Virus record (IMG/VR): IMGVR_UViG_3300031857_023573 | Span: 1 to 64,000 of that record | Direction: 5' to 3' (one strand) | Length of the DNA stretch: 64,000 nucleotides | DNA from: a virus | Lineage: Duplodnaviria; Caudoviricetes | Shown here: positions 1 to 64,000 of the stretch, piece by piece | How positions within the stretch are numbered: position 1 is the first letter of the stretch | How the letters are laid out: the number at the start of each line of letters is the position of its first letter | Program-made: the position numbers and the translations under genes | The notes under the pieces: generated by a model | Told to the model about the DNA's origin: nothing | Databases searched by the model: none | What the model saw: the letters and a program-made list of their open reading frames with translations, nothing else

Positions 1-221
1 TGCTCACTGTGAATGAGCTTGAAGTAGCCTAATCTTAGGATACATTCTAAAAATTCACACTGAATCACAACAGTATAAATAGTGATAGTTTTTTGTTAGA
101 GTGTTTTTGAGTCGAAACAACTAAATATTTTGTAAGTTAAAGAAAGAACTTTCTAAGCTTGTGAACGATTAAGCATTTCTAACTGAGGAAGACCCCGTAG
201 CGAAAACGGGCATCTCCACCA
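1..221 (+). ncRNA. ssrA: tmRNA, 3' part (5' end lies upstream of the window)
   Basis: Ends GAC(191-193)-CCCGT/AGCGAAA/ACGGG T-arm(194-210)-CATCTCC-A-CCA(221). CATCTCC would pair with a GGGGATG 5' end giving G3:U70. Upstream CTAAGCTTGTGAA resembles the conserved TAAGCATGTAG element. Putative tag frame ..LTVNELEVA-TAA-TCT-TAG at 3-38. A terminator follows. Confidence 0.8.
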
Positions 222-254
222 ATTAACCACTCTAAAGATAGAATCTTTAGACCG

Positions 255-285
255 ACACCAACCATAAGGTTGGTGTTTCTTTTTT
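255..285 (+). terminator. Rho-independent terminator after tmRNA
   Basis: ACACCAACC-ATAA-GGTTGGTGT then TTCTTTTTT. Confidence 0.85.
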
Positions 286-1027
286 AATATATCTTAATTA
301 TTTTATCTGACTTGTTGTATATTGAATTTACTAATACAGTTAACCACTTTTCTTTATCTTTTCGATACAAATCGTCACTTATTCGGACTATTCTCCAGTC
401 GTTACCTATTACCCATTCTTCTAATAATCTATCTTTGGCTTGTTTTTCTTCTAATTGTCCGTATATGTCTTTGAAGTGCCAAATTCCGTCGTATTCTACT
501 ATCACTTTAAGATCATTTGAATAAATATCTCTTGTCAAAATTGTCTCTTTATATTTAAATCCACCTCCTGATGTCCATTTATGTATTTTATAATTTTCTT
601 TCAGATAATTTTTAATTTCTTCTTCGCCTTTTGATGTGAACCTTTTGTTTCTATTGGTATTGTTTCTTATTATTTTATTTGCATATTCTTCATTTTTCCA
701 CAGATTTTTACTAGAATCAGATATTTTCTTTTTTGTCTCAATTGAAGATCTTGATTTAGAACAAGAGTCAGAGCAAAAAAATCTATTTTTTCTTTTTCTA
801 AATTTACTACTGACTTCGTTTATTTTAAATTCCTTACCACACGTATTGCACGAAACATCGTGTTCTACAACTAATCTGTTTTTCTCATAATATTTCTTTT
901 TTGCCTCTGATATTTTATTACCTCCTTTATCTCCATTTGTGGTGTTTTTATCACACCATCTTACATGATTCGCATATATAGAGTGTATACCTTCTATTTC
1001 TTTGTTACAATATTTACAAACTTTCAT
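284..1027 (-). CDS. Zn-finger plus DUF559/Vsr-like PD-(D/E)xK endonuclease (free-standing homing endonuclease-like)
   Basis: CxxC motifs (CKYC, CNTC, FFCSDSC), basic linker, C-terminal RDIY..IVEYDGIWH..QAKDRLL..GWRIVRI-like motif. Confidence 0.7.
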   Translation of the reverse strand: MKVCKYCNKEIEGIHSIYANHVRWCDKNTTNGDKGGNKISEAKKKYYEKNRLVVEHDVSCNTCGKEFKINEVSSKFRKRKNRFFCSDSCSKSRSSIETKKKISDSSKNLWKNEEYANKIIRNNTNRNKRFTSKGEEEIKNYLKENYKIHKWTSGGGFKYKETILTRDIYSNDLKVIVEYDGIWHFKDIYGQLEEKQAKDRLLEEWVIGNDWRIVRISDDLYRKDKEKWLTVLVNSIYNKSDKIIKIY

Positions 1028-1072
1028 ATATTTTATTAATATTTAATTATATATATTAATAAAATTTTCCCT

Positions 1073-1243
1073 ATGAATAAAAAATATCAATCTAAAATTG
1101 ATTACAGTAAGAAATACAATTCCTCTCTATCAACTTTTCAAATATCAAAAGAATTGCATAAGAGAGTTAAGGAGTATTGTCAAGTAAATGGTCTGAAGGT
1201 TAGAGATTTCTTGGAGTCTATTCTGGAATCATCAATTAGTTAG
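1073..1243 (+). CDS. Small ribbon-helix-helix-like DNA-binding protein (56 aa, not in ORF track)
   Basis: Hand translation MNKKYQSKIDYSKKYNSSLSTFQISKELHKRVKEYCQVNGLKVRDFLESILESSIS; TFQISKELHKRVKEYC...VRDFLE pattern typical of RHH. Confidence 0.6.
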   Translation: MNKKYQSKIDYSKKYNSSLSTFQISKELHKRVKEYCQVNGLKVRDFLESILESSIS

Positions 1244-1293
1244 TCAATAGGAGATTCATATAAAACATATAACATATTTTAAATATAATTTAT

Positions 1294-1794
1294 ATGATAG
1301 AATCATTTACTGGTAGATGGAGATTTCTTTCTAATTTTCACCCTTGTACTATCGAGTTTCAAGGAATTAAATACCCATCTGTTGAACATTACTACGTCGC
1401 AATGAAAATTAAAACTGACCAGCAAATTGAAGGTCGTAATATAACCTTAATTGATTGTAGAGAGATGATTTCAAGAATGAAAGATACTGCTAAAGTAAAA
1501 CAACTTGGTAAAATTTTAAAACTCAGAAAAGATTGGGAATTGATAAAACTAGACACAATGCTTTTTGGTGTTAGAGAAAAATTTAAAGATGAAGATCTAA
1601 GGCAAATGTTACTAGATACTGGAGATCAAGAACTTGTTGAGGGTAATAATTGGGGAGATAAATTTTGGGGAGTTAGTGCCGGAGAAGGACAGAATAATCT
1701 TGGTAAGATATTAATGAAGGTGAGAAAGGAAATAAGAGATGAAAATATAAAGCCTTCACTTGAGGACTTTCTTTTTTCTAAAGGAAAGTCGTAA
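1294..1794 (+). CDS. NADAR/YbiA-family protein
   Basis: FLSNFHP..YPSVEHYY, KF...LL.TG..ELVEGNNWGDKFWG, GQNNLGKILMKVR signatures. Confidence 0.9.
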   Translation: MIESFTGRWRFLSNFHPCTIEFQGIKYPSVEHYYVAMKIKTDQQIEGRNITLIDCREMISRMKDTAKVKQLGKILKLRKDWELIKLDTMLFGVREKFKDEDLRQMLLDTGDQELVEGNNWGDKFWGVSAGEGQNNLGKILMKVRKEIRDENIKPSLEDFLFSKGKS

Positions 1795-2106
1795 TTATCT
1801 AAATTTAGAAGGATAGATATGTCTCCATTCGTGACCTTGTGGTATATCTTTTGCTCTGATACCAAAAATCTTTTTTTCAGGACAAGTGTCCTCACCATCT
1901 ATATAAAAATTGTTGTTACAAGCCCAAACTTCGATATTTCTACTTAATAACTGACCTTTTTCGAATGGGAATCTGATTCCGCTATCATTCTTTATTGAAA
2001 CTATTCTACCTCCTAGTGTTTCAACTTCTATTATGAGGCTAGGATTTCTCTTTCCAGTGAATGTAGTCTTTTTAGAGTAAGACTCAAATGTTTTTAGATG
2101 ATTCAT
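1795..2106 (-). CDS. Hypothetical protein with N-terminal tag (MNHLKTFESY)
   Basis: ORF; TAATATATA 4 nt upstream. Confidence 0.75.
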   Translation of the reverse strand: MNHLKTFESYSKKTTFTGKRNPSLIIEVETLGGRIVSIKNDSGIRFPFEKGQLLSRNIEVWACNNNFYIDGEDTCPEKKIFGIRAKDIPQGHEWRHIYPSKFR

Positions 2107-2110
2107 AAAG

Positions 2111-2119
2111 TATATATTA
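2111..2119 (-). promoter_or_regulatory. TAATATATA motif (candidate late promoter), representative copy
   Basis: Same 9-mer shortly upstream of about 20 starts in the window (listed in findings). Confidence 0.6.
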
Positions 2120-2140
2120 TTTAATTAAACTATAACACAG

Positions 2141-2167
2141 AAACTTTTACTAGGCTTTTGATATAAT
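2141..2167 (+). promoter_or_regulatory. AAACTT-N15-TATAAT candidate early/middle promoter, representative copy
   Basis: Bipartite motif with 15-16 nt spacer recurs upstream of about 13 non-structural genes. Confidence 0.55.
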
Positions 2168-2187
2168 TATAAATAAATCTATTTAAA

Positions 2188-3132
2188 ATGTCGATATTGA
2201 GTTACTTTGGAGGCAAGAGTTCCTCTACTTTTATGGAACTTATAAATTCCAAAATACCAAAAACTGGTATTAAAACTTATGTAGAGCCGTTTAGTGGAAG
2301 TTTCGCCACTTTTCTAGATGATGACTCACTAAATTTTGAAACAGTCATTTATAACGATAAGAATCGACATCAAGTCAATTTGATGAAGTGTTGTTCAAAT
2401 CCGGTAGAATTTATTCCGTATTTAGAAGAACTTAAATCAACACTTTTACATACTACTGAAGCAGAACCATTGAAAAAATGGGATTTTTATAAAAAAATTT
2501 ATAAACAGTATCAAAAAAATGATTTTTTAGATGATATGAATTTTGTAATCGGTGATTTTAAAAAGGCCGCTATTTATGCATTTTTGATCACATCATCTCA
2601 CAACTCTGTTTATCCAAGGGGCGGTGGTTTTAATGGATATAAAAAAGACAAGGATCGTCTTAAACTACAGGGTTTAATTGACAAATTGAATAAAAATAAA
2701 TATACACAAAAACTTCAATCGATTACTGAGTTTCTGAATATAGACTTTGAAGAATTGATCCTGAAATATGATTTAGAAGAAACATATCTCTATTTGGATC
2801 CACCGTACGCGAGATTTGATAGTGATAAAGGCGAAGATGATGCTAAAAGATTATTCTGGTATGGATCAGACGCAGATGGGGTATTCGGTCCGGCTTCTCA
2901 CAGAAGACTTCTTGAATTGATTAAATCATCAAAAAGTCGATGGTCACTTTCTTACTATTATTTTCCACTTCTTGAAGAACTTTTGCCGAAAGATAAATAT
3001 ATCTGGACTGAAAAGGAAGTTTTTAGAAGTTCTGCTCATGGTGGTAATAATTCTAGTAATAAAAAAGAACAATCAAAGGGTGTGGAATTGTTAATTCTAA
3101 ATTATGATCCTAAAACTGGAGAAAAACTATGA
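2188..3132 (+). CDS. D12-class N6-adenine DNA methyltransferase (Dam-like)
   Basis: SYFGGKS, YVEPFSGS (motif I), YNDKN, YLDPPY (motif IV), KGVELLILNY. Confidence 0.9.
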   Translation: MSILSYFGGKSSSTFMELINSKIPKTGIKTYVEPFSGSFATFLDDDSLNFETVIYNDKNRHQVNLMKCCSNPVEFIPYLEELKSTLLHTTEAEPLKKWDFYKKIYKQYQKNDFLDDMNFVIGDFKKAAIYAFLITSSHNSVYPRGGGFNGYKKDKDRLKLQGLIDKLNKNKYTQKLQSITEFLNIDFEELILKYDLEETYLYLDPPYARFDSDKGEDDAKRLFWYGSDADGVFGPASHRRLLELIKSSKSRWSLSYYYFPLLEELLPKDKYIWTEKEVFRSSAHGGNNSSNKKEQSKGVELLILNYDPKTGEKL

Positions 3133-3740
3133 AAGAAAGAAAAAGAGGTCGATTAGGACCTGTGTATACAACACACGAAGAAGATAAAGCTCTCGTCAAA
3201 GAAGCTGTAGATGGTAAACAATCTGCCTATAATACACTTGTTCAGAAGTATAAACCTATTCTTTTCATTGCAGCAAAGAGAAGGCTTTCATATTACTCAG
3301 ATGATGATTTAGAAGACATTGTCATGTCGGTTTTGGGTAATTCCTTTGTTAAAATTAAACAATATGATCCTACAAGAGCAAAGTTTTTCTGGTGGATCTT
3401 AGCTTGTCTACACAATCATATTAGTAGTCTTTATAGAAGAGATAAGTTAGTTAACAAGGAAAAGACTGTAAATTTGAAAGATGCTGGTAATTTTGCAGTT
3501 AATAATGAATTTGACTTTACAGAAGATTATGATAAAGAACAAGTTTCAAAACTCGTAAGATTATTAATAGATAAATTACCAGAAGATCACTCAAAAGCTA
3601 TTACACTTAGATATTTTAAAAACTATACAAACGAACAAATAGCTGAAGAATTAGGATGTAAGCCAAATGATGTTTGGTATAAATTAAAAAAAGCTAAAGA
3701 AACACTTAAAAAGCTTTCTAAAAATGGAAAATTATTTTAA
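3129..3740 (+). CDS. ECF-type sigma-70 family RNA polymerase sigma factor
   Basis: Region 2 (AYNTLVQKYK..DLEDIV..FVKIKQYD..KFFWWI) and region 4 HTH (LPEDHSKAITLRYFKNYTNEQIAEELG..VWYKL). Confidence 0.9.
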   Translation: MKERKRGRLGPVYTTHEEDKALVKEAVDGKQSAYNTLVQKYKPILFIAAKRRLSYYSDDDLEDIVMSVLGNSFVKIKQYDPTRAKFFWWILACLHNHISSLYRRDKLVNKEKTVNLKDAGNFAVNNEFDFTEDYDKEQVSKLVRLLIDKLPEDHSKAITLRYFKNYTNEQIAEELGCKPNDVWYKLKKAKETLKKLSKNGKLF

Positions 3741-4443
3741 AAATTTAAAAATTTCCGATTTTAGTTTATTTAAACATTTTACAAATCACAGATTACCACT
3801 TAATAACTATCAGACTGGAAAGATACACATAAGTTTATCTAGAGACATAATTCAATCTGAAGAAATAATTTTAGACAGTTTTTTTGAAAATACTATTCAA
3901 AAAATTGAATATCATATTTTAGAAGTACTTTTTTCCAAGTTCAAATCTTCTCTAAGAGAGGATTTTGTTGATACGAGATTTGATAAAGAATTGAGTTTTC
4001 ATTTTGAAAGATTCAATTTGAAAAATGTTATTTTAAGCCATAGTCACTTTTTGAAGTTCACAGATTTTTTACTTAACTTAAATCTACCAATAACAATAAC
4101 TAATAATTATCAAGCACCAACATCATCTATTTTTAGTGATTTAGGTAAGTTTCACGGAGTTGGAATATACTATATAAAACCTAATTTAGATAAAAATATA
4201 CAAGTCGGAGATTCTGAGTTTTACAGTTTTGATGAAATATATTTTGACATTTGTGATTTTAATTACTATATTAGTGAAGATTATGTTTCAGATTTAGTTA
4301 ATTTACAAGTTGGTTTCAAATACTATTTATCTTTGATAAATCCGTGTAAATTTCACTTGATTGAAAATGAAAAATCACCAAATTATATAAAATTCACAAG
4401 AGAACTAAGAGATAATAAAATTTCTAAAATACTATATGATTAA
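3724..4443 (+). CDS. Hypothetical protein, C-terminal RDNKISKIL tag
   Basis: ORF coupled to the sigma gene. Confidence 0.7.
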   Translation: MENYFKNLKISDFSLFKHFTNHRLPLNNYQTGKIHISLSRDIIQSEEIILDSFFENTIQKIEYHILEVLFSKFKSSLREDFVDTRFDKELSFHFERFNLKNVILSHSHFLKFTDFLLNLNLPITITNNYQAPTSSIFSDLGKFHGVGIYYIKPNLDKNIQVGDSEFYSFDEIYFDICDFNYYISEDYVSDLVNLQVGFKYYLSLINPCKFHLIENEKSPNYIKFTRELRDNKISKILYD

Positions 4444-4828
4444 AGATTTAAATAGAATTTCAAAATTAGGTTATGAGTGTGAGATTCACTGGAATACACA
4501 CATTCAAATTTATTTCGATTTTTCAAAATTTTCTGATAAATTCTTATTTGACGAGACACTATCTGTTTTGACTTGCATGTATGATGAACAATTTTCAAAT
4601 CATAATTTTGAAAAATATGTAGAAGAGTGTTCACATATTTTCTATACTTGGTATAGTCAAAATCATGAACTTGTTCAATCGTATATTGACCAGTCCGAAT
4701 CTTCTTCTAATTATTCGAAATCTGACAAATACTCCTCTAATCGAGAAAAATTGGAAAAACTGTGCCTGGGTGATGTCACAAAAGAGGTGATTAGACAAAT
4801 ACAAATTGATGATGTTATTGACTACTGA
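4436..4828 (+). CDS. Hypothetical protein, C-terminal RQIQIDDVI tag variant
   Basis: ORF overlapping the previous stop. Confidence 0.7.
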   Translation: MIKDLNRISKLGYECEIHWNTHIQIYFDFSKFSDKFLFDETLSVLTCMYDEQFSNHNFEKYVEECSHIFYTWYSQNHELVQSYIDQSESSSNYSKSDKYSSNREKLEKLCLGDVTKEVIRQIQIDDVIDY

Positions 4829-5235
4829 CGAGCTTCTTTGAGAGCCTCAGAGATTATCATATCAATATCAAAATCAATAGAATCACTTTTCATATCAGAT
4901 TCTAATTCCATAATTGCAATTTTCAAAGTCTCAACAAACTTTCCATAAGATACTGAATCTTTAATAGATGATATAACATCACTGTTAGCAACTGATTCTC
5001 TTAGTGATGCAATTTTATCTTTTAAAAGATCTGGATTGTTATCAAAATCTAATTTATGAGTTACTTTATTATACTTAATTCTTGGATTACTAATTAATTG
5101 TTGACGTTCAGAATTTGGTTTATTTTGTCTCTTGAGCTTTTCAAGTTCTTCCTTTTCAGCGTCTTTATTAAAGTCTTTGAAATTAACAACTTTTCTATTT
5201 ATATTAAATGTTGGTTGATTATCTTTATAAGTCAT
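4822..5235 (-). CDS. Hypothetical protein
   Basis: ORF; TAATATATA at 5256-5264. Confidence 0.7.
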   Translation of the reverse strand: MTYKDNQPTFNINRKVVNFKDFNKDAEKEELEKLKRQNKPNSERQQLISNPRIKYNKVTHKLDFDNNPDLLKDKIASLRESVANSDVISSIKDSVSYGKFVETLKIAIMELESDMKSDSIDFDIDMIISEALKEARQ

Positions 5236-5261
5236 AATAAGATATTAAATTTTAGTATATA

Positions 5262-5963
5262 TTATTTTTTACTGATAGTATTTATTATAGTATTTGTTAC
5301 AGATCCTGGTATTTCCGTTTTTTCAATTTTAAAATCACTTAAATCTATACCACTTATCAAATTTCTAAATTTTCTATCTGTATATGACCATCCGTTAGAC
5401 TTTATTACAATTTTATCATCTTCTAGTCTTATAGTAGTATCATTTGCAAAATCACTTTTACTCGCATAATTTCTTCTTTTAATTTCTTTGAATACCTGAG
5501 TGATTTTAGTAACTGATTGATCTACTTCGGTATCTAATAATATAAAAAGATAGATAGCAGGCCTATATGAAACTGAACCAGTGTTTATATGTAAAAAACA
5601 ATTATCATATCTTTGTGATATTTGTCCTAGTTCTCTAAAAATTGTAAATATTTTCTTGTCACTAATTAAACTTCTTTTTCCAAACCCAGTTGGTAATTCT
5701 AAATTTCCTTCAAGTTGTTGTATTGGAACTTCGATACAAAAACAATATTTATCATCATTGTATATTGGTTTGTTGTGTATGATACTAAAAACTTTGTCAC
5801 CGGGTTGTGCCCTATCGATTGCTTGCTTACTAAAATATCCTTTGTGTATTTCAAAATTTATTAACTCATCTCTTAGGTCAAGTAAAATATCATTAAGTTC
5901 ACTCTCATCATCTTCATGAGACTCACGTATCAACTCTATGAATTTTAAAATTTTGTTTTTCAT
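5262..5963 (-). CDS. Hypothetical protein with N-terminal tag variant (MKNKILKFIELIRES)
   Basis: ORF in minus-strand operon. Confidence 0.7.
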   Translation of the reverse strand: MKNKILKFIELIRESHEDDESELNDILLDLRDELINFEIHKGYFSKQAIDRAQPGDKVFSIIHNKPIYNDDKYCFCIEVPIQQLEGNLELPTGFGKRSLISDKKIFTIFRELGQISQRYDNCFLHINTGSVSYRPAIYLFILLDTEVDQSVTKITQVFKEIKRRNYASKSDFANDTTIRLEDDKIVIKSNGWSYTDRKFRNLISGIDLSDFKIEKTEIPGSVTNTIINTISKK

Positions 5964-6649
5964 TTTAGCTTTTTATCTAGTATTCTAGCAATATTTGATC
6001 CTATTGTGAAGTGTATGTTTCTTAACGTATCAGATTCTACTGTCTCAATGTCATCCATAAATTTGAACTGGTATCTATATGAATCATTTTTTTCATCATC
6101 ACTTGCTCTGTCAATTTTGTAAATTGAAACATCGAATTTATAATTGTTATTCACATCCACTTCAAAATCAAATGTTGTTTTATCACAAGGAGTAGTTTTG
6201 AACTTTGGTTCATACTTTACATCGAAAATAGAATAGTCTGTAATTTTTGCTCTCCTCATATAATAATTTAAGAACATAGCAGGGGCTTCAATAAAGTCGG
6301 AAAGAATCTGAATGTCTTCTCCAAAGTCATTAGACTCAATTATGTCTTCAATCTTGTTTTTCATATCAACTATATTGTTAAAATCTACTTTTCTATAATT
6401 ACAGTTAATATCATAGAGATAGATAAAAGAGTTATCAAGTAATTTTCTCTTTTCCAAATCTGTTTTAAATATGAATTTTGTATGTATAATTAAAGTATCT
6501 TCAATTGAAAGTCCGTGGATTGAAATTACAAGTTTATAGAATTCACCACCGGGTGATTTTTCCCAAGTTGTTTCAACAGATTGTACGAGACCATTTTCTT
6601 CACTAAAAATATCTTTAAATGTTTGTTCTATTTCAGCAATTCTTATCAT
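5960..6649 (-). CDS. Hypothetical protein
   Basis: ORF in minus-strand operon. Confidence 0.7.
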   Translation of the reverse strand: MIRIAEIEQTFKDIFSEENGLVQSVETTWEKSPGGEFYKLVISIHGLSIEDTLIIHTKFIFKTDLEKRKLLDNSFIYLYDINCNYRKVDFNNIVDMKNKIEDIIESNDFGEDIQILSDFIEAPAMFLNYYMRRAKITDYSIFDVKYEPKFKTTPCDKTTFDFEVDVNNNYKFDVSIYKIDRASDDEKNDSYRYQFKFMDDIETVESDTLRNIHFTIGSNIARILDKKLK

Positions 6650-6650
6650 T

Positions 6651-7415
6651 TTATTTGTTAAATTGATTGTCGTAAGACGTTTTTTTCATCTCCATAACTT
6701 TTTCTACGTATCCATTTCTTCTTAATAGTTTAAAAATTAAGTTACCAGTTGATAGTTCACCACCTTCCTCAAGACCCGATTGTCTTGATTTTTTTATTTT
6801 TTTCCAAATTGAGTCTAATTTTTTTTCAATCACTGGATATTCATCCTCTTCAATTTTAGATTTGATCTCGTCAACTACATCCATAATTGCGCCAGCTTTT
6901 TTGATAATCGTTTTCTCATCTGGGACAAATTCTGATTTTTCTGGTTTTTTCAACCATTTATTTTTCATTACTGAGAAAGCACCACCCATTCTGTTTGTTT
7001 TAATACTTTCTTTGAAATCTTTTTCATCTTGAATGGCAACTTCTACTTCGAATCCTTTTAAGAAAATGTCGTGGTCTAGATTCCACTTTTTCTTCGCATA
7101 GTCACAAAATTTCTCAACTAATTCTAAATTCTCATCAATATCTTTGTAATTGACAATAATATGTAAGTCGTAATCAGAGTATTTATTACTCCAGTTATAG
7201 TTACAAAGTGATCCACAAAAAACAATATCCTTAACTTCACAATCTACCTCTACTGAATCAAAGAAATCTTTACCAATTTGTAGAAGATTCTCTCTAACTT
7301 CTTTGTCTAGATTTAAATCATCCCACAATTTAGGACATAGGTTATCTTTAAGATAAAATGATTTAATTGGTTCTAGATCTTTCTTATTGAATTCAAAGAA
7401 CTTTTGCAGGATCAT
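6651..7415 (-). CDS. Pol-beta-superfamily nucleotidyltransferase-like protein with N-terminal tag
   Basis: GSLCNYNWSNKYSDYDLHII (GS..DxD) plus later acidic VEVAIQD; ends NLIFKLLRRNGY. Confidence 0.7.
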   Translation of the reverse strand: MILQKFFEFNKKDLEPIKSFYLKDNLCPKLWDDLNLDKEVRENLLQIGKDFFDSVEVDCEVKDIVFCGSLCNYNWSNKYSDYDLHIIVNYKDIDENLELVEKFCDYAKKKWNLDHDIFLKGFEVEVAIQDEKDFKESIKTNRMGGAFSVMKNKWLKKPEKSEFVPDEKTIIKKAGAIMDVVDEIKSKIEEDEYPVIEKKLDSIWKKIKKSRQSGLEEGGELSTGNLIFKLLRRNGYVEKVMEMKKTSYDNQFNK

Positions 7416-7492
7416 TAATGCAGTCTATTTTTTTATATATATTAAAATCTCTAGATTATTTTGAAAAGATTAGTAAAAACAAAAGCTAAAAA

Positions 7493-8803
7493 GTGAATTA
7501 TAATAAAGAAATGAGTAGATTGGTTAACTTAAATAGTGTTGATGATAAAATTTTAGACGAGATATTCAAAGATGATATTATCATTTATGAAGATGTTCAA
7601 GGTTCTAAAATTTGGGTTAACTCAGACTCTTCTGGGTTTACAATAAAACCGAAGTCTATTTCAAACGAACCTATCAACATGGTTGATCTTGCTATGCAAA
7701 ATTATTATAATTCTGCGGTAAGATATTTTAATACATTTGATAGCAGAATAAAGGGTCTAATGCCTAAAAATTGGTGGTTTTGTTTTGAGTATTTTCCAGA
7801 TAATCAGCCTGCAAATATTGAGTATAATAGACTTCCAAAAAATTCACTAGTACTCGCTTCTATTTGCAAAGGGGGTAAATATGAATATTCAATTGATGAA
7901 CTAAGAGAATACTCAAGATTGTTTGGTGTAGATTGCCTTCCTGTAATATTTGAGGGTAAATTAAGTGACACGATGAAAGAGGCAATTAAATACTTTCTGA
8001 ATACTTCTGAGAAGGATTTAGAGTATGTATTTGGTGAGAAATCTTTTGCATTCTTCTTCTACAAAATATTAAATCCTCAAGTTGAGGGGTCTTTTTTGAT
8101 GGATAGTGACTTTCAAAAAAACTTACAGAAAATAGTTATACAAACGTCTAGTAGTAAGTCAAATTTTGAAATTTTGAATCCACTCTATCAGAGAATCTCA
8201 AATGAGAACTCTACTGAGTTTGTGGAGGTATATACACTAATATTAGTTAGTTTTCTTAATTTCTGCCAAGGTGTAAATATTGATGATTTAAAAATCAAAG
8301 GTCAAAAAAGAGATGAGGCTTACATATATCTAATTTGTAAATTGTTTAATATGTATGTTGATGAGGTAAAAGACGATCTTCTTAATTTTGACTTCACTAT
8401 ACCTCAGTTTTTTGATAAAGAAAAGTTCAAAATAAATAAAGAACTAATATCAAATAAGTTAACCAAAGAAATTATAACCGAATCTGATAAGTTAGAATAT
8501 ATTTTTAAAGTACTTCTTGGATCACTTTCCAAAAAAAGAAAGAAACCTATTGGTGTATTTACAGACAGAACTTTAATTTTATTTAACTCTTTTATTGAAA
8601 AAATTGATAGAATACTTGACTTATACTTAAATAAGTTAAGAGAAATCGATATTACCAGAGGTGGACTTTTAGACTTTGGAGACTTCTTCGATTTAAAATT
8701 TGACAGAGATGGTTCTGGTCAGGTTTACCCAGATGTCTATGATACATTTGAAAAAGAACCAACAAGTGTAGAAAAGAAAAAAGGTAAATTTTATCCAAAG
8801 TAA
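7493..8803 (+). CDS. RNA-ligase-fold-like protein lacking the motif-I lysine
   Basis: IIIYEDVQGSKIWV aligns with ligase motif I (EKxxG) but has D for K; WFCFEYF resembles motif III; LPVIFEGKL. Confidence 0.45.
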   Translation: MNYNKEMSRLVNLNSVDDKILDEIFKDDIIIYEDVQGSKIWVNSDSSGFTIKPKSISNEPINMVDLAMQNYYNSAVRYFNTFDSRIKGLMPKNWWFCFEYFPDNQPANIEYNRLPKNSLVLASICKGGKYEYSIDELREYSRLFGVDCLPVIFEGKLSDTMKEAIKYFLNTSEKDLEYVFGEKSFAFFFYKILNPQVEGSFLMDSDFQKNLQKIVIQTSSSKSNFEILNPLYQRISNENSTEFVEVYTLILVSFLNFCQGVNIDDLKIKGQKRDEAYIYLICKLFNMYVDEVKDDLLNFDFTIPQFFDKEKFKINKELISNKLTKEIITESDKLEYIFKVLLGSLSKKRKKPIGVFTDRTLILFNSFIEKIDRILDLYLNKLREIDITRGGLLDFGDFFDLKFDRDGSGQVYPDVYDTFEKEPTSVEKKKGKFYPK

Positions 8804-8850
8804 ATTTTAAAAAAGATTAATCTATTTTATCATGTCAGAGTATAATTGAT

Positions 8851-10089
8851 ATGATTTTAGAAAAGAAAATTTGCCTATCAAGTAGAATGCTGAAAGTCTC
8901 ACCAAGACACAAAAAGCAAGCATTGCAATTTTTACCAGATTGTCTACTTGAGATTTCAAAACAAAAATACTTCAATTACAAAGAGCAGAAACTCAAATCT
9001 GCCTATCTTATCGACCTTGTTCACAATCTGATTTTAAAATATTACTTTAAGAAAGAAAATTCATTCTCTCTTTCTGCTATGATATTAAAAGATAAATATG
9101 GATACCTTTATAACTATTATATTAATTACTTAAAGGATTTAAATATTATTAAACTTCAAAAAAATTATTTAAAAGGATCTAACGCAAGAGTCTATTCTTT
9201 GAATGATGATATACTTATAAATAAAATTCACAGATTCAATAATGAGGATAAAGTTTTGATAAAAAAGTATATTACAAAACACTTACAGTTTGAGCTTGAT
9301 AAAAATAATATAATCAAAAAGTACATAAAAGAGAAACTAATAGAACATCTATTTCATGTTGAGATTGATTATTCTCGTTCAATATTTTTTCTAGACTCTT
9401 TAAAGAATGATGATATAGATATATACAATCGAAATAAGTACTCTGTTGAGACAATTAATCAAAAGAATATATTTTACCATTTTGACTCATACGGTAGAAT
9501 GCACACAAATTTTACAATATTAAAGTCATTTATAAGAAAAAATTGTCTTCTTATTGATGGGGAAGAAACTTGTGAGATTGATATTAAAAATAGTCAACCG
9601 CTATTTTTATCTAAATTGATAAAAGATGCTGACTCTAGATGGATTGACGAAAATGAGTTCAATTTGTTTAATATACTTGTTAAAAACGGTAATTTTTATC
9701 AATATTTGATTGATAATTTGAATCTCGTAAGTAAAGAGGATGCAAAAAATTTAACATATAAAGTTCTTTTTGGTCAAAATAGACCGAACTCTAAATCCGA
9801 TATTAACTTTATCAAGTTATTTCCAACAATTCATAATTTTATAAAAATATACAAAAAAGAAAAGAAAGATTATAAAATATTAGCTCATGATCTACAAAAA
9901 GCTGAGTCTAATTTAATTTTTAATCAGATAATTAAAAAGATATCAGATGAAAATCCAGATATAAGAGTAATCACGGTACACGATTCTATAATTGTTCAAA
10001 AAAAATGGAAAGATTTAGTATCGACTATCTTTTTTGATGAGATTTATAATCATTTTAGTATAACTTCTAATCAAGAAATCAATATATAA
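8851..10089 (+). CDS. Family-A polymerase-like protein (palm/fingers only, no exonuclease), probable N-terminal winged HTH
   Basis: YGRMHT, EIDIKNSQP (motif A), KEDAKNLTYKVLFG (motif B), LQKAES, TVHDSII (motif C). Confidence 0.7.
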   Translation: MILEKKICLSSRMLKVSPRHKKQALQFLPDCLLEISKQKYFNYKEQKLKSAYLIDLVHNLILKYYFKKENSFSLSAMILKDKYGYLYNYYINYLKDLNIIKLQKNYLKGSNARVYSLNDDILINKIHRFNNEDKVLIKKYITKHLQFELDKNNIIKKYIKEKLIEHLFHVEIDYSRSIFFLDSLKNDDIDIYNRNKYSVETINQKNIFYHFDSYGRMHTNFTILKSFIRKNCLLIDGEETCEIDIKNSQPLFLSKLIKDADSRWIDENEFNLFNILVKNGNFYQYLIDNLNLVSKEDAKNLTYKVLFGQNRPNSKSDINFIKLFPTIHNFIKIYKKEKKDYKILAHDLQKAESNLIFNQIIKKISDENPDIRVITVHDSIIVQKKWKDLVSTIFFDEIYNHFSITSNQEINI

Positions 10090-10092
10090 ATT

Positions 10093-10251
10093 ATGAACAC
10101 ATACTTTCTAAAAATAAATGAAAGTGACAAAGAAAGTCTCTTAAAATGTCAAAGTGAAAGCTATGAAGAGGCTTGTGAATATTTTTCTTCGATCAAAAAA
10201 CTAGATATAAAAGATCTTCTTGAAATTTATGTTGTGGTTAGTGGCAATTAA
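10093..10251 (+). CDS. Small hypothetical protein (52 aa, not in ORF track)
   Basis: Hand translation MNTYFLKINESDKESLLKCQSESYEEACEYFSSIKKLDIKDLLEIYVVVSGN; fills the gap between flanking genes. Confidence 0.55.
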   Translation: MNTYFLKINESDKESLLKCQSESYEEACEYFSSIKKLDIKDLLEIYVVVSGN

Positions 10252-10263
10252 TATATAATTAAT

Positions 10264-10800
10264 ATGCTAGACCTTAGAAATTCTGAACTTTCTTATATTT
10301 TAGTGTCAGCTTCTAATCTCAGAAGCTTAAGTTCTTATTTGTATTCGAAGGACTATTATCTAGTTGAAATAAAAGGATACTATGAAGGTATTTTTGAAGA
10401 TTCTGTATTAGCTTTTACTAATCTTGAACCATCTGATTTAAAAGAAGACTGTAAAAATATAATGAATTTTTTTGATCAAGATTGTGTTATTGTAAAATAT
10501 AAAAATCAAAACAACGCTTTTAAGATTTTCAGTGATGGTCAAGAAAAACCTCTTGGAATTCTTTTGTATAATACAGATTCTAAAAACAAGTCTTATATTC
10601 ATGATGGACTTTCTTTTTCATTTGTTGAACAACAATTATATTATTTTCCAAAAGAGAAATCAGACTTTAAAGAAGGTATGGTTGTAGAATTTTTGAATAA
10701 TAATAAATGGGTAGAAAAAAAGGTAGTTGATCCAGTAAATGAGTTTGAAAAGATTTATAAACTCTTAATTAAATACAATAAGATTAGAATACCTGTTTAA
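10264..10800 (+). CDS. Hypothetical protein
   Basis: ORF; TAATATATA at 10249-10257. Confidence 0.7.
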   Translation: MLDLRNSELSYILVSASNLRSLSSYLYSKDYYLVEIKGYYEGIFEDSVLAFTNLEPSDLKEDCKNIMNFFDQDCVIVKYKNQNNAFKIFSDGQEKPLGILLYNTDSKNKSYIHDGLSFSFVEQQLYYFPKEKSDFKEGMVVEFLNNNKWVEKKVVDPVNEFEKIYKLLIKYNKIRIPV

Positions 10801-11711
10801 AAACAGCTTAGATATCTATCTCCTCTATCACATAGAATAGTAACTACAATACCACTTGGATTATATTCTTCGACAAATCTTTCACTAGCTAAAACGTTTG
10901 CACCACTTGATATTCCAACAAAAAGACCAAGTTCTTTTGTAAGTTCAATAGCTCTTTTCTTAGAATCTTCCGTAGATACTGTATAGATTTTATCTACTTT
11001 TTCAAGATCAACTAGAAATTTAGAACCATCACCGATACCTTGTATTCCATGTAGGCCTGGTTCACCACCTGACATTACTGGTGATTCTAGAGGTTCTACC
11101 GCTATTATTTTAGTTTTTGGCGATTCTTTTGAAAATCTTTTTTGACATCCCATAATTGTACCACCTGTTCCAGTTCCACTTACAAAGGCGGATAGTTCTT
11201 TACCTCTAGTTTGATTTAAAATTTCAACAGATGTTCCCTCAAAATGAGCTTTGATGTTTAGACTATTATTAAATTGATTTGTATTGAACCATCCATTTTT
11301 TTCAGATAAATTATCTCTTAATTTAATTGCGCCATCAAAGTCACCGGCTTCAACCTCAATTAGTTCTGCACCGTAATATTTTAATATTTGTTTTCTTTCA
11401 ACTGACATATTACTTGGCATAATTATTTTAATTTTATACCCTCTTTCGGCTGCTAACCATGCTAATGATATTCCAGCATTGCCAGAAGTAGCTTCGACAA
11501 TAGTATCACCTTTTCTTAAAATTCTTTTTTCTTCAGCATTATTAATGATAAATGTTGCCATTCTGTCTTTAAGTGATCCACTTGGATTCAAAAGTTCAGC
11601 TTTGGCCCAGATTTTATCACTAATTTGAATAAGTGGTGTATTACCTACATTATTGGATAGTAGTACTTTAGATTCGACTAAACTATTTATCATACTTATT
11701 GACCATTCCAA
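10797..11711 (-). CDS. cysK: Cysteine synthase (O-acetylserine sulfhydrylase, PLP-dependent)
   Basis: VGNTPLI, KAELLNPSGSLKDR, EATSGNAG, GTGTGGT, HGIQGIG, GISSGAN, DRGDRYLS; true start may be a few codons downstream. Confidence 0.92.
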   Translation of the reverse strand: MEWSISMINSLVESKVLLSNNVGNTPLIQISDKIWAKAELLNPSGSLKDRMATFIINNAEEKRILRKGDTIVEATSGNAGISLAWLAAERGYKIKIIMPSNMSVERKQILKYYGAELIEVEAGDFDGAIKLRDNLSEKNGWFNTNQFNNSLNIKAHFEGTSVEILNQTRGKELSAFVSGTGTGGTIMGCQKRFSKESPKTKIIAVEPLESPVMSGGEPGLHGIQGIGDGSKFLVDLEKVDKIYTVSTEDSKKRAIELTKELGLFVGISSGANVLASERFVEEYNPSGIVVTILCDRGDRYLSCF

Positions 11712-12444
11712 TTTTAGGCAGAGACATGTTACAGTGTTTTCTTAGATCGTCTACACTAAGTACTACAAGATTATTTAACAATTGAAGATTTCTTTGATAC
11801 GGTGCTGGGTCTGGTGCTCCTCTTTCGTGCCACAGATGAAAACAAGTTGTTCCGGACTGCTCATGCCAATTAAGTAACATTTTTGATTTATGTGATTGAA
11901 AATCGTCTTCTCCTCCCCAACCTATAAATTCTTCACACCATCCACCAATTTTATAAATTGCATCCTTTCTATACATAATTATACCACCTGCAAGGCAAAT
12001 TTTCTGAATATCAGTTTCTCCCCTACCTGGTCTATTGATATTTTGAAGAACTGATAAAGGTAGATTTATTTCATTTGGCTCTAAATCTATTACTCTTGAA
12101 TATGGAGAAACACATTCGTAACTTTCAAGAAGCTTTAAAGAATCAATCATTTTTTGAGGATCTAATATGAGATCACAGTCACCAAAAACTATAACTGAAC
12201 TAGTAGCATATTTTAAACCAACATTGAATGCCCAGGCTTTGTTGAATGGCATTTCAGAATATGTGTATATGTATTTGAACCCCTTCAGTGAAAGTCCTGG
12301 TAGTACAGATTTTTTATCTTGTTCTACAATTATAATTTCTACACCACCGAATCCAGAGACCCATTCTAAAACTCTTTTAAGATTTGTTAGTCTATCTGGT
12401 CGGTGTTTATAAGCAACTATGAATGAAAAAGTATGAGCACTCAT
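11683..12444 (-). CDS. Glycosyltransferase (GT2/GT7-like)
   Basis: FIVAYK, IIIVEQD, FNKAWAFNVG, FGDCD (DxD), GGWCEEFIGWGGEDDDF, HLWH. Confidence 0.85.
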   Translation of the reverse strand: MSAHTFSFIVAYKHRPDRLTNLKRVLEWVSGFGGVEIIIVEQDKKSVLPGLSLKGFKYIYTYSEMPFNKAWAFNVGLKYATSSVIVFGDCDLILDPQKMIDSLKLLESYECVSPYSRVIDLEPNEINLPLSVLQNINRPGRGETDIQKICLAGGIIMYRKDAIYKIGGWCEEFIGWGGEDDFQSHKSKMLLNWHEQSGTTCFHLWHERGAPDPAPYQRNLQLLNNLVVLSVDDLRKHCNMSLPKIGMVNKYDK

Positions 12445-12528
12445 TTAAATTTAGTATTTTTTAATTTATATTTTATAATCTTTTAAAGGTTTGTAAATTC
12501 AAAGATATTTTACTATATTTACTAAAGT

Positions 12529-13581
12529 ATGGATATTAAAAACAAATTTTTAGAACTAACTAAACTCACCTACATCTACGGTACAGAACACTTACTTGAA
12601 AATCACTTACCTTCTGGATTTGAAAGGGATCAATTTGGTAACTATTTTTATAAAATTGGTGACTCTCAAACTATGTTTACCTGCCATTTAGATACCGCAA
12701 CTGATAAAGTGCAAAAAGTAAAACATGTTATTAAAGGTAATATAATTTCAACTGACGGTTCCACAATTTTAGGAGCAGATGATAAGGCCGGAATGACTGT
12801 ACTTCTTTATATGATCGAAAAGAATGTACCAGGACTTTATTATTTTTTTGTGGGTGAAGAGGTAGGTTGTATTGGTTCAAACGCTGCATCTGCAATGGAC
12901 TTCTCCTCATATAAGAGGTGCATATCATTTGATAGAAGAGGATATTCATCAATCATAACACATCAACTTGGTGGAAGATGTTGTTCTGATATTTTTGCCA
13001 ATTCTATTTGTAAAGAATTAAAACCTTATAATTTATTTTATGAGCCAGACCCGACTGGAGTCGTGACAGATTCTGCTATGTTTACTAATCAAATTTCAGA
13101 ATGTACTAATATCTCAGTTGGATATTTTAAAGAACACACAAAGTCCGAATATCAAGATATTCTTTATTTGAGAAAACTCGCACAGGCTTGTGTGGAAGTT
13201 GACTGGGAATCACTTCCTTCATTAAGAGAACCTAAAATTAAAGAAGACTTTAGGTCTTGGGGACCTGCAGATGAAGAATTTATTGAAGAAGAGATAGAAG
13301 AATCTGCTAAAATTAAAGTCACAATAAATGACGTAGAGTATCTTGCCACAATAAAAAGTTCAAAAGTTAAAGAAGAGAAGTACTTTATAACCAATTGGAT
13401 CAATAGATCTTCATCATACACTGGGTTCAAAGAAGTTGAATGGGATGGAAAAAGTTGTTATCTCCTATATGATAATTCTTACAAAGAGTATATTGGCGAG
13501 CGTGAAGAGTTAATTCATGTCATTGATAATTTGTGTGATATTTCAATACACGATTTGAATATTATAAAAAAGTTTAAATGA
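12529..13581 (+). CDS. M28/M20-family zinc peptidase-like protein
   Basis: CHLDT, LGADDKAG, GEEVGCIGS, FDRRG, TDSA, NISVGYFKEHT. Confidence 0.8.
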   Translation: MDIKNKFLELTKLTYIYGTEHLLENHLPSGFERDQFGNYFYKIGDSQTMFTCHLDTATDKVQKVKHVIKGNIISTDGSTILGADDKAGMTVLLYMIEKNVPGLYYFFVGEEVGCIGSNAASAMDFSSYKRCISFDRRGYSSIITHQLGGRCCSDIFANSICKELKPYNLFYEPDPTGVVTDSAMFTNQISECTNISVGYFKEHTKSEYQDILYLRKLAQACVEVDWESLPSLREPKIKEDFRSWGPADEEFIEEEIEESAKIKVTINDVEYLATIKSSKVKEEKYFITNWINRSSSYTGFKEVEWDGKSCYLLYDNSYKEYIGEREELIHVIDNLCDISIHDLNIIKKFK

Positions 13582-13764
13582 TTAACCTAGAATCAAACCA
13601 GGATTTTGATATTCTTTTTGAGTTGCAATTTCTAACATCTGAGTTGAGGTGAGTTCTTTTACATTCCAACCCTTTTTCTTTGAATATTCACTAATGAACT
13701 TTTCTCTTAGTAATAACTTTTCATCATCTGATAAAAAATTATTTTTTAAACCACTTTCGATCAT
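13582..13764 (-). CDS. Small hypothetical protein
   Basis: ORF; TAATATATA at 13783-13791. Confidence 0.65.
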   Translation of the reverse strand: MIESGLKNNFLSDDEKLLLREKFISEYSKKKGWNVKELTSTQMLEIATQKEYQNPGLILG

Positions 13765-13854
13765 ATTTTCGATAATTTTTTTTATATATTAAAACCTCAT
13801 TTCCTTTCAAAATTCAACTTTATTTTGATAAAATACTACAATTAAAAATTAAAA

Positions 13855-14199
13855 ATGAAAACTTTTAATAAAAAAAACTTTTTACTTAATCAAAATCTAA
13901 TCTCTAGTCAGAATATTGAGGAAGATGGTGTTACTAAATTATCAAAACTACATCACATTAAGGAGTGTTTTTTTAATCTTGCAGAAAAGTTAGAAGATAA
14001 AAATGAGTTAAAGTCTATTTCTGAAATTGTTACTCAGATAGAATTTCAACTTCAAAACGTTTGGAAATTCAATCAAGACTCAAGTTATCATAAATTCTGG
14101 AAAATCCCAAAATGTAGTTGTCCAAAGATGGATAATGAGGATGTATATGGTACAGGTCATCGATATATAAATTCAAATTGCCTTTATCACGGAAATTAA
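13855..14199 (+). CDS. Hypothetical protein (C-terminal CSCP..C..H)
   Basis: ORF; bipartite promoter-like motif at 13815-13842. Confidence 0.7.
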   Translation: MKTFNKKNFLLNQNLISSQNIEEDGVTKLSKLHHIKECFFNLAEKLEDKNELKSISEIVTQIEFQLQNVWKFNQDSSYHKFWKIPKCSCPKMDNEDVYGTGHRYINSNCLYHGN

Positions 14200-14210
14200 A
14201 ATTTAAAATT

Positions 14211-14996
14211 ATGCCAGAAGCAGCTGAAATTAGAATTATGTCTGAGTTTGTTACTCAAAACTCTACAGGAAAAAACTTTAAGAAACTATATTTTGTAGAA
14301 AAGGGAAACATCCCTTTTGATCAAAATTTTGATAGCTTTACTATAGAATGTGATTTCTACGGAAAACAAATTCAACTAAATTTAAAAGGTTCTACAGATA
14401 TGAACATCTCAATCTTTATGGGTATGAGTGGAAACTGGAAATTAGTACCTACTGAACATTGGAGTGAGACTAAATACATTAGACTTAGAATGGACAGAGA
14501 AGATGGAATGAGTATTTTACTTTATGGTGGATATCTTGGTCCCAAATTTAAAGTTGGTGGATTCAATACTAAAAGAGGTTTTGATATAGTAAAAGATTTT
14601 GATAAATTTAAAGATAACATCGTCAAAAACTTAACAACAAAAGTTTTTGAAAAATCTATTTGTGAAGTTTTATTAGACCAACGATACTTTGACGGCGTTG
14701 GTGCTTATCTATGCTCAGAAATATTAGGTAGGTTAGATATAGATCCTTTTGATAGATTCAATACTTTGAGTAAAAGTCAGTTAGAAGAACTTTTCAATAT
14801 GACAAGATACTGTATAATAGAGGCATATAATTATGGTGGTGGAGAATTAAAAGATTGGCAAAATCCATTCGGTAACTCGAGACTTGATGATTGGATTCAG
14901 TTTTATGGAAACCGTAGAGTTTGTTATAGGCAAGAATTTGGGAAAAGAAATATCTGGATACAGAAAAAGTACAAAAAGGTAACAGTATTAAATTAA
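14211..14996 (+). CDS. Fpg/Nei-family DNA glycosylase/AP lyase
   Basis: Start reassigned to ATG 14211 giving catalytic MPEAAE; FMGMSG; H2TH LLDQRYFDGVGAYLCSEIL; no C4 zinc finger. Confidence 0.88.
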   Translation: MPEAAEIRIMSEFVTQNSTGKNFKKLYFVEKGNIPFDQNFDSFTIECDFYGKQIQLNLKGSTDMNISIFMGMSGNWKLVPTEHWSETKYIRLRMDREDGMSILLYGGYLGPKFKVGGFNTKRGFDIVKDFDKFKDNIVKNLTTKVFEKSICEVLLDQRYFDGVGAYLCSEILGRLDIDPFDRFNTLSKSQLEELFNMTRYCIIEAYNYGGGELKDWQNPFGNSRLDDWIQFYGNRRVCYRQEFGKRNIWIQKKYKKVTVLN

Positions 14997-15034
14997 ACTT
15001 TACTTTAATATACAATTATAAATTGTGGTAGAAT

Positions 15035-15487
15035 ATGGAACTAATTACAACTTATATTTGTAAAACTTCTGATCTAGGAGTTCATGGAAATATGTTCGGT
15101 GGAACAATGGTATCACTAATTGATGACGCTGCTGCTTCTTATGCCTCACAAATTTGTGATACACCAAGAATAGTCACAATTAAAATAGATGAATTAGTTT
15201 TCAAAAAACCAGTCAAAGTAGGAAATATCTTAAAAATTTATGGCAAAGTTATAGAATTTGGAAGAACTTCTGTAACACTTTATGTTGAAGTCAGAAAACA
15301 TAATGTTTATACTGGAGAACAAGATGTTGCAACTCATACAAATATTAAATTTGTTAAAATAGATGATGAGGGTAAAGCTCTCCCGATTCAAAACTATGTC
15401 AAGAAAAGATATAAAGATAGAGTTGAGAAATTTGGCAGAGGTCTACTATCTGTTGATGAATTAAAATCTAATCAAACAGATATTTAA
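15035..15487 (+). CDS. HotDog-fold acyl-CoA thioesterase (YciA-like)
   Basis: DLGVHGNMFGG..LIDDAA, VFKKPVKVG, GRTSVTL, FVKIDDEGK. Confidence 0.88.
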   Translation: MELITTYICKTSDLGVHGNMFGGTMVSLIDDAAASYASQICDTPRIVTIKIDELVFKKPVKVGNILKIYGKVIEFGRTSVTLYVEVRKHNVYTGEQDVATHTNIKFVKIDDEGKALPIQNYVKKRYKDRVEKFGRGLLSVDELKSNQTDI

Positions 15488-15504
15488 AAAATAATCGTAT
15501 TTAA

Positions 15505-16005
15505 ATGAAGGAAATAGAAGAAAATGATGATCCAATTTATCTCTTAATTAGGGAACAAGTCAAGGACATTAGTACTGAAAAGCTTTCTGATCAAGTTGAT
15601 CAAACACCTAGCTATATAGAAACTGAGAAACAACTAGTTTATATTTGGCTTAGATTGTATGTTAAAGATGAAGTTGAAGATATTAAAGAAGGCGACAATA
15701 TTTATATAACCTATTCAGCGACTGGTGAGAAATTACAGTCAAAGTTTATTTGTTTTGGTAAGAAAAACTCAATTCGTGACGCTGAGTCAGAAGATCAGAT
15801 TCAAATGAGTCAAGAAGATGATCCAAAGTGTTTAATACTCATGGTGAATGAAGAAACAATTCAGACCGGTGATGATATTCCTTTTATTCGATCACTTTTT
15901 AAAATTTCTAGACACTATGAGTTTCAAGTTTATAGAAGAGAAGAGCTAATATTTATAAATCAAAGAACTGGTGAGACTATACAGTATTATGATTGTGATT
16001 TTTAA
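15505..16005 (+). CDS. Hypothetical protein
   Basis: ORF upstream of polymerase. Confidence 0.7.
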   Translation: MKEIEENDDPIYLLIREQVKDISTEKLSDQVDQTPSYIETEKQLVYIWLRLYVKDEVEDIKEGDNIYITYSATGEKLQSKFICFGKKNSIRDAESEDQIQMSQEDDPKCLILMVNEETIQTGDDIPFIRSLFKISRHYEFQVYRREELIFINQRTGETIQYYDCDF

Positions 16006-16068
16006 CTTAGCTAATTAGAAACTTTCAGAGTTCTATTGACTATACATGAAACAAAAAAGTAAATCGAA

Positions 16069-17610
16069 GTGCTAGTAGATACTCAATATTTAATCAATAC
16101 AAGAAAGTTAGTAGTTAGTTATGTTGATAAAACCGGTGATATTAAATTAAAATATTATGACTGGCAGAATCCTCTTAAATATGTAACTTGTGAAGATAAT
16201 GACCTTCAAAGACATCCTGATTTTAAGTCTTGGGATGGAAAAAATGTTAAACAGATCGAAGTCAATCATCCTGATAGATACGCAGTTTATGAGTTCTTAG
16301 ATGCTCTGCCGGATAAAGAAAAAGAGGAAATTTTTGAATTCAATCTACCAAAGATTTTTTTCATAGATATTGAGACTGAGATAATCGATGGATTTCCTGA
16401 AGCTGCTGATATCAAAGATCCAAATGGAAATGTCACTAAAGAAGGAGCAGCTACTCAAGTTCTCTCAATTTCAATTGTATATGACGATAAGATAATTCTT
16501 CTTGGATTAAAAGATATGCCTCAAGATATGCAAGATCGTATTTTAAATAATACTAATAAGTATTTTGAGAAATCTAAAGTTGAATATAAATTCAAATACA
16601 TCAAATACGAAGATGAATTTGATATGATGTATAATTTCTTTTACAAGATGGTTCCTAAAATGCCTCTTATTACAGGTTGGAACTTTTTAAACTATGACTG
16701 GCTATACTTAGTAAATAGAGCAAGAAAGATTACAAAGTGGGTTAATGGTAAAGAGATAAAAATAGACCCCGCAGTATCCTCATTCACCAAAAGAATGAAT
16801 AAAGTTTGGTCAACTGAGTATGAAGTTCCCGCTCATAGAATGATTTTTGATTACATGCAACTTTATGAGATCTGTGATACATCTATTAAAGTTAAAGAAA
16901 GTTCTTCGTTGGACTTTGTTTCTAATAAATTAGTTGGAGTGGACAAGATTAAATATACTGGCTCTCTTCAGAAATTATATGAAGATGACTTTGAGACCTT
17001 TATGTACTATAACGCGGTTGACTCTGTTCTTGTTCAGAAAATACATGAGGCTAGAAATTATATTTCAATTATTTTCGCGATTTCTGCCCTTGCTAAAATT
17101 CGTGTAGTTGATATTGTTTCACAAATGAATAATGCTCTTGGTTCACTTGCCATTACAGAGGGAGTCTTGAGGAATAGATTCCGTGACATGGAGAATATCA
17201 TCTTGTTTAAAGATGAAAATGCTGTAAGAGGTAGTGAGTCTGGAATCGCAGGCGGATGGGTTAAAGATCCAGTTGTTGGAATGAACAAGTGGGTTTGCAT
17301 CTACGATTTTGCCTCACTTTATCCCACAACTCAGTTACAGTTTTTCATAGCTCCTGAGACTTTTGTTGGTGTAAAAACTGATCAGGAAAATGATTACTGT
17401 TTTAATGGCAATCAAAGGATCAAAATAGATTCAGAAAAACATGTTGTTTGTGTTAATGGTGTTGTTTTCGAGAAGAGATATTCACCAACTTTAAAAATGC
17501 TTGATGATGTCTATGCAGACAGAAAGAAGAATAAAAAGATTATGATGTCTAAAAAAGAAGAATATAAGGCAGTCATAGATGAAATAAAAAGATTAGAATC
17601 CGAATTATAA
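16069..17610 (+). CDS. Family-B DNA polymerase, N-terminal subunit (3'-5' exonuclease, motif A, first fingers helix); split gene
   Basis: FIDIETE (ExoI), TGWNFLNYD (ExoII), YNAVDS (ExoIII), IYDFASLYPT (motif A); stops after YADRKKNKK helix; no motif B KxxxNSxYG or motif C YxDTDS. Confidence 0.88.
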   Translation: MLVDTQYLINTRKLVVSYVDKTGDIKLKYYDWQNPLKYVTCEDNDLQRHPDFKSWDGKNVKQIEVNHPDRYAVYEFLDALPDKEKEEIFEFNLPKIFFIDIETEIIDGFPEAADIKDPNGNVTKEGAATQVLSISIVYDDKIILLGLKDMPQDMQDRILNNTNKYFEKSKVEYKFKYIKYEDEFDMMYNFFYKMVPKMPLITGWNFLNYDWLYLVNRARKITKWVNGKEIKIDPAVSSFTKRMNKVWSTEYEVPAHRMIFDYMQLYEICDTSIKVKESSSLDFVSNKLVGVDKIKYTGSLQKLYEDDFETFMYYNAVDSVLVQKIHEARNYISIIFAISALAKIRVVDIVSQMNNALGSLAITEGVLRNRFRDMENIILFKDENAVRGSESGIAGGWVKDPVVGMNKWVCIYDFASLYPTTQLQFFIAPETFVGVKTDQENDYCFNGNQRIKIDSEKHVVCVNGVVFEKRYSPTLKMLDDVYADRKKNKKIMMSKKEEYKAVIDEIKRLESEL

Positions 17611-17611
17611 T

Positions 17612-19279
17612 ATGTCACTTAAAAAAGATTTACTTAAATACGACCCTCGTAAAGAACAACAAGATTGTTTGGACTTTATTGATTCAGAATATAAAAAAAA
17701 TAAGGAAAATAAATTTTTCTTATTAAACCTACCTGTTGGGACCGGAAAGTCACATCTGGCCTTAATGATTGCGGATTGGTATTTGAAAAATGTTAATGGA
17801 AATGCTAAATTTGATGTTATTACAAATAGTAAGATATTACAAGATCAATATTCTGGTACCTATGGTTCAATAAATGATTTAAAGGGTAAAGAAAACTATG
17901 AGTGTGAACAATATTCTTGCTCTTGTGCCCAAGGAAATGAATTTAATAGGTTGAATAAGACTAGTTGTGAAGCATGTCCTCACTCTTCTGCACGAGACCA
18001 GTATTTAAGTGGTAGAATATCCTTAACTAATTTTTATCTTTATATTCTCTATCAACTCTATATGACAAAAATGATGGAGGGTAGAGGAGCTAATGTTTTA
18101 ATAGTTGATGAAAGTCACGAATTTGATGATGTGATGTCGGATTTTATTTCAATAAAAATCACAGAATTTGTTATTAAAAAATTGAAGTTTTCTAATGAAG
18201 ATAAAATACTCAAAGAACTAAAAAGAGTCAGTTCAATTTCTCAATATATTGACTTCCTAAAAGCACTTCAGGGTGAAATTAATACTACTATTTCCGATAT
18301 TGAAAAAGAGTTGGGTAGAGAAAAAAGAACAGCTAGATCAGTTAAGCGTGAAAATAGTGTGAATAAGGTATTGGGTGGGAAAAATTCAGATTTTAAATTG
18401 ATGCAAATTATAACAGACTTGCAACAATATCAGTCTAAAATAGAAATATTTTTGAAAGAATATGCTGCTAATCCAAACAATTGGGTTTTGGAGTCAAATT
18501 ACAATGAGAAATCAAAGCAAAAAGAATTATCACTAGAACCAATATGGGCTTTTGACTATCTAGATAAGTATATTTTCTCAAAGTATGACATGGTGTTTCT
18601 AATGTCTGGTACTATACTAGATAAAAATCTTTTTTGTATGTTAAATGGATTAGATGTGGATAAGGCGGTTTACTACTCTATAGATTCACCATTTCCAGTT
18701 AAGAATAGACCAGTTTTTTATATGCCACTTGGTAAGATGTCTTTCAAATCCAAAGAAGATACTTTCAAAAACTATGTTCCGTATATTCAAAAAATACTAA
18801 ATAAATATCCAGATAAAAAGGGTATTATACATACTAATTCTTTTGAACTTGCGAGTTGGATATCTAGAGACTTAAAAGATAGTAGACTTGTTTATCATGA
18901 TTCATCTAATAAAGATGAAGTTTTACAAAAACACTTTATATCAGAAAAACCAACAGTTTTAGTAAGTCCGAGTATGGATACTGGGGTAAGTTTCGATGAC
19001 GATCTGGCCAGATTTCAAATAATTGCCAAAATACCTTATCCTTCTTTAGCATCTCAGAAGAATAAACTTAGACAGAAGAACAATCCCGAGTGGTATTCAT
19101 GGAAAACAATTTCCGGTCTGATTCAAATGAGTGGAAGAGCAGTTAGATCGGTAGATGATTATGCCGATACTATTATAATTGATGGTTCATTTTCTGATCT
19201 TTTGAAGTATTCTGGTCAATATTTCCCGAAGTGGTTTCAAGAGGCAATTAAAAGAATTAATGTTAAGATTGGCGCCTAA
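17612..19279 (+). CDS. DinG/Rad3-family helicase
   Basis: LPVGTGKS (Walker A), VDESH, MSGT, QMSGRAVRSVDD; Cys cluster C-C-C-C. Confidence 0.9.
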   Translation: MSLKKDLLKYDPRKEQQDCLDFIDSEYKKNKENKFFLLNLPVGTGKSHLALMIADWYLKNVNGNAKFDVITNSKILQDQYSGTYGSINDLKGKENYECEQYSCSCAQGNEFNRLNKTSCEACPHSSARDQYLSGRISLTNFYLYILYQLYMTKMMEGRGANVLIVDESHEFDDVMSDFISIKITEFVIKKLKFSNEDKILKELKRVSSISQYIDFLKALQGEINTTISDIEKELGREKRTARSVKRENSVNKVLGGKNSDFKLMQIITDLQQYQSKIEIFLKEYAANPNNWVLESNYNEKSKQKELSLEPIWAFDYLDKYIFSKYDMVFLMSGTILDKNLFCMLNGLDVDKAVYYSIDSPFPVKNRPVFYMPLGKMSFKSKEDTFKNYVPYIQKILNKYPDKKGIIHTNSFELASWISRDLKDSRLVYHDSSNKDEVLQKHFISEKPTVLVSPSMDTGVSFDDDLARFQIIAKIPYPSLASQKNKLRQKNNPEWYSWKTISGLIQMSGRAVRSVDDYADTIIIDGSFSDLLKYSGQYFPKWFQEAIKRINVKIGA

Positions 19280-19991
19280 CCGCCTCTATACACTTTTCAA
19301 CTGCTTCAATTCCTCTTTTATCAAAAGAGAAAACCTTTGACTTAGATCTTTTTTGCAGTTCTGGTTCTAAGAATCTTTCTCTATCCGAATTTGGGATAGA
19401 CCATAAATTTGCTGCTGCCCATTCATCATCAGTCATTACAACATCGGATATATCAATAGATGAATGTATATCATCTAATTCGCCTTTTTCAAAAATTATA
19501 ATAAATTTGTTTTGCTCTCTATCAACATCTAACTTTATAATAACATCTTCTTCTCGACCTCTCCCTTTTAGAAAGCTATCTAAATCCGGAATGAAAACTT
19601 CTGAATCAAATTCATAAAATTGTAAATTTAAATGTTTTTCCAAATATGTCTTGAATTCTTCGAATGATTTTACATCTTTGTTAGGATTTACATCTTGATC
19701 TTTAAATTTTAACATAAAACTACATCTTGGTCCTCTGTTTTCTGTTCCGGTATAAACATGAAAATGTTCATTTAGTGAAGTATATCCAAGTAAGATAACT
19801 CTATTATTAAGTTCAATAACATCTTTTAGAAAATCTACTTTATTGACATTTTCTCTTATAAGACCAGATATAGTAACTACACCTTCATAGATGTCACACT
19901 CTATCTTTTCGTACCCTTGATCTTTAAAATCTAAAAGAAGGTCTTCAATCTCCTCCTTATTTACAGATTCATAGAATTTGAGTAGTTTCAT
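19263..19991 (-). CDS. Hypothetical protein with N-terminal tag (MKLLKFYESVN)
   Basis: ORF. Confidence 0.75.
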   Translation of the reverse strand: MKLLKFYESVNKEEIEDLLLDFKDQGYEKIECDIYEGVVTISGLIRENVNKVDFLKDVIELNNRVILLGYTSLNEHFHVYTGTENRGPRCSFMLKFKDQDVNPNKDVKSFEEFKTYLEKHLNLQFYEFDSEVFIPDLDSFLKGRGREEDVIIKLDVDREQNKFIIIFEKGELDDIHSSIDISDVVMTDDEWAAANLWSIPNSDRERFLEPELQKRSKSKVFSFDKRGIEAVEKCIEAVRRQS

Positions 19992-20188
19992 AATTGGTCA
20001 ATTTTAGATTTTAATTCAGTTGTGTCAATATTTTTAGATTGTAAAAACTCTAGTATCTCTTCAAATATTTCAATTCTTCTTTCTTTTGAATCCGTTGAAA
20101 TCAAAATATTTAAAAGCTCATTAATTTCTCGATATTTAAAATTACAAATAAGTTTTAAAATATCACTACCGGAATTTTCACAATCCAT
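19988..20188 (-). CDS. Small hypothetical protein
   Basis: ORF coupled to neighbours. Confidence 0.6.
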   Translation of the reverse strand: MDCENSGSDILKLICNFKYREINELLNILISTDSKERRIEIFEEILEFLQSKNIDTTELKSKIDQL

Positions 20189-20193
20189 GAGAG

Positions 20194-20565
20194 TTATCTC
20201 TTTTTCTTATCTTCTATTGACTTTTCAATTTTTTTAGCAATAGCCTTTTCCCAACCTTCAATCTTTTTATTCTTATTTCTATCCGCTAAATCAGGCCTTT
20301 TCAATCCAGATTTTTTATATGAAACAGGTTTATCCTTTTTAGATTCATTACTATCTTCTTCTTCACGCATCTCATCAGAATCAAGTACTTGTGGTTCTGG
20401 TTGAGTAGATGTTTCATCGTTGAATTCACCCTCTAAATCAGAGTCTTTTGTTATTTTTTCTTCAGGTGATTCAATATTCTCGATTTCATCTAAGTATTCT
20501 CTGTCTTTTGGTTGCTCTAGTTCTGGTGATAAGAAAAATGTTTCAAATCTTTTAAGGTGCCTCAT
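20194..20565 (-). CDS. Acidic low-complexity protein with N-terminal tag (MRHLKRFETF)
   Basis: ORF; TAATATATA at 20592-20600. Confidence 0.75.
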   Translation of the reverse strand: MRHLKRFETFFLSPELEQPKDREYLDEIENIESPEEKITKDSDLEGEFNDETSTQPEPQVLDSDEMREEEDSNESKKDKPVSYKKSGLKRPDLADRNKNKKIEGWEKAIAKKIEKSIEDKKKR

Positions 20566-20639
20566 ATGGATGGATAATTTTTTTTGTAAATTATATATTA
20601 ACTGTCTAATTTCAAATCCTCGATTTTATATATAAATAG

Positions 20640-21839
20640 ATGAAAATTTTAAATTTCTTTGACTTTATTTTTGAGAATTTTAAAACTATACAAGTGCCTT
20701 TTCAGTACTGTGAAGAGTTTGAATCTTTGATAAATCAAATAAATAATCCAATTTCTGGGGCTTTTATGAATTTACGACTAAAACCCACCGATATTTCACT
20801 TATTAATATTGGAGATCAAGATGATTTTGTGACATTTACTACATCGACAAAGCTATCACAACATTTCAAATCAGAAGATGAAAAGACACTTAGAACACTT
20901 ATATCACCTTTATCTAGAAACACCGAAATTTACTCAAAGAATAGAACTTCGATAAAAATAGGCAGATTGATTAGAAAATTATTTGGGTCAAAATTCTCTG
21001 ATTCGGAGATTGAAAAATTTGTAAATCAATACAAATCTATTGTAGATAAAAAACTACTCAAATTTGAATTGTGGGATGGATATAAAATTCAAAATGGATA
21101 CTGTTCTAAGAATTACACTTATGATGCCCCTAGTTCTAACCCACTTTTAAATTCTTGTATGAACGATGAATTACATCTCATAGACTTTTATCAATATGCT
21201 CCTGTGAAATTATTAGTGTTACTAAATAATGAAGGTCACATTTTTGGAAGATCGTTAATATGGCAGACTAATAGAGGAACATTTATGGATAGAGTTTATG
21301 TAGCTTTTGATTCTGATTATTACAAATTTACAGATTGGGCTACAAAAAATAACATAATTTATAAATCAAAGAATCAAAGTGGACCTTTAATTGACTATGT
21401 TGTAGGCGGAAAAACTACCTGGTTTCCAATGAAAGTAGAACTTAAATTCAATATAGACGAATATAGTAGAGAGGATTTTACTGATACAGTTAGGGATATT
21501 CCGTATATGGATACCTTTATTTATGGTCAGAAGAATATTCTAACTAATTATGAGCCACTTGAGGATAAATATTATATATTGACTGATACTGATGGATATC
21601 CTTTAGAAGTTATACCACATTTTGATATTAAGGGTCGAAGAATTCGCCAAGATGAACTAGATGATTATGAGTGGTCAAATACTCAGAAAGGATGGATACA
21701 TGCAAAAGACGGGTGTTATGTACAAGCAGTTCAAGATTTTTTATCTTTTGACTATTTAAAAGACCCTGTTAATGGATTCACACGAAAGCCAGGAACTAAT
21801 CCGATATCTCCGAATACTTGGATTAAAAATGTAAATTAA
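20640..21839 (+). CDS. Hypothetical protein, NSCM..GRS.IW..DR.Y..PYMDTF domain, N-terminal tag
   Basis: Clear paralogue of 22681-24993; TATAAATA at 20631-20638. Confidence 0.75.
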   Translation: MKILNFFDFIFENFKTIQVPFQYCEEFESLINQINNPISGAFMNLRLKPTDISLINIGDQDDFVTFTTSTKLSQHFKSEDEKTLRTLISPLSRNTEIYSKNRTSIKIGRLIRKLFGSKFSDSEIEKFVNQYKSIVDKKLLKFELWDGYKIQNGYCSKNYTYDAPSSNPLLNSCMNDELHLIDFYQYAPVKLLVLLNNEGHIFGRSLIWQTNRGTFMDRVYVAFDSDYYKFTDWATKNNIIYKSKNQSGPLIDYVVGGKTTWFPMKVELKFNIDEYSREDFTDTVRDIPYMDTFIYGQKNILTNYEPLEDKYYILTDTDGYPLEVIPHFDIKGRRIRQDELDDYEWSNTQKGWIHAKDGCYVQAVQDFLSFDYLKDPVNGFTRKPGTNPISPNTWIKNVN

Positions 21840-21850
21840 TATATACCCAT

Positions 21851-22684
21851 ATGAGAGTTTTAAACTTTGAAAAATATCAATTAGCAGAAGATTTATCTAA
21901 TTTCATAGCTAATCCAACTATTTTAGAGTCTGCTGAAAAAAATAGCCAAATAGATAATATTTTAAAAAAACTCTCTCAGGATCTAAAATTTAATTATGGT
22001 CTTGTTTTTACATTTGGTGTTGGTGTTAGAGTAATGTACCCAATTGTTGAAGAGTTAATAAAAAATGGAAATTTAAAAGTAGAGGCAACAACTGAGAATA
22101 TAGTTTTAGTTTGTATTGCTGCACTTACAATTACCTATTTAGAAGAGTCAAAAAATAGTGCTGGTGATACAGAAGTTCCTTGTGATTGTGAAGAAAAAAA
22201 GTCTGATTGTGAAATTTGTGGTGGAACGGGAATGATTAAAAGTAAAGTTTCTAAAAGAGACGCTCGTACTATTCTTGAAGAATTAAAATTGAGAGGAATA
22301 GGCAATGGCATAGTAAAAAAAATGGTTGAGTGTTTCAAGTTTTTAGGATCAATTCTTAAAACTTTATTTAGAAATACTCCCTATGTAATTAACGGTCTTA
22401 TAGATATGTTGGCCTATACTGCGATTCTTGTTCCGGCTATGAATGGTATAAGTGCCATTGTGGGTAAATATGATTTGACTATTGATAGTCTTATGGGTAA
22501 CGCCGCCGCGATTTCTCTTGGTATTACTACGTTTTTAGCGAAATATGGATTTGACTCGTTGGTTAAGAAATTCAAAGATAAATTTGGATTTGATACTAAG
22601 TCTTTGGATGTACCAACTGTTGTTAAACCTTATGATACTGAAAATGATGAACTAGAAGGTAACAAATTAATTAAAGAGCAATGA
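21851..22684 (+). CDS. Membrane protein with DnaJ-like Zn motif and N-terminal tag variant
   Basis: Hydrophobic segments; CDC..CEICGGTG; TAATATATA at 21837-21845. Confidence 0.7.
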   Translation: MRVLNFEKYQLAEDLSNFIANPTILESAEKNSQIDNILKKLSQDLKFNYGLVFTFGVGVRVMYPIVEELIKNGNLKVEATTENIVLVCIAALTITYLEESKNSAGDTEVPCDCEEKKSDCEICGGTGMIKSKVSKRDARTILEELKLRGIGNGIVKKMVECFKFLGSILKTLFRNTPYVINGLIDMLAYTAILVPAMNGISAIVGKYDLTIDSLMGNAAAISLGITTFLAKYGFDSLVKKFKDKFGFDTKSLDVPTVVKPYDTENDELEGNKLIKEQ

Positions 22685-24993
22685 TAAAAAAATATTCTGA
22701 TTTCAAATATTTTTTTTTATTTGAATCACTTCTAAAGATTGATAAAGATTTACATTTAATAATCTCAACACTTTCAACTAAAGATCCTGTAGCAAAAATG
22801 CTACTTAGCTTAATAAATCAAGATATCACAACTAATGTTAATTATTTAAAGCTCGCAGATAAAAACGATGATGTTAAGTTTGTAAATGACACACAAGTCA
22901 AGAGATTTGTAGATTCGGGTCAAGATCCATTCGATAGGGCAACTAATAGTGCAAAAATAGGTAGAACTGTGAGGCAAATACTAACATCCAATGGTATTTC
23001 TGTGACAGACCATCAGATTGAAACATTTGTAAACAATTACAAAAATGCCTGGGATAAAAAACACAATAAAAATCAAGAGGGTTTTCATTTAGTATCTGGT
23101 GATGAAATTAAAAACTGGTATCTAGAATCAAATTATGTTCCAGGTGGTGGCACATTAAATAATTCATGTATGAGGTATGATAGCTGTCAGAAATATTTTG
23201 AAATATATTCACAGAATCCCGAGGTTTGTCAACTGTTGATATTATTAGATGACAGGGATAGACTACTTGGTAGATCAATCTTGTGGAAGTTAAAACCAGG
23301 AACTGGAAGAAAAGACTACTATTTAGATAGAATCTATACGAGATTCGATAATGATGTTGAAAAGTTCGCAGAATGGTTTAAAGAGTTTTTAAAAGTTGAT
23401 TCTGAAAGTCAAGATTTCAATGCTCATTTTCTTGGTAATACTCGAGGTCTTAGAGTTCAGTTAAAAAATTGGAAATTTAAATTATTTCCATACATGGATA
23501 CATTCTCAGTTTTAGACTATGACTCTGGTCAACTCATGACTTATGATGGAGTTGACTCGTCAAAACTTCAATTTCATATCCAGAATACTGGTGGATATCC
23601 GTCCGTTCCATCTCATGAATGGTCTGAGGCTTATCAAAATTGGTTTCATGTTGATGACTGTGCTTGGATTGAAGATAAGAGTGACTATTATCCAAAGGAA
23701 GATTGTATAAAAGATTACCAATTAAATTGGATTTTAAAGTCTGATTCAATTTATTCTGAGTATTATGGTAATTATATTCAAAAGTCAACTGCTGTCGATC
23801 TTGAAAATTTTGGATTAGTCGACAATCGAGATATAGTTGAAGTTTATGATGAAGTTATAAATGGTCAAATAAAAAAACCAAAGAAATTTTTGAAAAGTAA
23901 ACTAAATGATTCAGATTACAAAAAAGTCGAAATAGGTTATGGATATAAATGGGTAAATAAAAAGTATTTAGTTTATGATGCGGTGAATCATGAGTTTATA
24001 ATTCAAGATGAGGATTTTGAAGATAATTATACTAAGTTTTACTTTTTACCTCAGTCACCTATTTCAACATTAGAAAAATATTTCAGTATTAGTGAAATAG
24101 ATAGAAATTATGAGTGTTATGGAATTAGTGATGAATACACTCAGACTCCATTTATTTCTAGACTATATAGTGATCTTAGTAATGAAACCGGTTATTATGC
24201 TATTAAAGAAGTTATTGAAACATTTTCATTGGAAAGTTCAGAGAAATTTGTTGTTGTTAAAACCAGCGACTTTTCCAGATCATTTAGAGAGATGTGTTAC
24301 ACTCATACTTTAGAAATTTTAGATAATATTAAGAGTATCAATTCCGAATCTTTGAAGAAAAAATTATCTGATGTACACGAAGATTGTATGGCAAAATCGC
24401 ATAGTTATAGACAACTCAACTCAAACTATGAAATGATGAAAGACTATGGTAGTTACTTAAACTATTTTAATTCTACAATTTCTAAAATGTTCAAAGAAGA
24501 AAAAGTATTTGAAATTTTAGAGGGAGAAGAAGTGGTTAATAAATTTCAAAGTTGGATTAGAGAAAATGCGCGGTCTATTGATTTTATAGTTAATTATAGA
24601 AAAACTAATCAAGAGAATTACAGTATTCAAAGAGATCAAAGTGACAATGAACAAAAAGAATTAATCAGATTATTTATCGATACTTATAAATATCAAATTA
24701 TCTATTTTTCATATTGGTTGATACTGATGGATGATAGAAGTCATGCTGATGATAAATTGACCACTTTGAATAATAAAATGAAATTTGATACGAACTTTAT
24801 AGTAAATTATTTTTGTAGATATGATGAAATATCTGGAGAATTTGCTCAAACAATCTCTGACATAAGATCATCTGTTACTAGAAAGTTTAACTATCAACCT
24901 TTGTTTCAAGAAATGAGTCTGTCTGTTTATGATGAAAATTTTGATAAAATTATGACTATCTACAATGACTTTTTATCAAAACTAAATAAGTAA
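22681..24993 (+). CDS. Large hypothetical protein, NSCM domain paralogue, N-terminal tag
   Basis: Shares KIGR, NSCM, GRSILW, DRIY, FPYMDTF with 20640-21839. Confidence 0.75.
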   Translation: MIKKYSDFKYFFLFESLLKIDKDLHLIISTLSTKDPVAKMLLSLINQDITTNVNYLKLADKNDDVKFVNDTQVKRFVDSGQDPFDRATNSAKIGRTVRQILTSNGISVTDHQIETFVNNYKNAWDKKHNKNQEGFHLVSGDEIKNWYLESNYVPGGGTLNNSCMRYDSCQKYFEIYSQNPEVCQLLILLDDRDRLLGRSILWKLKPGTGRKDYYLDRIYTRFDNDVEKFAEWFKEFLKVDSESQDFNAHFLGNTRGLRVQLKNWKFKLFPYMDTFSVLDYDSGQLMTYDGVDSSKLQFHIQNTGGYPSVPSHEWSEAYQNWFHVDDCAWIEDKSDYYPKEDCIKDYQLNWILKSDSIYSEYYGNYIQKSTAVDLENFGLVDNRDIVEVYDEVINGQIKKPKKFLKSKLNDSDYKKVEIGYGYKWVNKKYLVYDAVNHEFIIQDEDFEDNYTKFYFLPQSPISTLEKYFSISEIDRNYECYGISDEYTQTPFISRLYSDLSNETGYYAIKEVIETFSLESSEKFVVVKTSDFSRSFREMCYTHTLEILDNIKSINSESLKKKLSDVHEDCMAKSHSYRQLNSNYEMMKDYGSYLNYFNSTISKMFKEEKVFEILEGEEVVNKFQSWIRENARSIDFIVNYRKTNQENYSIQRDQSDNEQKELIRLFIDTYKYQIIYFSYWLILMDDRSHADDKLTTLNNKMKFDTNFIVNYFCRYDEISGEFAQTISDIRSSVTRKFNYQPLFQEMSLSVYDENFDKIMTIYNDFLSKLNK

Positions 24994-25050
24994 ATCTTAG
25001 AAAACAATAAAATGTATTTTTAGTATAAGAAAAACAAAATATTTTAAACT

Positions 25051-26379
25051 ATGACCTCGTCATTAGAAAAAGTTTTTTTTAACTATATTATAAAGAATAA
25101 AAAGTACTTCGAAATTGTTAAGCCTTTCTTTTTTAGAAATTCTGAAATTCAATTTATTTATGGAATCCTCAGAGACTATATGACTAAAAATCAAGATGCT
25201 CAAATTCCTACACCAAGACAGATTCTAGATATGGTCACTCTTGAAGATAAAGAAGGTGTAATCACAAAAGAAATTCTAAAAAGCGTTTTAACAGATAATC
25301 TAAAAGATTATGATGAAAAGAATTTTATAGAGCCGAAATTTAATGCTTGGGTTCTTTCAAATAGAATTAAAGCAGGAACAGTTGATATAATTGACGAAAC
25401 TAGAAACTTTGATAATATTTCAGATTTTGATTCAGCAATAGAAAGAGCAAATAAAATTCGAGCAATTGTAGATGATATGTCTTCTACAAACTTTGTTGAT
25501 GATGATGACCTAGGATCAGACTTCGATGAACCTGAACTACACATCCAAGATAGTTCAAGGTTTAAGATCAAATCAGGACTTGAAACCCTAGACCATATTT
25601 TAGGTGGTGGATGGGATATTGGTACACTTAATTGTATCATGGCAGAGACTAATAACGGAAAATCGTTATGGATGCAAAATTTTGCAGTAAAAAGCGCAGA
25701 TGCTGGTTATAATGTACTATATGTCACTCTTGAGATGAGTGAGCGTAAAGTTCTGAAAAGACTAGGTGCTATGCGTTTAAAAATACCAATAAATGACTAT
25801 GATACAGTAAGTAAAGATACTGAATTAATTAAGAAAAAGATTAAGTCTTTAGGGTCAATGAAAGAAGGCGGTGACCTATTTTCAAATAAAGTTGGTAAAA
25901 TTTATACTAAGTTTTGGGCGGCTGGAACAGCCACTGTAAATGATTTCGATAACTATATTCAAAAGATACATCAAAAGAGGGGTATCAAGTTTGATATGAT
26001 TATTGTTGATTATATCACACTTGTTGCTCCTATAAAAGGGCTAGGTGATAATCTCTACGTCAAAGGAAAACATCTAGCCGAAGGATTAAGAGCATTAGGT
26101 GCGAAATATAAGTGTCCGATTGTAACAGGTGTTCAAGTATCAAAAGATGCTTGGAATGCTTCTGATATTACACTTGAGAGTGTTCCTGAGAGTAAGGCAA
26201 TAGCTGAAACTGCTGATACATTTTTTGCTATTATAAGAACAGAAGAAATGAAACGTCTTGGAATTTATAGATTTAAACTTTTAAAACAAAGGGATGGAGA
26301 CTTTTTGAAAAGTCAAATAAAGTTGAATTTGAATTCTACTTATTTGACTTTAGAAAATGACCAATTTCTGGATAACTAA
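25051..26379 (+). CDS. dnaB: Replicative DNA helicase (T4 gp41/DnaB-like)
   Basis: AETNNGKS (Walker A), YVTLEMSE, IIVDYI, TGVQ, ESKAIAETAD, KQRDG. Confidence 0.9.
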   Translation: MTSSLEKVFFNYIIKNKKYFEIVKPFFFRNSEIQFIYGILRDYMTKNQDAQIPTPRQILDMVTLEDKEGVITKEILKSVLTDNLKDYDEKNFIEPKFNAWVLSNRIKAGTVDIIDETRNFDNISDFDSAIERANKIRAIVDDMSSTNFVDDDDLGSDFDEPELHIQDSSRFKIKSGLETLDHILGGGWDIGTLNCIMAETNNGKSLWMQNFAVKSADAGYNVLYVTLEMSERKVLKRLGAMRLKIPINDYDTVSKDTELIKKKIKSLGSMKEGGDLFSNKVGKIYTKFWAAGTATVNDFDNYIQKIHQKRGIKFDMIIVDYITLVAPIKGLGDNLYVKGKHLAEGLRALGAKYKCPIVTGVQVSKDAWNASDITLESVPESKAIAETADTFFAIIRTEEMKRLGIYRFKLLKQRDGDFLKSQIKLNLNSTYLTLENDQFLDN

Positions 26380-26456
26380 GGCGTAACTTTTGTAGTCTAA
26401 AAAGTATAATAATATATAAAAATTTTAAAAATGAATATAAAAAATAATAAAAATCT

Positions 26457-27392
26457 ATGTCTAAAAAGAGAAAACACGAGGATGATGAAGAATTCGATGG
26501 TGAAATAGACAATATTGAAGAGACTCCGTTTGAAGACGATGTAGAAGAAGAAACATCCTCTGAATCTGAAGGATTAGGTGGTGACTTATTAGCAGATGAT
26601 TCTGATGATATTGACATAGTTTTAGAAATTTCCGAAGATGAATCTGAATCAGATACTCAAGAGCCAACTCCAGATGAAGTAATTTTATCTAAACATAAAG
26701 TGCAAGGAAAGCACTCATTAAAATACGACTCTATTTTTAAGGGAAAAAAAGAAGATAAACCAGATGAAGACTTTGATCAAACTTCGATGTATTTTAATGA
26801 GAAATTTGAAGTAGATAAATCTTCCTATTTTTATGTCGAGTCGCAAGATAATGAGTTTTATGTAAGACAGAAAAATGTTAAAGAAAAAGTCTATAATGTT
26901 TTACTAAATCATACTAATATAAACTTCTTAAATAATAGAAGAAAGCCTTCAAAGTCAGACTTTAATCACTATTATTACCTTTTAAAAATTAATTTAGAAG
27001 GAGATGGGTTTACAAATGTGGAGTTATTTAACGAACTCTCTGTTTACTTCTCTGATAATCTTTTTAATATGTTCAAACTACTTGATAATAAGTGGAGGAA
27101 TTTAATTATCAATGAGTTACAAGACCATATTGGTAAAAATAAGAACTCAAAAGAGATTACAAATCGTAACATCTATGTTGGTACTGAGTTAGAGTTCTCA
27201 CACGCCGACGCATTGGGTACGGTACGAGTTTATACGGGAGTTGTGGTTGAGACGGATTATGAAGAGTCTCTATTTAAGATTGATTCATATGAAAATGTCT
27301 ATGAAATACACATAACATCTATAATTCGTATACTGAATAATAGTAAATTTAAATATAATTTAAATAAACTTAACAACATAGATTTTCTTTGA
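26457..27392 (+). CDS. Hypothetical protein with highly acidic N-terminal region
   Basis: Asp/Glu-rich first ~75 residues. Confidence 0.75.
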   Translation: MSKKRKHEDDEEFDGEIDNIEETPFEDDVEEETSSESEGLGGDLLADDSDDIDIVLEISEDESESDTQEPTPDEVILSKHKVQGKHSLKYDSIFKGKKEDKPDEDFDQTSMYFNEKFEVDKSSYFYVESQDNEFYVRQKNVKEKVYNVLLNHTNINFLNNRRKPSKSDFNHYYYLLKINLEGDGFTNVELFNELSVYFSDNLFNMFKLLDNKWRNLIINELQDHIGKNKNSKEITNRNIYVGTELEFSHADALGTVRVYTGVVVETDYEESLFKIDSYENVYEIHITSIIRILNNSKFKYNLNKLNNIDFL

Positions 27393-27466
27393 AATTTTAA
27401 AAGAAAATACTTCAACCAAAAAATACAAACAATATATAATTTTCTAATCAAAAAATAATTAGGTTC

Positions 27467-29782
27467 ATGCAAGAATTAATAACAAAAGATATAAAAAGAA
27501 CTAGTCGCAACGAAATAAATGTCACAAAAAGAAATGGTAAAAATGAGATATTTGAAGCTGAAAAAATTAATAAGATATTACTCTGGGCAACAACTGGTCT
27601 GAGTGGTGTATCTGCTTCAGACGTGGCAATGAATGCTCATTTGCAATTTTATCCAGGAATTAAAACATCTGAAATACACAAAGTTCTGATTCAATCTGCT
27701 GTTGATCTAATCAGTGATAAGAATCCTAACTATCAATTTGTTGCTTCTAATCTTTTGAACTACCTTTTAAGAAAAGAGGTTTTTGAAATTAAGAAAGAAA
27801 TGCCTACTTTGAAATTCTGTATTGATAGAAATATCAAGGTAGATCTTTACGATTCGTTAATTCTTGAAAAGTATACAGAAGAAGAAATTTCAAAGTGCAA
27901 CTCATACATCAAACATGAACGTGATTATGATTTGACATATGCCGGCCTTCAACAACTTATTGACAAGTATCTTGTTAAAGATAGATCTACCGGAAAATCG
28001 TATGAGACCCCACAATTTTGCTTTATGATGATTTCTATGACTGTTTTTGCAGATTATGACAAGTCACATAGAATGGAATACATCAAAGAGCTTTATGATA
28101 TGATTTCTGAGCACAAGATATCACTACCAACACCAATTATGGCTGGAATTAGAACACCAAACAGACAGTTTTCTAGTTGTACACTTATTGAAATTGGTGA
28201 CTCTTTAGATTCGATTTTTCATGGTAACGTGGCTATCGGTCAATATGTTGCTAAAAGAGCTGGTATTGGAGTAAATGCGGGATCTATTAGAGCACTTGGA
28301 TCAAAAGTTAGAAACGGTGAAGTTGTACACACTGGTGTTATTCCTTTCTTCAAAATGTTTCAATCAACTTTACACTCTTGTTCACAGGGTGGAATTCGTA
28401 AAGGATCTGCTACACTTTATTTTCCTTGGTGGCATAAAGAAATTGAAGATGTTCTTGTCTTGAAAAACAATAAGGGAACAGATGATAACCGTGTAAGACA
28501 TATGGACTATGGAATCCAGTTTGAAAAGGTGTTTTACAGTAGATTTGTTTCTAATGGTGATATCACTCTTTTTTCTCCTTCTGATGTTCCAGGACTTTAT
28601 GACTCTTTTGGTCTACCAGAATTCGAAGAATTATATTTGAAATATGAGTCGGATAAGAAAATCCCAAAAAAGACTGTTAAGGCAAGAGAACTAATGAATG
28701 CTTTTGCTCAAGAAAGAATTGGTACGGGTAGAATGTATGTGATGAATATTGACAATGCTAATACCAATTCTCCTTTCTTAGAAAGATTAAAAATGTCTAA
28801 CTTATGCGTTGAGATTGTTTTACCAACAGCTCCGATTGAAAATATCTATGACATTGATAATAAAACAGAAAATGAACAATATTCAGATGCTGAAATCGCA
28901 CTTTGTACACTAGCAGCTTTCAACTTAGGTAATATTAAATCTATGTCAGAGTTACACAGAGTAGCTGAATACATTGCTAGAATTCTTGAATATGTAATTG
29001 AAAATCAAGATTATCCAATTAATGCAGCTAAGAAGATGTTGAAGCGTCGTTCAGTTGGTGTTGGTGTTACTAATTTTGCATATTGGTTAGCTAAACAAGG
29101 CATTAAATATTCTGATAAAGAAGCACTTTTCTATGTTGATGAATTATTTGAGAATATTCAATATTCTTTATTGAAAGCTTCAAATAAATTGGCACAAGAA
29201 TTTGGAAAGTGTGAATGGTATGATAAAACTACTTATTCTAAGGGAATTTTGCCTATTGATAGATATAATAAAAACGTCGATGAGTTAGTTAAAAGAGACT
29301 ACTCTTGTGATTGGGACACATTAAGAAGTGATATTGAAAAGTTTGGATTAAGAAACTCAGTATTAACTGCTATAATGCCGGCTGAATCTTCAGCAGTTGT
29401 TCAAAATGCAACTAATGGTATTGAGCCTATTCGTTCACTTGTTATTACTAAAAAGTCTAAATCTGGACTTGTTAAGCAAGTAGCACCAGAGTGTATTAAG
29501 TTGAAGAATAAATATGAACTGGCATATGAAATGCCAGATAATCGTGGATATACTAATATATGTGCTGTTATCCAAAAATGGATCGATCAGTCTATTTCAG
29601 CTAACCATTATTATCAATACTCAAATGAAGGTATTTCAATTGGTGGTGTAATTAAGGACATTCTCTACTCTTACAAATACGGACTTAAAACACTTTATTA
29701 CGCTAATACAGATGATAAGAAATCTGATGACTTAGATTCAATGGGTGGTGCTGGTTGTGATTCTGGTGCTTGTGCAATTTGA
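27467..29782 (+). CDS. nrdA: Ribonucleotide reductase class Ia alpha subunit
   Basis: ATP cone (VTKRNG), SLPTPIMAG, FSSC, SQGGIRKG, SNLCVEI, MPAESSA, GLKTLYY, C-terminal CDSGAC. Confidence 0.97.
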   Translation: MQELITKDIKRTSRNEINVTKRNGKNEIFEAEKINKILLWATTGLSGVSASDVAMNAHLQFYPGIKTSEIHKVLIQSAVDLISDKNPNYQFVASNLLNYLLRKEVFEIKKEMPTLKFCIDRNIKVDLYDSLILEKYTEEEISKCNSYIKHERDYDLTYAGLQQLIDKYLVKDRSTGKSYETPQFCFMMISMTVFADYDKSHRMEYIKELYDMISEHKISLPTPIMAGIRTPNRQFSSCTLIEIGDSLDSIFHGNVAIGQYVAKRAGIGVNAGSIRALGSKVRNGEVVHTGVIPFFKMFQSTLHSCSQGGIRKGSATLYFPWWHKEIEDVLVLKNNKGTDDNRVRHMDYGIQFEKVFYSRFVSNGDITLFSPSDVPGLYDSFGLPEFEELYLKYESDKKIPKKTVKARELMNAFAQERIGTGRMYVMNIDNANTNSPFLERLKMSNLCVEIVLPTAPIENIYDIDNKTENEQYSDAEIALCTLAAFNLGNIKSMSELHRVAEYIARILEYVIENQDYPINAAKKMLKRRSVGVGVTNFAYWLAKQGIKYSDKEALFYVDELFENIQYSLLKASNKLAQEFGKCEWYDKTTYSKGILPIDRYNKNVDELVKRDYSCDWDTLRSDIEKFGLRNSVLTAIMPAESSAVVQNATNGIEPIRSLVITKKSKSGLVKQVAPECIKLKNKYELAYEMPDNRGYTNICAVIQKWIDQSISANHYYQYSNEGISIGGVIKDILYSYKYGLKTLYYANTDDKKSDDLDSMGGAGCDSGACAI

Positions 29783-29856
29783 TGTAGTCTAAAATCTACC
29801 ACAACCTAAGAATCAAAAACTATATAATAGATATTAAATTTTAAAAATTAAAAAAA

Positions 29857-30939
29857 ATGAAGCATATATTAAACACAAACCAAGATTTAGATTTTACTAA
29901 GTCTCCACTTTTTTTCGGAAATGATGGTGGACTATCAATTCAAAGATATGATAAGTTCCGTTATGAGAAGATATTCAATATGTTTAAACAACATATTTCT
30001 TATTTCTGGAGACCTGAAGAGATAAATCTGTCAAAAGATAAAGGAGATTTTCACTCATTAACTGAACATGAGAAATTCATTTTCACTAAAAATTTAGGAT
30101 ATCAAATACTTTTAGATTCAGTTCAAAGCCGCGGTATCTCTAATCTTTTAGAAAATTGTTCAAATCAAGAAGTTGAATTATTCGCAAAGACTTGGGAATT
30201 CTTTGAGACTATACATTCTTATTCATACACTTATATAATTAAGAATATCTATCCAAATCCAAGTGAAGTATTTGATTCCATTATGAGAGATGAAGAGATT
30301 CTAAAAAGAGCATCTTCAGTTACTCACTATTATGATGAATTGATTAATTCAATTCCGGAAGAGTCTGAATATGATAGAAAAAAGAAGCTCTATTTGACCT
30401 TGGTTTCTATTAATATTTTAGAAGGAATTCGTTTTTATGTTTCTTTCGCTTGTTCTTATTGTTTTGCGCAGAATAAGAAAATGGAAGGTAATGCTAAAAT
30501 TATTTCTCTTATTAATCGAGATGAAAATCTACATATGGGATTTTCTTCTTTTATCCTAAAGACACTTCGTGAAGAATGGGAAGAGGGTTTCCAAAAAATC
30601 GTACAAGAATGTGAACCACTTGTGATTAAGATGTACCAAGACGCTGCTAAAGAAGAATTAGAGTGGGCAGATTATCTTTTCAAAGATGGATCTATGATTG
30701 GTCTAAATGCTGAAATTTTGACTCAATATATGAAGTGGTTAACAAATAATCGTATGAAAATTATTGGTCTTGATCCACTTTTTGATAAAGTTCAAAATCC
30801 AATTAGTTGGATTAATGTATGGACAGGTGGCTCTACTCAAGTTCAGAATGCACCACAAGAAACAGAAATCGATTCTTATACTATCGGTGCTTTCAAACAA
30901 GATGTAGATGATGCTAGTTATGATGAATTTTCATTTTGA
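29857..30939 (+). CDS. nrdB: Ribonucleotide reductase class Ia beta subunit
   Basis: FWRPEE, LDSVQ, ETIHSYSY, LEGIRFY, RDENLH, APQETEIDSY. Confidence 0.97.
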   Translation: MKHILNTNQDLDFTKSPLFFGNDGGLSIQRYDKFRYEKIFNMFKQHISYFWRPEEINLSKDKGDFHSLTEHEKFIFTKNLGYQILLDSVQSRGISNLLENCSNQEVELFAKTWEFFETIHSYSYTYIIKNIYPNPSEVFDSIMRDEEILKRASSVTHYYDELINSIPEESEYDRKKKLYLTLVSINILEGIRFYVSFACSYCFAQNKKMEGNAKIISLINRDENLHMGFSSFILKTLREEWEEGFQKIVQECEPLVIKMYQDAAKEELEWADYLFKDGSMIGLNAEILTQYMKWLTNNRMKIIGLDPLFDKVQNPISWINVWTGGSTQVQNAPQETEIDSYTIGAFKQDVDDASYDEFSF

Positions 30940-31007
30940 TTTGTTAAATATTTCTGGAAAATGTTGATTCCATTGAATTGTAGAATATTGAACTTAATAA
31001 ATACATA

Positions 31008-32552
31008 ATGGAAAAAAAATTACTACCTTATTTAGTCGTGATATCGGCACTTTCAGTGTCATTATCTGCGGCATTTTATTCTGTTACTGGACTTGGAAAG
31101 ATGTTTTCTGGGGCAAGTGTTCAAGTGATGATAATGATGTCGTCACTTGAAATTGCTAAGTTAGTCTTAGCTTCTCTTTTATATCAATACTGGGCAAATT
31201 TGAACAGAGCTTTAAAAACTTATTATTTTATAGCTCTTTTTGTGCTTATGTCTATTACCTCTGCTGGTATTTATGGATATCTTTCTTCTGCTTATTCTGA
31301 TACCTTGAATAAAGTTGAAAATATTGACAAGCAAGTTGGTGTACTTGGTACAAAAAGAGAAATGTTTCAAACTCAGTTAAACGATGCTAGAACAGAAAAA
31401 GAAAGATTGAATCAAAATATTGCTGAGTTAACAAAGGGTGTTTCTAATAACTTTGTGCAAAGTAAAGATAAAGATGGAAACATTATCACTACGACTTCAG
31501 CTGCAAATAGAAAAGTCTATGAAGAACAATTAAAATCATCTCAAAAAAGAAGAGATGATATATTACTTACTGAGACAGCGTTAAACGACTCTATTACTAA
31601 AATAGACTTGAAGAAACTTGAGTTGGAGACTAATACTGACATTGCAGGAGAAATCGGTCCACTAAAATATATTGCAAAGTTGACTGGGAAGTCTATGGAC
31701 CAAGTAATAAATTGGTTTATTATCGCACTTATGTTAGTTTTTGACCCTCTTGCTGTATCACTTGTAGTGGGTGCAAACGTTATTTTTAGAGATAAAAATA
31801 AAGAAAAGGAAAAACTAAAATTGAGTCAGGAAATTGACCAAAAAATAATTGAATTTGATAGTCGAAAATTAGAGATAGAAACCTTAAACTCCGAAATTGA
31901 AGAAAGACTTAAAATAGTAGATGAAAAGGAAACACAAATTGAAGATTATAAAGTTCAAAAAGAACAAGAGTTTGAAAACAGAAATAGTGAGTTAGAATCT
32001 CAATTTATTAAAAAAAGTGATACTTTGGAATCTGATTATAGAGATTTAATAGCAAGTCTAGATGATAGAAAAAAATCACTTGATGAACTAGACGCGGAGT
32101 TGACTAAAAAAGTTCAAGATCTTGCTAACGATTTTAAAATGAAGCAGGAATCATTTGATTCATTTAAAAAAGAAGAAACCTTAAAGTTAGAGAAAATTAA
32201 ATCTGATTTAGACCAGAAAAAGATAGAGGTAGATTCAAAAGAAAAGTCTGTAAATGAGACCATAGAGTCCGAAATGACGAAGGCTAAAGAGAAATTTCAG
32301 AAAGAAGTTGATTTGTTAAATACTCAGAAAAAAGAATTGGCATCTCTTAAAAAACAAATTTCTTTAGAAAAAAAAGAATTAGAATCAGAGACAGAGAAAC
32401 TTCAAGAAATGAGAGATCAAATACTTGAAAAGCAGACTGATCTAGAAAAATTAGATAACGAGATCAAACAATGGGAATCACAACATTGGCAGATGCAAAG
32501 ATTAAAAGGTTATAACGGAACACCACCGCCACCTCCTTCTGCTATAGTTTAA
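31008..32552 (+). CDS. Membrane-anchored long coiled-coil protein
   Basis: Three N-terminal hydrophobic helices, one central TM (VFDPLAVSL), long heptad-rich region, Pro-rich C-terminus. Confidence 0.75.
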   Translation: MEKKLLPYLVVISALSVSLSAAFYSVTGLGKMFSGASVQVMIMMSSLEIAKLVLASLLYQYWANLNRALKTYYFIALFVLMSITSAGIYGYLSSAYSDTLNKVENIDKQVGVLGTKREMFQTQLNDARTEKERLNQNIAELTKGVSNNFVQSKDKDGNIITTTSAANRKVYEEQLKSSQKRRDDILLTETALNDSITKIDLKKLELETNTDIAGEIGPLKYIAKLTGKSMDQVINWFIIALMLVFDPLAVSLVVGANVIFRDKNKEKEKLKLSQEIDQKIIEFDSRKLEIETLNSEIEERLKIVDEKETQIEDYKVQKEQEFENRNSELESQFIKKSDTLESDYRDLIASLDDRKKSLDELDAELTKKVQDLANDFKMKQESFDSFKKEETLKLEKIKSDLDQKKIEVDSKEKSVNETIESEMTKAKEKFQKEVDLLNTQKKELASLKKQISLEKKELESETEKLQEMRDQILEKQTDLEKLDNEIKQWESQHWQMQRLKGYNGTPPPPPSAIV

Positions 32553-32557
32553 AAAAT

Positions 32558-32587
32558 AAAAACCTCTGAAAGTTCAGAGGTTTTTTT
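32558..32587. terminator. Bidirectional intrinsic terminator
   Basis: AAAACCTCTGAA-AG-TTCAGAGGTTTT between convergent genes. Confidence 0.85.
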
Positions 32588-33401
32588 ATAAGTTATCACT
32601 ACAGTAACCTTCTTCATAGGATTTTACAGCTCTATCTAACTCATCATAATGAATTACTAGTCTATCTTTATCGTTTAGATCTTCTTCATCTTCATGATAA
32701 AAGTCCGCAATTACTATTATTTCATCATTTGTTAAAAAACCAAATGAAACAAATCCAAGTTCTTCAATGTCTTGAGAGTCTATTAGCCTCTCAGCTTCAA
32801 TCACTCCTCTTTCTTTTAGCATCTTTACAATATTTTCTTGAGCTTGTTTTAATGGGCTATTTTCTTTTTGAAATCTTTTTTTAGCCTCAATAAGTTCATT
32901 TGTAATTATGTAGTGATACATACTTAGCCTCAGACTGAATGTACCAAATTCTTTAAGATTATTACCAGAACCTATAAATGGAACCTCACTTACAGTCTTG
33001 GTTTTGACATTAAGGTCTTCAGCTTTACTGATTCTACCAGAACACTCTTCGAATATCTTAATGAAATTTGATAGATTGTCCAAAAAATCTTTATATTTAT
33101 CAGTATCCATGTAATAACTTTTAGAATAGTCGTTTGTTGGATTTTCAATTTGTTTTGTAAAAGAGATGTCGTATGAAATTCTGATACCATCATCTGACAT
33201 TTTTGTTCCTTCAATTTTTTGTTGACTGAACATTTCAGACGCTATTTGAATTTCAAATCCTTCATCAATAAGATCAGTGAAATAATCTTTAATTAAAGAA
33301 TCTGGTAGTCTATATTTATCCTCTATTTGATAAAACTCCTCACTATTTTCAAAATGTATTGTATTAGATTCTAGAAATTTACTCCATTTAAAAATTCTCA
33401 T
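32586..33401 (-). CDS. Hypothetical protein with N-terminal tag (MRIFKWSKFLES)
   Basis: ORF; TAATATATA at 33407-33415. Confidence 0.75.
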   Translation of the reverse strand: MRIFKWSKFLESNTIHFENSEEFYQIEDKYRLPDSLIKDYFTDLIDEGFEIQIASEMFSQQKIEGTKMSDDGIRISYDISFTKQIENPTNDYSKSYYMDTDKYKDFLDNLSNFIKIFEECSGRISKAEDLNVKTKTVSEVPFIGSGNNLKEFGTFSLRLSMYHYIITNELIEAKKRFQKENSPLKQAQENIVKMLKERGVIEAERLIDSQDIEELGFVSFGFLTNDEIIVIADFYHEDEEDLNDKDRLVIHYDELDRAVKSYEEGYCSDNL

Positions 33402-33420
33402 AATTGTATATATTATGAGT

Positions 33421-34191
33421 CTATTTCCAAATTTCTTCTAGGTCAATTTTAGCAGTGACATCAATTATTTGCGAGTCTCTTTTAAGTGAATATCTACCTA
33501 TTTCAGATAACTTTTTGACTATCTTTCTGATATATTTTCTATCAGACTCTGGAATATCAAAATTAAATATTTGTATTAGATTATCGATTTCTTGAAAAGA
33601 CAATGTTGATTTGTTACCAAGAAAGTATAGAAAATCATAAGAGTAAGTATTATAGGATTCAGAATTAGGATCATCTGATTTTGATACAAGGAAGTGTGTT
33701 AATGAGTTTTCAATACCTATTGATGGAACAGAGTATTTATAACCATTAAAGTTAAATTCTTTGGTTTCTGTGTCATACTTTTCAATTAAATCAAGTTCTG
33801 GTTCGTAATAATTGAAAGTTTCAGATTCGAAATTTATTAGTTCATCTTTTCCATTTGTATCGTTAAAATAGTTTAATTTTATTGGTTTATTATTTGTAAA
33901 CTTGACTATCTCTAAAAATAGGAAAACAATATCTATACTTTTTATATCGTTGTAAGTATAGTTTTTTGATAAAATAACATTTTTTTCTACAATCTTTTTA
34001 AGTCTTGTAATTACTGAACCAAGATTTTCTTTGTTGTACTTATATTCGTATTCGATAATGTCTTCGATTTTGGCTTTTTTGATATAGAGTTCAAAATCGT
34101 CTTTGTAAAAAAGTCCTTGTGAAGGAAGGTAAATTACTTCGATTTTTTTTTGAACATTTAAAATACCTTTAATAATCGATATTAAATTCAT
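33421..34191 (-). CDS. Baseplate hub assembly protein-like (T4 gp26/gp51-like)
   Basis: IYLPSQGLFY..IEDI pattern typical of myophage gp26-like proteins. Confidence 0.5.
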   Translation of the reverse strand: MNLISIIKGILNVQKKIEVIYLPSQGLFYKDDFELYIKKAKIEDIIEYEYKYNKENLGSVITRLKKIVEKNVILSKNYTYNDIKSIDIVFLFLEIVKFTNNKPIKLNYFNDTNGKDELINFESETFNYYEPELDLIEKYDTETKEFNFNGYKYSVPSIGIENSLTHFLVSKSDDPNSESYNTYSYDFLYFLGNKSTLSFQEIDNLIQIFNFDIPESDRKYIRKIVKKLSEIGRYSLKRDSQIIDVTAKIDLEEIWK

Positions 34192-34200
34192 TTAATTTAT

Positions 34201-35313
34201 TTAGTTTTCTTGAAGTATTAAATAAATAGTTTGAGCAAATTCATTTATTGGTACTTCATCAAATATCTTTTTATCTTTTAATTCAACTTGAACTAAATTT
34301 TTCTTAACATCATACTTTACGTGTATTATATAATGTTTTGACTTGTAATTTATATCAAATAAATAAAAATAGTTTCCTTGATGTTGCCAATCAGCTTCTA
34401 TTTGAAAATCCTCTAGTTTATTAAACTCGTTGAATAATTCAGAAATTGATCTAGTTTCATCTGTTGAAAAAAGAGGAAAAACTTTTTCTCGAATAGTATC
34501 TAATAGTCTCTTTGCCTCCAAATTAGGATCAGAATTTAGGTTTAATTGAAATGTTAGATTCATTGAATTTGTTTTCTCACCAATCTTTTTTAGATTATTT
34601 AGAGTATCATAATGTATTGGTAAACTATCTCTCATCCAAGTTCGGAAAATGAAATCTGGTTTATCTAAATCTAAATCTTGTATCCATCTATCATTTAGAT
34701 TCCTTGAGCTATTGAAGAAAAAACTTGTTGATATTTTATAATTTAAATAATTAGATTCAATATTCTCTCTATTTAATTTTAGATTTACTCCAAGTTTACT
34801 TAGATATTTTCTTATCCATATAGTCAGACTTTTGGTGTTGCCAAAATCATCGGTTGTCAGATCTATAACTGATGTGTAAGGATTGTCTTTTATCTCCCAT
34901 ATCTCATCTTCTATTGAGTATTCAAACTCACAAATAAATTTTAATACTTGATACTCTTTTTCATTGCAAATCACAAATTCATTTATTGGGAATGATTGTA
35001 ATGATATACATTTAATCTTCTCATCAAATTCTAAAGATAATGTAGATTCGATTCTTGGTGATATACTATCAAATTCTTCTTTTTCAATTCTTCCATTGAA
35101 TGATACTAAGTAACTTCTAAATTCTAAGTCGTCACTAGAATATTCACTCCTTTTTAAATCGTGACAAGTTATTTGATTATCATTGATTGCAATAATTGAT
35201 TGGTGAATTACTGGAACTATTGATTCTTCTATTTCAGAAAGAATAATATCTTCTACTGTGTCTTTTATAAATGATAACTCGTTATAATCTTTGAATTCTA
35301 ATAGAAGCCTCAT
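34201..35313 (-). CDS. Hypothetical protein with N-terminal tag variant (MRLLLEFKDYNE)
   Basis: ORF; TTATATATA variant upstream. Confidence 0.75.
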   Translation of the reverse strand: MRLLLEFKDYNELSFIKDTVEDIILSEIEESIVPVIHQSIIAINDNQITCHDLKRSEYSSDDLEFRSYLVSFNGRIEKEEFDSISPRIESTLSLEFDEKIKCISLQSFPINEFVICNEKEYQVLKFICEFEYSIEDEIWEIKDNPYTSVIDLTTDDFGNTKSLTIWIRKYLSKLGVNLKLNRENIESNYLNYKISTSFFFNSSRNLNDRWIQDLDLDKPDFIFRTWMRDSLPIHYDTLNNLKKIGEKTNSMNLTFQLNLNSDPNLEAKRLLDTIREKVFPLFSTDETRSISELFNEFNKLEDFQIEADWQHQGNYFYLFDINYKSKHYIIHVKYDVKKNLVQVELKDKKIFDEVPINEFAQTIYLILQEN

Positions 35314-35348
35314 GATAGAGTATATATAATTAAAATTGAATTAGATAA

Positions 35349-36071
35349 ATGTTAATTTTAGATGATTGTTATAACTATCTTTCTAAGATTGAAAATAATA
35401 GTATTGACCTAATCTTGACAGATCCTCCTTATGCTGTTTCAAGAACTTCAAATTTTGATAAAATATCAAAAACTGCTGATGAGACTTTGAGAGTTAAATA
35501 CACAAAACATTCAATTGATTTCGGATATTGGGACACTGAAATAGATTTAGATATTTTATTTAAAGAATACTATCGAGTTCTTAAAAAAGGTGGAACACTT
35601 ATAATTTTTTATGATATTTGGAAAAGCTCACTTATAAAACAGTTCGCTGATAAGTGGAAATTTAAACAACCAAGAGTTGGTCAATGGTTAAAAACAAATC
35701 CAGTTCCGATTAACTCTAAAGTTAATTATCTTTCAAATGCTTCTGAATACTTTTTTTCTTTTATTAAAGATAAAAATCCGACATTTAATTCTGAGTACGA
35801 TCCAGGAATTTATAAATATCCACTTTGTCATGGTAAAGAAAGACTTGAACATCCAACACAGAAACCACTTGGTCTGATAAAGGATTTAATCAAAAAACAT
35901 TCAAATATTGGTAATACTGTTCTTGATACATTTTCTGGAGTCGCGACCACTGCTATTGCTTGTATAGAAACAGAAAGAAAGTGGATTTGTATCGAAAGAG
36001 ATGAGAATTACTATAATATTTCAAAAAAACGACTAGAAAATCACAAACAATCTAATTTAGACACTATATAA
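35349..36071 (+). CDS. N6-adenine/N4-cytosine DNA methyltransferase (beta class)
   Basis: IDLILTDPPY, HPTQKPLGLI, VLDTFSGVATT, ICIERD. Confidence 0.9.
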   Translation: MLILDDCYNYLSKIENNSIDLILTDPPYAVSRTSNFDKISKTADETLRVKYTKHSIDFGYWDTEIDLDILFKEYYRVLKKGGTLIIFYDIWKSSLIKQFADKWKFKQPRVGQWLKTNPVPINSKVNYLSNASEYFFSFIKDKNPTFNSEYDPGIYKYPLCHGKERLEHPTQKPLGLIKDLIKKHSNIGNTVLDTFSGVATTAIACIETERKWICIERDENYYNISKKRLENHKQSNLDTI

Positions 36072-36093
36072 TAAAAAAATATACTGTTAACAA

Positions 36094-36495
36094 ATGTCTT
36101 TTAAAATAAAAAATTCACAAATTAATAATGAGGCTTTAGAATGTTTGAATTCAATAATCGATGAGGATATCAATGCCGGTGCTGCTTTTAAACTAACAAG
36201 AATTCTAAAATTTATTTCAACTATAGTTGAGGATCGAGTAAAGGCAGAAGAGAAAATACTTGATAAGTGGGTCCAAAAGGATGAAAATGGTCAGATAAAA
36301 AAAGCAACGGGTGAAAATGGTGAAGATTTGCCAGATACAGTTTATATAAAAGATGTAGATGCATTTAGTAAGGATATGTCTGATCTATTGAATGCCGAAA
36401 ATGTAATTCCATTTGAAAAGTTAGAGTTTTCAGAACTAGGACTCAAGACTGCTAAAATTAAAGATCTTCTAAAGATCGAATTTCTTTTCAATTAA
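36094..36495 (+). CDS. Hypothetical protein
   Basis: ORF; AAACAA-N16-TATAAT at 36045-36072. Confidence 0.7.
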   Translation: MSFKIKNSQINNEALECLNSIIDEDINAGAAFKLTRILKFISTIVEDRVKAEEKILDKWVQKDENGQIKKATGENGEDLPDTVYIKDVDAFSKDMSDLLNAENVIPFEKLEFSELGLKTAKIKDLLKIEFLFN

Positions 36496-36562
36496 TTTAT
36501 TCAAAGAAAATATTATTATAAACTGACGAAGTTAATATATACAATAAAATTGTATAATTTTA

Positions 36563-38113
36563 ATGGCAGTTGCAACTTATAGTATAAGTGTAGGGACCAC
36601 ACAGGAGTCAAGTAGTAAATCGCTAATAACAGATGTGTTGTCTCTTTTACCTGATAATACTTCTAAAGAAATTACACCTAGAGATGTAAGAGATGCCATT
36701 TTTTCTGCATGGGAAAGTTCAGTCATAAGATATACATCTGATGGTGCAACTGACTATATCGGAATTGATAGAAATACTGTCAAAGATACCAAAATATTTC
36801 TAGGTAAAAAAGAAATATCAGGAACAACTGTTCTTAGTGGTCTTTTAGGCAGTGATACTGATATATTTCTATACAATACAAAATCTGACTCAGCCTTAAC
36901 TCAGAATTTCAAAATGAGTTTACTAGCTGGATCTAATACTGGTTTATTTTCAACAGCTCCTTATATATCCTCTGAATTTGTATCAGGTTCACCGAATTAT
37001 CTTTCACTCGGATTAGTAAATCCTGGAACTTACGGTACAATAAATATTGAAAGTGGTTCATCCGCGAGTATAAGTATAAATAATTTAATATTTCCATCAA
37101 CAAGTTATGTTGATGATATAGTGAATTTAGTAGTAACACCTCAAGCATCAGATGGAAGTACACTCTTGTTAGCTACAAGAGCCGGTGGTAATGTTGAGTT
37201 ACTTACACCAGCCGCTTTAGCAGGTGGTACTATTGGTGCAACTGGTTCACCTACTAACATCTACGGAACGCCGGTCACTGTAAACGGTCAACCTTTAGAA
37301 TATACAAATGCTATTCCGACTGTAACTCAGACTGGTGGTGTTGCAATTGGTACAACCTTCACAGATGTTCCACTTGTAGATGTGCTTACTGCCATACTTT
37401 ATCCTTATATACCACCAGCTGCTACAATTATAATTACAACATCACTTGGTGTTAATAGAACACTTGAGAGAAATCACTCATCTAATACTTCAATTGCTTA
37501 TACATATACTTTAACTAAAGCTACTTATAATATTACTTCTACTTCTTTACAAGTTTTAAGAAATGGTACATTAATAGTTAATGACTCATCTCTATCAACT
37601 CTTTCAGGTTCAGGTTTAATCACAAATACATATACAAATACAAGAAATATAACTGCTGCTGAAGTTTCATCTGTTTCTAATGGACCTTGTGTGATGACAT
37701 TTTCTATTGTTCCGACTGATGGAACTTCTTCAGGCACAGCTTCTACAAGAATAGAATTTGTTTATCCATATTTTTACGGATTTAGTGCAACAAACGTGAC
37801 AGATGGTGCTGGATTTAATGGTATCAACTCATCACTTAGCAAAAAATTAGATATTGGTGGTAGTCAATCAGTTGCTATGAATGGTACAGGATATATGTAT
37901 TTCGCATATCCAGCTTATCACGGAAACTTGACTACTATTAAAGATGGAAATGACTTTACGGAATTTTCACCAGTTGATTTTAGTACTTGGACTTACTCGT
38001 ACTACGCAAATATACAAGGCACAAATTGGTCTAATGGTCAATACTATGTCTATAAAAAATGGGTTAGTGTATCTACTGTTAATCCAACACAAACATATAA
38101 ATTTAATTTCTAA
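36563..38113 (+). CDS. Virion structural protein (tail fibre/baseplate-associated, Ser/Thr-rich)
   Basis: LPDNTSKEITPRDVRD, S/T/G-rich beta content, YMYFAYPAYHG C-terminal module; TAATATATA at 36533-36541. Confidence 0.65.
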   Translation: MAVATYSISVGTTQESSSKSLITDVLSLLPDNTSKEITPRDVRDAIFSAWESSVIRYTSDGATDYIGIDRNTVKDTKIFLGKKEISGTTVLSGLLGSDTDIFLYNTKSDSALTQNFKMSLLAGSNTGLFSTAPYISSEFVSGSPNYLSLGLVNPGTYGTINIESGSSASISINNLIFPSTSYVDDIVNLVVTPQASDGSTLLLATRAGGNVELLTPAALAGGTIGATGSPTNIYGTPVTVNGQPLEYTNAIPTVTQTGGVAIGTTFTDVPLVDVLTAILYPYIPPAATIIITTSLGVNRTLERNHSSNTSIAYTYTLTKATYNITSTSLQVLRNGTLIVNDSSLSTLSGSGLITNTYTNTRNITAAEVSSVSNGPCVMTFSIVPTDGTSSGTASTRIEFVYPYFYGFSATNVTDGAGFNGINSSLSKKLDIGGSQSVAMNGTGYMYFAYPAYHGNLTTIKDGNDFTEFSPVDFSTWTYSYYANIQGTNWSNGQYYVYKKWVSVSTVNPTQTYKFNF

Positions 38114-38115
38114 AT

Positions 38116-39645
38116 ATGTCAATAAATATACAAGATACATTTAAAGTTAACATCGGACTTCCAATCGACTCCAGGATTGTAGCAACAACTTCTGCAGTTA
38201 GAGATGCTATTACATATAAATATGATGGACTTAGTGTATTCCAATTAAGTGATAGAAAGACATACACTTGGAATGCGAATACTGCTACTTGGTCAGGTAC
38301 TGCTGATTTCGTGGGTGCTGGTAATGTGGGTTATCTGGCACGTTTTAGTGATGTTAGAGGACTTACCTCCTCAGCATTATATATGACGACTGGTTCTACT
38401 CCACTAAAGGGTAAAATAGGTATAAATACACCTAATCCGCAAGAAATATTTCAAATTAACGTTGATACAGGTAGTGCTGATCCTTTTGTTGTTTCTCAAG
38501 CTACTAATACGATTCTAGCACTTAACTGGTACAATGATGGAACTGATAAATCGTTTTCAAATGCAAATCCGTCTGCTGCAATAAAATTTAGAAGAACTGA
38601 TGGAGCAATACATTTTCTTAGTAGGGCTGCAAGCACTTCTGCTTTAGATTCAAGTGATACATTCAATGTAAATAACGTTTTAGCAAGATTTTCACTTGGT
38701 TCTATAAATTTCACTAGAGATTTGAATTTCAACAATGCTAACAGCGGTTCAAGTGCCGCTTATATTAGAGCTACTGGATCCGTCGTGTCATCTTTTTCGA
38801 CTAAGTCACTTCCAGACTATACCTGGAATAGCGATGGATCTACAGGTCTTTATCATCCAGCTTCCGCCAGAATTGGTTTTGCTATCGGTGGTCAACAGAA
38901 AATGGTACTTAACGCCAGTGGCTTACTTATAAGTTCAGATGATACAGCAGTAACAACACCGTCAAGCAGACTACACTTACACAACTCAACTGCTGCTCAA
39001 ACATATTTACAGATATCAAATGTTAATACTGGTAGTGGTGCGAACGATTCGATGCTTGTTGGAATAAGTCAAGAGGGTTGGCCTCAGATTCAAAGTAGAT
39101 GGGATAACAAACCATTTTTAATTAGATTTTCAAATGGTAATACTGGTGGTGGTAATTTCTTCCGATTCGAAAGAAACTATTTCACAATTTTCTCAAACGA
39201 ATTAGGAAGTGGTTTTAGTGAAATGACTTCAAATGCCTACGACCGTGTGATGTATGGAACTAGAAATTTTAACTGGTTTTCTGAGGCAAGTCAAGCATTC
39301 AGAACCGTTTTTCAACTTACATTACCTAGTAGTTCATCTGTCATTATTGAGTGTCAATTTAACACGTCGATAAATGCTAGTGGAAACAAACAGTTTAGAA
39401 ACCAGAAATCAATATACGCTTTTACAGTAAACTTATCAGGCGCTATACAACAATTGCCTGGTAGTCCTGATCTTATTTCAGAAAGTGCTTCTTCAAGTAT
39501 CTCATTTATTGGACAATCACAAGTTGTGTCTGCTGGTGCAAATACTTTAGCGTTTCAGGTAAATTTAGGTAATGGTGCGAATGGATGGTCAGGAAGATCG
39601 GTTGTTTCTTTTACATCAACGGTCAACAGATACCAAGGGCACTAA
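38116..39645 (+). CDS. Tail fibre-like structural protein
   Basis: LPIDSRIV..RDAI..KYDGL N-terminus; GKIGINTPNP and RIGFAIGG fibre motifs. Confidence 0.65.
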   Translation: MSINIQDTFKVNIGLPIDSRIVATTSAVRDAITYKYDGLSVFQLSDRKTYTWNANTATWSGTADFVGAGNVGYLARFSDVRGLTSSALYMTTGSTPLKGKIGINTPNPQEIFQINVDTGSADPFVVSQATNTILALNWYNDGTDKSFSNANPSAAIKFRRTDGAIHFLSRAASTSALDSSDTFNVNNVLARFSLGSINFTRDLNFNNANSGSSAAYIRATGSVVSSFSTKSLPDYTWNSDGSTGLYHPASARIGFAIGGQQKMVLNASGLLISSDDTAVTTPSSRLHLHNSTAAQTYLQISNVNTGSGANDSMLVGISQEGWPQIQSRWDNKPFLIRFSNGNTGGGNFFRFERNYFTIFSNELGSGFSEMTSNAYDRVMYGTRNFNWFSEASQAFRTVFQLTLPSSSSVIIECQFNTSINASGNKQFRNQKSIYAFTVNLSGAIQQLPGSPDLISESASSSISFIGQSQVVSAGANTLAFQVNLGNGANGWSGRSVVSFTSTVNRYQGH

Positions 39646-40334
39646 TTATCAACCTCTTCAAACCACCAGTTGAAATAAACAAAGTTGTCACCAGTCAAGG
39701 TATATTGATTACTATCATATTCAAAAATTAATCTACCGTCATATGATTTCAAAACTTCAATTATTGAGTTTTGTGGAAGTCTAAGTAATTTACCAGTGAG
39801 GTTTGAATAACAAATGACCTCATCTTTTAGTAGTTTGAACTTACCAAATTGAGGTTTCATCCAGTTTTTGATATGTTTGATAATTAATCCCTTGGTTTTG
39901 ATAATCCATTCTTTTGTTTGAAGTAAAAGATGGTCTTTGAATACCTCTGATTTAAATTCTGGATTATTTAATATATCTGTAATAACGCCCCAATATTCAT
40001 CTTCGTCAATTTTAAAACTTAAATAAACATCATACTGAAAACTACTTGATTTCACTATTCTAATGATTTTTACATTTGAAATTTCTTGGTCTTCTAGTGA
40101 AAGTTTTGACTTTAGTGTTTTATAACCTTGTGTATTCTGAAGAGCTCTTGAAAGGTTTCCAAGTTTTGATATTGCTTGTCTTACTACATCTTCGTGTTTG
40201 TCAAATGCATTAATAGAAAGGCTAGGATCATCAACGTGAATTGATGCCCTCACACTATCGGAATTCAATCTTTGGTAGTTGAACTCAGTCGATTCATTTA
40301 CAAGAAATTTTTTGTAATTCGATATTCTTTTCAT
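39642..40334 (-). CDS. Hypothetical protein with N-terminal tag (MKRISNYKKFLVNES)
   Basis: ORF; shares bidirectional TAATATATATATTA at 40361-40374. Confidence 0.75.
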   Translation of the reverse strand: MKRISNYKKFLVNESTEFNYQRLNSDSVRASIHVDDPSLSINAFDKHEDVVRQAISKLGNLSRALQNTQGYKTLKSKLSLEDQEISNVKIIRIVKSSSFQYDVYLSFKIDEDEYWGVITDILNNPEFKSEVFKDHLLLQTKEWIIKTKGLIIKHIKNWMKPQFGKFKLLKDEVICYSNLTGKLLRLPQNSIIEVLKSYDGRLIFEYDSNQYTLTGDNFVYFNWWFEEVDN

Positions 40335-40391
40335 TAGTAATAATCAGTATTAAAAAATAATAATATATATATTAAAATCTAATGTTATAAT

Positions 40392-40697
40392 ATGAAGATT
40401 AACAGATTCAATGAAAGTGAAGTTCAAAATTTATCCTCTGATAGAACAGACGAGATTATAAAAAGTCTTCAAGAACTATCAGTTTTAATAAATCAAAAAG
40501 ATGAGATAATTGAGTCATTAATAAATGAGTTAAATAATTTTAGAGATGTGTCTAAGTCTAAAAATGATCAAATTGACGATTCAATTTCGAATTTACAAAT
40601 TGTAAAATCTAGTTTTGTTGAGTCACTTGATAAAATGAATAACGTAGTTATCAGTTTGAACGATTACAAAGAGTCGGGTAGAAAATACTTATATTAA
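40392..40697 (+). CDS. Coiled-coil protein with N-terminal tag (MKINRFNES)
   Basis: ORF followed by terminator. Confidence 0.75.
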   Translation: MKINRFNESEVQNLSSDRTDEIIKSLQELSVLINQKDEIIESLINELNNFRDVSKSKNDQIDDSISNLQIVKSSFVESLDKMNNVVISLNDYKESGRKYLY

Positions 40698-40700
40698 TAA

Positions 40701-40725
40701 AAAAGTCCTCAATTTGAGGACTTTT
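40701..40725. terminator. Bidirectional intrinsic terminator
   Basis: AAAAGTCCTC-AATTT-GAGGACTTTT. Confidence 0.85.
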
Positions 40726-40729
40726 CTTT

Positions 40730-41200
40730 TTACTTTAGATAAGTAAGTTTATAAATTGTTTTATAAAAAAGAGCTATGATTTCATCTACAATATTGTGAA
40801 GGTGTGTATCTTCTGATGATATTGCCTTTCTTTCTTTCTTAATAAATTCTACATTTTCTTTTAAGTAGTCTAAAGATTTAGTTTCACTAGTAATTGAGGA
40901 ATCAATTATTTCATATCCTTCTACAATTCCGTATTGACCTTGATATGTCTCGATTAGATCATCAGTGAATTCTAAAATCTCATTATAAAATTCACCAAGT
41001 GCTTCGTGTTGCCATCCAGAACCCATATCACCTTGAACTTGAAGATGAAAAATATGTGAAACCTGTCTTACTTCAAATAACTTTGAAAAGAAGATTGCAA
41101 CTTCTGATTTTTCTATTTGAACTTCTGGTTCATTTTGAACAATTTCTTGTTCATTTAATTTTTCAATTTTTTGTATTTTAAAATCACTAAATCTTTTCAC
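40730..41200 (-). CDS. Ferritin/Dps-like four-helix protein (DUF5856-like) with N-terminal tag
   Basis: SHIFHLQV..HEALGEFY..DDLIETYQGQYG..NIVDEI..TIYKL. Confidence 0.7.
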   Translation of the reverse strand: MKRFSDFKIQKIEKLNEQEIVQNEPEVQIEKSEVAIFFSKLFEVRQVSHIFHLQVQGDMGSGWQHEALGEFYNEILEFTDDLIETYQGQYGIVEGYEIIDSSITSETKSLDYLKENVEFIKKERKAISSEDTHLHNIVDEIIALFYKTIYKLTYLK

Positions 41201-41224
41201 TTTGATTATTATTTTTTTTATATA

Positions 41225-41407
41225 TTATTTTGTCTCACCAATATTTTTGATGGTATATTCTGACTGTTCTTGGATTGACTGAAGAATTGAATCAGACATG
41301 TATCCGGCTTCTCCTTCATTTTCAGCAAAAATTTCTAGTTTTACTTCAGCAACTACTTCATATTTTTTCAAATATTTATTTTCTAATATTTTCGTGAACT
41401 TTTTCAT
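41225..41407 (-). CDS. Small protein with N-terminal tag (MKKFTKILEN)
   Basis: ORF coupled to upstream gene. Confidence 0.65.
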   Translation of the reverse strand: MKKFTKILENKYLKKYEVVAEVKLEIFAENEGEAGYMSDSILQSIQEQSEYTIKNIGETK

Positions 41408-42477
41408 AAGCTTGCCTTTATATTATTTGCTTTCCTTTTTATTGTCTTGCCTTGAAAATTTATTCTTTTCTGCCAATATTTTAAAAATTCAAGACAATTC
41501 ATTTTATTCAATGTTTCAAAACTTATTACCGGTTGTGTTTTTTGATTATCACATTCTCTTTTATAAGTTTTTACCCACATATCTTTTATTCTATCTGCAA
41601 CATCAGATTCTATTCCTTTATAAGGTTCGTGATCAGAAATTTTACTTAGGAGTTCTTCATAATACTTTTCTGCGTTGAATTTTTCCATCTCATCTGCCTT
41701 TTTATAAATTCTGAACTCAGATAGCTCTTTTTTTGGATATTTTTTTATAAAGTAGTAAATTTCTTGAATATTTGCTCTTGTTTCATGAAATTCAGAAAAG
41801 TAAAGAAAATAGGCGAAGTTTGTCCAGAATTTCCAGATATTTTTTGGAAATTTCCAAATATTTTCAGCCCAGCTAAGTGTTGAGTTAAAACTTCTACTTT
41901 CTGGTCTTATTATTTTAGATTTCCTCTTAACTCTAACATAGTGCTCATAACAATGATGTAGCTCATGATAAACAGTTGAGTTTATATCATCTTCCAGAAT
42001 ATTCTTATAAGTTCTGTTTTTATAATCAAAATCAGGTCCAATATCAATTGAAATTCCTAAATAAATTATTACAGAGTCGTCAGAAACTTGTTTGACTGGT
42101 TCAAGTATTCTTGAGTATCCAGACCAATTTTTATTACCGAAATACGATGCAAAACCACCTGTTTTAATTTCTAAATTTTTATCTGAAGTAGAAGGTGGGT
42201 ATTTTTTATCAAAATCTTTTTTTGATAGCTTATTAAAATCAATTTGTATTTCAAATTGTATTACTGGAAAATCAGACCAAAGTTCTTTATTATAAATAAG
42301 AGGATTTAATATTCTGTAGTCAATAGTTTCTATGGTTTGAAGTACATTTTCACCAGAATAAAAAAAATCAACAAATTTTGATCTAACTCTTCTGAATATC
42401 GTATTACTGAACATCAAGGATGATTCAGATACACCAAACTTTTCAAGTAAAAAATTCTGAAATGTTTTTAACCTCAT
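41404..42477 (-). CDS. Zincin-like (HExxH) protein with N-terminal tag
   Basis: VYHELHHCYE, downstream HETRA; TAATATATA at 42505-42513. Confidence 0.6.
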   Translation of the reverse strand: MRLKTFQNFLLEKFGVSESSLMFSNTIFRRVRSKFVDFFYSGENVLQTIETIDYRILNPLIYNKELWSDFPVIQFEIQIDFNKLSKKDFDKKYPPSTSDKNLEIKTGGFASYFGNKNWSGYSRILEPVKQVSDDSVIIYLGISIDIGPDFDYKNRTYKNILEDDINSTVYHELHHCYEHYVRVKRKSKIIRPESRSFNSTLSWAENIWKFPKNIWKFWTNFAYFLYFSEFHETRANIQEIYYFIKKYPKKELSEFRIYKKADEMEKFNAEKYYEELLSKISDHEPYKGIESDVADRIKDMWVKTYKRECDNQKTQPVISFETLNKMNCLEFLKYWQKRINFQGKTIKRKANNIKASL

Positions 42478-42525
42478 AAAACAATAATTAATTGTATTTG
42501 AGATTATATATTAAAATCTAAAGGT

Positions 42526-43008
42526 TTATAATTGTGAAAGCCACTTTTCAATTTGTCTATCAGCAACTTCAATTATATCTTTCTTTTGGAACTTACCATA
42601 GTTTAAAATATCCATTGTCATAATTAGACAGTCAACAGTTTCAAGAAGTATATTATTCTTTATTTCTTCTTTTGATAGATCAGAATTTTTAAAGCCTTTT
42701 AATTTTAAGACTTCAGCAGAGAGTTCTCCAACCTCTTCTTGTAACTTAATAACTCTTTCTGTTAACCCATATCCTTGCATTGAAGTTACATTCTTAATAA
42801 GATCAAAGATGTAATCGAGGTCCTCGTTTGTGAAATCATCCTCTAATCTCACTTTAGATAAATTATTTTGCTCCCAGTGGTCAATTAGTTGTTGAATTAC
42901 AAGAATATCGTTAGTTTGTTCTTCACTTAATTCTACACCGTAGAGACTATCTAAATATTTTGTGTATTTTGAGTAGTCATCGTGAGAATTTATAGGTGTG
43001 ATTTTCAT
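42526..43008 (-). CDS. MazG-like NTP pyrophosphohydrolase with HigA-like N-terminal domain
   Basis: KLQEEVGEL..ETVDCLI (MazG); N-terminus KITPINSHDDY..LIDHWE. Confidence 0.7.
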   Translation of the reverse strand: MKITPINSHDDYSKYTKYLDSLYGVELSEEQTNDILVIQQLIDHWEQNNLSKVRLEDDFTNEDLDYIFDLIKNVTSMQGYGLTERVIKLQEEVGELSAEVLKLKGFKNSDLSKEEIKNNILLETVDCLIMTMDILNYGKFQKKDIIEVADRQIEKWLSQL

Positions 43009-43056
43009 ATTATAGTTAATTAAAATAATATATACAGAAAAATATATACTTTATAT

Positions 43057-43323
43057 ATGAAATATTTAAAAATGTTTGAAGAATTTAGAATGAGTCCAGA
43101 AACTGCAGAACCAGTGATTGCACCACCTTCAACGCCAACAGAAACACCAAGACCTTGGAGACCAGTTCCAACTCAAGTTCCAAGACCTGGTACAGAAGAA
43201 AAACCAATGGGTTCGTTTGAAGAAGTTATGGATATTTTCTTTTATGAATTAGATAAGATTAAAGACACACCAGAAGGTCAATCAATTATAAAAAAATTAC
43301 AAGATAAATATGGCAATCTCTAA
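43057..43323 (+). CDS. Pro-rich small protein with N-terminal tag (MKYLKMFEEF)
   Basis: ORF; TAATATATA at 43026-43034. Confidence 0.75.
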   Translation: MKYLKMFEEFRMSPETAEPVIAPPSTPTETPRPWRPVPTQVPRPGTEEKPMGSFEEVMDIFFYELDKIKDTPEGQSIIKKLQDKYGNL

Positions 43324-44737
43324 AAAATTCTCACAGTTTTTAAATGAGGCTTCACTAAAGGGCAATATTGGTGTTCCAGGTGAAGGTGGAACTGAAGGTT
43401 CTTGGATCGATTCGATAAATCGCGAACAAAGAGACAAAGTCAGAGACTTTGAAAGAACTAATATGAATCTTTTAAGAGATTTTCCAAGAATTATTCAGAA
43501 TTCTCAATCATTACAAAGAGGTAAAGAAAAAGAACTTTCTGAACTTTGTCAAAAGTCGTTTTATCAATTATTTGGTACTTTACTTGACGATGTCACCCTT
43601 GATTTAAAAATTAGTCAAGAGGCTCGTCAGATGATGTCAGGTACACCCGAAAAATCTACTCAAAAAGTTGAAAATATTGTAGACCAGAGAGTTCTAGATG
43701 AAATAATGAAAAGAAAAATTCTAAGAACAATTCAACAAGGAAAGGGTCTTAATTCTAAATCATTACTAAACCTACCAATGTTTAAAGATGGTATAAAAGA
43801 AATTTTAGGAGAAAGAAACTCAGAATTATACATTAACAATTTGAACAATATAGTTAAAGTTATGGCATTTTTTGATGCGACTCTATCAGAAGCTCAAATC
43901 TCACAAGCTCTAAAGATGAATGCACAAGGCGCTTGTGATATTAAGATAGAAGAAGAAAAAAAGGATAAAGATAAACAAAAAGATGCAGAACAACTTCTTA
44001 ATGATTTAGAAAACGGTATTGATCTTACTGAAACTGAATCAGATATACTTAGTGACATTAAAGTTACAATTAAGGCACGTGGTGTTGATATGGGTATATT
44101 AATTCACGAATCACTTAAAGGTATTTATAAGTTAGCGACTCAAATGAGTCTTGAGCACTTACCAGAAGAACTAGCTAAACAAGTTTTGCAAAATGTTGAT
44201 ACTATTGCGGATGAGCCACAAGAATTTAAGTATGGTCCATCTATGCAAAAGCAGTTTGAAAAAGTTGTTAATTCTCACCCAAGAGTAAAAAAGATACTTG
44301 ATGAATATCAAAGAGTAATTACTCAGGGAGATTTTGAAGAGAGTAAAGCTGCAGAAAATGAAATTGCTTCTTTTCAAGAACAACTATTCTTTTATGTGTT
44401 TGGATACTTAGCTAATCTTGGAAAAGAAAATCCAAAAGATATGTTGAATGTTGTTTATGCTGTCTTGGCTGATAAGAAAGATGACATTGAAAAATTGTTT
44501 TTCCCAATAATTGTTGATTCTGTTACTGGAATAGAAAAAGAGTTTGAATATCAAATGTCGAAGAAAAAGACACAAGCTGAAAAGACTGACGTAAAATCAG
44601 AGGTAAAGCCAGACGTTAAAGTAGAAATTACACTTGCTGACTTACAAGAGCAACTTGATGATGCTTTAGATAATGAAGATTATGAAAAGGCATCTGAAAT
44701 CAGAGATGAGATAAAAAAAAGATTTCCAAATAAATAA
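43310..44737 (+). CDS. Helical protein with C-terminal UVR domain and N-terminal tag
   Basis: LQEQLDDALDNEDYEKASEIRDEIKK; start MAISKKFSQFLNEA. Confidence 0.7.
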   Translation: MAISKKFSQFLNEASLKGNIGVPGEGGTEGSWIDSINREQRDKVRDFERTNMNLLRDFPRIIQNSQSLQRGKEKELSELCQKSFYQLFGTLLDDVTLDLKISQEARQMMSGTPEKSTQKVENIVDQRVLDEIMKRKILRTIQQGKGLNSKSLLNLPMFKDGIKEILGERNSELYINNLNNIVKVMAFFDATLSEAQISQALKMNAQGACDIKIEEEKKDKDKQKDAEQLLNDLENGIDLTETESDILSDIKVTIKARGVDMGILIHESLKGIYKLATQMSLEHLPEELAKQVLQNVDTIADEPQEFKYGPSMQKQFEKVVNSHPRVKKILDEYQRVITQGDFEESKAAENEIASFQEQLFFYVFGYLANLGKENPKDMLNVVYAVLADKKDDIEKLFFPIIVDSVTGIEKEFEYQMSKKKTQAEKTDVKSEVKPDVKVEITLADLQEQLDDALDNEDYEKASEIRDEIKKRFPNK

Positions 44738-44743
44738 TTAATT

Positions 44744-46726
44744 ATGTTACTTAGATTTCAAGACTTTAAATTAAATGAAAATGTAGCCGCTGCTAAAAAA
44801 ATATTGAAAGACACTTTCGTATTGAACAAGGCTTTAAAGGAACTAAATCTTGGGTTTAAGACCGATTCGACTGGAATGTTTCTTTTTGATAAGTCTGATG
44901 CTCCTATAAATTTCAGTGATCTGCCTGAAGAAGTTCAGGTTGAGGTAAAAAAGAAGATTAGAGAGATCAAATTAACTGAAGAGGAGCAAAGAGTGGTTGA
45001 AAGACATCCAAAATTTAATGAAATAAGAGAAATCTTGGGCGATAAATTAGGATGGGCAGGTCTATTTGCCTATCTATATTTTAAAGAAAAGGTTGAAATA
45101 AACGAACTTAAATTAATATTCGATGACCTTGTTGCTTTTCAGGACTTACTTGGAAAATTAAGAAGACCTATTTCAAATTATATAGACACAAACATACCTA
45201 ATAATTCTGAACAACTTATAGATGATATAGAAGATATCAAAAGATATAGAAAGTTAAAAAAGTTCATAGATGAGTTTAATAAAGATTTAAAAGCAGACTA
45301 TGCTGTGACTCCAAAGTATTTTAAAGATAGACTTATAGATATTGCTACTGCATTTGATGACTTAGGAAAAGAACAAAGTGGTAAAGTTGACCCAGACAAG
45401 CAAAGAGCTATTCAAAAAAGATTTTTTGATAAAATTGGAAGATATAAAACCGTTAGAGAGTTGACAGATGGAGCTGATTCGTTTTTAAAGGCAGAGTCAA
45501 ATGCAGATGTGGCTAAGTTTTACCAAGCAATAGATAAGTGTAATAAAAAATACGGTGAATATGGTATAAAAGTTCTCTATGATGAGGGTGGACTTTTAAT
45601 AATGGAAGTTAAGTCGTTTTCAGCTTGTAAAGAACTCTTCTCAAATACATCTTGGTGTATAGCTCAGTATTTAGGTCAGTGGAATAGTTATGTTGGTGGT
45701 GATGATGTATTTAACAAACAATATGCTATTTTAAATTTCAATTTACCACCATCTAATAATGAATCTATTATTGGTATAACAATCGCTCCTAGACAAGAGG
45801 TTAGAGCTTGTCATTTGAAAAACGATGCTAATGCTAAGGGTAATTTTCAGAGTATTTTTAATAAATTTGAAGAATCTTTGGGATTGGAAAGGGGATTTAT
45901 CTGGAAAGGACTTGAGCCAATGTCAAGTAAAGAGATTGATGAGAAGAAAAGAAGAATTGTAGCAAATAGAGAAGTTGTTAAAAAAGGTCTATCTCTTGAA
46001 CAATTGAAGAAGTATATTGTTGACGATGGTGCTGATGTAAATGCTGGAAATGGTCAAGCTCTAGATAATGCAGTTGCAGAAGATGACATCTCAAAAGTAG
46101 AATTTCTTTTAGATTTTGGAGCATCTGCTAATTTAAGAAATAGACAAGAGGCAACCGTTAACAAAGTTAAATCATTTGAAATTTTAAAACTATTGATTAA
46201 AAAAGGAGCCGAAATCACACCACAAGTATTTAAATCATTAGTTGAAGATGAAAATGCAATTAAATTCTGTCTTGATAATGGTTTAGATCCTAATTTTGAA
46301 GATAATATGCCACTTAGACTCGCTGTTAAAAATGGTAAATTAAACATTGTAAAAATGCTTGAAGAATATAATGTGAGCACTGAGAATAGAAGGCAGATGA
46401 ATACTAAGCACGCTGCTGAGTTTCAAAGATGGGATATTTTAGAGTATTTTATTAACAAAGGTGGATCCTATATTGAAGGATTTGAAAATGTGTTAAAATG
46501 GATTGGACACACTCAAAAAATTCAACCAGTTGAGAAGAAACTAGAAGTCTTAGATAGACTTCAAGGTTATATCGATAGTGGTAAAGTAAAAGTTAGTGAA
46601 TCTGGATATAAAGTTGGAAGTAATCGTGATGCTAAATTAGAAGATGTTTTGAATCAATTCGGTAGTGTCAAAAACTGGATTGTTGGTCAACACGAAGATC
46701 TGAAAAGAGCTAGTCAATCAAGATAG
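44744..46726 (+). CDS. Ankyrin-repeat protein with N-terminal tag
   Basis: GADVNAGNGQALDNAV..VEFLLDFGA, PNFEDNMPLRLAVKNGKLNIVKML; SWCIA domain upstream. Confidence 0.8.
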   Translation: MLLRFQDFKLNENVAAAKKILKDTFVLNKALKELNLGFKTDSTGMFLFDKSDAPINFSDLPEEVQVEVKKKIREIKLTEEEQRVVERHPKFNEIREILGDKLGWAGLFAYLYFKEKVEINELKLIFDDLVAFQDLLGKLRRPISNYIDTNIPNNSEQLIDDIEDIKRYRKLKKFIDEFNKDLKADYAVTPKYFKDRLIDIATAFDDLGKEQSGKVDPDKQRAIQKRFFDKIGRYKTVRELTDGADSFLKAESNADVAKFYQAIDKCNKKYGEYGIKVLYDEGGLLIMEVKSFSACKELFSNTSWCIAQYLGQWNSYVGGDDVFNKQYAILNFNLPPSNNESIIGITIAPRQEVRACHLKNDANAKGNFQSIFNKFEESLGLERGFIWKGLEPMSSKEIDEKKRRIVANREVVKKGLSLEQLKKYIVDDGADVNAGNGQALDNAVAEDDISKVEFLLDFGASANLRNRQEATVNKVKSFEILKLLIKKGAEITPQVFKSLVEDENAIKFCLDNGLDPNFEDNMPLRLAVKNGKLNIVKMLEEYNVSTENRRQMNTKHAAEFQRWDILEYFINKGGSYIEGFENVLKWIGHTQKIQPVEKKLEVLDRLQGYIDSGKVKVSESGYKVGSNRDAKLEDVLNQFGSVKNWIVGQHEDLKRASQSR

Positions 46727-47194
46727 AAGATCATCTAGGTTAGAATCCCTAGACAATCCACTTTCTTTTAATATTAAGCTGTAAAGTTCTTCAAAGTTAG
46801 AATCATTTAGTTCTTTGAATACTTCTTTTGATTTTTCTAATACCTCATAATATAGATTTTCATCTTTAAAGGCAAATTTCTTGTCTTTCCAATGTAAAAG
46901 ATATCCTATATCTTTCATAATATCTAAACTTAGATAATCACTTGAGTTTGAATTATAATTTAAATTAAAACCGTTTTCTGAAGAGATGTAAATGTGGTCC
47001 TTATCTACACTCATGTTGAGTGTGTCACGAAGTTTAAGTAATCGAAAAATCATATTTCTAGTTTTCTTTTTAATCTCTTTAGTTGGTTCAGTGAATAATA
47101 AGTTTTGAAAACTGTTACTTGATTCTAATACTTTAATTTCATGAAGTTCTTTTATTGATTGATTAATAACTTTTTTGATTTTTTTCGATTTCAT
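46718..47194 (-). CDS. Hypothetical protein, C-terminal RDSNLDDLL tag variant
   Basis: ORF; AAACTA-N15-TATAAA upstream (47200-47226). Confidence 0.7.
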   Translation of the reverse strand: MKSKKIKKVINQSIKELHEIKVLESSNSFQNLLFTEPTKEIKKKTRNMIFRLLKLRDTLNMSVDKDHIYISSENGFNLNYNSNSSDYLSLDIMKDIGYLLHWKDKKFAFKDENLYYEVLEKSKEVFKELNDSNFEELYSLILKESGLSRDSNLDDLLS

Positions 47195-47258
47195 AAAATT
47201 TTATATCAAATTGCAAGAGATAGTTTATTAAGATATATACTTTAAATATTTTGAAATT

Positions 47259-47966
47259 TTGAACATTATATCAATAGATCCTTCACTAATTTCTACTGCA
47301 CTTGTTGTTAACGGAAAAATTTTTAACTATTGTAGAGAATCGAAAGTTATGCTAAAAAGTGGTATGTCGAAATGGTTCAAATCAGCTGAGCAATATTGCA
47401 CTTATAGATTTATTTCGTACAGAGAGTTTTCTAACTATTCTGATGGTGAGTTAATTAAATTGAAGGATTATGATCAAATCACAGAAATGATAATTAACGA
47501 CATACTTGAGAATATTAAATCAAATGAGGAATCCGTTGTTGGAATCGAAGGGTATAATTTCGGCGCAACCGTTGGAGATTTAATAGATTTAGTTACATTT
47601 TCAACTTTACTTAGAAAGAAATTATATGATAGGGTATCTGAAAATATAATTGTAATGTCACCCTCTACACTTAAATTAGAGGCTTGTAAATTGACTTATG
47701 AGCCAATAGTTAAAGAGATAGGAAAAAAGGTTAAAAGAATAGAGTATGAGTGGAGAAATAAACTTGGAATTTCTGGTGGTAAATTCACCAAAAGAGATAT
47801 GGCACTGTGTATAATTGAAAATGATAAAATTAATCACGATTGGTTTAAATATTTAAAGTCTATCAAAAGTGAACTTCTAGAGGTTAAAGATATTCAAAAG
47901 CCTCATGAAGATATTAATGATGCTGTTTTAATTTACCACGTTTTAAAATCAGATTTTCAGAAATAG
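47259..47966 (+). CDS. RuvC-like Holliday junction resolvase/endonuclease
   Basis: IISIDPS..TAL, VGIEGYNFG, KFTK, DINDAVLI. Confidence 0.7.
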   Translation: MNIISIDPSLISTALVVNGKIFNYCRESKVMLKSGMSKWFKSAEQYCTYRFISYREFSNYSDGELIKLKDYDQITEMIINDILENIKSNEESVVGIEGYNFGATVGDLIDLVTFSTLLRKKLYDRVSENIIVMSPSTLKLEACKLTYEPIVKEIGKKVKRIEYEWRNKLGISGGKFTKRDMALCIIENDKINHDWFKYLKSIKSELLEVKDIQKPHEDINDAVLIYHVLKSDFQK

Positions 47967-47977
47967 ATATATAATTT

Positions 47978-48301
47978 ATGAATCAAATGGATTTTGAAAA
48001 ATTGTTTGGTGATAATTCTAAAGATTATTTCGAATTGTTAATTAAGAAGTATAATTTAAAGCCAAAATATGTGGTTTATCAAAATGAACAAGATGAAGTT
48101 ATCGTTGATGAACAATGGACATCAGAAAATACTGAAAAAGTTAAAGCAAATAGAATTTTCAAATTTGATCCTAATTTTCTTGATTTAATTGAAGATGAAT
48201 GTGTAAATGAAGTTTTAGAAAAAGTAATAGAGCTGTATGTTTCTATTGAGGATTATGAAAATGCTGCAATAGTTAAAAATATTCTCGATTCTGAGTATTA
48301 A
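47978..48301 (+). CDS. Hypothetical protein with C-terminal UVR-like motif
   Basis: LEKVIELYVSIEDYENAAIVKNIL. Confidence 0.65.
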   Translation: MNQMDFEKLFGDNSKDYFELLIKKYNLKPKYVVYQNEQDEVIVDEQWTSENTEKVKANRIFKFDPNFLDLIEDECVNEVLEKVIELYVSIEDYENAAIVKNILDSEY

Positions 48302-48477
48302 GACTTATAGTCACCGCCTCTTCTCTTTCTCTTACAATACTGAATTTGTGAAAAACCTCTTGGATTATTACAGTCAATTGACTTTTTATATTTAACAGAC
48401 CATCTTGATTTCATGCCTTTTCTTGGCTTGTTATAAGATTCATTTATAAACTCTTCGTATGTAAAGATATTATTCAT
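48298..48477 (-). CDS. Small basic protein with N-terminal tag (59 aa, not in ORF track)
   Basis: Hand translation MNNIFTYEEFINESYNKPRKGMKSRWSVKYKKSIDCNNPRGFSQIQYCKRKRRGGDYKS; ATG overlaps the upstream TAA. Confidence 0.75.
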   Translation of the reverse strand: MNNIFTYEEFINESYNKPRKGMKSRWSVKYKKSIDCNNPRGFSQIQYCKRKRRGGDYKS

Positions 48478-48830
48478 TATTTTTGAGAGAGTAATTGTGT
48501 TACTATAAAGACTATCTTATTTTCCGACTTTTTATATTCAAATTCGGATATTTTAAAATCCATAACATCAAAGTGACCTTGGATTTGTGAGTAAACATCT
48601 TTCTTTTTTAAGAATTCGAATACCTCACTTAGATTATTTTTATCAGATTCGTCTAAAAGATCTATTTGAAATTTTTTATTATCAATTTCTTCAAGTTTTA
48701 TTTGAATATTTGGAAATTTTTCAAGCATCTCTGAGAATACATAAGAAAGTACTTCTTCATCTATGTCAAATACTTTCTCGAAGTCAAAAAATTCAAATAC
48801 ATAATTTTCAAAAGTTAATAAATGTTTCAT
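48477..48830 (-). CDS. Hypothetical protein with N-terminal tag (MKHLLTFENY)
   Basis: ORF; TAAATATATA variant upstream. Confidence 0.75.
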   Translation of the reverse strand: MKHLLTFENYVFEFFDFEKVFDIDEEVLSYVFSEMLEKFPNIQIKLEEIDNKKFQIDLLDESDKNNLSEVFEFLKKKDVYSQIQGHFDVMDFKISEFEYKKSENKIVFIVTQLLSQK

Positions 48831-48880
48831 ATCTTATATATTTATTTGGTAAATTACAATTTAGTTCTTAAATTAGCAGT

Positions 48881-49294
48881 ATGAATACAAATAAATTGAC
48901 ATCAGAAAAGGCTTATCAGTTTATACACGGCGGTAATTCTGTATTTACTGTACTAAACACTCTAACTAAAAATCGATTTACTTACAAGGTTAAAAGACAT
49001 AAAGTAGAAGATGTCTATTTTGTGAATCTTCTTGTTAATCCAGATACCTATGTTTATATTGGATTTTTGAAACATGGTAATTTTATTTTGTCTAAGAAAT
49101 CTAAATTCTCAAAAGACTCACAGAGTGTAAAAGTTTTCAACTATATTTATACTAAATTAAAAATAGGTAATTTACCAGATATTATTGAGTTTTGGCACGA
49201 GGGAAAATGCGGAAAATGTGGTCGTAGTTTGACGGTACCTGAGAGTATAGATAGTGGTTTTGGACCAGAGTGTATAAAAAAGATAGTAAAATAA
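48881..49294 (+). CDS. Zn-finger protein (DUF6011-like)
   Basis: HEGKCGKCGRSLTVPESIDSGFGPEC. Confidence 0.7.
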   Translation: MNTNKLTSEKAYQFIHGGNSVFTVLNTLTKNRFTYKVKRHKVEDVYFVNLLVNPDTYVYIGFLKHGNFILSKKSKFSKDSQSVKVFNYIYTKLKIGNLPDIIEFWHEGKCGKCGRSLTVPESIDSGFGPECIKKIVK

Positions 49295-49318
49295 AAAACC
49301 CTCAAGAGAGGGTTTTTT
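49293..49318. terminator. Bidirectional intrinsic terminator
   Basis: AAAAAACCCTC-AAGA-GAGGGTTTTTT. Confidence 0.85.
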
Positions 49319-49418
49319 GAGCCCGACCGGATTGGTCGAATCCACCACATTGTTTGTTTAAGTTAAACAATGAAAACTATAATGTATATAACATTGAATT
49401 TAAGAAGTTTTTAAAATT

Positions 49419-49652
49419 ATGAAACGTCTAACATTAAAGTCATATGGCTTTTTAATTGAGTCAAATTTAGAGAGAATAAAATTAGGAAAAGTTTTTGATC
49501 AAAATCTAAAACCCTATGAAAAGGATTTTCTAGAAAATATGCTACAGTATCTGGAAGAAAGGGAAAGATTTGAAGATTGTCTTATTGTAAGCTCTCTTAT
49601 TAAATCTCGTTTTGACCACGATAAAAACTATATTTATGATGGAAAAATCTGA
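49419..49652 (+). CDS. Small protein with UVR-like C-terminus
   Basis: LENMLQYLEERERFEDCLIV. Confidence 0.6.
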   Translation: MKRLTLKSYGFLIESNLERIKLGKVFDQNLKPYEKDFLENMLQYLEERERFEDCLIVSSLIKSRFDHDKNYIYDGKI

Positions 49653-49857
49653 AATTCAACAATTGAAAGATTTACAGTATGAAGAATTTGTTCAGAAAAC
49701 ACTCACTGAACTTATAATACTTTCTACAAATCATAACATCTTAAAGGAACTAATAGATCATTCCAGAGAAATTGGATTACATGATGAATTACTAGATGCT
49801 CTCTCTACTATGAGAGACGAAAAAATTTTAGAGATTTTAAAAAATGAACAGTCGTGA
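49612..49857 (+). CDS. Small hypothetical protein, C-terminal RDEKILEIL tag
   Basis: ORF; real start may be the internal ATG pair near 49636-49639. Confidence 0.65.
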   Translation: MTTIKTIFMMEKSEIQQLKDLQYEEFVQKTLTELIILSTNHNILKELIDHSREIGLHDELLDALSTMRDEKILEILKNEQS

Positions 49858-50716
49858 AAATTTTGTAAAATTATTTGACTTAAATGTTCCAAAAATTGAA
49901 TATTTTGACTATTACTTAGGTCAGATGTCAAAATCTAAAAAGTATGGTGATATTTCTAACTATTATAAACTTTTTGAGTCATCCACTCAGGATATTACCG
50001 ACCCTTATGAATATCGTAGGGTCAAGGCACTTGAGGTAACTGATTTTATTCAGGGTACTAACGCCTATAATGAGCTTTGTTACGATAAGAATTTAATAGA
50101 ATACCCAACTAATAAAAATATTGAGTATAGTGATGATTTAAATTATTTATCTATAGATTTAAAATCGGCAAACTGGATTGCGTTAAAGTCTTATGATCCA
50201 CCTCATATTAACGAGTTAGGAGATGATTTTTCACAATTTTTTTCACGTTTTGACCTACCTAAAGTTTTTATAGAGTCAAAATATTTAAGACAGTTTTTAT
50301 TTTCTAAACTTGATACCAAGAAAATAATTAAGGTTCAGCGAAATATGATACAAGAAATTGTTAGAAAGTATCAAAGTGATCTTCTAGTAGAGGGTGTTAG
50401 AAATGATGAAGTCATTTTCCAGTTTTCAGACTTTAGTGAGGTTAGAGATATTTCAAATGAAATTGATCACAGTAAATATAAAATGAAGATTTTTAAAACT
50501 CAGAAATTTGATGATTTTAGAGTCGATAGTCATTTTGATACTTCTGGAAGTTTAATACACAAAGAATTGATTGGAGTTGATACTTCCGTATTTTACCTCA
50601 ATTTGAAGAAATATATTACTGGTGAAAAAATTGAACTTAAAGACCTTTATTTCAGGTCTGGTGGTAATCTTGCTATTTGGTATGAAGATAATTTAAAAAT
50701 TGAATACAATGATTGA
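49844..50716 (+). CDS. Hypothetical protein
   Basis: ORF in operon. Confidence 0.7.
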   Translation: MNSRENFVKLFDLNVPKIEYFDYYLGQMSKSKKYGDISNYYKLFESSTQDITDPYEYRRVKALEVTDFIQGTNAYNELCYDKNLIEYPTNKNIEYSDDLNYLSIDLKSANWIALKSYDPPHINELGDDFSQFFSRFDLPKVFIESKYLRQFLFSKLDTKKIIKVQRNMIQEIVRKYQSDLLVEGVRNDEVIFQFSDFSEVRDISNEIDHSKYKMKIFKTQKFDDFRVDSHFDTSGSLIHKELIGVDTSVFYLNLKKYITGEKIELKDLYFRSGGNLAIWYEDNLKIEYND

Positions 50717-51326
50717 TCTTTTTGAAGAGCCTAAAATTAATAAGTCTAATATAATATGTCATAGTGGGGGTGCTGAAGGTTCTGATACTTACTTTTCAGA
50801 AATAGGACTTCAATTTGGTGTGAAGACAAGAGCTTACTCCTACAAAACTAAGTATCATACAAGTAGTGATAAAGTTGAAATTTCAGATTCTGATTTCAAT
50901 GAAGGTGTCGGTAAAGTAACTCTCGCAAATAAAGTTTTGTGTCGGTATGGAATAAACAAGTACATGAATTTACTAGCCAGAAATTGGGCACAAGTCAAAT
51001 ATTCTACTCAAACTTTTGCAATAGGTAATATAGTTGAGCCTGGAAAAAAATCACAAAAAGGTTACTACTCTAAGTCAAAATTCGAAACAATCGAAGGTGG
51101 TACTGGTTACGCAATACAAATGTCTATAGACCACTTGAGAGAAGTCTATGTTTTTGATCAAACACAATTAAAGTGGTTTAAATGGTCTTATACCGCTATG
51201 AAATTTATTCAAATTGATATAAGTCCAAAAATTACTTGTCAAAATTTCGCAGGTATAGGTACGAGACAAATAAATGAGCCTGGAATTGGAGCAATCAGAC
51301 AACTTTATGAAAATACTTTTAGTTAA
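50700..51326 (+). CDS. SLOG/DprA-like Rossmann-fold protein
   Basis: HSGGAEGSD, GGTGYAI, FAGIGTR. Confidence 0.55.
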   Translation: MNTMIDLFEEPKINKSNIICHSGGAEGSDTYFSEIGLQFGVKTRAYSYKTKYHTSSDKVEISDSDFNEGVGKVTLANKVLCRYGINKYMNLLARNWAQVKYSTQTFAIGNIVEPGKKSQKGYYSKSKFETIEGGTGYAIQMSIDHLREVYVFDQTQLKWFKWSYTAMKFIQIDISPKITCQNFAGIGTRQINEPGIGAIRQLYENTFS

Positions 51327-51377
51327 AACTTTTTTATTTTAGTTTATATAAACACTTATTAAAATTTAACAAAATAA

Positions 51378-51842
51378 ATGAAAAATTATACTACAAAAAA
51401 CGGATATCAAAAGATGGTTGATGAATTACATCAACTTACTACCGTTGAATATAGAAATGCTATCGAGATGCTCCAAGAAGCACGTGATAAAGGAGATCTT
51501 TCTGAAAATGCTGAGTATGAGGCAGCCAAGGAATTTCATGCCAAAGTTATAAATAAAATTACTAAACTTAAAGAAAAGATTCGTCAGTCTGAAATAATTA
51601 ATCAGTCACATCTTTCAATAGATTCTGTGAATATGCTATCTACGGTTGAAATTAGAAACCATAAGATTGGAAAGACGCAAATTTGGAAACTAGTTTCAGA
51701 AAATGAGATTGATACTAAAAATGGTAAAATCTCATTCAATTCACCAATTGGTTCTGCCTTAATCGGTCATAAAGTAGGTGAGGTAGTAGAAGTTAGTGTT
51801 CCATCTGGATCAATGAAGCTTGAAATTCTTAGTATTAAATGA
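51378..51842 (+). CDS. greA: Transcription elongation factor GreA
   Basis: EARDKGDLSENAEYEAAKE, ISFNSPIGSALIG, VEVSVPSG. Confidence 0.95.
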   Translation: MKNYTTKNGYQKMVDELHQLTTVEYRNAIEMLQEARDKGDLSENAEYEAAKEFHAKVINKITKLKEKIRQSEIINQSHLSIDSVNMLSTVEIRNHKIGKTQIWKLVSENEIDTKNGKISFNSPIGSALIGHKVGEVVEVSVPSGSMKLEILSIK

Positions 51843-52237
51843 TCAAAATCAGTTTCGATTTCGACGGTACTTTAGAGGATGAATTCGGAGGAGTTCACAA
51901 TGCACAAAAGTCCGAAATACAGAATCTTGCAAAGAAATATATCGATGAAGGACATCAGGTCTGTATTATTACAAAAAGATATGGACCTGAAATGTCTACT
52001 TTTGGTTTAAAAAACGAGCATGTAATTGTTCTTAGATTAGCTAGAGAATTAGGAATAAATGAAGTCTACTTTACAAATCGAGAAATGAAGTTCTCACATA
52101 TTTTATCTCTTAAAATTGATATTCATTTTGAAAATTCAGATTATGAAGTTGAATTAATTAATAAACACTGTAAAGAAAAATCTCACAAGTGTTTAGTTGT
52201 GCCGGTAGAATCTAAAAATTGGAGAGATCTAATTTAG
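51839..52237 (+). CDS. HAD-superfamily phosphatase-like protein
   Basis: ISFDFDGTL, IITKR, HFENS. Confidence 0.7.
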   Translation: MIKISFDFDGTLEDEFGGVHNAQKSEIQNLAKKYIDEGHQVCIITKRYGPEMSTFGLKNEHVIVLRLARELGINEVYFTNREMKFSHILSLKIDIHFENSDYEVELINKHCKEKSHKCLVVPVESKNWRDLI

Positions 52238-52587
52238 TGCCCGTTTTTAGGAAGTGGCATGTCACTTACAACACTTACTTTAAAGGTATATCCAGAATCA
52301 CCATCAGTTCCATAAGTTGTATTAGCATCATAGGAACCACCAAATGTATAAGGCTTTGGTCCGTTAGCCTTTAACATTTGTTCGTGCATTCTTTGTCTAT
52401 TTTTCTCTTCTTCTTGTCTAATCATTTCTTCAAAACTTAGCTCACTACTTTGCGTAGTTTGATAATTTTGACTATTTGATTTATATCCGTACTTTGCAAG
52501 TAACATTTCTGCCTCATTTTGAGAGATATCTGCAGGTTTAATTTCTTCTTGCTGATCTTGTACTATTCTGACTTCAGGTCTTTGCAT
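52234..52587 (-). CDS. Hypothetical protein
   Basis: ORF; motif TATATATTA at 52609-52617. Confidence 0.7.
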   Translation of the reverse strand: MQRPEVRIVQDQQEEIKPADISQNEAEMLLAKYGYKSNSQNYQTTQSSELSFEEMIRQEEEKNRQRMHEQMLKANGPKPYTFGGSYDANTTYGTDGDSGYTFKVSVVSDMPLPKNGH

Positions 52588-52670
52588 ATAGTGAGAAAAA
52601 ACTTTTAATATATATTAAAATTGATTTTTTAAATCTAATATATACAATAGAAAAAATTACACCTTTAGAT

Positions 52671-53135
52671 ATGAAATATTTAAAAACATTTGAAAACTAT
52701 CAAATAAACGAAGAGGAAGAAATAATTGGTAAAGTAAGAAAATTCTTTACTGGTTACGAAACTGGTGAAGATAAGCAAAAAGCAATGGTTGCATTCGAGA
52801 AAGCACTTGGTGAAATTACAGCTGAGTATAATAAGTCTCCTGAAAGTTGGGTTTATGTTTATAAATCTAAAGATGGTAAAGTAATGAATGAAATGGTTAG
52901 ACCTTGGGAAGATAGAGAACTATTAGCACTTACTAAAGATAAGGATAATAAAGATAAGCCTTATACAAAAACAAGATGTGAATTGCTAAAAGAAGAGGCA
53001 AAAGAAAATAATTACAGAGGTACACTAGAAGTTGGCTACTGGGGTACAAAAGTAAAGGGTGTTAAATATGTACCAGGAGCTTCTGAGTTTCAGAAGACTA
53101 CAATGGGTAGTTCATCACAGACAGTTGGTACTTGA
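52671..53135 (+). CDS. Hypothetical protein with N-terminal tag (MKYLKTFENYQINEE)
   Basis: ORF; TAATATATA at 52636-52644. Confidence 0.75.
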   Translation: MKYLKTFENYQINEEEEIIGKVRKFFTGYETGEDKQKAMVAFEKALGEITAEYNKSPESWVYVYKSKDGKVMNEMVRPWEDRELLALTKDKDNKDKPYTKTRCELLKEEAKENNYRGTLEVGYWGTKVKGVKYVPGASEFQKTTMGSSSQTVGT

Positions 53136-53156
53136 TAATAAACCTATATAAAATTG

Positions 53157-53185
53157 AAAAACCCTGTCATATGACAGGGTTTTTT
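53157..53185. terminator. Bidirectional intrinsic terminator
   Basis: AAAAACCCTGTCA-TA-TGACAGGGTTTTT. Confidence 0.85.
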
Positions 53186-53615
53186 ATTTAGAAAGAATAA
53201 TTTTATCAATTTCATCGATATTTTCAATACCTTTATTGTTTATCTTATCTAGAATATCATCAACATCGGCGACATCAAGTCTGTAGTTATCAAAGAATGA
53301 TTTAAATTGTGTATTTGAGACAATAAAATCAAAATCCTTAGTCTCTCCTTTAATAATATTTTCGCCTACTTCTACTAGGTCAAAATTTACATACGGTTCA
53401 AGAATAGAACAAATTCTCATTACCTTCATTTTAGAAAGTCTGAAGAACATATACTCACTATCATCATATTCTTCTGAAACAACGTTATCCATGTCACCAG
53501 GATCTAAAACATCACTAATTTCATTCAGAATTTTGTCTTGAATATCGTGTGGAACTTCACCTTCTCCTGTTTTAGAAGAAACTGTCTTGACTAGGTAGAT
53601 GTTGCTACATTTCAT
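53184..53615 (-). CDS. Hypothetical protein, DUF6576-like C-terminus
   Basis: VDDILDKINNKGIENIDEIDKIIL; paralogue of next gene. Confidence 0.65.
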   Translation of the reverse strand: MKCSNIYLVKTVSSKTGEGEVPHDIQDKILNEISDVLDPGDMDNVVSEEYDDSEYMFFRLSKMKVMRICSILEPYVNFDLVEVGENIIKGETKDFDFIVSNTQFKSFFDNYRLDVADVDDILDKINNKGIENIDEIDKIILSK

Positions 53616-53645
53616 ATTGCTAATATAAATAAATATTTTAAAATA

Positions 53646-54044
53646 TCAAATATTTTCTAAACAATTTTTATCAAGTTGAGTCAATGAATCAATTCCAAGA
53701 TAATTGATTTTATCAAGAACAAGGTCAATAGTTAAAAATTCTTCAATATAATGTTCGGTTTCTAATTCAAATTCGGTGTTTTTAAGTGATAATCTACCAA
53801 TTAGTATATCGTAAGATACGTCTTTTAATTCATAATATACTCCTTTTTTGTCTAGAAAATTTTGAACCTTTGAAATAGTATAATCATTACATATTATATA
53901 AGATGTTACAAAACCATCATATTCAATATCTTCGGAAATTATATCAAGACTTTGTAGTTCTTCAATTTCAATAGAAGAAAGTGAATTAAGAAGATCTTCA
54001 CATTGTGTCTTTGTAAGATTTGTATCTACCTTAAAAAACTTCAT
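53646..54044 (-). CDS. Hypothetical protein, DUF6576-like C-terminus
   Basis: IDLVLDKINYLGIDSLTQLDKNCLE. Confidence 0.65.
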   Translation of the reverse strand: MKFFKVDTNLTKTQCEDLLNSLSSIEIEELQSLDIISEDIEYDGFVTSYIICNDYTISKVQNFLDKKGVYYELKDVSYDILIGRLSLKNTEFELETEHYIEEFLTIDLVLDKINYLGIDSLTQLDKNCLENI

Positions 54045-54121
54045 AATATAAATATAACGATTTTCTTTAAAATTAAGAAATTTTATTTTTAAGAAATTAT
54101 ATATTATTTTGGAAACTTATT

Positions 54122-54148
54122 AAAAAAACCCAGTCAATTGACTGGGTT
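54122..54148 (-). terminator. Intrinsic terminator after tRNA
   Basis: Minus strand AACCCAGT-CAATTG-ACTGGGTT then T-run. Confidence 0.85.
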
Positions 54149-54153
54149 ACTAG

Positions 54154-54249
54154 TTGCGGGAAAAGGACTCGAACCTTTGACCTTTGGGTTATTTCTTCCT
54201 TGATAATTCAAAAATGAGCCCAACGAGCTACCAACTGCTCCACCCCGCA
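54154..54249 (-). tRNA. tRNA-fMet (CAT) interrupted by a 23-nt anticodon-loop insert
   Basis: TGCGGGG TG GAGC AGTTGGTA GCTC G TTGGG CT CAT [TTTTGAATTATCAAGGAAGAAAT] AA CCCAA AGGTC AAAGG TTCGAGT CCTTT TCCCGCA A. Initiator hallmarks GGG/CCC anticodon stem and A11:U24. CCA not encoded. Confidence 0.88.
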
Positions 54250-54367
54250 ATATTTATATATTAATATTGATTTCGAGTTTTTAAATTTATGAACAATAAA
54301 TAATAATTTATATGAAAATTTTCAATAATTGGATATCAAATGAAGATATTTTATAAAATATTTTTCA

Positions 54368-54375
54368 TATATTTG
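54368..54375 (+). promoter_or_regulatory. Bacteroidota-type -7 promoter element TAnnTTTG
   Basis: TATATTTG(CA) 27 nt upstream of ATG 54403; matching -33 TTTG not seen. Confidence 0.5.
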
Positions 54376-54402
54376 CATTCTTAAAATGTAAAAACTCTTA
54401 AA

Positions 54403-54768
54403 ATGAAAAAAATTATCTACTTACTTGTTTTTTTGCCACTTTTATCAAACGCTCAACAGGCATATAAGGTGTATTATAATGTTGTTAATGAAACTAAGGA
54501 TTGGATAAGTGAACCGCTTGATGTAGATTTCACTGTTGAACTTAGAAATATTGACTTCAACTATGAATTAATAACTAATGGTAATGAAGATTTTTCTTAT
54601 GTCTTGACAGATACGATATATTCGAGTTTAAACTTCACAAAGTGGAAAGCATATGACTGGAAAGGAGATGATTGTGATGTTTCAATCGGTCATGATTTAG
54701 ATGGTAATCAATATATTATAATTCAATATCCAGATATGGGTTGGTGTGTGTTTTTTAATAAAAATTAA
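54403..54768 (+). CDS. Secreted hypothetical protein
   Basis: Signal peptide MKKIIYLLVFLPLLSNA-Q. Confidence 0.7.
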   Translation: MKKIIYLLVFLPLLSNAQQAYKVYYNVVNETKDWISEPLDVDFTVELRNIDFNYELITNGNEDFSYVLTDTIYSSLNFTKWKAYDWKGDDCDVSIGHDLDGNQYIIIQYPDMGWCVFFNKN

Positions 54769-54771
54769 AAT

Positions 54772-55362
54772 TTGATGATTAGAATACTTGGAAATATACC
54801 AAAAGGTGAATTTGGTCTCGCTTGCTCTGGTGGTGTGGACTCTATGGCTGTTGCCAATTTTTTATTAAACGGTGGTTGGGAGCCAAATATTTTATATTTT
54901 AACCATAATACTGAACATGGTCAACTTGCTGAAGAGTTTGTAACTAATTATTGTAAAACACATAATTTAAAATTACATGTTGATCGTACAGACCTTACTC
55001 CTAAGTCAAATAAAGAAAAGATTTGGAGTGATTTAAGATACGAATTTTTCTCTAAGTTTGATTTTCCAGTAATTACTTGCCACCATTTAGATGATTGTGT
55101 CGAGACATATCTCTTTTCATGTCTTAGGGGATTTCAATCAGTTATTCCATATTCTAAGGGTAATGTAATTAGACCTTTTTTACTTAATGAAAAGTCAGTA
55201 TTTTACGACTGGTGTTTACATAAATCGGTTCCTTTTATTGAAGATGAATCTAATTTAAATGTCAATTTCTCAAGAAACAGAATTCGTCATAATATTGTTC
55301 CAGAGGCACTTACGGTAAACCCTGGATTAAAGACGGTTGTTAAGAAAATGATTAGTATATAA
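54772..55362 (+). CDS. tilS: TilS/MesJ-like PP-loop ATPase (tRNA-Ile lysidine synthetase catalytic domain only)
   Basis: ACSGGVDSM, FNHN, RYEFF, TCHHLDDCVET, VIRPFL, EDESN, RNRIRH; lacks C-terminal tRNA-binding domains. Confidence 0.8.
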   Translation: MMIRILGNIPKGEFGLACSGGVDSMAVANFLLNGGWEPNILYFNHNTEHGQLAEEFVTNYCKTHNLKLHVDRTDLTPKSNKEKIWSDLRYEFFSKFDFPVITCHHLDDCVETYLFSCLRGFQSVIPYSKGNVIRPFLLNEKSVFYDWCLHKSVPFIEDESNLNVNFSRNRIRHNIVPEALTVNPGLKTVVKKMISI

Positions 55363-55741
55363 ACATACCAAGTCTGTAAAGTTCTTCACCATTAAATTCT
55401 AGAATGAAATCCTCAAATGGCATTTCTGTATCTTCTTCAGATGGAATATCTAAGTTTATAGTGAATCCCTCGAGTTCTGTGACAGTTTTTATTCTACTTA
55501 ATATTGGTTGTATTTCTTCAATTCTGAAAAATCTGTTTTGATTGTCTTGAAAAATTATTCTAATTGCGTCTACTGGATTTTTTTTTGATACGTAATACTT
55601 ACAAATCCAGAAAGTTGATTTGATTTCTACATCTTCACAATCTAATAAAATATCTTTAATTTCAGCAATTAATTCAGAATTTTCAGACTTGAATTTATCA
55701 AATTGGTCATCATAGGACTCAAACTTATAAAGATACCTCAT
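55352..55741 (-). CDS. Hypothetical protein with N-terminal tag (MRYLYKFESY)
   Basis: ORF; TAATATATA at 55746-55754. Confidence 0.75.
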   Translation of the reverse strand: MRYLYKFESYDDQFDKFKSENSELIAEIKDILLDCEDVEIKSTFWICKYYVSKKNPVDAIRIIFQDNQNRFFRIEEIQPILSRIKTVTELEGFTINLDIPSEEDTEMPFEDFILEFNGEELYRLGMFIY

Positions 55742-55816
55742 AGTTTATATATTAGATTTCTTCGATATTAAACTTTCGGTTTAAATATTAATAAAAATAA
55801 AAACTAATTTAAAAAA

Positions 55817-56236
55817 ATGATTAAACAAGGTAGTAAAGTTAAGGCTCACTATACAGGAAGACTTAATGATAATGATGTTTTTGATACATCTATCCAAGAT
55901 GGAAGAGATCCTCTTGAATTCACAATCGGTGAGGGTACTCTCTTACCAGCTTTTGAAAACGAACTTTTAGGTCTTGCAACAGGAGATAAAAAGACTTTTG
56001 AACTTACTTCAGATGATGCTTACGGTCCTTATAGAGATGACCTCAGACTAACTGTTCCTAGAACAAATGTCCCACAAGGTGTTGAAGTAGGTCAAAGTTT
56101 GCAAGGAAATTTCAATAATGAAATGATCACCTTCATGGTGAGACAGGTAAATGAAGATAACGTTATTGTTGATGCTAATCATCCTTTAGCTGGTAAGGCA
56201 CTTATTTTCGACGTAGAAATCGTTGAAATCGACTAA
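55817..56236 (+). CDS. slyD: FKBP-type peptidyl-prolyl isomerase (SlyD-like, no His-rich tail)
   Basis: VKAHYTGRL, PLEFTIG, AYG, VDANHPLAGKALIFDVEIV. Confidence 0.9.
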   Translation: MIKQGSKVKAHYTGRLNDNDVFDTSIQDGRDPLEFTIGEGTLLPAFENELLGLATGDKKTFELTSDDAYGPYRDDLRLTVPRTNVPQGVEVGQSLQGNFNNEMITFMVRQVNEDNVIVDANHPLAGKALIFDVEIVEID

Positions 56237-56577
56237 ACGAACTTTTTATGAATTTTCGAATTCTGAAACCAAGTATTGTTCTTGGAAAGAAGTTCAAAAT
56301 TATTGTGTGATTGTTCACAAATTTCTCTAAATTTTATCAAATCATAAGCGGTGAGTCTAAACCATTCACCGCTTATTTTTTTTTCACAAAAATGTCTGTG
56401 TAATTTAGCTTCAATTTGGGTTCCCCATTTAGATTCAAAAAAATCTACTAATTCTAGATCAGAGGCATTTCCAGTTTTTATTTCTTTAATTCTATTTTGA
56501 GGATTTCTTTTTGTATATCCTATTTTATAACATGTGTCACCTTCTATAGTCGAGGAAATTAGATATACTTTATACAT
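56233..56577 (-). CDS. GIY-YIG nuclease, T5orf172/MUG113-like
   Basis: VYLI..YKIGYTK..RIKEIKTGN..E..LH..F..GEWF. Confidence 0.8.
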   Translation of the reverse strand: MYKVYLISSTIEGDTCYKIGYTKRNPQNRIKEIKTGNASDLELVDFFESKWGTQIEAKLHRHFCEKKISGEWFRLTAYDLIKFREICEQSHNNFELLSKNNTWFQNSKIHKKFV

Positions 56578-56611
56578 GAAGTTATATATTACAACATCAT
56601 GTCTCTATTTT

Positions 56612-57322
56612 TTAATTAAAAACTTGATTAATTTTCATTTCTCTACCCAGAATAAAACATTTAGATTTATAATCATCTAAAATAGTACTATAGGCCACAA
56701 CTGATAAATTACAATTTTTATCTAAAACTTGAATTAAATTTCCTGATTTGTTGATTAATGACTTTGCACATTTTGATATTACTAATGATCTACCAGTTTG
56801 ATGTTTCCAGAATCTATAAGAAAGAAGTGTGTTAATTATCTGACAATCTTTATCTTCTCTAAGATTAGGATTAAAATTAAATATGCTATCAGAGATTAGA
56901 TAAAAGAAAAGCTCAACTGATTTATCTCTTACTTCAAGACAAGATTCTCTGACGATAGTGTCAAAGTTTCTTTGTCTATAATGTTCATCTATTGCTAATT
57001 TTTTAAAGTGAGTAGTTTCATCTAAGTATTTTTTAGGGATTTTAAAATATTCAAATTTGGTATAAACATCCTTGTATTTGAGAGGATAGTGAAAATCAGA
57101 CCAGTCTGTTTCTTTGATTATTTCTTCAACTGCTAACTTTTCTGATTGACTTTCTGGTTTACAAATTGAATATAACCAAGAAATGTGATCTATTTTTTTA
57201 TATTCATCGAAGTTAGACCAATCTATTTGACAAAGAAGCAAGGTTTTATATTCGCCTAATTTAGACTGATTTTGTACTTCTTTAATGACTTTTATTTCTG
57301 GAAATATAAATTTATCAAACAC
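56612..57322 (-). CDS. Hypothetical protein, C-terminal REMKINQVF tag
   Basis: ORF; TAACTT-N16-TATATT upstream. Confidence 0.7.
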   Translation of the reverse strand: MFDKFIFPEIKVIKEVQNQSKLGEYKTLLLCQIDWSNFDEYKKIDHISWLYSICKPESQSEKLAVEEIIKETDWSDFHYPLKYKDVYTKFEYFKIPKKYLDETTHFKKLAIDEHYRQRNFDTIVRESCLEVRDKSVELFFYLISDSIFNFNPNLREDKDCQIINTLLSYRFWKHQTGRSLVISKCAKSLINKSGNLIQVLDKNCNLSVVAYSTILDDYKSKCFILGREMKINQVFN

Positions 57323-57336
57323 TAACTAATATAGAA

Positions 57337-57636
57337 TTAGTAATTTAAAAAGTTATAGCATTTTTGAATTGCTGACATTAGGATATCTTGATTCTCTTCA
57401 CTATAAGAAGACGGGTATTTATCAGAGTACCAATCTATTAGGTAGTTGATAATTGCACTTTCTGCTTCACCATTTGAAAAATGAGAGTAATCACCATTTT
57501 CGGGTGTCCATTCTAAAACTTCCTTATCTAACATTTCTTTAACTTTTTCAAATGGAAAGTGTTCTTGGATTTTTGCTATTGCAAAATCTACATCAAATGA
57601 ATTAATATTTTCGTTATATTTTCTGAGATATTTCAT
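57337..57636 (-). CDS. Hypothetical protein with N-terminal tag (MKYLRKYNEN)
   Basis: ORF; TAAATATATA variant upstream. Confidence 0.75.
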   Translation of the reverse strand: MKYLRKYNENINSFDVDFAIAKIQEHFPFEKVKEMLDKEVLEWTPENGDYSHFSNGEAESAIINYLIDWYSDKYPSSYSEENQDILMSAIQKCYNFLNY

Positions 57637-57651
57637 GTTTTTATATATTTA

Positions 57652-58602
57652 CTATTTCAATTTAATTTGTATATAGACCCAAAACTTACTTGGATAAACA
57701 TTTATCATAACTTTTTCAACCCATCTATATTTTATTAAAAATGTTTTTAAATTAGATTTTATATTTTCAAGTTCGCCTTCATCTAATTGACCATTATCCC
57801 ATTTGCCACATCCATAATATCCAAAAGTTATGACTCTATCATTTATTTGAGGTGCCATTTTTTGTTCTGTATATCCTGGATTAAATGTCAACATTTCCAT
57901 TTTAATTTTTGACATAAGTGTGACATCTTCAAAATTAAAATTTACAAGTGCCTTTTTAAGACCCGATGTCGCTTTTAGGTCAGACAATTTTAGTTGATTA
58001 TAAATTGATTTTGTTAATTTAAAAAATCCTATTGGATTTAATTGATTAACATAGTATCCATATTCAAATATACCGTCACATTTGATGCCAAAATACAAAT
58101 TAATAGTTGGACTTGATGGTTCAATATGAATCGATTGTAGTGACTTAAAACGATTAAAAACAACTTTAACTTTCTCTGAATCTAAATTAGAAAATTTAAA
58201 GAATAATAAAAAATCAGATGGAGTTTCTTTTGTTTCAGGTGAATTTTCTTTGAAACCAAGAGCAGATAAACACTTAAAAAATGTATTTACTACACTTTTA
58301 CCGTAGCTTTCTTTGACTTCACCTTCTATATTATCTATGTCAACAATAGTTGAGACTTTTTTCTCGCCTTCTTCTTGATTTAGGTAATTCTCTACTCTTT
58401 TTAACAGTTCAACTTTCTTTAAATCGTCGAGAAGGTTAATTGCGTTAGATAGTCTTATCGACGGATTTATGTCTTGAGTCATTTGATTAGCAATCATTCT
58501 AATAAATTCATCTTCTATCGACAAATTCTCGATGTATTCACCTATTGAATTGCCTTCTAGTGAATTAGATTCTAAAATATATTTTTGATACTTTTTAATC
58601 AT
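57652..58602 (-). CDS. Hypothetical protein with N-terminal tag (MIKKYQKYILES)
   Basis: Start reassigned to ATG 58602, abutting the fibre gene stop. Confidence 0.7.
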   Translation of the reverse strand: MIKKYQKYILESNSLEGNSIGEYIENLSIEDEFIRMIANQMTQDINPSIRLSNAINLLDDLKKVELLKRVENYLNQEEGEKKVSTIVDIDNIEGEVKESYGKSVVNTFFKCLSALGFKENSPETKETPSDFLLFFKFSNLDSEKVKVVFNRFKSLQSIHIEPSSPTINLYFGIKCDGIFEYGYYVNQLNPIGFFKLTKSIYNQLKLSDLKATSGLKKALVNFNFEDVTLMSKIKMEMLTFNPGYTEQKMAPQINDRVITFGYYGCGKWDNGQLDEGELENIKSNLKTFLIKYRWVEKVMINVYPSKFWVYIQIKLK

Positions 58603-58603
58603 T

Positions 58604-61600
58604 TTATTGTACAAGTGCTAATTTATAAGATACTCCGTTTATTGATATTTCTATATATTGGTTTGTTATAAGTGTTACTGATGCACTCATCGTTGCTCCT
58701 AGTTTCCATTGGGCTGGTTGAGCATTAGACATAGTTGCTGTCATTAGGCTTGGTACATAAACAGTATTTGACTTATTTGCTAGATTTATACCATTTCCAC
58801 TAATTATACCAACATTTTGACCGTTTGTAATTGTGCTAAATGAGCTAGATATAATTATACTTCCACAGCTTGCTCCGTTTATGTTATTACCATTTCCTCC
58901 GATTATAGTATTAAGAAAACCATCTGATATATTATTAACTAAACCACCAACTATTTGAGAAGTAGTAGATGCACAAATAAAACTACAATCACTTCCAACT
59001 ATTGATGAACCAATACCGTCAAGAATTTCATTAACTCTTCCAGCAATAATCGTTGAGCATCCTCCAGAACATATATAAGATGATGGACTTGAAATTATAC
59101 TTGATGATTTAGTACAGTATATTTTAGCTGAGTATGAATTCGAAATTAAGATATTAGGACACGAGCAACAAATTTTTGAAGCACTTGAGTTATCAATCTG
59201 AGAAGTTAGTGAGCAACAAATAAAGCTATTTATCGAGTTCGATATTATTGATACTTTTGAGTTTTGTATACAGTTTCCGTAACCTAATAAAGTCGAAGAG
59301 TGACTTGATCCGATGATACAAGATTCTTTACCACCGATTATCAAACTAACTGTAGAATCTGTTGTACAAGATAAGTCTGATGAAATCACTGCAGAAATTG
59401 AACCTCCGGATATTTTTGAAGAACAAGATGTGTGTACTGAAGAGCACTTTGCATTAGTTACAGAGTTGCTGTATCCTCCTAAAATTGAAGAATGATGTGA
59501 ATTTTTAGTAATCGAGTTCAATTGGCCACTCAAAAAAGTATAGTTCGATGTGCTGTTATCATTTTGTCTACCAATTAGTGTAGAACTACACGACTCACAA
59601 ATAATATTACTACTTCCAGAAAGAATACTAGACGAAAGTGATTTACAAATACAAGCGTTGTCACCAGTAACTATTGATGAACAAGAAAGGTATATGCAAT
59701 TGTTGAATCCTGCTAATATACTTGAATTGTACGTACAAGAACTAAGTTCACTACAAAATGAGCTTAAAACAGTAGAATTATAAGAACACTTGCAGATTCT
59801 ACTACATTTAGAAGATAAAATATTAGAATATTGAGTCAAATATAAAAGTGAGTTACCTGAGCCAATTATATTATTACCATAGCTTGCACAACAGGTGGTT
59901 CCATCTATGTAGTTTTTTCTACCACCAATAATAGTTGATTCACAAGAAGAACATATTATATTATCTTTTGCACCTATAATTGCAACATTACAGCTACAAA
60001 TTGGACCTGAATCATATATGCAGTTATTCTCACCAGTTATTGCGATGCATGCATTCACTAGTATATAAGATCCTCCACCAGCCGGCCCTTGTGGACCTTG
60101 TGGTCCAGTAACACCTCCGATAGTGCTTACATCTCTATAATTTATATTACCACAAGAATCTGCAGTTAAAATTCTAGAATCACAGCATTGTGAGAAAGTC
60201 GCAACTCTTAATTTACTTGCAAGTACAATATCATTCTCAGTATCTAAGCATAAATTATTACCACCCAAAATTACTGATCTACCAGATAGTCTTATACAGT
60301 TTTTAACACCTCCAACTATTGATGAATAACAAGAATAATAATTTATACAATTGCAACAACCCCCTACGATAGAAGAAAGTTGTGAGTAGTAATAAATTGA
60401 ATTAGCACAACCACCAATTATAGAAGACTTGTGACTATTAAAAGTCAGTGAGTTTTTGTCGCCACCTACAATAGATGACAGTGAACTTCCAGAGATTGAG
60501 TTTTTACACCCACCTATTGATGATGAATTATTGGAAGATGATACTGAATTACAACTACCACCTAATTGAGAAGTATAGCTAGATGAGTTTAATGTATTTT
60601 TATAACCAGATATAATTGAAGAAGATATAGAACAATTACACATTGTATTATACTTACCTGAAGTTACAAGTGAATAGTTTGAATCTTCTGATTTTATATT
60701 ACCGTACCCTGGGTCATTAATACTAGAAACATTTCTAAAATTAATATTTCCAGATTCATCTGTAGTAAGTATTTTACTATCACTACACTCGCTAATTTCT
60801 GAAATTCTCAATTTTTGCACAAATGTCAAGTTTTCTTCACCATCTAATTCTAGGTCAACCCCACCTAGTATAATTGAGTTGATTGAATTTTTTATGCAGT
60901 TGTTGTATCCACTAATTATAGATGAGTAGTTTGAACAACAAACGTAGTTATTATAACCACCGACTATTGTTGAGTAGCATGATCCATTTGATAAATAGTT
61001 TTTACCACCACCAACAATTGTAGAATTTGATGAATAGTTATCTAGTCGACTACCTGTACTACCGATTATAGACGAATTACAAGAATGTACTCCAAGGTAG
61101 TTATTAGATCCGGCTAGTATTATTGAATTTTCTGTTGAGTAGAATAGTCTATTACATGATCCACCAATAATTGACGAGTTATTTGATCCTATTGAAATTT
61201 CGTTAAGTACACCACCCAAAATTGATGTTTCTTCTGAGTTGATAATACAGTTTTGATAACCAGTTATTGTGCAAATTTCATTAAGTCTTATAAAAGAAGG
61301 TGTATTTCCAAGACCTATTGAATACAAGCTTGTGTAGTTTACGAGACCAGTTTCACTGACTGTTAATATTCTATCACTGTATCCATAACCTAGAACTCCT
61401 ATTTTTAAGTTCGGAACTAAAACTGTGTTACTTTCAGAATTTAGTGAGAGATAAGAACCTCCTATAATCACTGATCCTTCTGATGAAGATATACAATTGC
61501 ATTTACCTCCAATAATTGAGGATAGATTTGAAGTATAACCTATTGAGCTTTTATAAGATGCCGAGATATTATTATAACTACTTGCGTAATCTATCGTATT

Positions 61601-62524
61601 TCTACCTCCGCCCAAGATCGTGTTATAGCTTGAGAGTCTATCAATAGTATTCTGGAATCCACCAATTATAGCATTATAATAATTAGAATCTGTAATTAAT
61701 GAGCAAACTGATCCTCCGATTAAATTCCCATCATTGTAACTAATTGTGTTAGAATCCCCACCCAGAATGATGGATTTGCTAGCATTTAGAATAATATTAC
61801 AGTTACCTGATAGTACACTTGAGCAGTTTGAGTAGAAGCAAATTTTATTTTTAGATCCTCCTACTACTGACGACTCATTTGATTTTTGATAGATGTTATT
61901 CTCTCTACCACCTGTGATGGATGATCTGTAAGAATACTTTCCAATATAATTACAATAACCACCTACTATTGATGAACCTATATTTCTAAAATATAGTGTA
62001 TTACAAGCACCTGATAGAATTGCAGCACAGCAAGAATCTTGAACAATATCATTACATTTACCACCTACAATTGTTGAAAAATCTGAACTTCTTAAAATTC
62101 GGTTTTCTTGGCCTCCAATTATAGAAGATGCCCAGTTATTGTCACAGACATTGTTGTAATATCCACCTACAATTGTTGAATATTTTTGACACGCATCATA
62201 GCAAGAAACATAAGGATAGTTTACTACTAAGTTTTTCTGACCACCGATAATTCCAGAATAAGAACTACAATATAATAAATTAGTACCACCACCAATTATT
62301 GATGAGTTACAAGAACCTTTAACTATTATATTAAAACACCCACCAATTACATTAGACATTGAGGAGTCTATAGAAACAGTATTATTACAACCTGAAATTC
62401 TAGACTCGGTCATTCCTTTGAAGAGTTGCTCTAAATAAACGAAATTGCCATCCATTTCGTTTATTGTGAGTTTCCTATTCAGCTGGGTTCTTAAAATTAA
62501 GTTATTCGAGGCAGTAGTTGGCAT
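58604..62524 (-). CDS. Large Cys-rich repetitive fibre/adhesin-like structural protein
   Basis: N-terminal LRTQLNRKLTINEMDGNF anchor-like motif, dozens of S(S/A)I(I/V)GGxxNxI repeats, short GPQGPQGP, C-terminal ISINGVSYKLAL; TAATATATA at 62547-62555. Confidence 0.75.
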   Translation of the reverse strand: MPTTASNNLILRTQLNRKLTINEMDGNFVYLEQLFKGMTESRISGCNNTVSIDSSMSNVIGGCFNIIVKGSCNSSIIGGGTNLLYCSSYSGIIGGQKNLVVNYPYVSCYDACQKYSTIVGGYYNNVCDNNWASSIIGGQENRILRSSDFSTIVGGKCNDIVQDSCCAAILSGACNTLYFRNIGSSIVGGYCNYIGKYSYRSSITGGRENNIYQKSNESSVVGGSKNKICFYSNCSSVLSGNCNIILNASKSIILGGDSNTISYNDGNLIGGSVCSLITDSNYYNAIIGGFQNTIDRLSSYNTILGGGRNTIDYASSYNNISASYKSSIGYTSNLSSIIGGKCNCISSSEGSVIIGGSYLSLNSESNTVLVPNLKIGVLGYGYSDRILTVSETGLVNYTSLYSIGLGNTPSFIRLNEICTITGYQNCIINSEETSILGGVLNEISIGSNNSSIIGGSCNRLFYSTENSIILAGSNNYLGVHSCNSSIIGSTGSRLDNYSSNSTIVGGGKNYLSNGSCYSTIVGGYNNYVCCSNYSSIISGYNNCIKNSINSIILGGVDLELDGEENLTFVQKLRISEISECSDSKILTTDESGNINFRNVSSINDPGYGNIKSEDSNYSLVTSGKYNTMCNCSISSSIISGYKNTLNSSSYTSQLGGSCNSVSSSNNSSSIGGCKNSISGSSLSSIVGGDKNSLTFNSHKSSIIGGCANSIYYYSQLSSIVGGCCNCINYYSCYSSIVGGVKNCIRLSGRSVILGGNNLCLDTENDIVLASKLRVATFSQCCDSRILTADSCGNINYRDVSTIGGVTGPQGPQGPAGGGSYILVNACIAITGENNCIYDSGPICSCNVAIIGAKDNIICSSCESTIIGGRKNYIDGTTCCASYGNNIIGSGNSLLYLTQYSNILSSKCSRICKCSYNSTVLSSFCSELSSCTYNSSILAGFNNCIYLSCSSIVTGDNACICKSLSSSILSGSSNIICESCSSTLIGRQNDNSTSNYTFLSGQLNSITKNSHHSSILGGYSNSVTNAKCSSVHTSCSSKISGGSISAVISSDLSCTTDSTVSLIIGGKESCIIGSSHSSTLLGYGNCIQNSKVSIISNSINSFICCSLTSQIDNSSASKICCSCPNILISNSYSAKIYCTKSSSIISSPSSYICSGGCSTIIAGRVNEILDGIGSSIVGSDCSFICASTTSQIVGGLVNNISDGFLNTIIGGNGNNINGASCGSIIISSSFSTITNGQNVGIISGNGINLANKSNTVYVPSLMTATMSNAQPAQWKLGATMSASVTLITNQYIEISINGVSYKLALVQ

Positions 62525-62575
62525 AATTTACAGATATTTATTAGTCTATATATTAAATTTGGAATCAAAACACCT

Positions 62576-63205
62576 TTAAATGTTTTGAAAATATTTTTGA
62601 ATTCTCTCACTCAACCTGACTCTTGGATCTTCTTTTGATCTGTTTGTAAAAGAATAGGGTACTAAAAATCCAAAACTTAAAAAAACTCTTCGAGATTTAA
62701 ATTCGTTTGTCCAATGCTTATACAAAGAAGCCTCAAAACAATAAAGGTCAAATTGTTGCACAGGTATTTCAAACTGATCTGTAAATAATGAATAATCTTC
62801 AGATAATACACTCAAGTTACATTTGTAATTAATTAATCCATCAAGAGATGCGTCATAATGAGCGGCAATTTTACCACCCCTTTGCATATTAACAGCCTGT
62901 AAAAATAAATGGTTTTTTGGAATACCTATTGTTTCAGAAATTCTATCAATTAATTTAATAATAAAATCGGGAACTCCTTCTGTTCTAACATAATCTCTTT
63001 TTTGGAAGTTTGTGATATATGTTGTCTCTTTGGTTTGTGAGATGTCAAACATAAATGAATTTCCATTTAGAACTTTAGTAATCTCTCTTAAATGATGATT
63101 TGCAGTAAGTTCCGTGGTACTCAAAGTATCAACCCAAGATAGAATCTCATCTACTTCATTTTGGTTAATGAAGTTTTTAATTATTTTATGATTTTTAGAT
63201 TCCAT
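62576..63205 (-). CDS. 2OG-Fe(II) oxygenase-like protein
   Basis: GGKIAAHYD (HxD), YKHWT, RVFLSFGF. Confidence 0.65.
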   Translation of the reverse strand: MESKNHKIIKNFINQNEVDEILSWVDTLSTTELTANHHLREITKVLNGNSFMFDISQTKETTYITNFQKRDYVRTEGVPDFIIKLIDRISETIGIPKNHLFLQAVNMQRGGKIAAHYDASLDGLINYKCNLSVLSEDYSLFTDQFEIPVQQFDLYCFEASLYKHWTNEFKSRRVFLSFGFLVPYSFTNRSKEDPRVRLSERIQKYFQNI

Positions 63206-63426
63206 TTTGTCAAGAATTCTTTTGGACCAGATATTTCCATAGTAGTTATTTCAGCTTTGCTGAGTAATTCTTGAGCTCCTTTTTCATCAGTAGCTATACA
63301 ACAGAAACGGTGAGTGGCTGGTAGTTCACCACTTTCAGAACAAGGAATGGTTAAGATATTCTCTCTTTTCATTTTTTCTCTTGCCTGAGAAACTTTAGAT
63401 TCTTCGCATAAGATACATACTCTCAT
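63181..63426 (-). CDS. Small hypothetical protein
   Basis: ORF (PATHRFC). Confidence 0.65.
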   Translation of the reverse strand: MRVCILCEESKVSQAREKMKRENILTIPCSESGELPATHRFCCIATDEKGAQELLSKAEITTMEISGPKEFLTKWNLKIIK

Positions 63427-63431
63427 ATTAG

Positions 63432-63674
63432 TTATTTATTTTTTAATAGAGATAGAATCTCTTTTCTTTCTGCTGATGTCATAGGCTTAGTCTTTAAGAA
63501 ATTTACAATCTCTTTTAATTGACTCTCCGAGTATGTATTCAATAGTAAAGTTTTTGTTTCATTACGTTCCTTGAAAGTCATTTCGAAAGCTTCTTTTTGA
63601 TCATCTACCCACAGATCATTTTCTAATGATTTGAGATATTTATTATCTGTTGTTCTTTTAATTACAATAACCAT
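63432..63674 (-). CDS. Small hypothetical protein
   Basis: ORF. Confidence 0.65.
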   Translation of the reverse strand: MVIVIKRTTDNKYLKSLENDLWVDDQKEAFEMTFKERNETKTLLLNTYSESQLKEIVNFLKTKPMTSAERKEILSLLKNK

Positions 63675-63694
63675 TTTTAATAATTTTATTTTAT

Positions 63695-64000
63695 TTAATC
63701 TGCGTAGACTTCAAATGTTAAAACACCGTCAGGAGAAAACTGATTCTTTAGATATTGAGGTATAGTTAAAATCAAACCTTCTTCACCCTCAGGATCTATT
63801 GAAAAAGTTCCTAAATAATTCGTATTCGGATCAGAGTTTAACAAATCTACAAGTTCATTTATGTCATTTACAGTCACACCAGGGTCAGCAGAAAAAATAC
63901 CAACACCACTTCCGTTGTATTGAGGGCTACCCAGTAGTTCTACCTCTACACTGCTATATGGATATTCACTCAGATTCAGTCCATAAATTGTGACTGGAGT
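63695..64000 (-). CDS. 3' end of a gene running in from the window edge (likely structural)
   Basis: Frame is open from 64000 (TPVTIYGLNLSEYPY...) through the track ORF 63695-63877. Confidence 0.65.
   Translation of the reverse strand, partial: TPVTIYGLNLSEYPYSSVEVELLGSPQYNGSGVGIFSADPGVTVNDINELVDLLNSDPNTNYLGTFSIDPEGEEGLILTIPQYLKNQFSPDGVLTFEVYAD

What the first reader, a model, noticed from the sequence alone, without database searches (positions are those of the whole stretch)
1795..58602. About 25 unrelated proteins share an N-terminal tag resembling the T4 capsid-targeting sequence: a large tagged virion-cargo system
Seen: MNHLKTFESY(2106), MKNKILKFIELIRES(5963), MILQKFFEF(7415), MKLLKFYES(19991), MRHLKRFETF(20565), MKILNFFDFIFEN(20640), MRVLNFEKYQLAE(21851), MIKKYSDF..LFES(22681), MRIFKWSKFLES(33401), MRLLLEFKDYNE(35313), MKRISNYKKFLVNES(40334), MKINRFNES(40392), MKRFSDF..LNE(41200), MKKFTKILEN(41407), MRLKTFQNFLLE(42477), MKYLKMFEEF(43057), MAISKKFSQFLNEA(43310), MLLRFQDFKLNEN(44744), MNNIFTYEEFINES(48477), MKHLLTFENY(48830), MKYLKTFENYQINEE(52671), MRYLYKFESY(55741), MKYLRKYNEN(57636), MIKKYQKYILES(58602). 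The rest of each protein is unrelated, and no recognisable replication or metabolic enzyme carries the tag. Known: T4 internal proteins start with about 10 residues such as MKTYQEFIAE that direct them into the prohead, where gp21 cleaves after Glu. Inference: this phage uses a portable tag to load a large, varied payload into the head for injection. Some tagged proteins could instead be head scaffold/core parts.
Basis: partly seen in the sequence, partly recalled or inferred. Interest (0 to 1): 0.8.

Follow-up and report, generated by a model that had tools for sequence, protein, structure and literature searches.

The report
Capsid-targeting-like tag on many phage proteins
About a fifth of the genes in this stretch of a huge freshwater phage start with the same roughly 10-residue peptide, which resembles both the phage T4 tag that loads proteins into the head and the repeat unit of this phage's own head scaffold, so the phage probably packs an unusually large and varied protein cargo.

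Summary
A model trained only on tags from a related 642-kb phage (genes with no homologue in the window) scores 18 of 81 window N-termini at 8 bits or more. Controls give 1 of 251 internal-Met segments and 7 of 1620 shuffles. The protein bodies are unrelated apart from one paralogue pair.

The tag is genome-wide. It marks about 156 of 958 ORFs in the 642-kb relative and about 9% in a 735-kb relative.

Selection acts on the amino acids. The tag is tied to an AATATATA candidate late-promoter box, which also precedes portal and capsid genes.

T4's own targeting peptides (IPIII, IPII) rank among the top three T4 N-termini with the window-trained model.

The strongest link lies about 2.5-9 kb beyond the window's start in the same genome. 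There sit a T4-type capsid gene, a portal gene, and a 740-aa fusion of a gp21-like protease with a scaffold. The scaffold holds 10-11 tandem 14-residue repeats, Y-S-E-Y-I/L-A-E-N, which is the tag core and close to T4's Y-Q-E-F-I-A-E-A.

Best reading (about 0.65): a scaffold-mimicking, protease-cleaved head-targeting propeptide. Packaging, cleavage and injection are untested.

Other readers in this scan noted the tag in other windows of this genome, and the repeat scaffold in other genomes.

The parts
1795..2106 (-). tagged gene, 103 aa, MNHLKTFESY
   Evidence: independent tag HMM 19.2 bits; AATATATA 4 nt upstream
6651..7415 (-). tagged gene, 254 aa, MILQKFFEF; nucleotidyltransferase-fold body
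   Evidence: 11.5 bits. 949 homologues keep M-[KR]-x-x-K-[FY]-x-E-F. Invariant G68-S69, D81 and D83. AF2 body is confident while residues 1-19 have pLDDT <50. Weak but consistent NTase-fold matches.
20194..20565 (-). tagged gene, 123 aa, MRHLKRFETF
   Evidence: 18.7 bits; own AATATATA box
22681..24993 (+). tagged gene, 770 aa, MIKKYSDF..LFES
   Evidence: 10.7 bits; paralogue of 20640-21839; no Pfam or PHROG family
39642..40334 (-). tagged gene, 230 aa, MKRISNYKKFLVNES
   Evidence: 11.4 bits; own box
40392..40697 (+). tagged gene, 101 aa, MKINRFNES
   Evidence: 11.3 bits; orthologue in the relative starts MKKIRKFNES
40730..41200 (-). tagged gene, 156 aa, (GTG start) MKRFSDF; DUF5856 body
   Evidence: 8.1 bits; PF19174 covers residues 64-152 only, so tag plus linker form an N-terminal extension
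41225..41407 (-). tagged gene, 60 aa, MKKFTKILEN
   Evidence: 10.2 bits
41404..42477 (-). tagged gene, 357 aa, MRLKTFQNFLLE
   Evidence: 10.1 bits; own box
43057..43323 (+). tagged gene, 88 aa, MKYLKMFEEF
   Evidence: 16.9 bits; two boxes upstream
43310..44737 (+). tagged gene, 475 aa, MAISKKFSQFLNEA; C-terminal UVR motif
   Evidence: 9.1 bits; PF02151
48298..48477 (-). tagged gene, 59 aa, MNNIFTYEEFINES (the most T4-like tag)
   Evidence: 18.6 bits
48477..48830 (-). tagged gene, 117 aa, MKHLLTFENY
   Evidence: 15.4 bits; box 4 nt upstream
52671..53135 (+). tagged gene, 154 aa, MKYLKTFENYQINEE
   Evidence: 22.1 bits
55352..55741 (-). tagged gene, 129 aa, MRYLYKFESY
   Evidence: 14.1 bits; box 4 nt upstream
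57337..57636 (-). tagged gene, 99 aa, MKYLRKYNEN
   Evidence: 26.3 bits; orthologue starts MKYLRRYNED
57652..58602 (-). tagged gene, 316 aa from the ATG at 58602, MIKKYQKYILES
   Evidence: 9.1 bits; orthologue starts MKIKNYIQFIKES
5262..5963 (-). weaker tag, 233 aa, MKNKILKFIELIRES
   Evidence: 5.5 bits; lies in a unit headed by the box
19263..19991 (-). weaker tag, 242 aa, MKLLKFYES
   Evidence: 6.5 bits; lies in a unit headed by the box
20640..21839 (+). weaker tag, 399 aa, MKILNFFDFIFEN
   Evidence: 5.8 bits
   Evidence: below 2.5 bits; box 5 nt upstream
32586..33401 (-). weaker tag, 271 aa, MRIFKWSKFLES
   Evidence: 4.1 bits; box 5 nt upstream; a W01 gene in the matching neighbourhood starts MKIFNWQLFLEE, though BLASTP found no W01 homologue of this gene
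34201..35313 (-). weaker tag, 370 aa, MRLLLEFKDYNE
   Evidence: 4.6 bits
44744..46726 (+). weaker tag, 660 aa, MLLRFQDFKLNEN; ankyrin repeats
   Evidence: 3.2 bits; Ank_2 at residues 502-573; orthologue starts MGIFKYNQFIGK
2111..2118 (-). AATATATA box, one example of 31 sites (candidate late promoter)
   Evidence: 31 sites against 11.4 +/- 3.3 in dinucleotide shuffles; 28 lie within 60 nt upstream of a same-strand start
52637..52644 (+). AATATATA box upstream of tagged gene 52671-53135
57642..57649 (-). AATATATA box 5 nt upstream of tagged gene 57337-57636

Best explanation
The shared N-terminus is a portable, T4-CTS-like head-targeting propeptide. Its consensus is M-K/R-x-L/I-K-x-F/Y-x-x-F/Y, usually followed by a hydrophobic-x-E-S/N/A site.

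Proposed mechanism. Late in infection the tagged proteins are made together with the head proteins. The exposed 9-13-residue tag resembles the 14-residue repeat unit of the phage's own scaffold (Y-S-E-Y-I/L-A-E-N), which is fused to the gp21-like prohead protease. Tagged proteins therefore co-assemble with the scaffold core inside the forming prohead. The protease then cuts after the Glu in the scaffold repeats, in the capsid-protein propeptide (..I-N-E-N-A..) and in the tags. This releases the mature cargo in the head, to be delivered with the DNA.

Shown here: the motif, its enrichment, amino-acid-level selection, its portability, its link to the promoter box, its match to T4 CTSs and to the scaffold repeat, and the T4-type head genes next door.

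Inferred: binding to the scaffold, cleavage, residence in the virion, and injection.
For: 1. Enrichment. 18/81 window N-termini pass, against 1/251 and 7/1620 controls. In LR756502.1, 127/958 score 10 bits or more, against 1/3084 and 6/4790. In 400 kb of LR756501.1, 49/545 against 11/1939.

2. Protein-level selection. Leu, Arg, Glu and Tyr codons vary. Codon use in tags matches that of untagged N-termini.

3. Portability. 156 tagged bodies fall into 134 BLAST clusters, 126 of them singletons. One orthologue family occurs with and without a 9-residue tag. Tagged PPK2, lysozyme, Rnl1 and DUF5856 carry the tag on an extension ahead of the domain. The AF2 model of 6651-7415 leaves residues 1-19 unpacked.

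4. T4 match. T4 IPII and IPIII read MKTYQEFIAEA in the record. They score 8.7 and 10.3 bits, ranks 3 and 2 of 258 T4 N-termini. T4 mutagenesis puts targeting at residues 4 and 7 and processing at 8 and 10, and gp21 cuts after L/I-x-E (PMC9026906).

5. Cleavage-like site. 64% of tags have hydrophobic-x-E-[SNAGE], with the Glu at residue 9 or 11-13. Controls give 16-18% with no positional peak.

6. Own genome. L208 has 8 mismatches in 11,027 bases to the window. It shows Gp23 MCP, a 740-aa ORF with a gp21-like domain plus 10-11 repeats K-N-I-A/S-Y-S/A-E-Y-I/L-A-E-N-L-D, and a 559-aa ORF at the portal position. All 80 IMG/VR relatives have 9-12 repeats. This ORF is the only protein in the 642-kb relative with multiple internal copies of the tag core, 8 of 32 internal matches.

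7. Protease identity. tblastn gives 32% identity, E about 1e-15, to annotated head maturation proteases. BLASTP to T4 gp21 gives E 5e-6, aligning GEFDHP with GELNHP.

8. The MCP propeptide has a conserved E-Y-A-E-F/Y-H-x-I-N-E-N.

9. Promoter link. The box lies within 60 nt of 78/156 tagged against 80/714 untagged genes (OR 7.9, p 5e-25). In the window, 17/18 against 17/53 lie in units headed by it. The same box precedes portal, protease and MCP genes in the relative.

10. Tagged proteins look soluble: 3% have TM-like segments, against 15.5% of untagged.
Against: - There is no proteomic, structural or expression evidence for any tagged protein.
- Tagging 16-22% of ORFs would far exceed any known virion cargo.
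- Tagged bodies are acidic (median pI 5.1). From my knowledge, T4 internal proteins are basic.
- 36% of tags lack a canonical site near the N-terminus.
- The 'MK-H/Y-L-K-x-F-E-x-Y' subclass matches the scaffold repeat only loosely.
- The best T4 hit of the model is gp61.1, a 54-aa hypothetical next to the primase gene that is not known as a head protein. So the motif alone does not prove packaging.
- Tags are most frequent behind boxes placed 4-10 nt from the ATG (52% against 19%). That leaves room for a translation-linked role.
- The Pfam S77 match is below its cut-off (20-24 against 27 bits).
- The exact box is absent upstream of the own genome's MCP and protease genes.
Confidence: 0.65

Rival explanations
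1. The peptide is a late-gene expression feature rather than a sorting signal. Many late mRNAs would start at or just before the AUG, and the first ten codons or the nascent peptide would help initiation or early elongation in a Shine-Dalgarno-poor (Bacteroidetes-type) host.
For: Tags are most frequent when the AATATATA box is 4-10 nt from the ATG: 64/122 (52%) against 13/68 (19%) at 11-35 nt. N-termini in general prefer AAA and TTA codons.
Against: Synonymous codons are used as in untagged N-termini, and Leu switches between CTN and TTA. Half of the tagged genes (78/156) have no box within 60 nt, and many sit inside co-directional runs. Nearly half of the short-spacing genes lack the tag, and portal, MCP and fibre-like late genes lack it. 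This reading does not explain the match to T4 CTSs or to the scaffold repeats.
Confidence: 0.12
2. The tag is a recognition and cleavage signal for the gp21-like protease, used to activate, inactivate or time late enzymes such as lysozyme or ligase. Alternatively it recruits transient core or assembly factors that are degraded and expelled. In neither case is a cargo delivered to the next cell.
For: A cleavage-like site sits at a fixed distance from the N-terminus. The scaffold repeats and the MCP propeptide share this site. Tagged enzymes such as lysozyme act late in T4. T4 core proteins gp22, gp67 and gp68 are cut up and leave the head (PMC9026906).
Against: In T4 the protease acts inside the assembled prohead (PMC5694885), so substrates have to be inside anyway. 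Bodies of 100-800 aa with folded enzyme domains are unlike disposable scaffold. This differs from the main reading only in the fate of the mature protein.
Confidence: 0.12
3. The common N-terminus is inherited. All tagged genes would descend from one expanded small-protein family whose bodies have diverged beyond recognition.
For: There are tandem clusters of small tagged genes, and one 12-member BLAST cluster. Tagged genes evolve fast: 13/26 have a homologue in the 80%-PolB relative, at 45% median identity.
Against: Tags sit on bodies of clearly different origin: PPK2, T4-type lysozyme, Rnl1, NUDIX, HNH, methyltransferase, ankyrin, DUF5856 and an NTase fold. Orthologues occur with and without the tag. 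Even if true, the conserved N-terminus would still need a function.
Confidence: 0.05
4. The pattern is a chance or compositional effect of an AT-rich genome (Lys/Asn/Phe/Tyr/Glu-rich N-termini).
For: The genome is 29% G+C. Short motifs are easy to over-read.
Against: Composition-matched shuffles and internal-Met segments almost never reach the scores.
Confidence: 0.01

Closest known systems
T4 capsid targeting sequence (CTS) of internal proteins IPI, IPII, IPIII (and Alt)
   Same: About 10 residues at the extreme N-terminus, M-K-x-Y/F-x-x-F-I/L-x-E. It sits on otherwise unrelated, fast-evolving proteins. The phage has gp20, gp21 and gp23-type head genes. The Glu falls at about position 10, as in L/I-x-E cleavage. 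T4 IPIII and IPII score as members with the window-trained model.
   Different: T4 has a handful of such proteins; here it is 16-22% of ORFs, about 150 in a 642-kb relative. A dominant subclass reads MK-H/Y-L-K-x-F/Y-N/E-E-S. Bodies are acidic and include enzymes. The scaffold is fused to the protease and is itself a tandem array of the tag core. Function is untested.
phiKZ / 201phi2-1 / SPN3US giant-phage head and ejection proteins processed by a gp21-like protease
   Same: Large heads with many internal or ejection proteins. N-terminal propeptides are removed after Glu by a diverged gp21 homologue. Paralogues share conserved N-termini (PMC5694885, PMC9026906).
   Different: Those propeptides are mostly over 100 residues with S/A-x-E sites, and about 8-19 proteins are processed. 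No short universal tag or repeat scaffold is described there. The clade here is different: T4-type gp23 and gp20, Mahaphage relatives.
T4 scaffold core protein gp22 and protease gp21
   Same: Gene order is portal, protease/scaffold, capsid. The scaffold is expected to be cut into short peptides. T4 gp22 itself begins M-L-K-E-Q-L-I-A-E-A.
   Different: Here protease and scaffold are one ORF of 699-807 aa, with 9-12 near-identical 14-residue repeats.
Encapsulin cargo-loading peptides
   Same: A short portable peptide directs diverse cargo into an HK97-fold shell (my knowledge, not tested here).
   Different: Encapsulin peptides are usually C-terminal, bind the shell directly and are not removed.

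Membership tests
T4-type capsid targeting sequence (CTS) | Short peptide at the extreme N-terminus only | tested here: met
   Scores of 8 bits or more occur at 18/81 N-termini against 1/251 internal-Met segments. In the relative at 10 bits or more: 127/958 against 1/3084.
T4-type capsid targeting sequence (CTS) | Aromatic residues at the T4 positions 4 and 7 (targeting), and I/L-x-E at 8-10 (processing) | tested here: met
   Tag profile: Y/F at position 0 and F/Y at +3. 64% have hydrophobic-x-E with the Glu at residue 9-13. T4 IPIII scores 10.3 and IPII 8.7 bits. The MK-H/Y-L-K subclass fits less exactly.
T4-type capsid targeting sequence (CTS) | Carried by otherwise unrelated proteins | tested here: met
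   One related pair among 24 bodies in the window. 126 singletons among 156 in the relative.
T4-type capsid targeting sequence (CTS) | Phage has a gp21-type protease, a scaffold core and a gp23-type shell | tested here: met
   Own genome, L208: PF07068 MCP, a 740-aa protease-scaffold, and a 559-aa ORF in the portal position (no Pfam family on record). Relative: Gp23 95.9 bits, Portal_T4 196 bits.
T4-type capsid targeting sequence (CTS) | Sufficient to bring a protein into the prohead | not testable with these tools
   Needs a fusion and encapsidation experiment.
T4-type capsid targeting sequence (CTS) | Removed by the prohead protease after Glu | not testable with these tools
   Needs N-terminal or semi-tryptic mass spectrometry, or an in-vitro cleavage assay.
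T4-type capsid targeting sequence (CTS) | Late expression together with head genes | tested here: inconclusive
   The shared AATATATA box is strongly associated, but no transcript data exist. The exact box is missing before the own genome's MCP and protease genes.
Peptidase S77 (T4 gp21) for the neighbouring protease-scaffold ORF | Match to the family profile above its cut-off; catalytic His and Ser | tested here: inconclusive
   PF03420 gives 20-24 bits against a cut-off of 27. tblastn gives E about 1e-15 to annotated head maturation proteases. BLASTP to T4 gp21 gives E 5e-6, with the His motif aligned. The AF2 model was too poor to use.

The most novel reading that the evidence does not exclude
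These huge phages load a pre-made 'infection kit' of about a hundred or more different proteins into the head. The kit would include nucleotide- and RNA-handling enzymes, nucleases, a lysozyme and many orphan proteins. Loading would use a universal tag that works by mimicking one unit of a self-destructing repeat scaffold, and the proteins would be delivered with the DNA. If so, the tag reads out the injected proteome of uncultured phages directly from sequence, and it offers a natural, programmable packaging signal.
Probability: 0.4. Interest if true: 0.9.

Novelty: new variant of a known kind. Interest (0 to 1): 0.8.

Why it matters
What the largest known phages do with hundreds of orphan genes is an open question. 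If the tag marks head cargo, 15-20% of these proteomes receive a location and a timing: made late, packed, and acting first in the next cell. That would make the huge genome partly a store of injected effectors, with counter-defence and takeover as likely roles.

It would also show how T4's targeting principle may work. The tag copies the scaffold's own repeat and cleavage site. This makes a clear prediction that metaproteomics or simple co-expression can test.

No paper in the searched library links capsid targeting sequences to huge, mega or jumbo phages of this clade.

Tried and rejected
- Megablast of 12 kb of the window against phage records found nothing. Relatives were found by protein search instead.
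- No whole genome is held for the window. IMG/VR and JGI metagenome scans with a window gene found only relatives, at most 84% identical. The own genome was reached by exact-protein look-up.
- Complex prediction with a 59-aa tagged window protein against the scaffold repeat region of a relative gave no verdict. It counts neither for nor against.
- The AF2 model of the protease domain from a shallow alignment was unusable, mean pLDDT 39.6.
- phmmer of that domain against PDB sequences found no protease.
- phmmer of the relative's MCP against T4 proteins found nothing. Only the Pfam profile sees the relationship.
- No RNA holder was listed for the tagged region.
- Pfam and PHROGs left most window tagged proteins unassigned.
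- A nucleotide-level signal was rejected on codon usage.
- A compositional artefact was rejected on shuffles.
- A signal peptide or membrane anchor is unlikely from the sequences read: the tag is short and charged with no hydrophobic core, and tagged proteins are depleted in TM-like segments.

Full report
CONTEXT. The window has 29% G+C and no tRNA found by ARAGORN. It holds about 81 densely packed genes on both strands. Its family-B DNA polymerase fragment is 80% identical to LR756502.1 (642 kb) and LR745206.1 (635 kb), and 41% identical to LR756501.1 (735 kb). These are the largest complete phage genomes reported. They belong to the Mahaphage clade, with predicted Bacteroidetes hosts (PMC7162821). 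An exact-protein look-up found contigs of essentially the same genome: L208 has 8 mismatches in 11,027 bases.

THE OBSERVATION. All listed N-termini are present. Aligning them shows one core: Met, a basic residue, L/I, K, then an aromatic residue, a second aromatic three residues later, and often I/L-x-E-S/N/A.
- Pairwise similarity among real N-termini far exceeds internal-Met and shuffled controls.
- To avoid circularity I trained a profile on 120 tags from LR756502.1 genes that have no homologue in the window. It scores 18 of 81 window N-termini at 8 bits or more, against 1 of 251 internal-Met segments and 7 of 1620 shuffles.
Several of the weak ones have orthologues with tag-like starts.
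- The bodies are unrelated except for one paralogue pair.

SCALE. I fetched all of LR756502.1. The window-trained profile finds 127 of 958 N-termini at 10 bits or more (156 at 8 or more). Controls give 1 of 3084 internal-Met segments and 6 of 4790 shuffles.
- Their bodies form 134 BLAST clusters, 126 of them singletons, and they are spread over the whole genome.
- In 400 kb of the 735-kb phage, 49 of 545 N-termini pass, with a more T4-like flavour, M-I-K-K-F-x-x-F-I-N-E-S/A.
- In the 20-kb surroundings of the head genes of 80 IMG/VR relatives, 154 of 1577 ORFs pass.
- Other readers of this scan noted the same tag in other windows of this genome.

LEVEL OF SELECTION. Leu is encoded by CTA, CTT, CTC and TTA, and Arg, Glu and Tyr codons vary. 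Codon use within tags does not differ from that of untagged N-termini. The 6651-7415 family has 949 homologues, and 120 examined members keep M-K/R-x-x-K-F/Y-x-E-F at 60-88% overall identity. The constraint is therefore on the peptide.

PORTABILITY.
- One orthologue family next to the portal gene occurs both with and without a 9-residue tag placed ahead of the same N-Y-S-T-Y start.
- An NFACT-R protein is tagged in the own genome but not in the relative.
- Tagged proteins with known domains carry the tag on an N-terminal extension. In the relative the domains start at: PPK2 residue 151, lysozyme 111, RNA ligase 1 residue 81. In the window, DUF5856 starts at 64.
- Further tagged domains in the relative are DHH, NUDIX, HNH, a SAM methyltransferase, DUF4314, DUF6576, a Toprim-like hit and a PQ-loop hit.
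- In the AF2 model of 6651-7415 the body is confident while residues 1-19 are unpacked. The body is a nucleotidyltransferase-type fold, with invariant G-S and D-x-D. Fold matches are weak but consistent: CD-NTases, aminoglycoside nucleotidyltransferases and CCA-adding enzymes.

LINK TO T4. In the T4 record, IPII and IPIII begin MKTYQEFIAEA and IPI begins MKTFKEF. The window-trained profile ranks IPIII and IPII second and third among 258 T4 N-termini. The top hit is gp61.1, MKTFKEFIKED, a small hypothetical not known as a head protein. According to PMC9026906, the first 10 residues of IPIII suffice for incorporation. Residues 4 and 7 matter for targeting and residues 8 and 10 for processing, and gp21 cuts after L/I-x-E. 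These are the positions conserved in the tag. In the relative, 64% of tags have hydrophobic-x-E-S/N/A/G/E with the Glu at residue 9 or 11-13. Untagged N-termini and internal windows give 16-18% with no preferred position.

LINK TO THE HEAD MACHINERY. This is the strongest evidence. In LR756502.1 a portal gene (Portal_T4, 196 bits), a 699-aa ORF and a capsid gene (Gp23, 96 bits) lie in T4 order.
- The N-terminal 210 residues of the 699-aa ORF are gp21-like. The Pfam S77 match is weak. tblastn gives 32% identity, E about 1e-15, to annotated head maturation proteases of cyanophages and a pelagiphage. BLASTP to T4 gp21 gives E 5e-6 with the His motif aligned.
- Residues 290-445 are about ten tandem 14-residue repeats, N-I-x-Y-S-E-Y-I-A-E-N-L-D-K. 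The period is 42 nt by TRF.
- This is the tag core and very close to T4's Y-Q-E-F-I-A-E-A.
- A strict core pattern occurs 32 times inside all proteins of that genome, and 8 of those are in this one ORF.
- The 735-kb phage has an 807-aa orthologue with about 12 repeats. All 80 IMG/VR relatives have 9-12.
- In the window's own genome, about 2.5-9 kb beyond the window's start (L208 positions 13559-19772, against the first window gene at 10001-10744), lie a 579-aa Gp23 capsid gene, a 740-aa protease-scaffold with 10-11 such repeats, and a 559-aa ORF in the portal position.
- The capsid propeptide carries a conserved E-Y-A-E-F/Y-H-x-I-N-E-N-A.
- I found the repeats before reading the notes of other readers, who had described such protease-scaffold fusions in other genomes.

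LINK TO LATE EXPRESSION. AATATATA occurs 31 times in the window, against 11.4 +/- 3.3 in dinucleotide shuffles. 28 of the sites lie within 60 nt upstream of a same-strand start.
- It is the most enriched 8-mer upstream of tagged genes in the relative: 78/156 against 80/714, odds ratio 7.9, p 5e-25.
- There it also precedes the portal, protease-scaffold and capsid genes.
- In the window, 17 of 18 solid tagged genes lie in units headed by it, against 17 of 53 untagged.
- Recognised structural genes carry the box but not the tag. The tag therefore marks a subset of putative late proteins.

PHYSICAL PLAUSIBILITY (inference). One copy each of the 156 tagged proteins totals about 3.4 MDa. T4 packs about 1000 internal-protein molecules in a 170-kb head (PMC3012670). 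A head for 640 kb could plausibly hold many copies of each. Tagged proteins are depleted in TM-like segments (3% against 15.5%) but are acidic.

CAVEATS AND RIVALS.
- Nothing shows packaging, cleavage or delivery.
- The excess of tags behind boxes set 4-10 nt from the ATG keeps a translation-linked role alive, although codon data and the many tagged genes without a nearby box argue against it.
- A protease-timed activation signal, or disposable core components, would fit the same sequence evidence and differ only in the fate of the mature protein.
- Common descent and chance are poorly supported.

VERDICT. I rate it a new variant of a known kind: the T4 CTS system expanded to a proteome-scale sorting signal and coupled to a fused repeat scaffold-protease.

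Noticed in passing
beyond the window's start; L208:15338-17560 (-), same genome: 740-aa fusion of a gp21-like protease domain with a scaffold of 10-11 tandem 14-residue repeats (K-N-I-A/S-Y-S/A-E-Y-I/L-A-E-N-L-D), followed by an acidic E/S/T/Q-rich stretch. All 80 relatives examined have 9-12 repeats.
   Followed up: yes
window-wide, e.g. 2111-2118, 48835-48842, 55746-55753 (-): The AATATATA box has a bimodal distance to the start codon: 4-10 nt or 18-29 nt. In the relative, 122 and 68 genes fall in these classes. The short class implies leaderless or near-leaderless late mRNAs.
   Followed up: partly
window 3129-3740 (+): A 203-aa protein with a Sigma70 region-4 hit on record (PF08281). It lies next to a D12-class N6-adenine methyltransferase (2188-3132) and a NADAR protein (1294-1794). 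It is a candidate phage sigma factor for the AATATATA box.
   Followed up: no
T4 record NC_000866, 18966-19130 (-): T4 gp61.1, a 54-aa hypothetical next to the primase gene, begins MKTFKEFIKED. It is the best T4 match to the tag model. It is either an unrecognised CTS bearer or a warning that the motif is not fully specific.
   Followed up: partly
LR756501.1 (W02), e.g. 338419-338715, 132555-132890, 132880-133257, 176207-176557: Several tagged proteins of the 735-kb phage share a second motif, D-P-Y-G-E-E-x-W, 10-20 residues after the tag. A small second gp21-like protein (11314-11850) ends with the same motif.
   Followed up: no
window 16069-17610 (+): The family-B DNA polymerase ORF (513 aa) covers only the exonuclease domain and the start of the polymerase domain. 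The enzyme seems to be split, and tagged genes on the opposite strand follow it.
   Followed up: no
window 20640-21839 and 22681-24993 (+): Two tagged proteins (399 and 770 aa) are paralogues (26% identity over 355 residues). They sit between the two helicase genes and have no family match.
   Followed up: partly
L208:13061-13450 (-), same genome, beyond the window's start: A 129-aa NFACT-R (RNA-binding) domain protein directly after the capsid gene starts MIKNYQLFLES. Its counterpart in the 642-kb relative is 229 aa and untagged.
   Followed up: partly
T4 record, gene 22 (104117-104926): The T4 scaffold protein gp22 begins M-L-K-E-Q-L-I-A-E-A, resembling the second half of T4's own CTS (Q-E-F-I-A-E-A). 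This parallels the tag and scaffold-repeat resemblance seen here.
   Followed up: no

Follow-up and report, generated by a model that had tools for sequence, protein, structure and literature searches.

An interrupted initiator-type tRNA gene in a freshwater phage: a candidate 23-nt mini-intron in the anticodon loop

The window (the whole stretch of DNA analysed, 64,000 nt) is phage DNA of 29–30% G+C, encoding both ribonucleotide reductase subunits, a DNA polymerase, helicases, DNA methylases, a sigma factor, GreA, and a tail-fibre-like protein. An interrupted initiator-type tRNA gene lies on its minus strand at positions 54154–54249, and the gene adjoining this tRNA is also present on a 225-kb contig. 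Rfam model RF00005 matches the tRNA end to end with 54.3 bits (gathering score 29), the anticodon loop holding 27 nt where the model expects 4. With bacterial default settings ARAGORN finds no tRNAs across the whole 64 kb; in intron mode, a check proposed in the preliminary description of this DNA, it recovers a tRNA-Met(cat) with a 23-nt intron at 54154–54249.

The exons were delimited with Rfam and ARAGORN. The 5' exon (54214–54249, minus strand) comprises tRNA positions 1–36, i.e., the acceptor strand, the D arm, the 5' strand of the anticodon stem, and C32 U33 C34 A35 U36. The 3' exon (54154–54190, minus strand) comprises positions 37–73, including A37 and A38, the 3' strand of the anticodon stem, the variable loop, the T arm, the acceptor strand, and the discriminator A; CCA is absent from the encoded 3' end. 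The full-length Rfam match agrees with the earlier view that every arm of a tRNA-fMet is intact, and the identity itself stands in part. As read from the sequence, the tRNA body has a CAU loop, three G:C pairs at 29–31:39–41 (G29–G31:C39–C41), and an A11:U24 pair, which we take to be a mark of bacterial initiator tRNAs. Position 1:72, however, is a Watson–Crick U1-A72 pair and not the bacterial initiator mismatch, and the gene is therefore called initiator-type rather than plain initiator. The weakness of this pair, or a transcription start at G2, could replace the mismatch.

The insert (54191–54213, minus strand) is a mini-intron candidate delimited by sequence, ARAGORN intron mode, and folds, and its 23 nt are exactly those first described. 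Taking them out restores the canonical anticodon loop CUCAUAA, and AU at both ends leaves the junction ambiguous by 2 nt, at 34/35, 35/36, or 36/37, as had been noted. When the anticodon arm is folded at minimum energy, U36 and insert nucleotides 1–6 pair with insert nucleotides 11–17 to give 7 bp closed by the loop AUUA. A35 stands opposite an A, C34 and U33 are paired with insert G19 and A20, and the 3' junction falls in a 5-nt single strand made of the last three insert bases with A37 and A38. The hairpin is weak (-2.8 kcal/mol, z = -1.5) and no better than shuffles, 18 of 200 being equally stable. No second or near copy of the insert occurs in the window or in any fetched locus with up to five mismatches allowed, and its sequence is absent from IMG/VR.

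Known intron classes do not accommodate the insert. For group I introns, a P1–P9 core, a length of roughly 200 nt or more, and the boundaries U(-1) and G(omega) were taken as criteria. The insert has only 23 nt, no ribozyme core, and no match to an Rfam intron family (Intron_gpI), and the boundary bases at the three possible junctions are C/A, A/A, or U/U. Being far too short, it is not self-splicing. A bulge-helix-bulge, defined as two 3-nt bulges separated by a 4-bp helix and usually placed at 37/38, could be drawn neither from folds nor by manual placement for any junction from 34/35 to 36/37, in line with the initial failure to find a clean one. The insert falls with unclassified phage anticodon-loop inserts, since it is exact, leaves a canonical loop on removal, has too little size or structure to splice itself, and is conserved in relatives. 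Removal of the 23 nt from the RNA is predicted.

The TAATATATA/TATAAATA motif reported directly upstream of the gene is present. TAATATATA, a phage promoter-like motif recognised by over-representation and spacing, lies at 54255–54263 (minus strand), 5 nt upstream of tRNA position 1. It has 24 copies in the window against 3.2 expected (eight-fold), and none of 100 shuffles reaches 24. The copies are intergenic, for example at 2111–2119, 21837–21845, 33407–33415, and 55746–55754, and in six cases an ATG follows 4–6 nt after the motif. This spacing suggests leaderless mRNAs from a class of phage promoters with a start 5–7 nt after TAATATATA. Because the spacing at the tRNA matches that at the leaderless genes, the primary tRNA transcript should start at or beside the mature 5' end (about +1). 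An intrinsic terminator, identified by fold and pattern, begins 5 nt after the discriminator (54120–54148, minus strand) and has a 9-bp stem, a 4-nt loop, and a T run. Its energy of -14.4 kcal/mol (z = -4.45) is reached by none of 200 shuffles, so the gene has its own terminator as first described. With a promoter motif at the tRNA start and a terminator just past the discriminator, the interrupted tRNA gene is a compact transcription unit of its own. A second terminator-like match within the tRNA (54217–54229 with the T run of the insert) was judged to be due to chance.

The insert is real in DNA. Contigs from four independent, unrelated runs (lake, freshwater, estuary) span it without an indel or a listed difference in the tRNA, and carry SNPs in the flanks, which answers the early concern about misassembly. 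Another 11 contigs, obtained independently of these, contain the identical 96 nt, and the insert is the same in all 12 copies. Runs bearing the locus come from 15 studies and carry the metagenome labels lake, freshwater, estuary, and 'fungus'; no RNA run is among those listed for the 1.8-kb region or for the 201-nt gene. The very high read depth across the 5' half of the tRNA is due to initiator tRNAs of other organisms, whose contigs diverge exactly at the anticodon.

Syntenic loci were reached through homologues of the two small ORFs flanking the tRNA, neither of which has relatives in IMG/VR. The interrupted tRNA is shared by the lineages L102, L103, and the group L104/L105/L107/L108. Their flanking genes have 68–75% DNA identity to those of the window, and the neighbouring 121-aa protein is 58–64% identical; their intergenic DNA is more alike than the genes (88–95% identical). 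Among these diverged relatives the unit from transcription start to terminator has no variable site in 130 (36 + 23 + 37 + 34), against 23 of 228 sites in the adjacent intergenic DNA (Fisher p = 2e-5), the nearest mismatch being just 4 nt upstream of tRNA +1. No site varies in the 5' exon (0/36) or the 3' exon (0/37), the two together (0/73) giving p = 0.001. The 34 terminator sites are invariant too, only the length of the T run differing, and the 23 insert sites taken alone are invariant without reaching significance (p about 0.1). The unit is thus maintained, as had been supposed, and shows none of the random arm decay named as the sign of a pseudogene. Since the gene is intact while its surroundings have diverged, a decaying pseudogene is disfavoured; the pattern points to purifying selection on the interrupted gene and makes a neutral pseudogene unlikely. 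Of the earlier suggestion to look in relatives for the same insert with covariation, only the first part is borne out: the insert is shared, but it never varies and so offers no covariation.

L102 has an extra 269-aa ORF without a Pfam match between the tRNA cassette and the 121-aa gene (L102:2145–2954), and in L103 (2669 region) a deletion runs from the terminator stem into the downstream gene and leaves a 103-aa product.

Other relatives carry an uninterrupted initiator-type tRNA(CAU) in the same slot, on the opposite strand and behind a TAATATATA-like motif. These are L098 (1629–1703) and L099/L100 (L099:2096–2168), and a terminator follows the L099 tRNA. Because L098 and L099 hold the uninterrupted version there, the job of the slot is the supply of an initiator-type tRNA. 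As judged from these loci, the slot is a conserved place for a phage initiator-type tRNA, the cassette having been swapped and inverted among phages. Compared with the L099 tRNA, the exons of the window show compensatory differences at 28:42 and 49–51:63–65. The uninterrupted initiators of the relatives are mismatched at 1:72 (U1xU72 or A1xA72), and the more distant IMG/VR relatives L001, L002, and L008 have uninterrupted initiator-like tRNAs.

Similar inserts were sought with a pattern for initiator tRNAs carrying 5–35 extra bases in the anticodon loop. Two search patterns found no interrupted initiator tRNA in IMG/VR, and in a genome collection of 185,579 species the pattern matched only artefacts (N runs and duplicated segments). 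Metagenomes gave nine matches, four of which are real after removal of artefacts and one chance match, i.e., L081 (this phage), L084, L087, and L082. L087, at 32% G+C, has an insert of 26 nt, and its gene has its own terminator. L082 (7583–7677) is a bacterial contig of 70% G+C whose full initiator tRNA has a 23-nt insert at 33/34 with U in front and G as its last base; this insert is perhaps a group I remnant, to judge from its position and boundaries. At L086:831–1024 a normal tRNA-fMet precedes an incomplete copy that bears a related insert. The apparent initiator-tRNA inserts of L090–L097 in the genome collection and of L083, L088, and L089 are N runs or duplicated tRNA segments. The duplicated segments lie at tandem tRNA-fMet genes, and both kinds of artefact call for caution with automated intron calls.

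The L084 match extends into L113, a phage-like contig of 59 kb in JGI with a 127-kb version in ENA, which is rich in small ORFs and has genes of the HNH, sigma-70 region 2, and IF1-like kinds. Of its approximately 19 tRNAs, six have 16–23-nt hairpin inserts in the anticodon loop, and about 13 uninterrupted ones lie beside them. The interrupted set comprises tRNA-fMet (L113:10573–10668), tRNA-Glu (12704–12791), tRNA-Asn (15700–15794), tRNA-Lys (16736–16829), tRNA-Arg (17094–17189), and a tRNA for Ile or Thr (20262–20353), five of the six scoring 45–53 bits in Rfam. Each insert has a hairpin of 3–8 bp, with a four-base loop in five of six. The L113 initiator tRNA has the bacterial C1xA72 mismatch and resembles that of the window in layout: in both, the insert follows CAU, the hairpin starts from nucleotide 36 and has a 4-nt loop, C34 pairs with a G of the insert, the 3' junction lies in a 5-nt single strand, and AU stands at both ends. 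Junction 34/35 fits seven of the eight inserts compared, the L113 tRNA-Arg fitting only 36/37 or 37/38. That six of about 19 tRNAs in one phage-like contig should be dead is implausible. None of the L084 proteins searched has a relative in IMG/VR, and the ORF beside the L084 initiator tRNA matches only itself in the protein database. After the interrupted initiator tRNA of L084 there is a G+C-richer, structured-looking stretch of 240 nt (L084:8560–8800) with no Rfam match.

The ORFs of the window were searched with Pfam, PHROGs, or NCBIfam, and three of them also against PDB sequences. No member of the RtcB, Rnl, Pnk, EndA, HEPN, or PIN families is found among the approximately 60 ORFs of the 64-kb window, and searches of Pfam, PHROGs, NCBIfam, and PDB sequences lend no support to the ORF at 7493–8803 as an RNA ligase. 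A 196-aa protein consisting only of the TilS catalytic N-domain is encoded at 54772–55362 on the plus strand (Pfam PF01171, 4.8e-29; NCBIfam TIGR02432, 107 bits, cut-off 93.6). Its gene and the tRNA gene are divergently oriented and about 520 nt apart, and the interrupted tRNA is the only tRNA nearby. In IMG/VR relatives the TilS-N gene lies inside tRNA arrays, in some directly followed by an Ile2-type tRNA(CAU). The TilS domain acts on C34 of CAU tRNAs, which for the insert is context only. A small T5orf172/MUG113 (GIY-YIG-like) gene, conserved in relatives, lies 2 kb from the tRNA (56233–56577, minus strand), and its product could be a free-standing homing-type nuclease.

In the textbook view, tRNA introns of bacteria splice themselves as ribozymes, and tRNA splicing by proteins is a trait of archaea and eukaryotes. 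The preliminary description followed this in describing bacterial tRNA introns as large group I ribozymes, a statement that omits the 'enigmatic introns' of Lak megaphage tRNAs (Devoto et al., 2019; PMC6784885). The authors of that study gave no mechanism, did not demonstrate splicing, and wrote that they knew of no earlier report of introns in phage tRNAs. Like the insert of the window, Lak introns lie in the anticodon loop in large phages of bacteria, cannot be classified with Rfam, have no known splicing mechanism, and are identical across samples wherever the same insert recurs (PMC6784885). They differ in size and structure, a tRNA-Tyr example having approximately 93 nt and one intron being predicted to be tRNA-shaped, whereas the insert of the window has 23 nt and a weak hairpin. 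They also differ in origin, since Lak is a gut Prevotella phage and the window belongs to a freshwater T4-like phage with the insert in an initiator-type tRNA. Full-text searches of the literature found no description of inserts of about 20 nt with hairpins in phage tRNAs, and the Lak introns are the only precedent found in print.

Group I introns of tRNA-fMet interrupt the same type of gene in the same loop, and either kind of insert can leave the gene phenotypically intact. Group I introns, however, are ribozymes at least about 200 nt long, with a U preceding the 5' splice site and a G as the last intron base, and their classical site in tRNA-fMet is 33/34 (fMet.2Ug), whereas the 23 nt of the window lie at 34/35–36/37 with no core and no such boundaries. 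Archaeal and eukaryal introns, removed by EndA/TSEN with RtcB or Trl1 (PMC4090602), are likewise short, show pairing between anticodon and insert, and have a single-stranded 3' junction; they need an endonuclease and a ligase, as removal of the insert of the window would. Unlike them, the insert has no bulge-helix-bulge and is not at 37/38, and it sits in an A11:U24 tRNA of a phage with bacterial-type genes and no EndA-like gene in the window.

T4 Pnk/Rnl1 repairs anticodon-loop breaks made by PrrC. Its sealing chemistry is exactly what a two-cut excision from the anticodon loop needs and is typical of T4-like and jumbo phages, but it is single-nick repair, not known for segment removal, and for the phage of the window the parallel is only predicted. 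We know of no bacterial or phage endonuclease that excises such a segment. RtcB, Rnl1, Rnl2, and Pnk are documented in jumbo phages and are common in large phages (Iyer et al., 2021; PMC7824862), and a 2026 review of jumbo phages brings up phage tRNAs and RNA ligases solely where it deals with repair.

Given the conservation under divergence, the uninterrupted tRNA in the slot of relatives, and the six L113 cases, a functional processed RNA is the most likely product. The favoured reading, to which we attach about even confidence on the evidence of sequence, is that of a functional initiator-type tRNA gene from whose transcript the 23 nt would be cut out by protein and the ends sealed by an RNA ligase. 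The start of transcription, the excision, the ligation, and the enzymes acting are what we infer, as follows. From the phage promoter the transcript would begin at tRNA position 1 or beside it, and it would run to the terminator, ending just past the discriminator. The insert would pair with the anticodon, C34 and U36 being base-paired, and form a short hairpin, so that the 3' junction stays unpaired within A/U-rich sequence. A host or phage protein endonuclease would cut both junctions, and re-sealing of the loop to CUCAUAA would fall to an RNA ligase such as large phages commonly encode (Rnl with Pnk, or RtcB). Trimming of the 3' end, addition of CCA, and charging would then follow.

This excision of a mini-intron is favoured by the canonical tRNA body, the exact restoration of the loop, the dedicated unit, the presence of the insert in independent DNA, the signs of selection, the uninterrupted slot tRNA of relatives, the compensatory exon changes, the recurrence in L113, and the RNA ligases of large phages. 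Points against it are a hairpin no more stable than shuffles, the lack of a bulge-helix-bulge and of a common splice position, no ligase or endonuclease family among the ORFs of the window, the p value of about 0.1 for the insert alone, and the U-A pair at 1:72 where the initiators of relatives are mismatched. Identical cassettes in diverged backgrounds could also come from recent lateral spread rather than selection.

An unlikely alternative is that the unspliced 96-nt RNA is itself the product, a look-alike of initiator tRNA with its anticodon hidden in a hairpin, serving as a decoy or sponge or as a nuclease-proof stored form. A VapC-type or other anticodon nuclease, formyltransferase, IF2, or IF3 could be the target of such a decoy. 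The invariance of the entire unit including the insert and the sequestration of the anticodon by pairing would suit this role, and the relatives do tolerate small hairpins in the D and variable loops of tRNAs. Known anticodon nucleases target Lys (PrrC), Asn (colicin E5), Arg (colicin D), and fMet (VapC) tRNAs, and the interrupted set of L113 (fMet, Lys, Asn, Arg, Glu, Ile/Thr) overlaps with these targets. Yet a decoy needs no perfect CUCAUAA on removal, and the flanks of the insert restore the loop every time; relatives have an ordinary initiator-type tRNA in the same slot; and a stoichiometric decoy would presumably be inefficient against a catalytic nuclease.

Rather improbable, too, is an insert that acts at the level of DNA and has no function in RNA. 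The tRNA would be dead, or dispensable since the host supplies initiator tRNA, and the cassette would have spread by recombination or endonuclease-driven conversion; the insert could immunise the conserved anticodon-arm DNA against a nuclease that cuts uninterrupted tRNA-fMet genes. An identical cassette amid flanking genes of only 68–75% identity, with intergenic DNA more alike than the genes, would be expected from such spread, and the slot is mosaic, the close relative L098 having a different, inverted cassette. The nuclease-like T5orf172/MUG113 gene 2 kb away, the extra 269-aa ORF beside the cassette in L102, and the known homing into the anticodon region of tRNA-fMet genes (group I site fMet.2Ug) also fit. 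No nuclease is linked to the site, however, and the invariant block coincides with a functional unit from transcription start to terminator. Its sharp edge 4 nt upstream of tRNA +1 is unlike the smooth gradient of a conversion tract, and six dead tRNAs in L113 would have to be accepted as well.

That the insert arose in assembly or sequencing, or is what degeneration has left of a known type of intron (group I or archaeal bulge-helix-bulge), is hardly credible: same-pattern matches were artefacts throughout the genome collection and in three metagenome cases, and the 23 nt of the bacterial L082 occupy the classical group I site, preceded by U and closed by G, but the insert of the window is novel sequence without Ns or duplication, is spanned by independent assemblies, and has neither U(-1)/G(omega) at any of the three positions, nor an Intron_gpI match, nor a drawable bulge-helix-bulge. 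Explanations other than those weighed here take up a small remaining share of the probability.

Because neither the insert of the window nor those of L113 can self-splice, either infected bacteria contain an undescribed cut-and-join pathway or phages make tRNA look-alikes with another purpose. More generally, and with somewhat less than even confidence, the excision reading extends to a non-ribozyme tRNA splicing in phages or their bacterial hosts, in which a protein endonuclease would excise anticodon-loop hairpin mini-introns of 16–26 nt and a phage RNA ligase would re-seal the tRNA, that of the window being one substrate. The inserts may gate phage tRNAs or protect them against host anticodon nucleases, and if so, tRNA supply would be conditional on phage enzymes. 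Should such enzymes exist, they would offer new tools for RNA processing and perhaps mark a new layer of phage–host conflict over tRNAs; the locus is small and abundant in public lake metagenomes.

Small hairpins at other sites of phage tRNAs were seen in the IMG/VR relatives with the TilS-N gene. Most ARAGORN 'introns' in their tRNA arrays are long variable arms or overlapping calls and not inserts, and the same holds for the 98-nt Rfam matches in L004–L007. Hairpins of 10–12 nt, mostly with GAAA-type loops, do occur in tRNAs that are normally short in the variable loop. Three tRNAs (Glu, Ile, and Asn) have them in the variable region and two (Gly and Cys, both missed by ARAGORN) in the D loop, the hairpin-bearing tRNAs lying at L008:1215–1301, L008:8320–8405, L003:6772–6858, L003:1322–1404, and L003:7022–7104.
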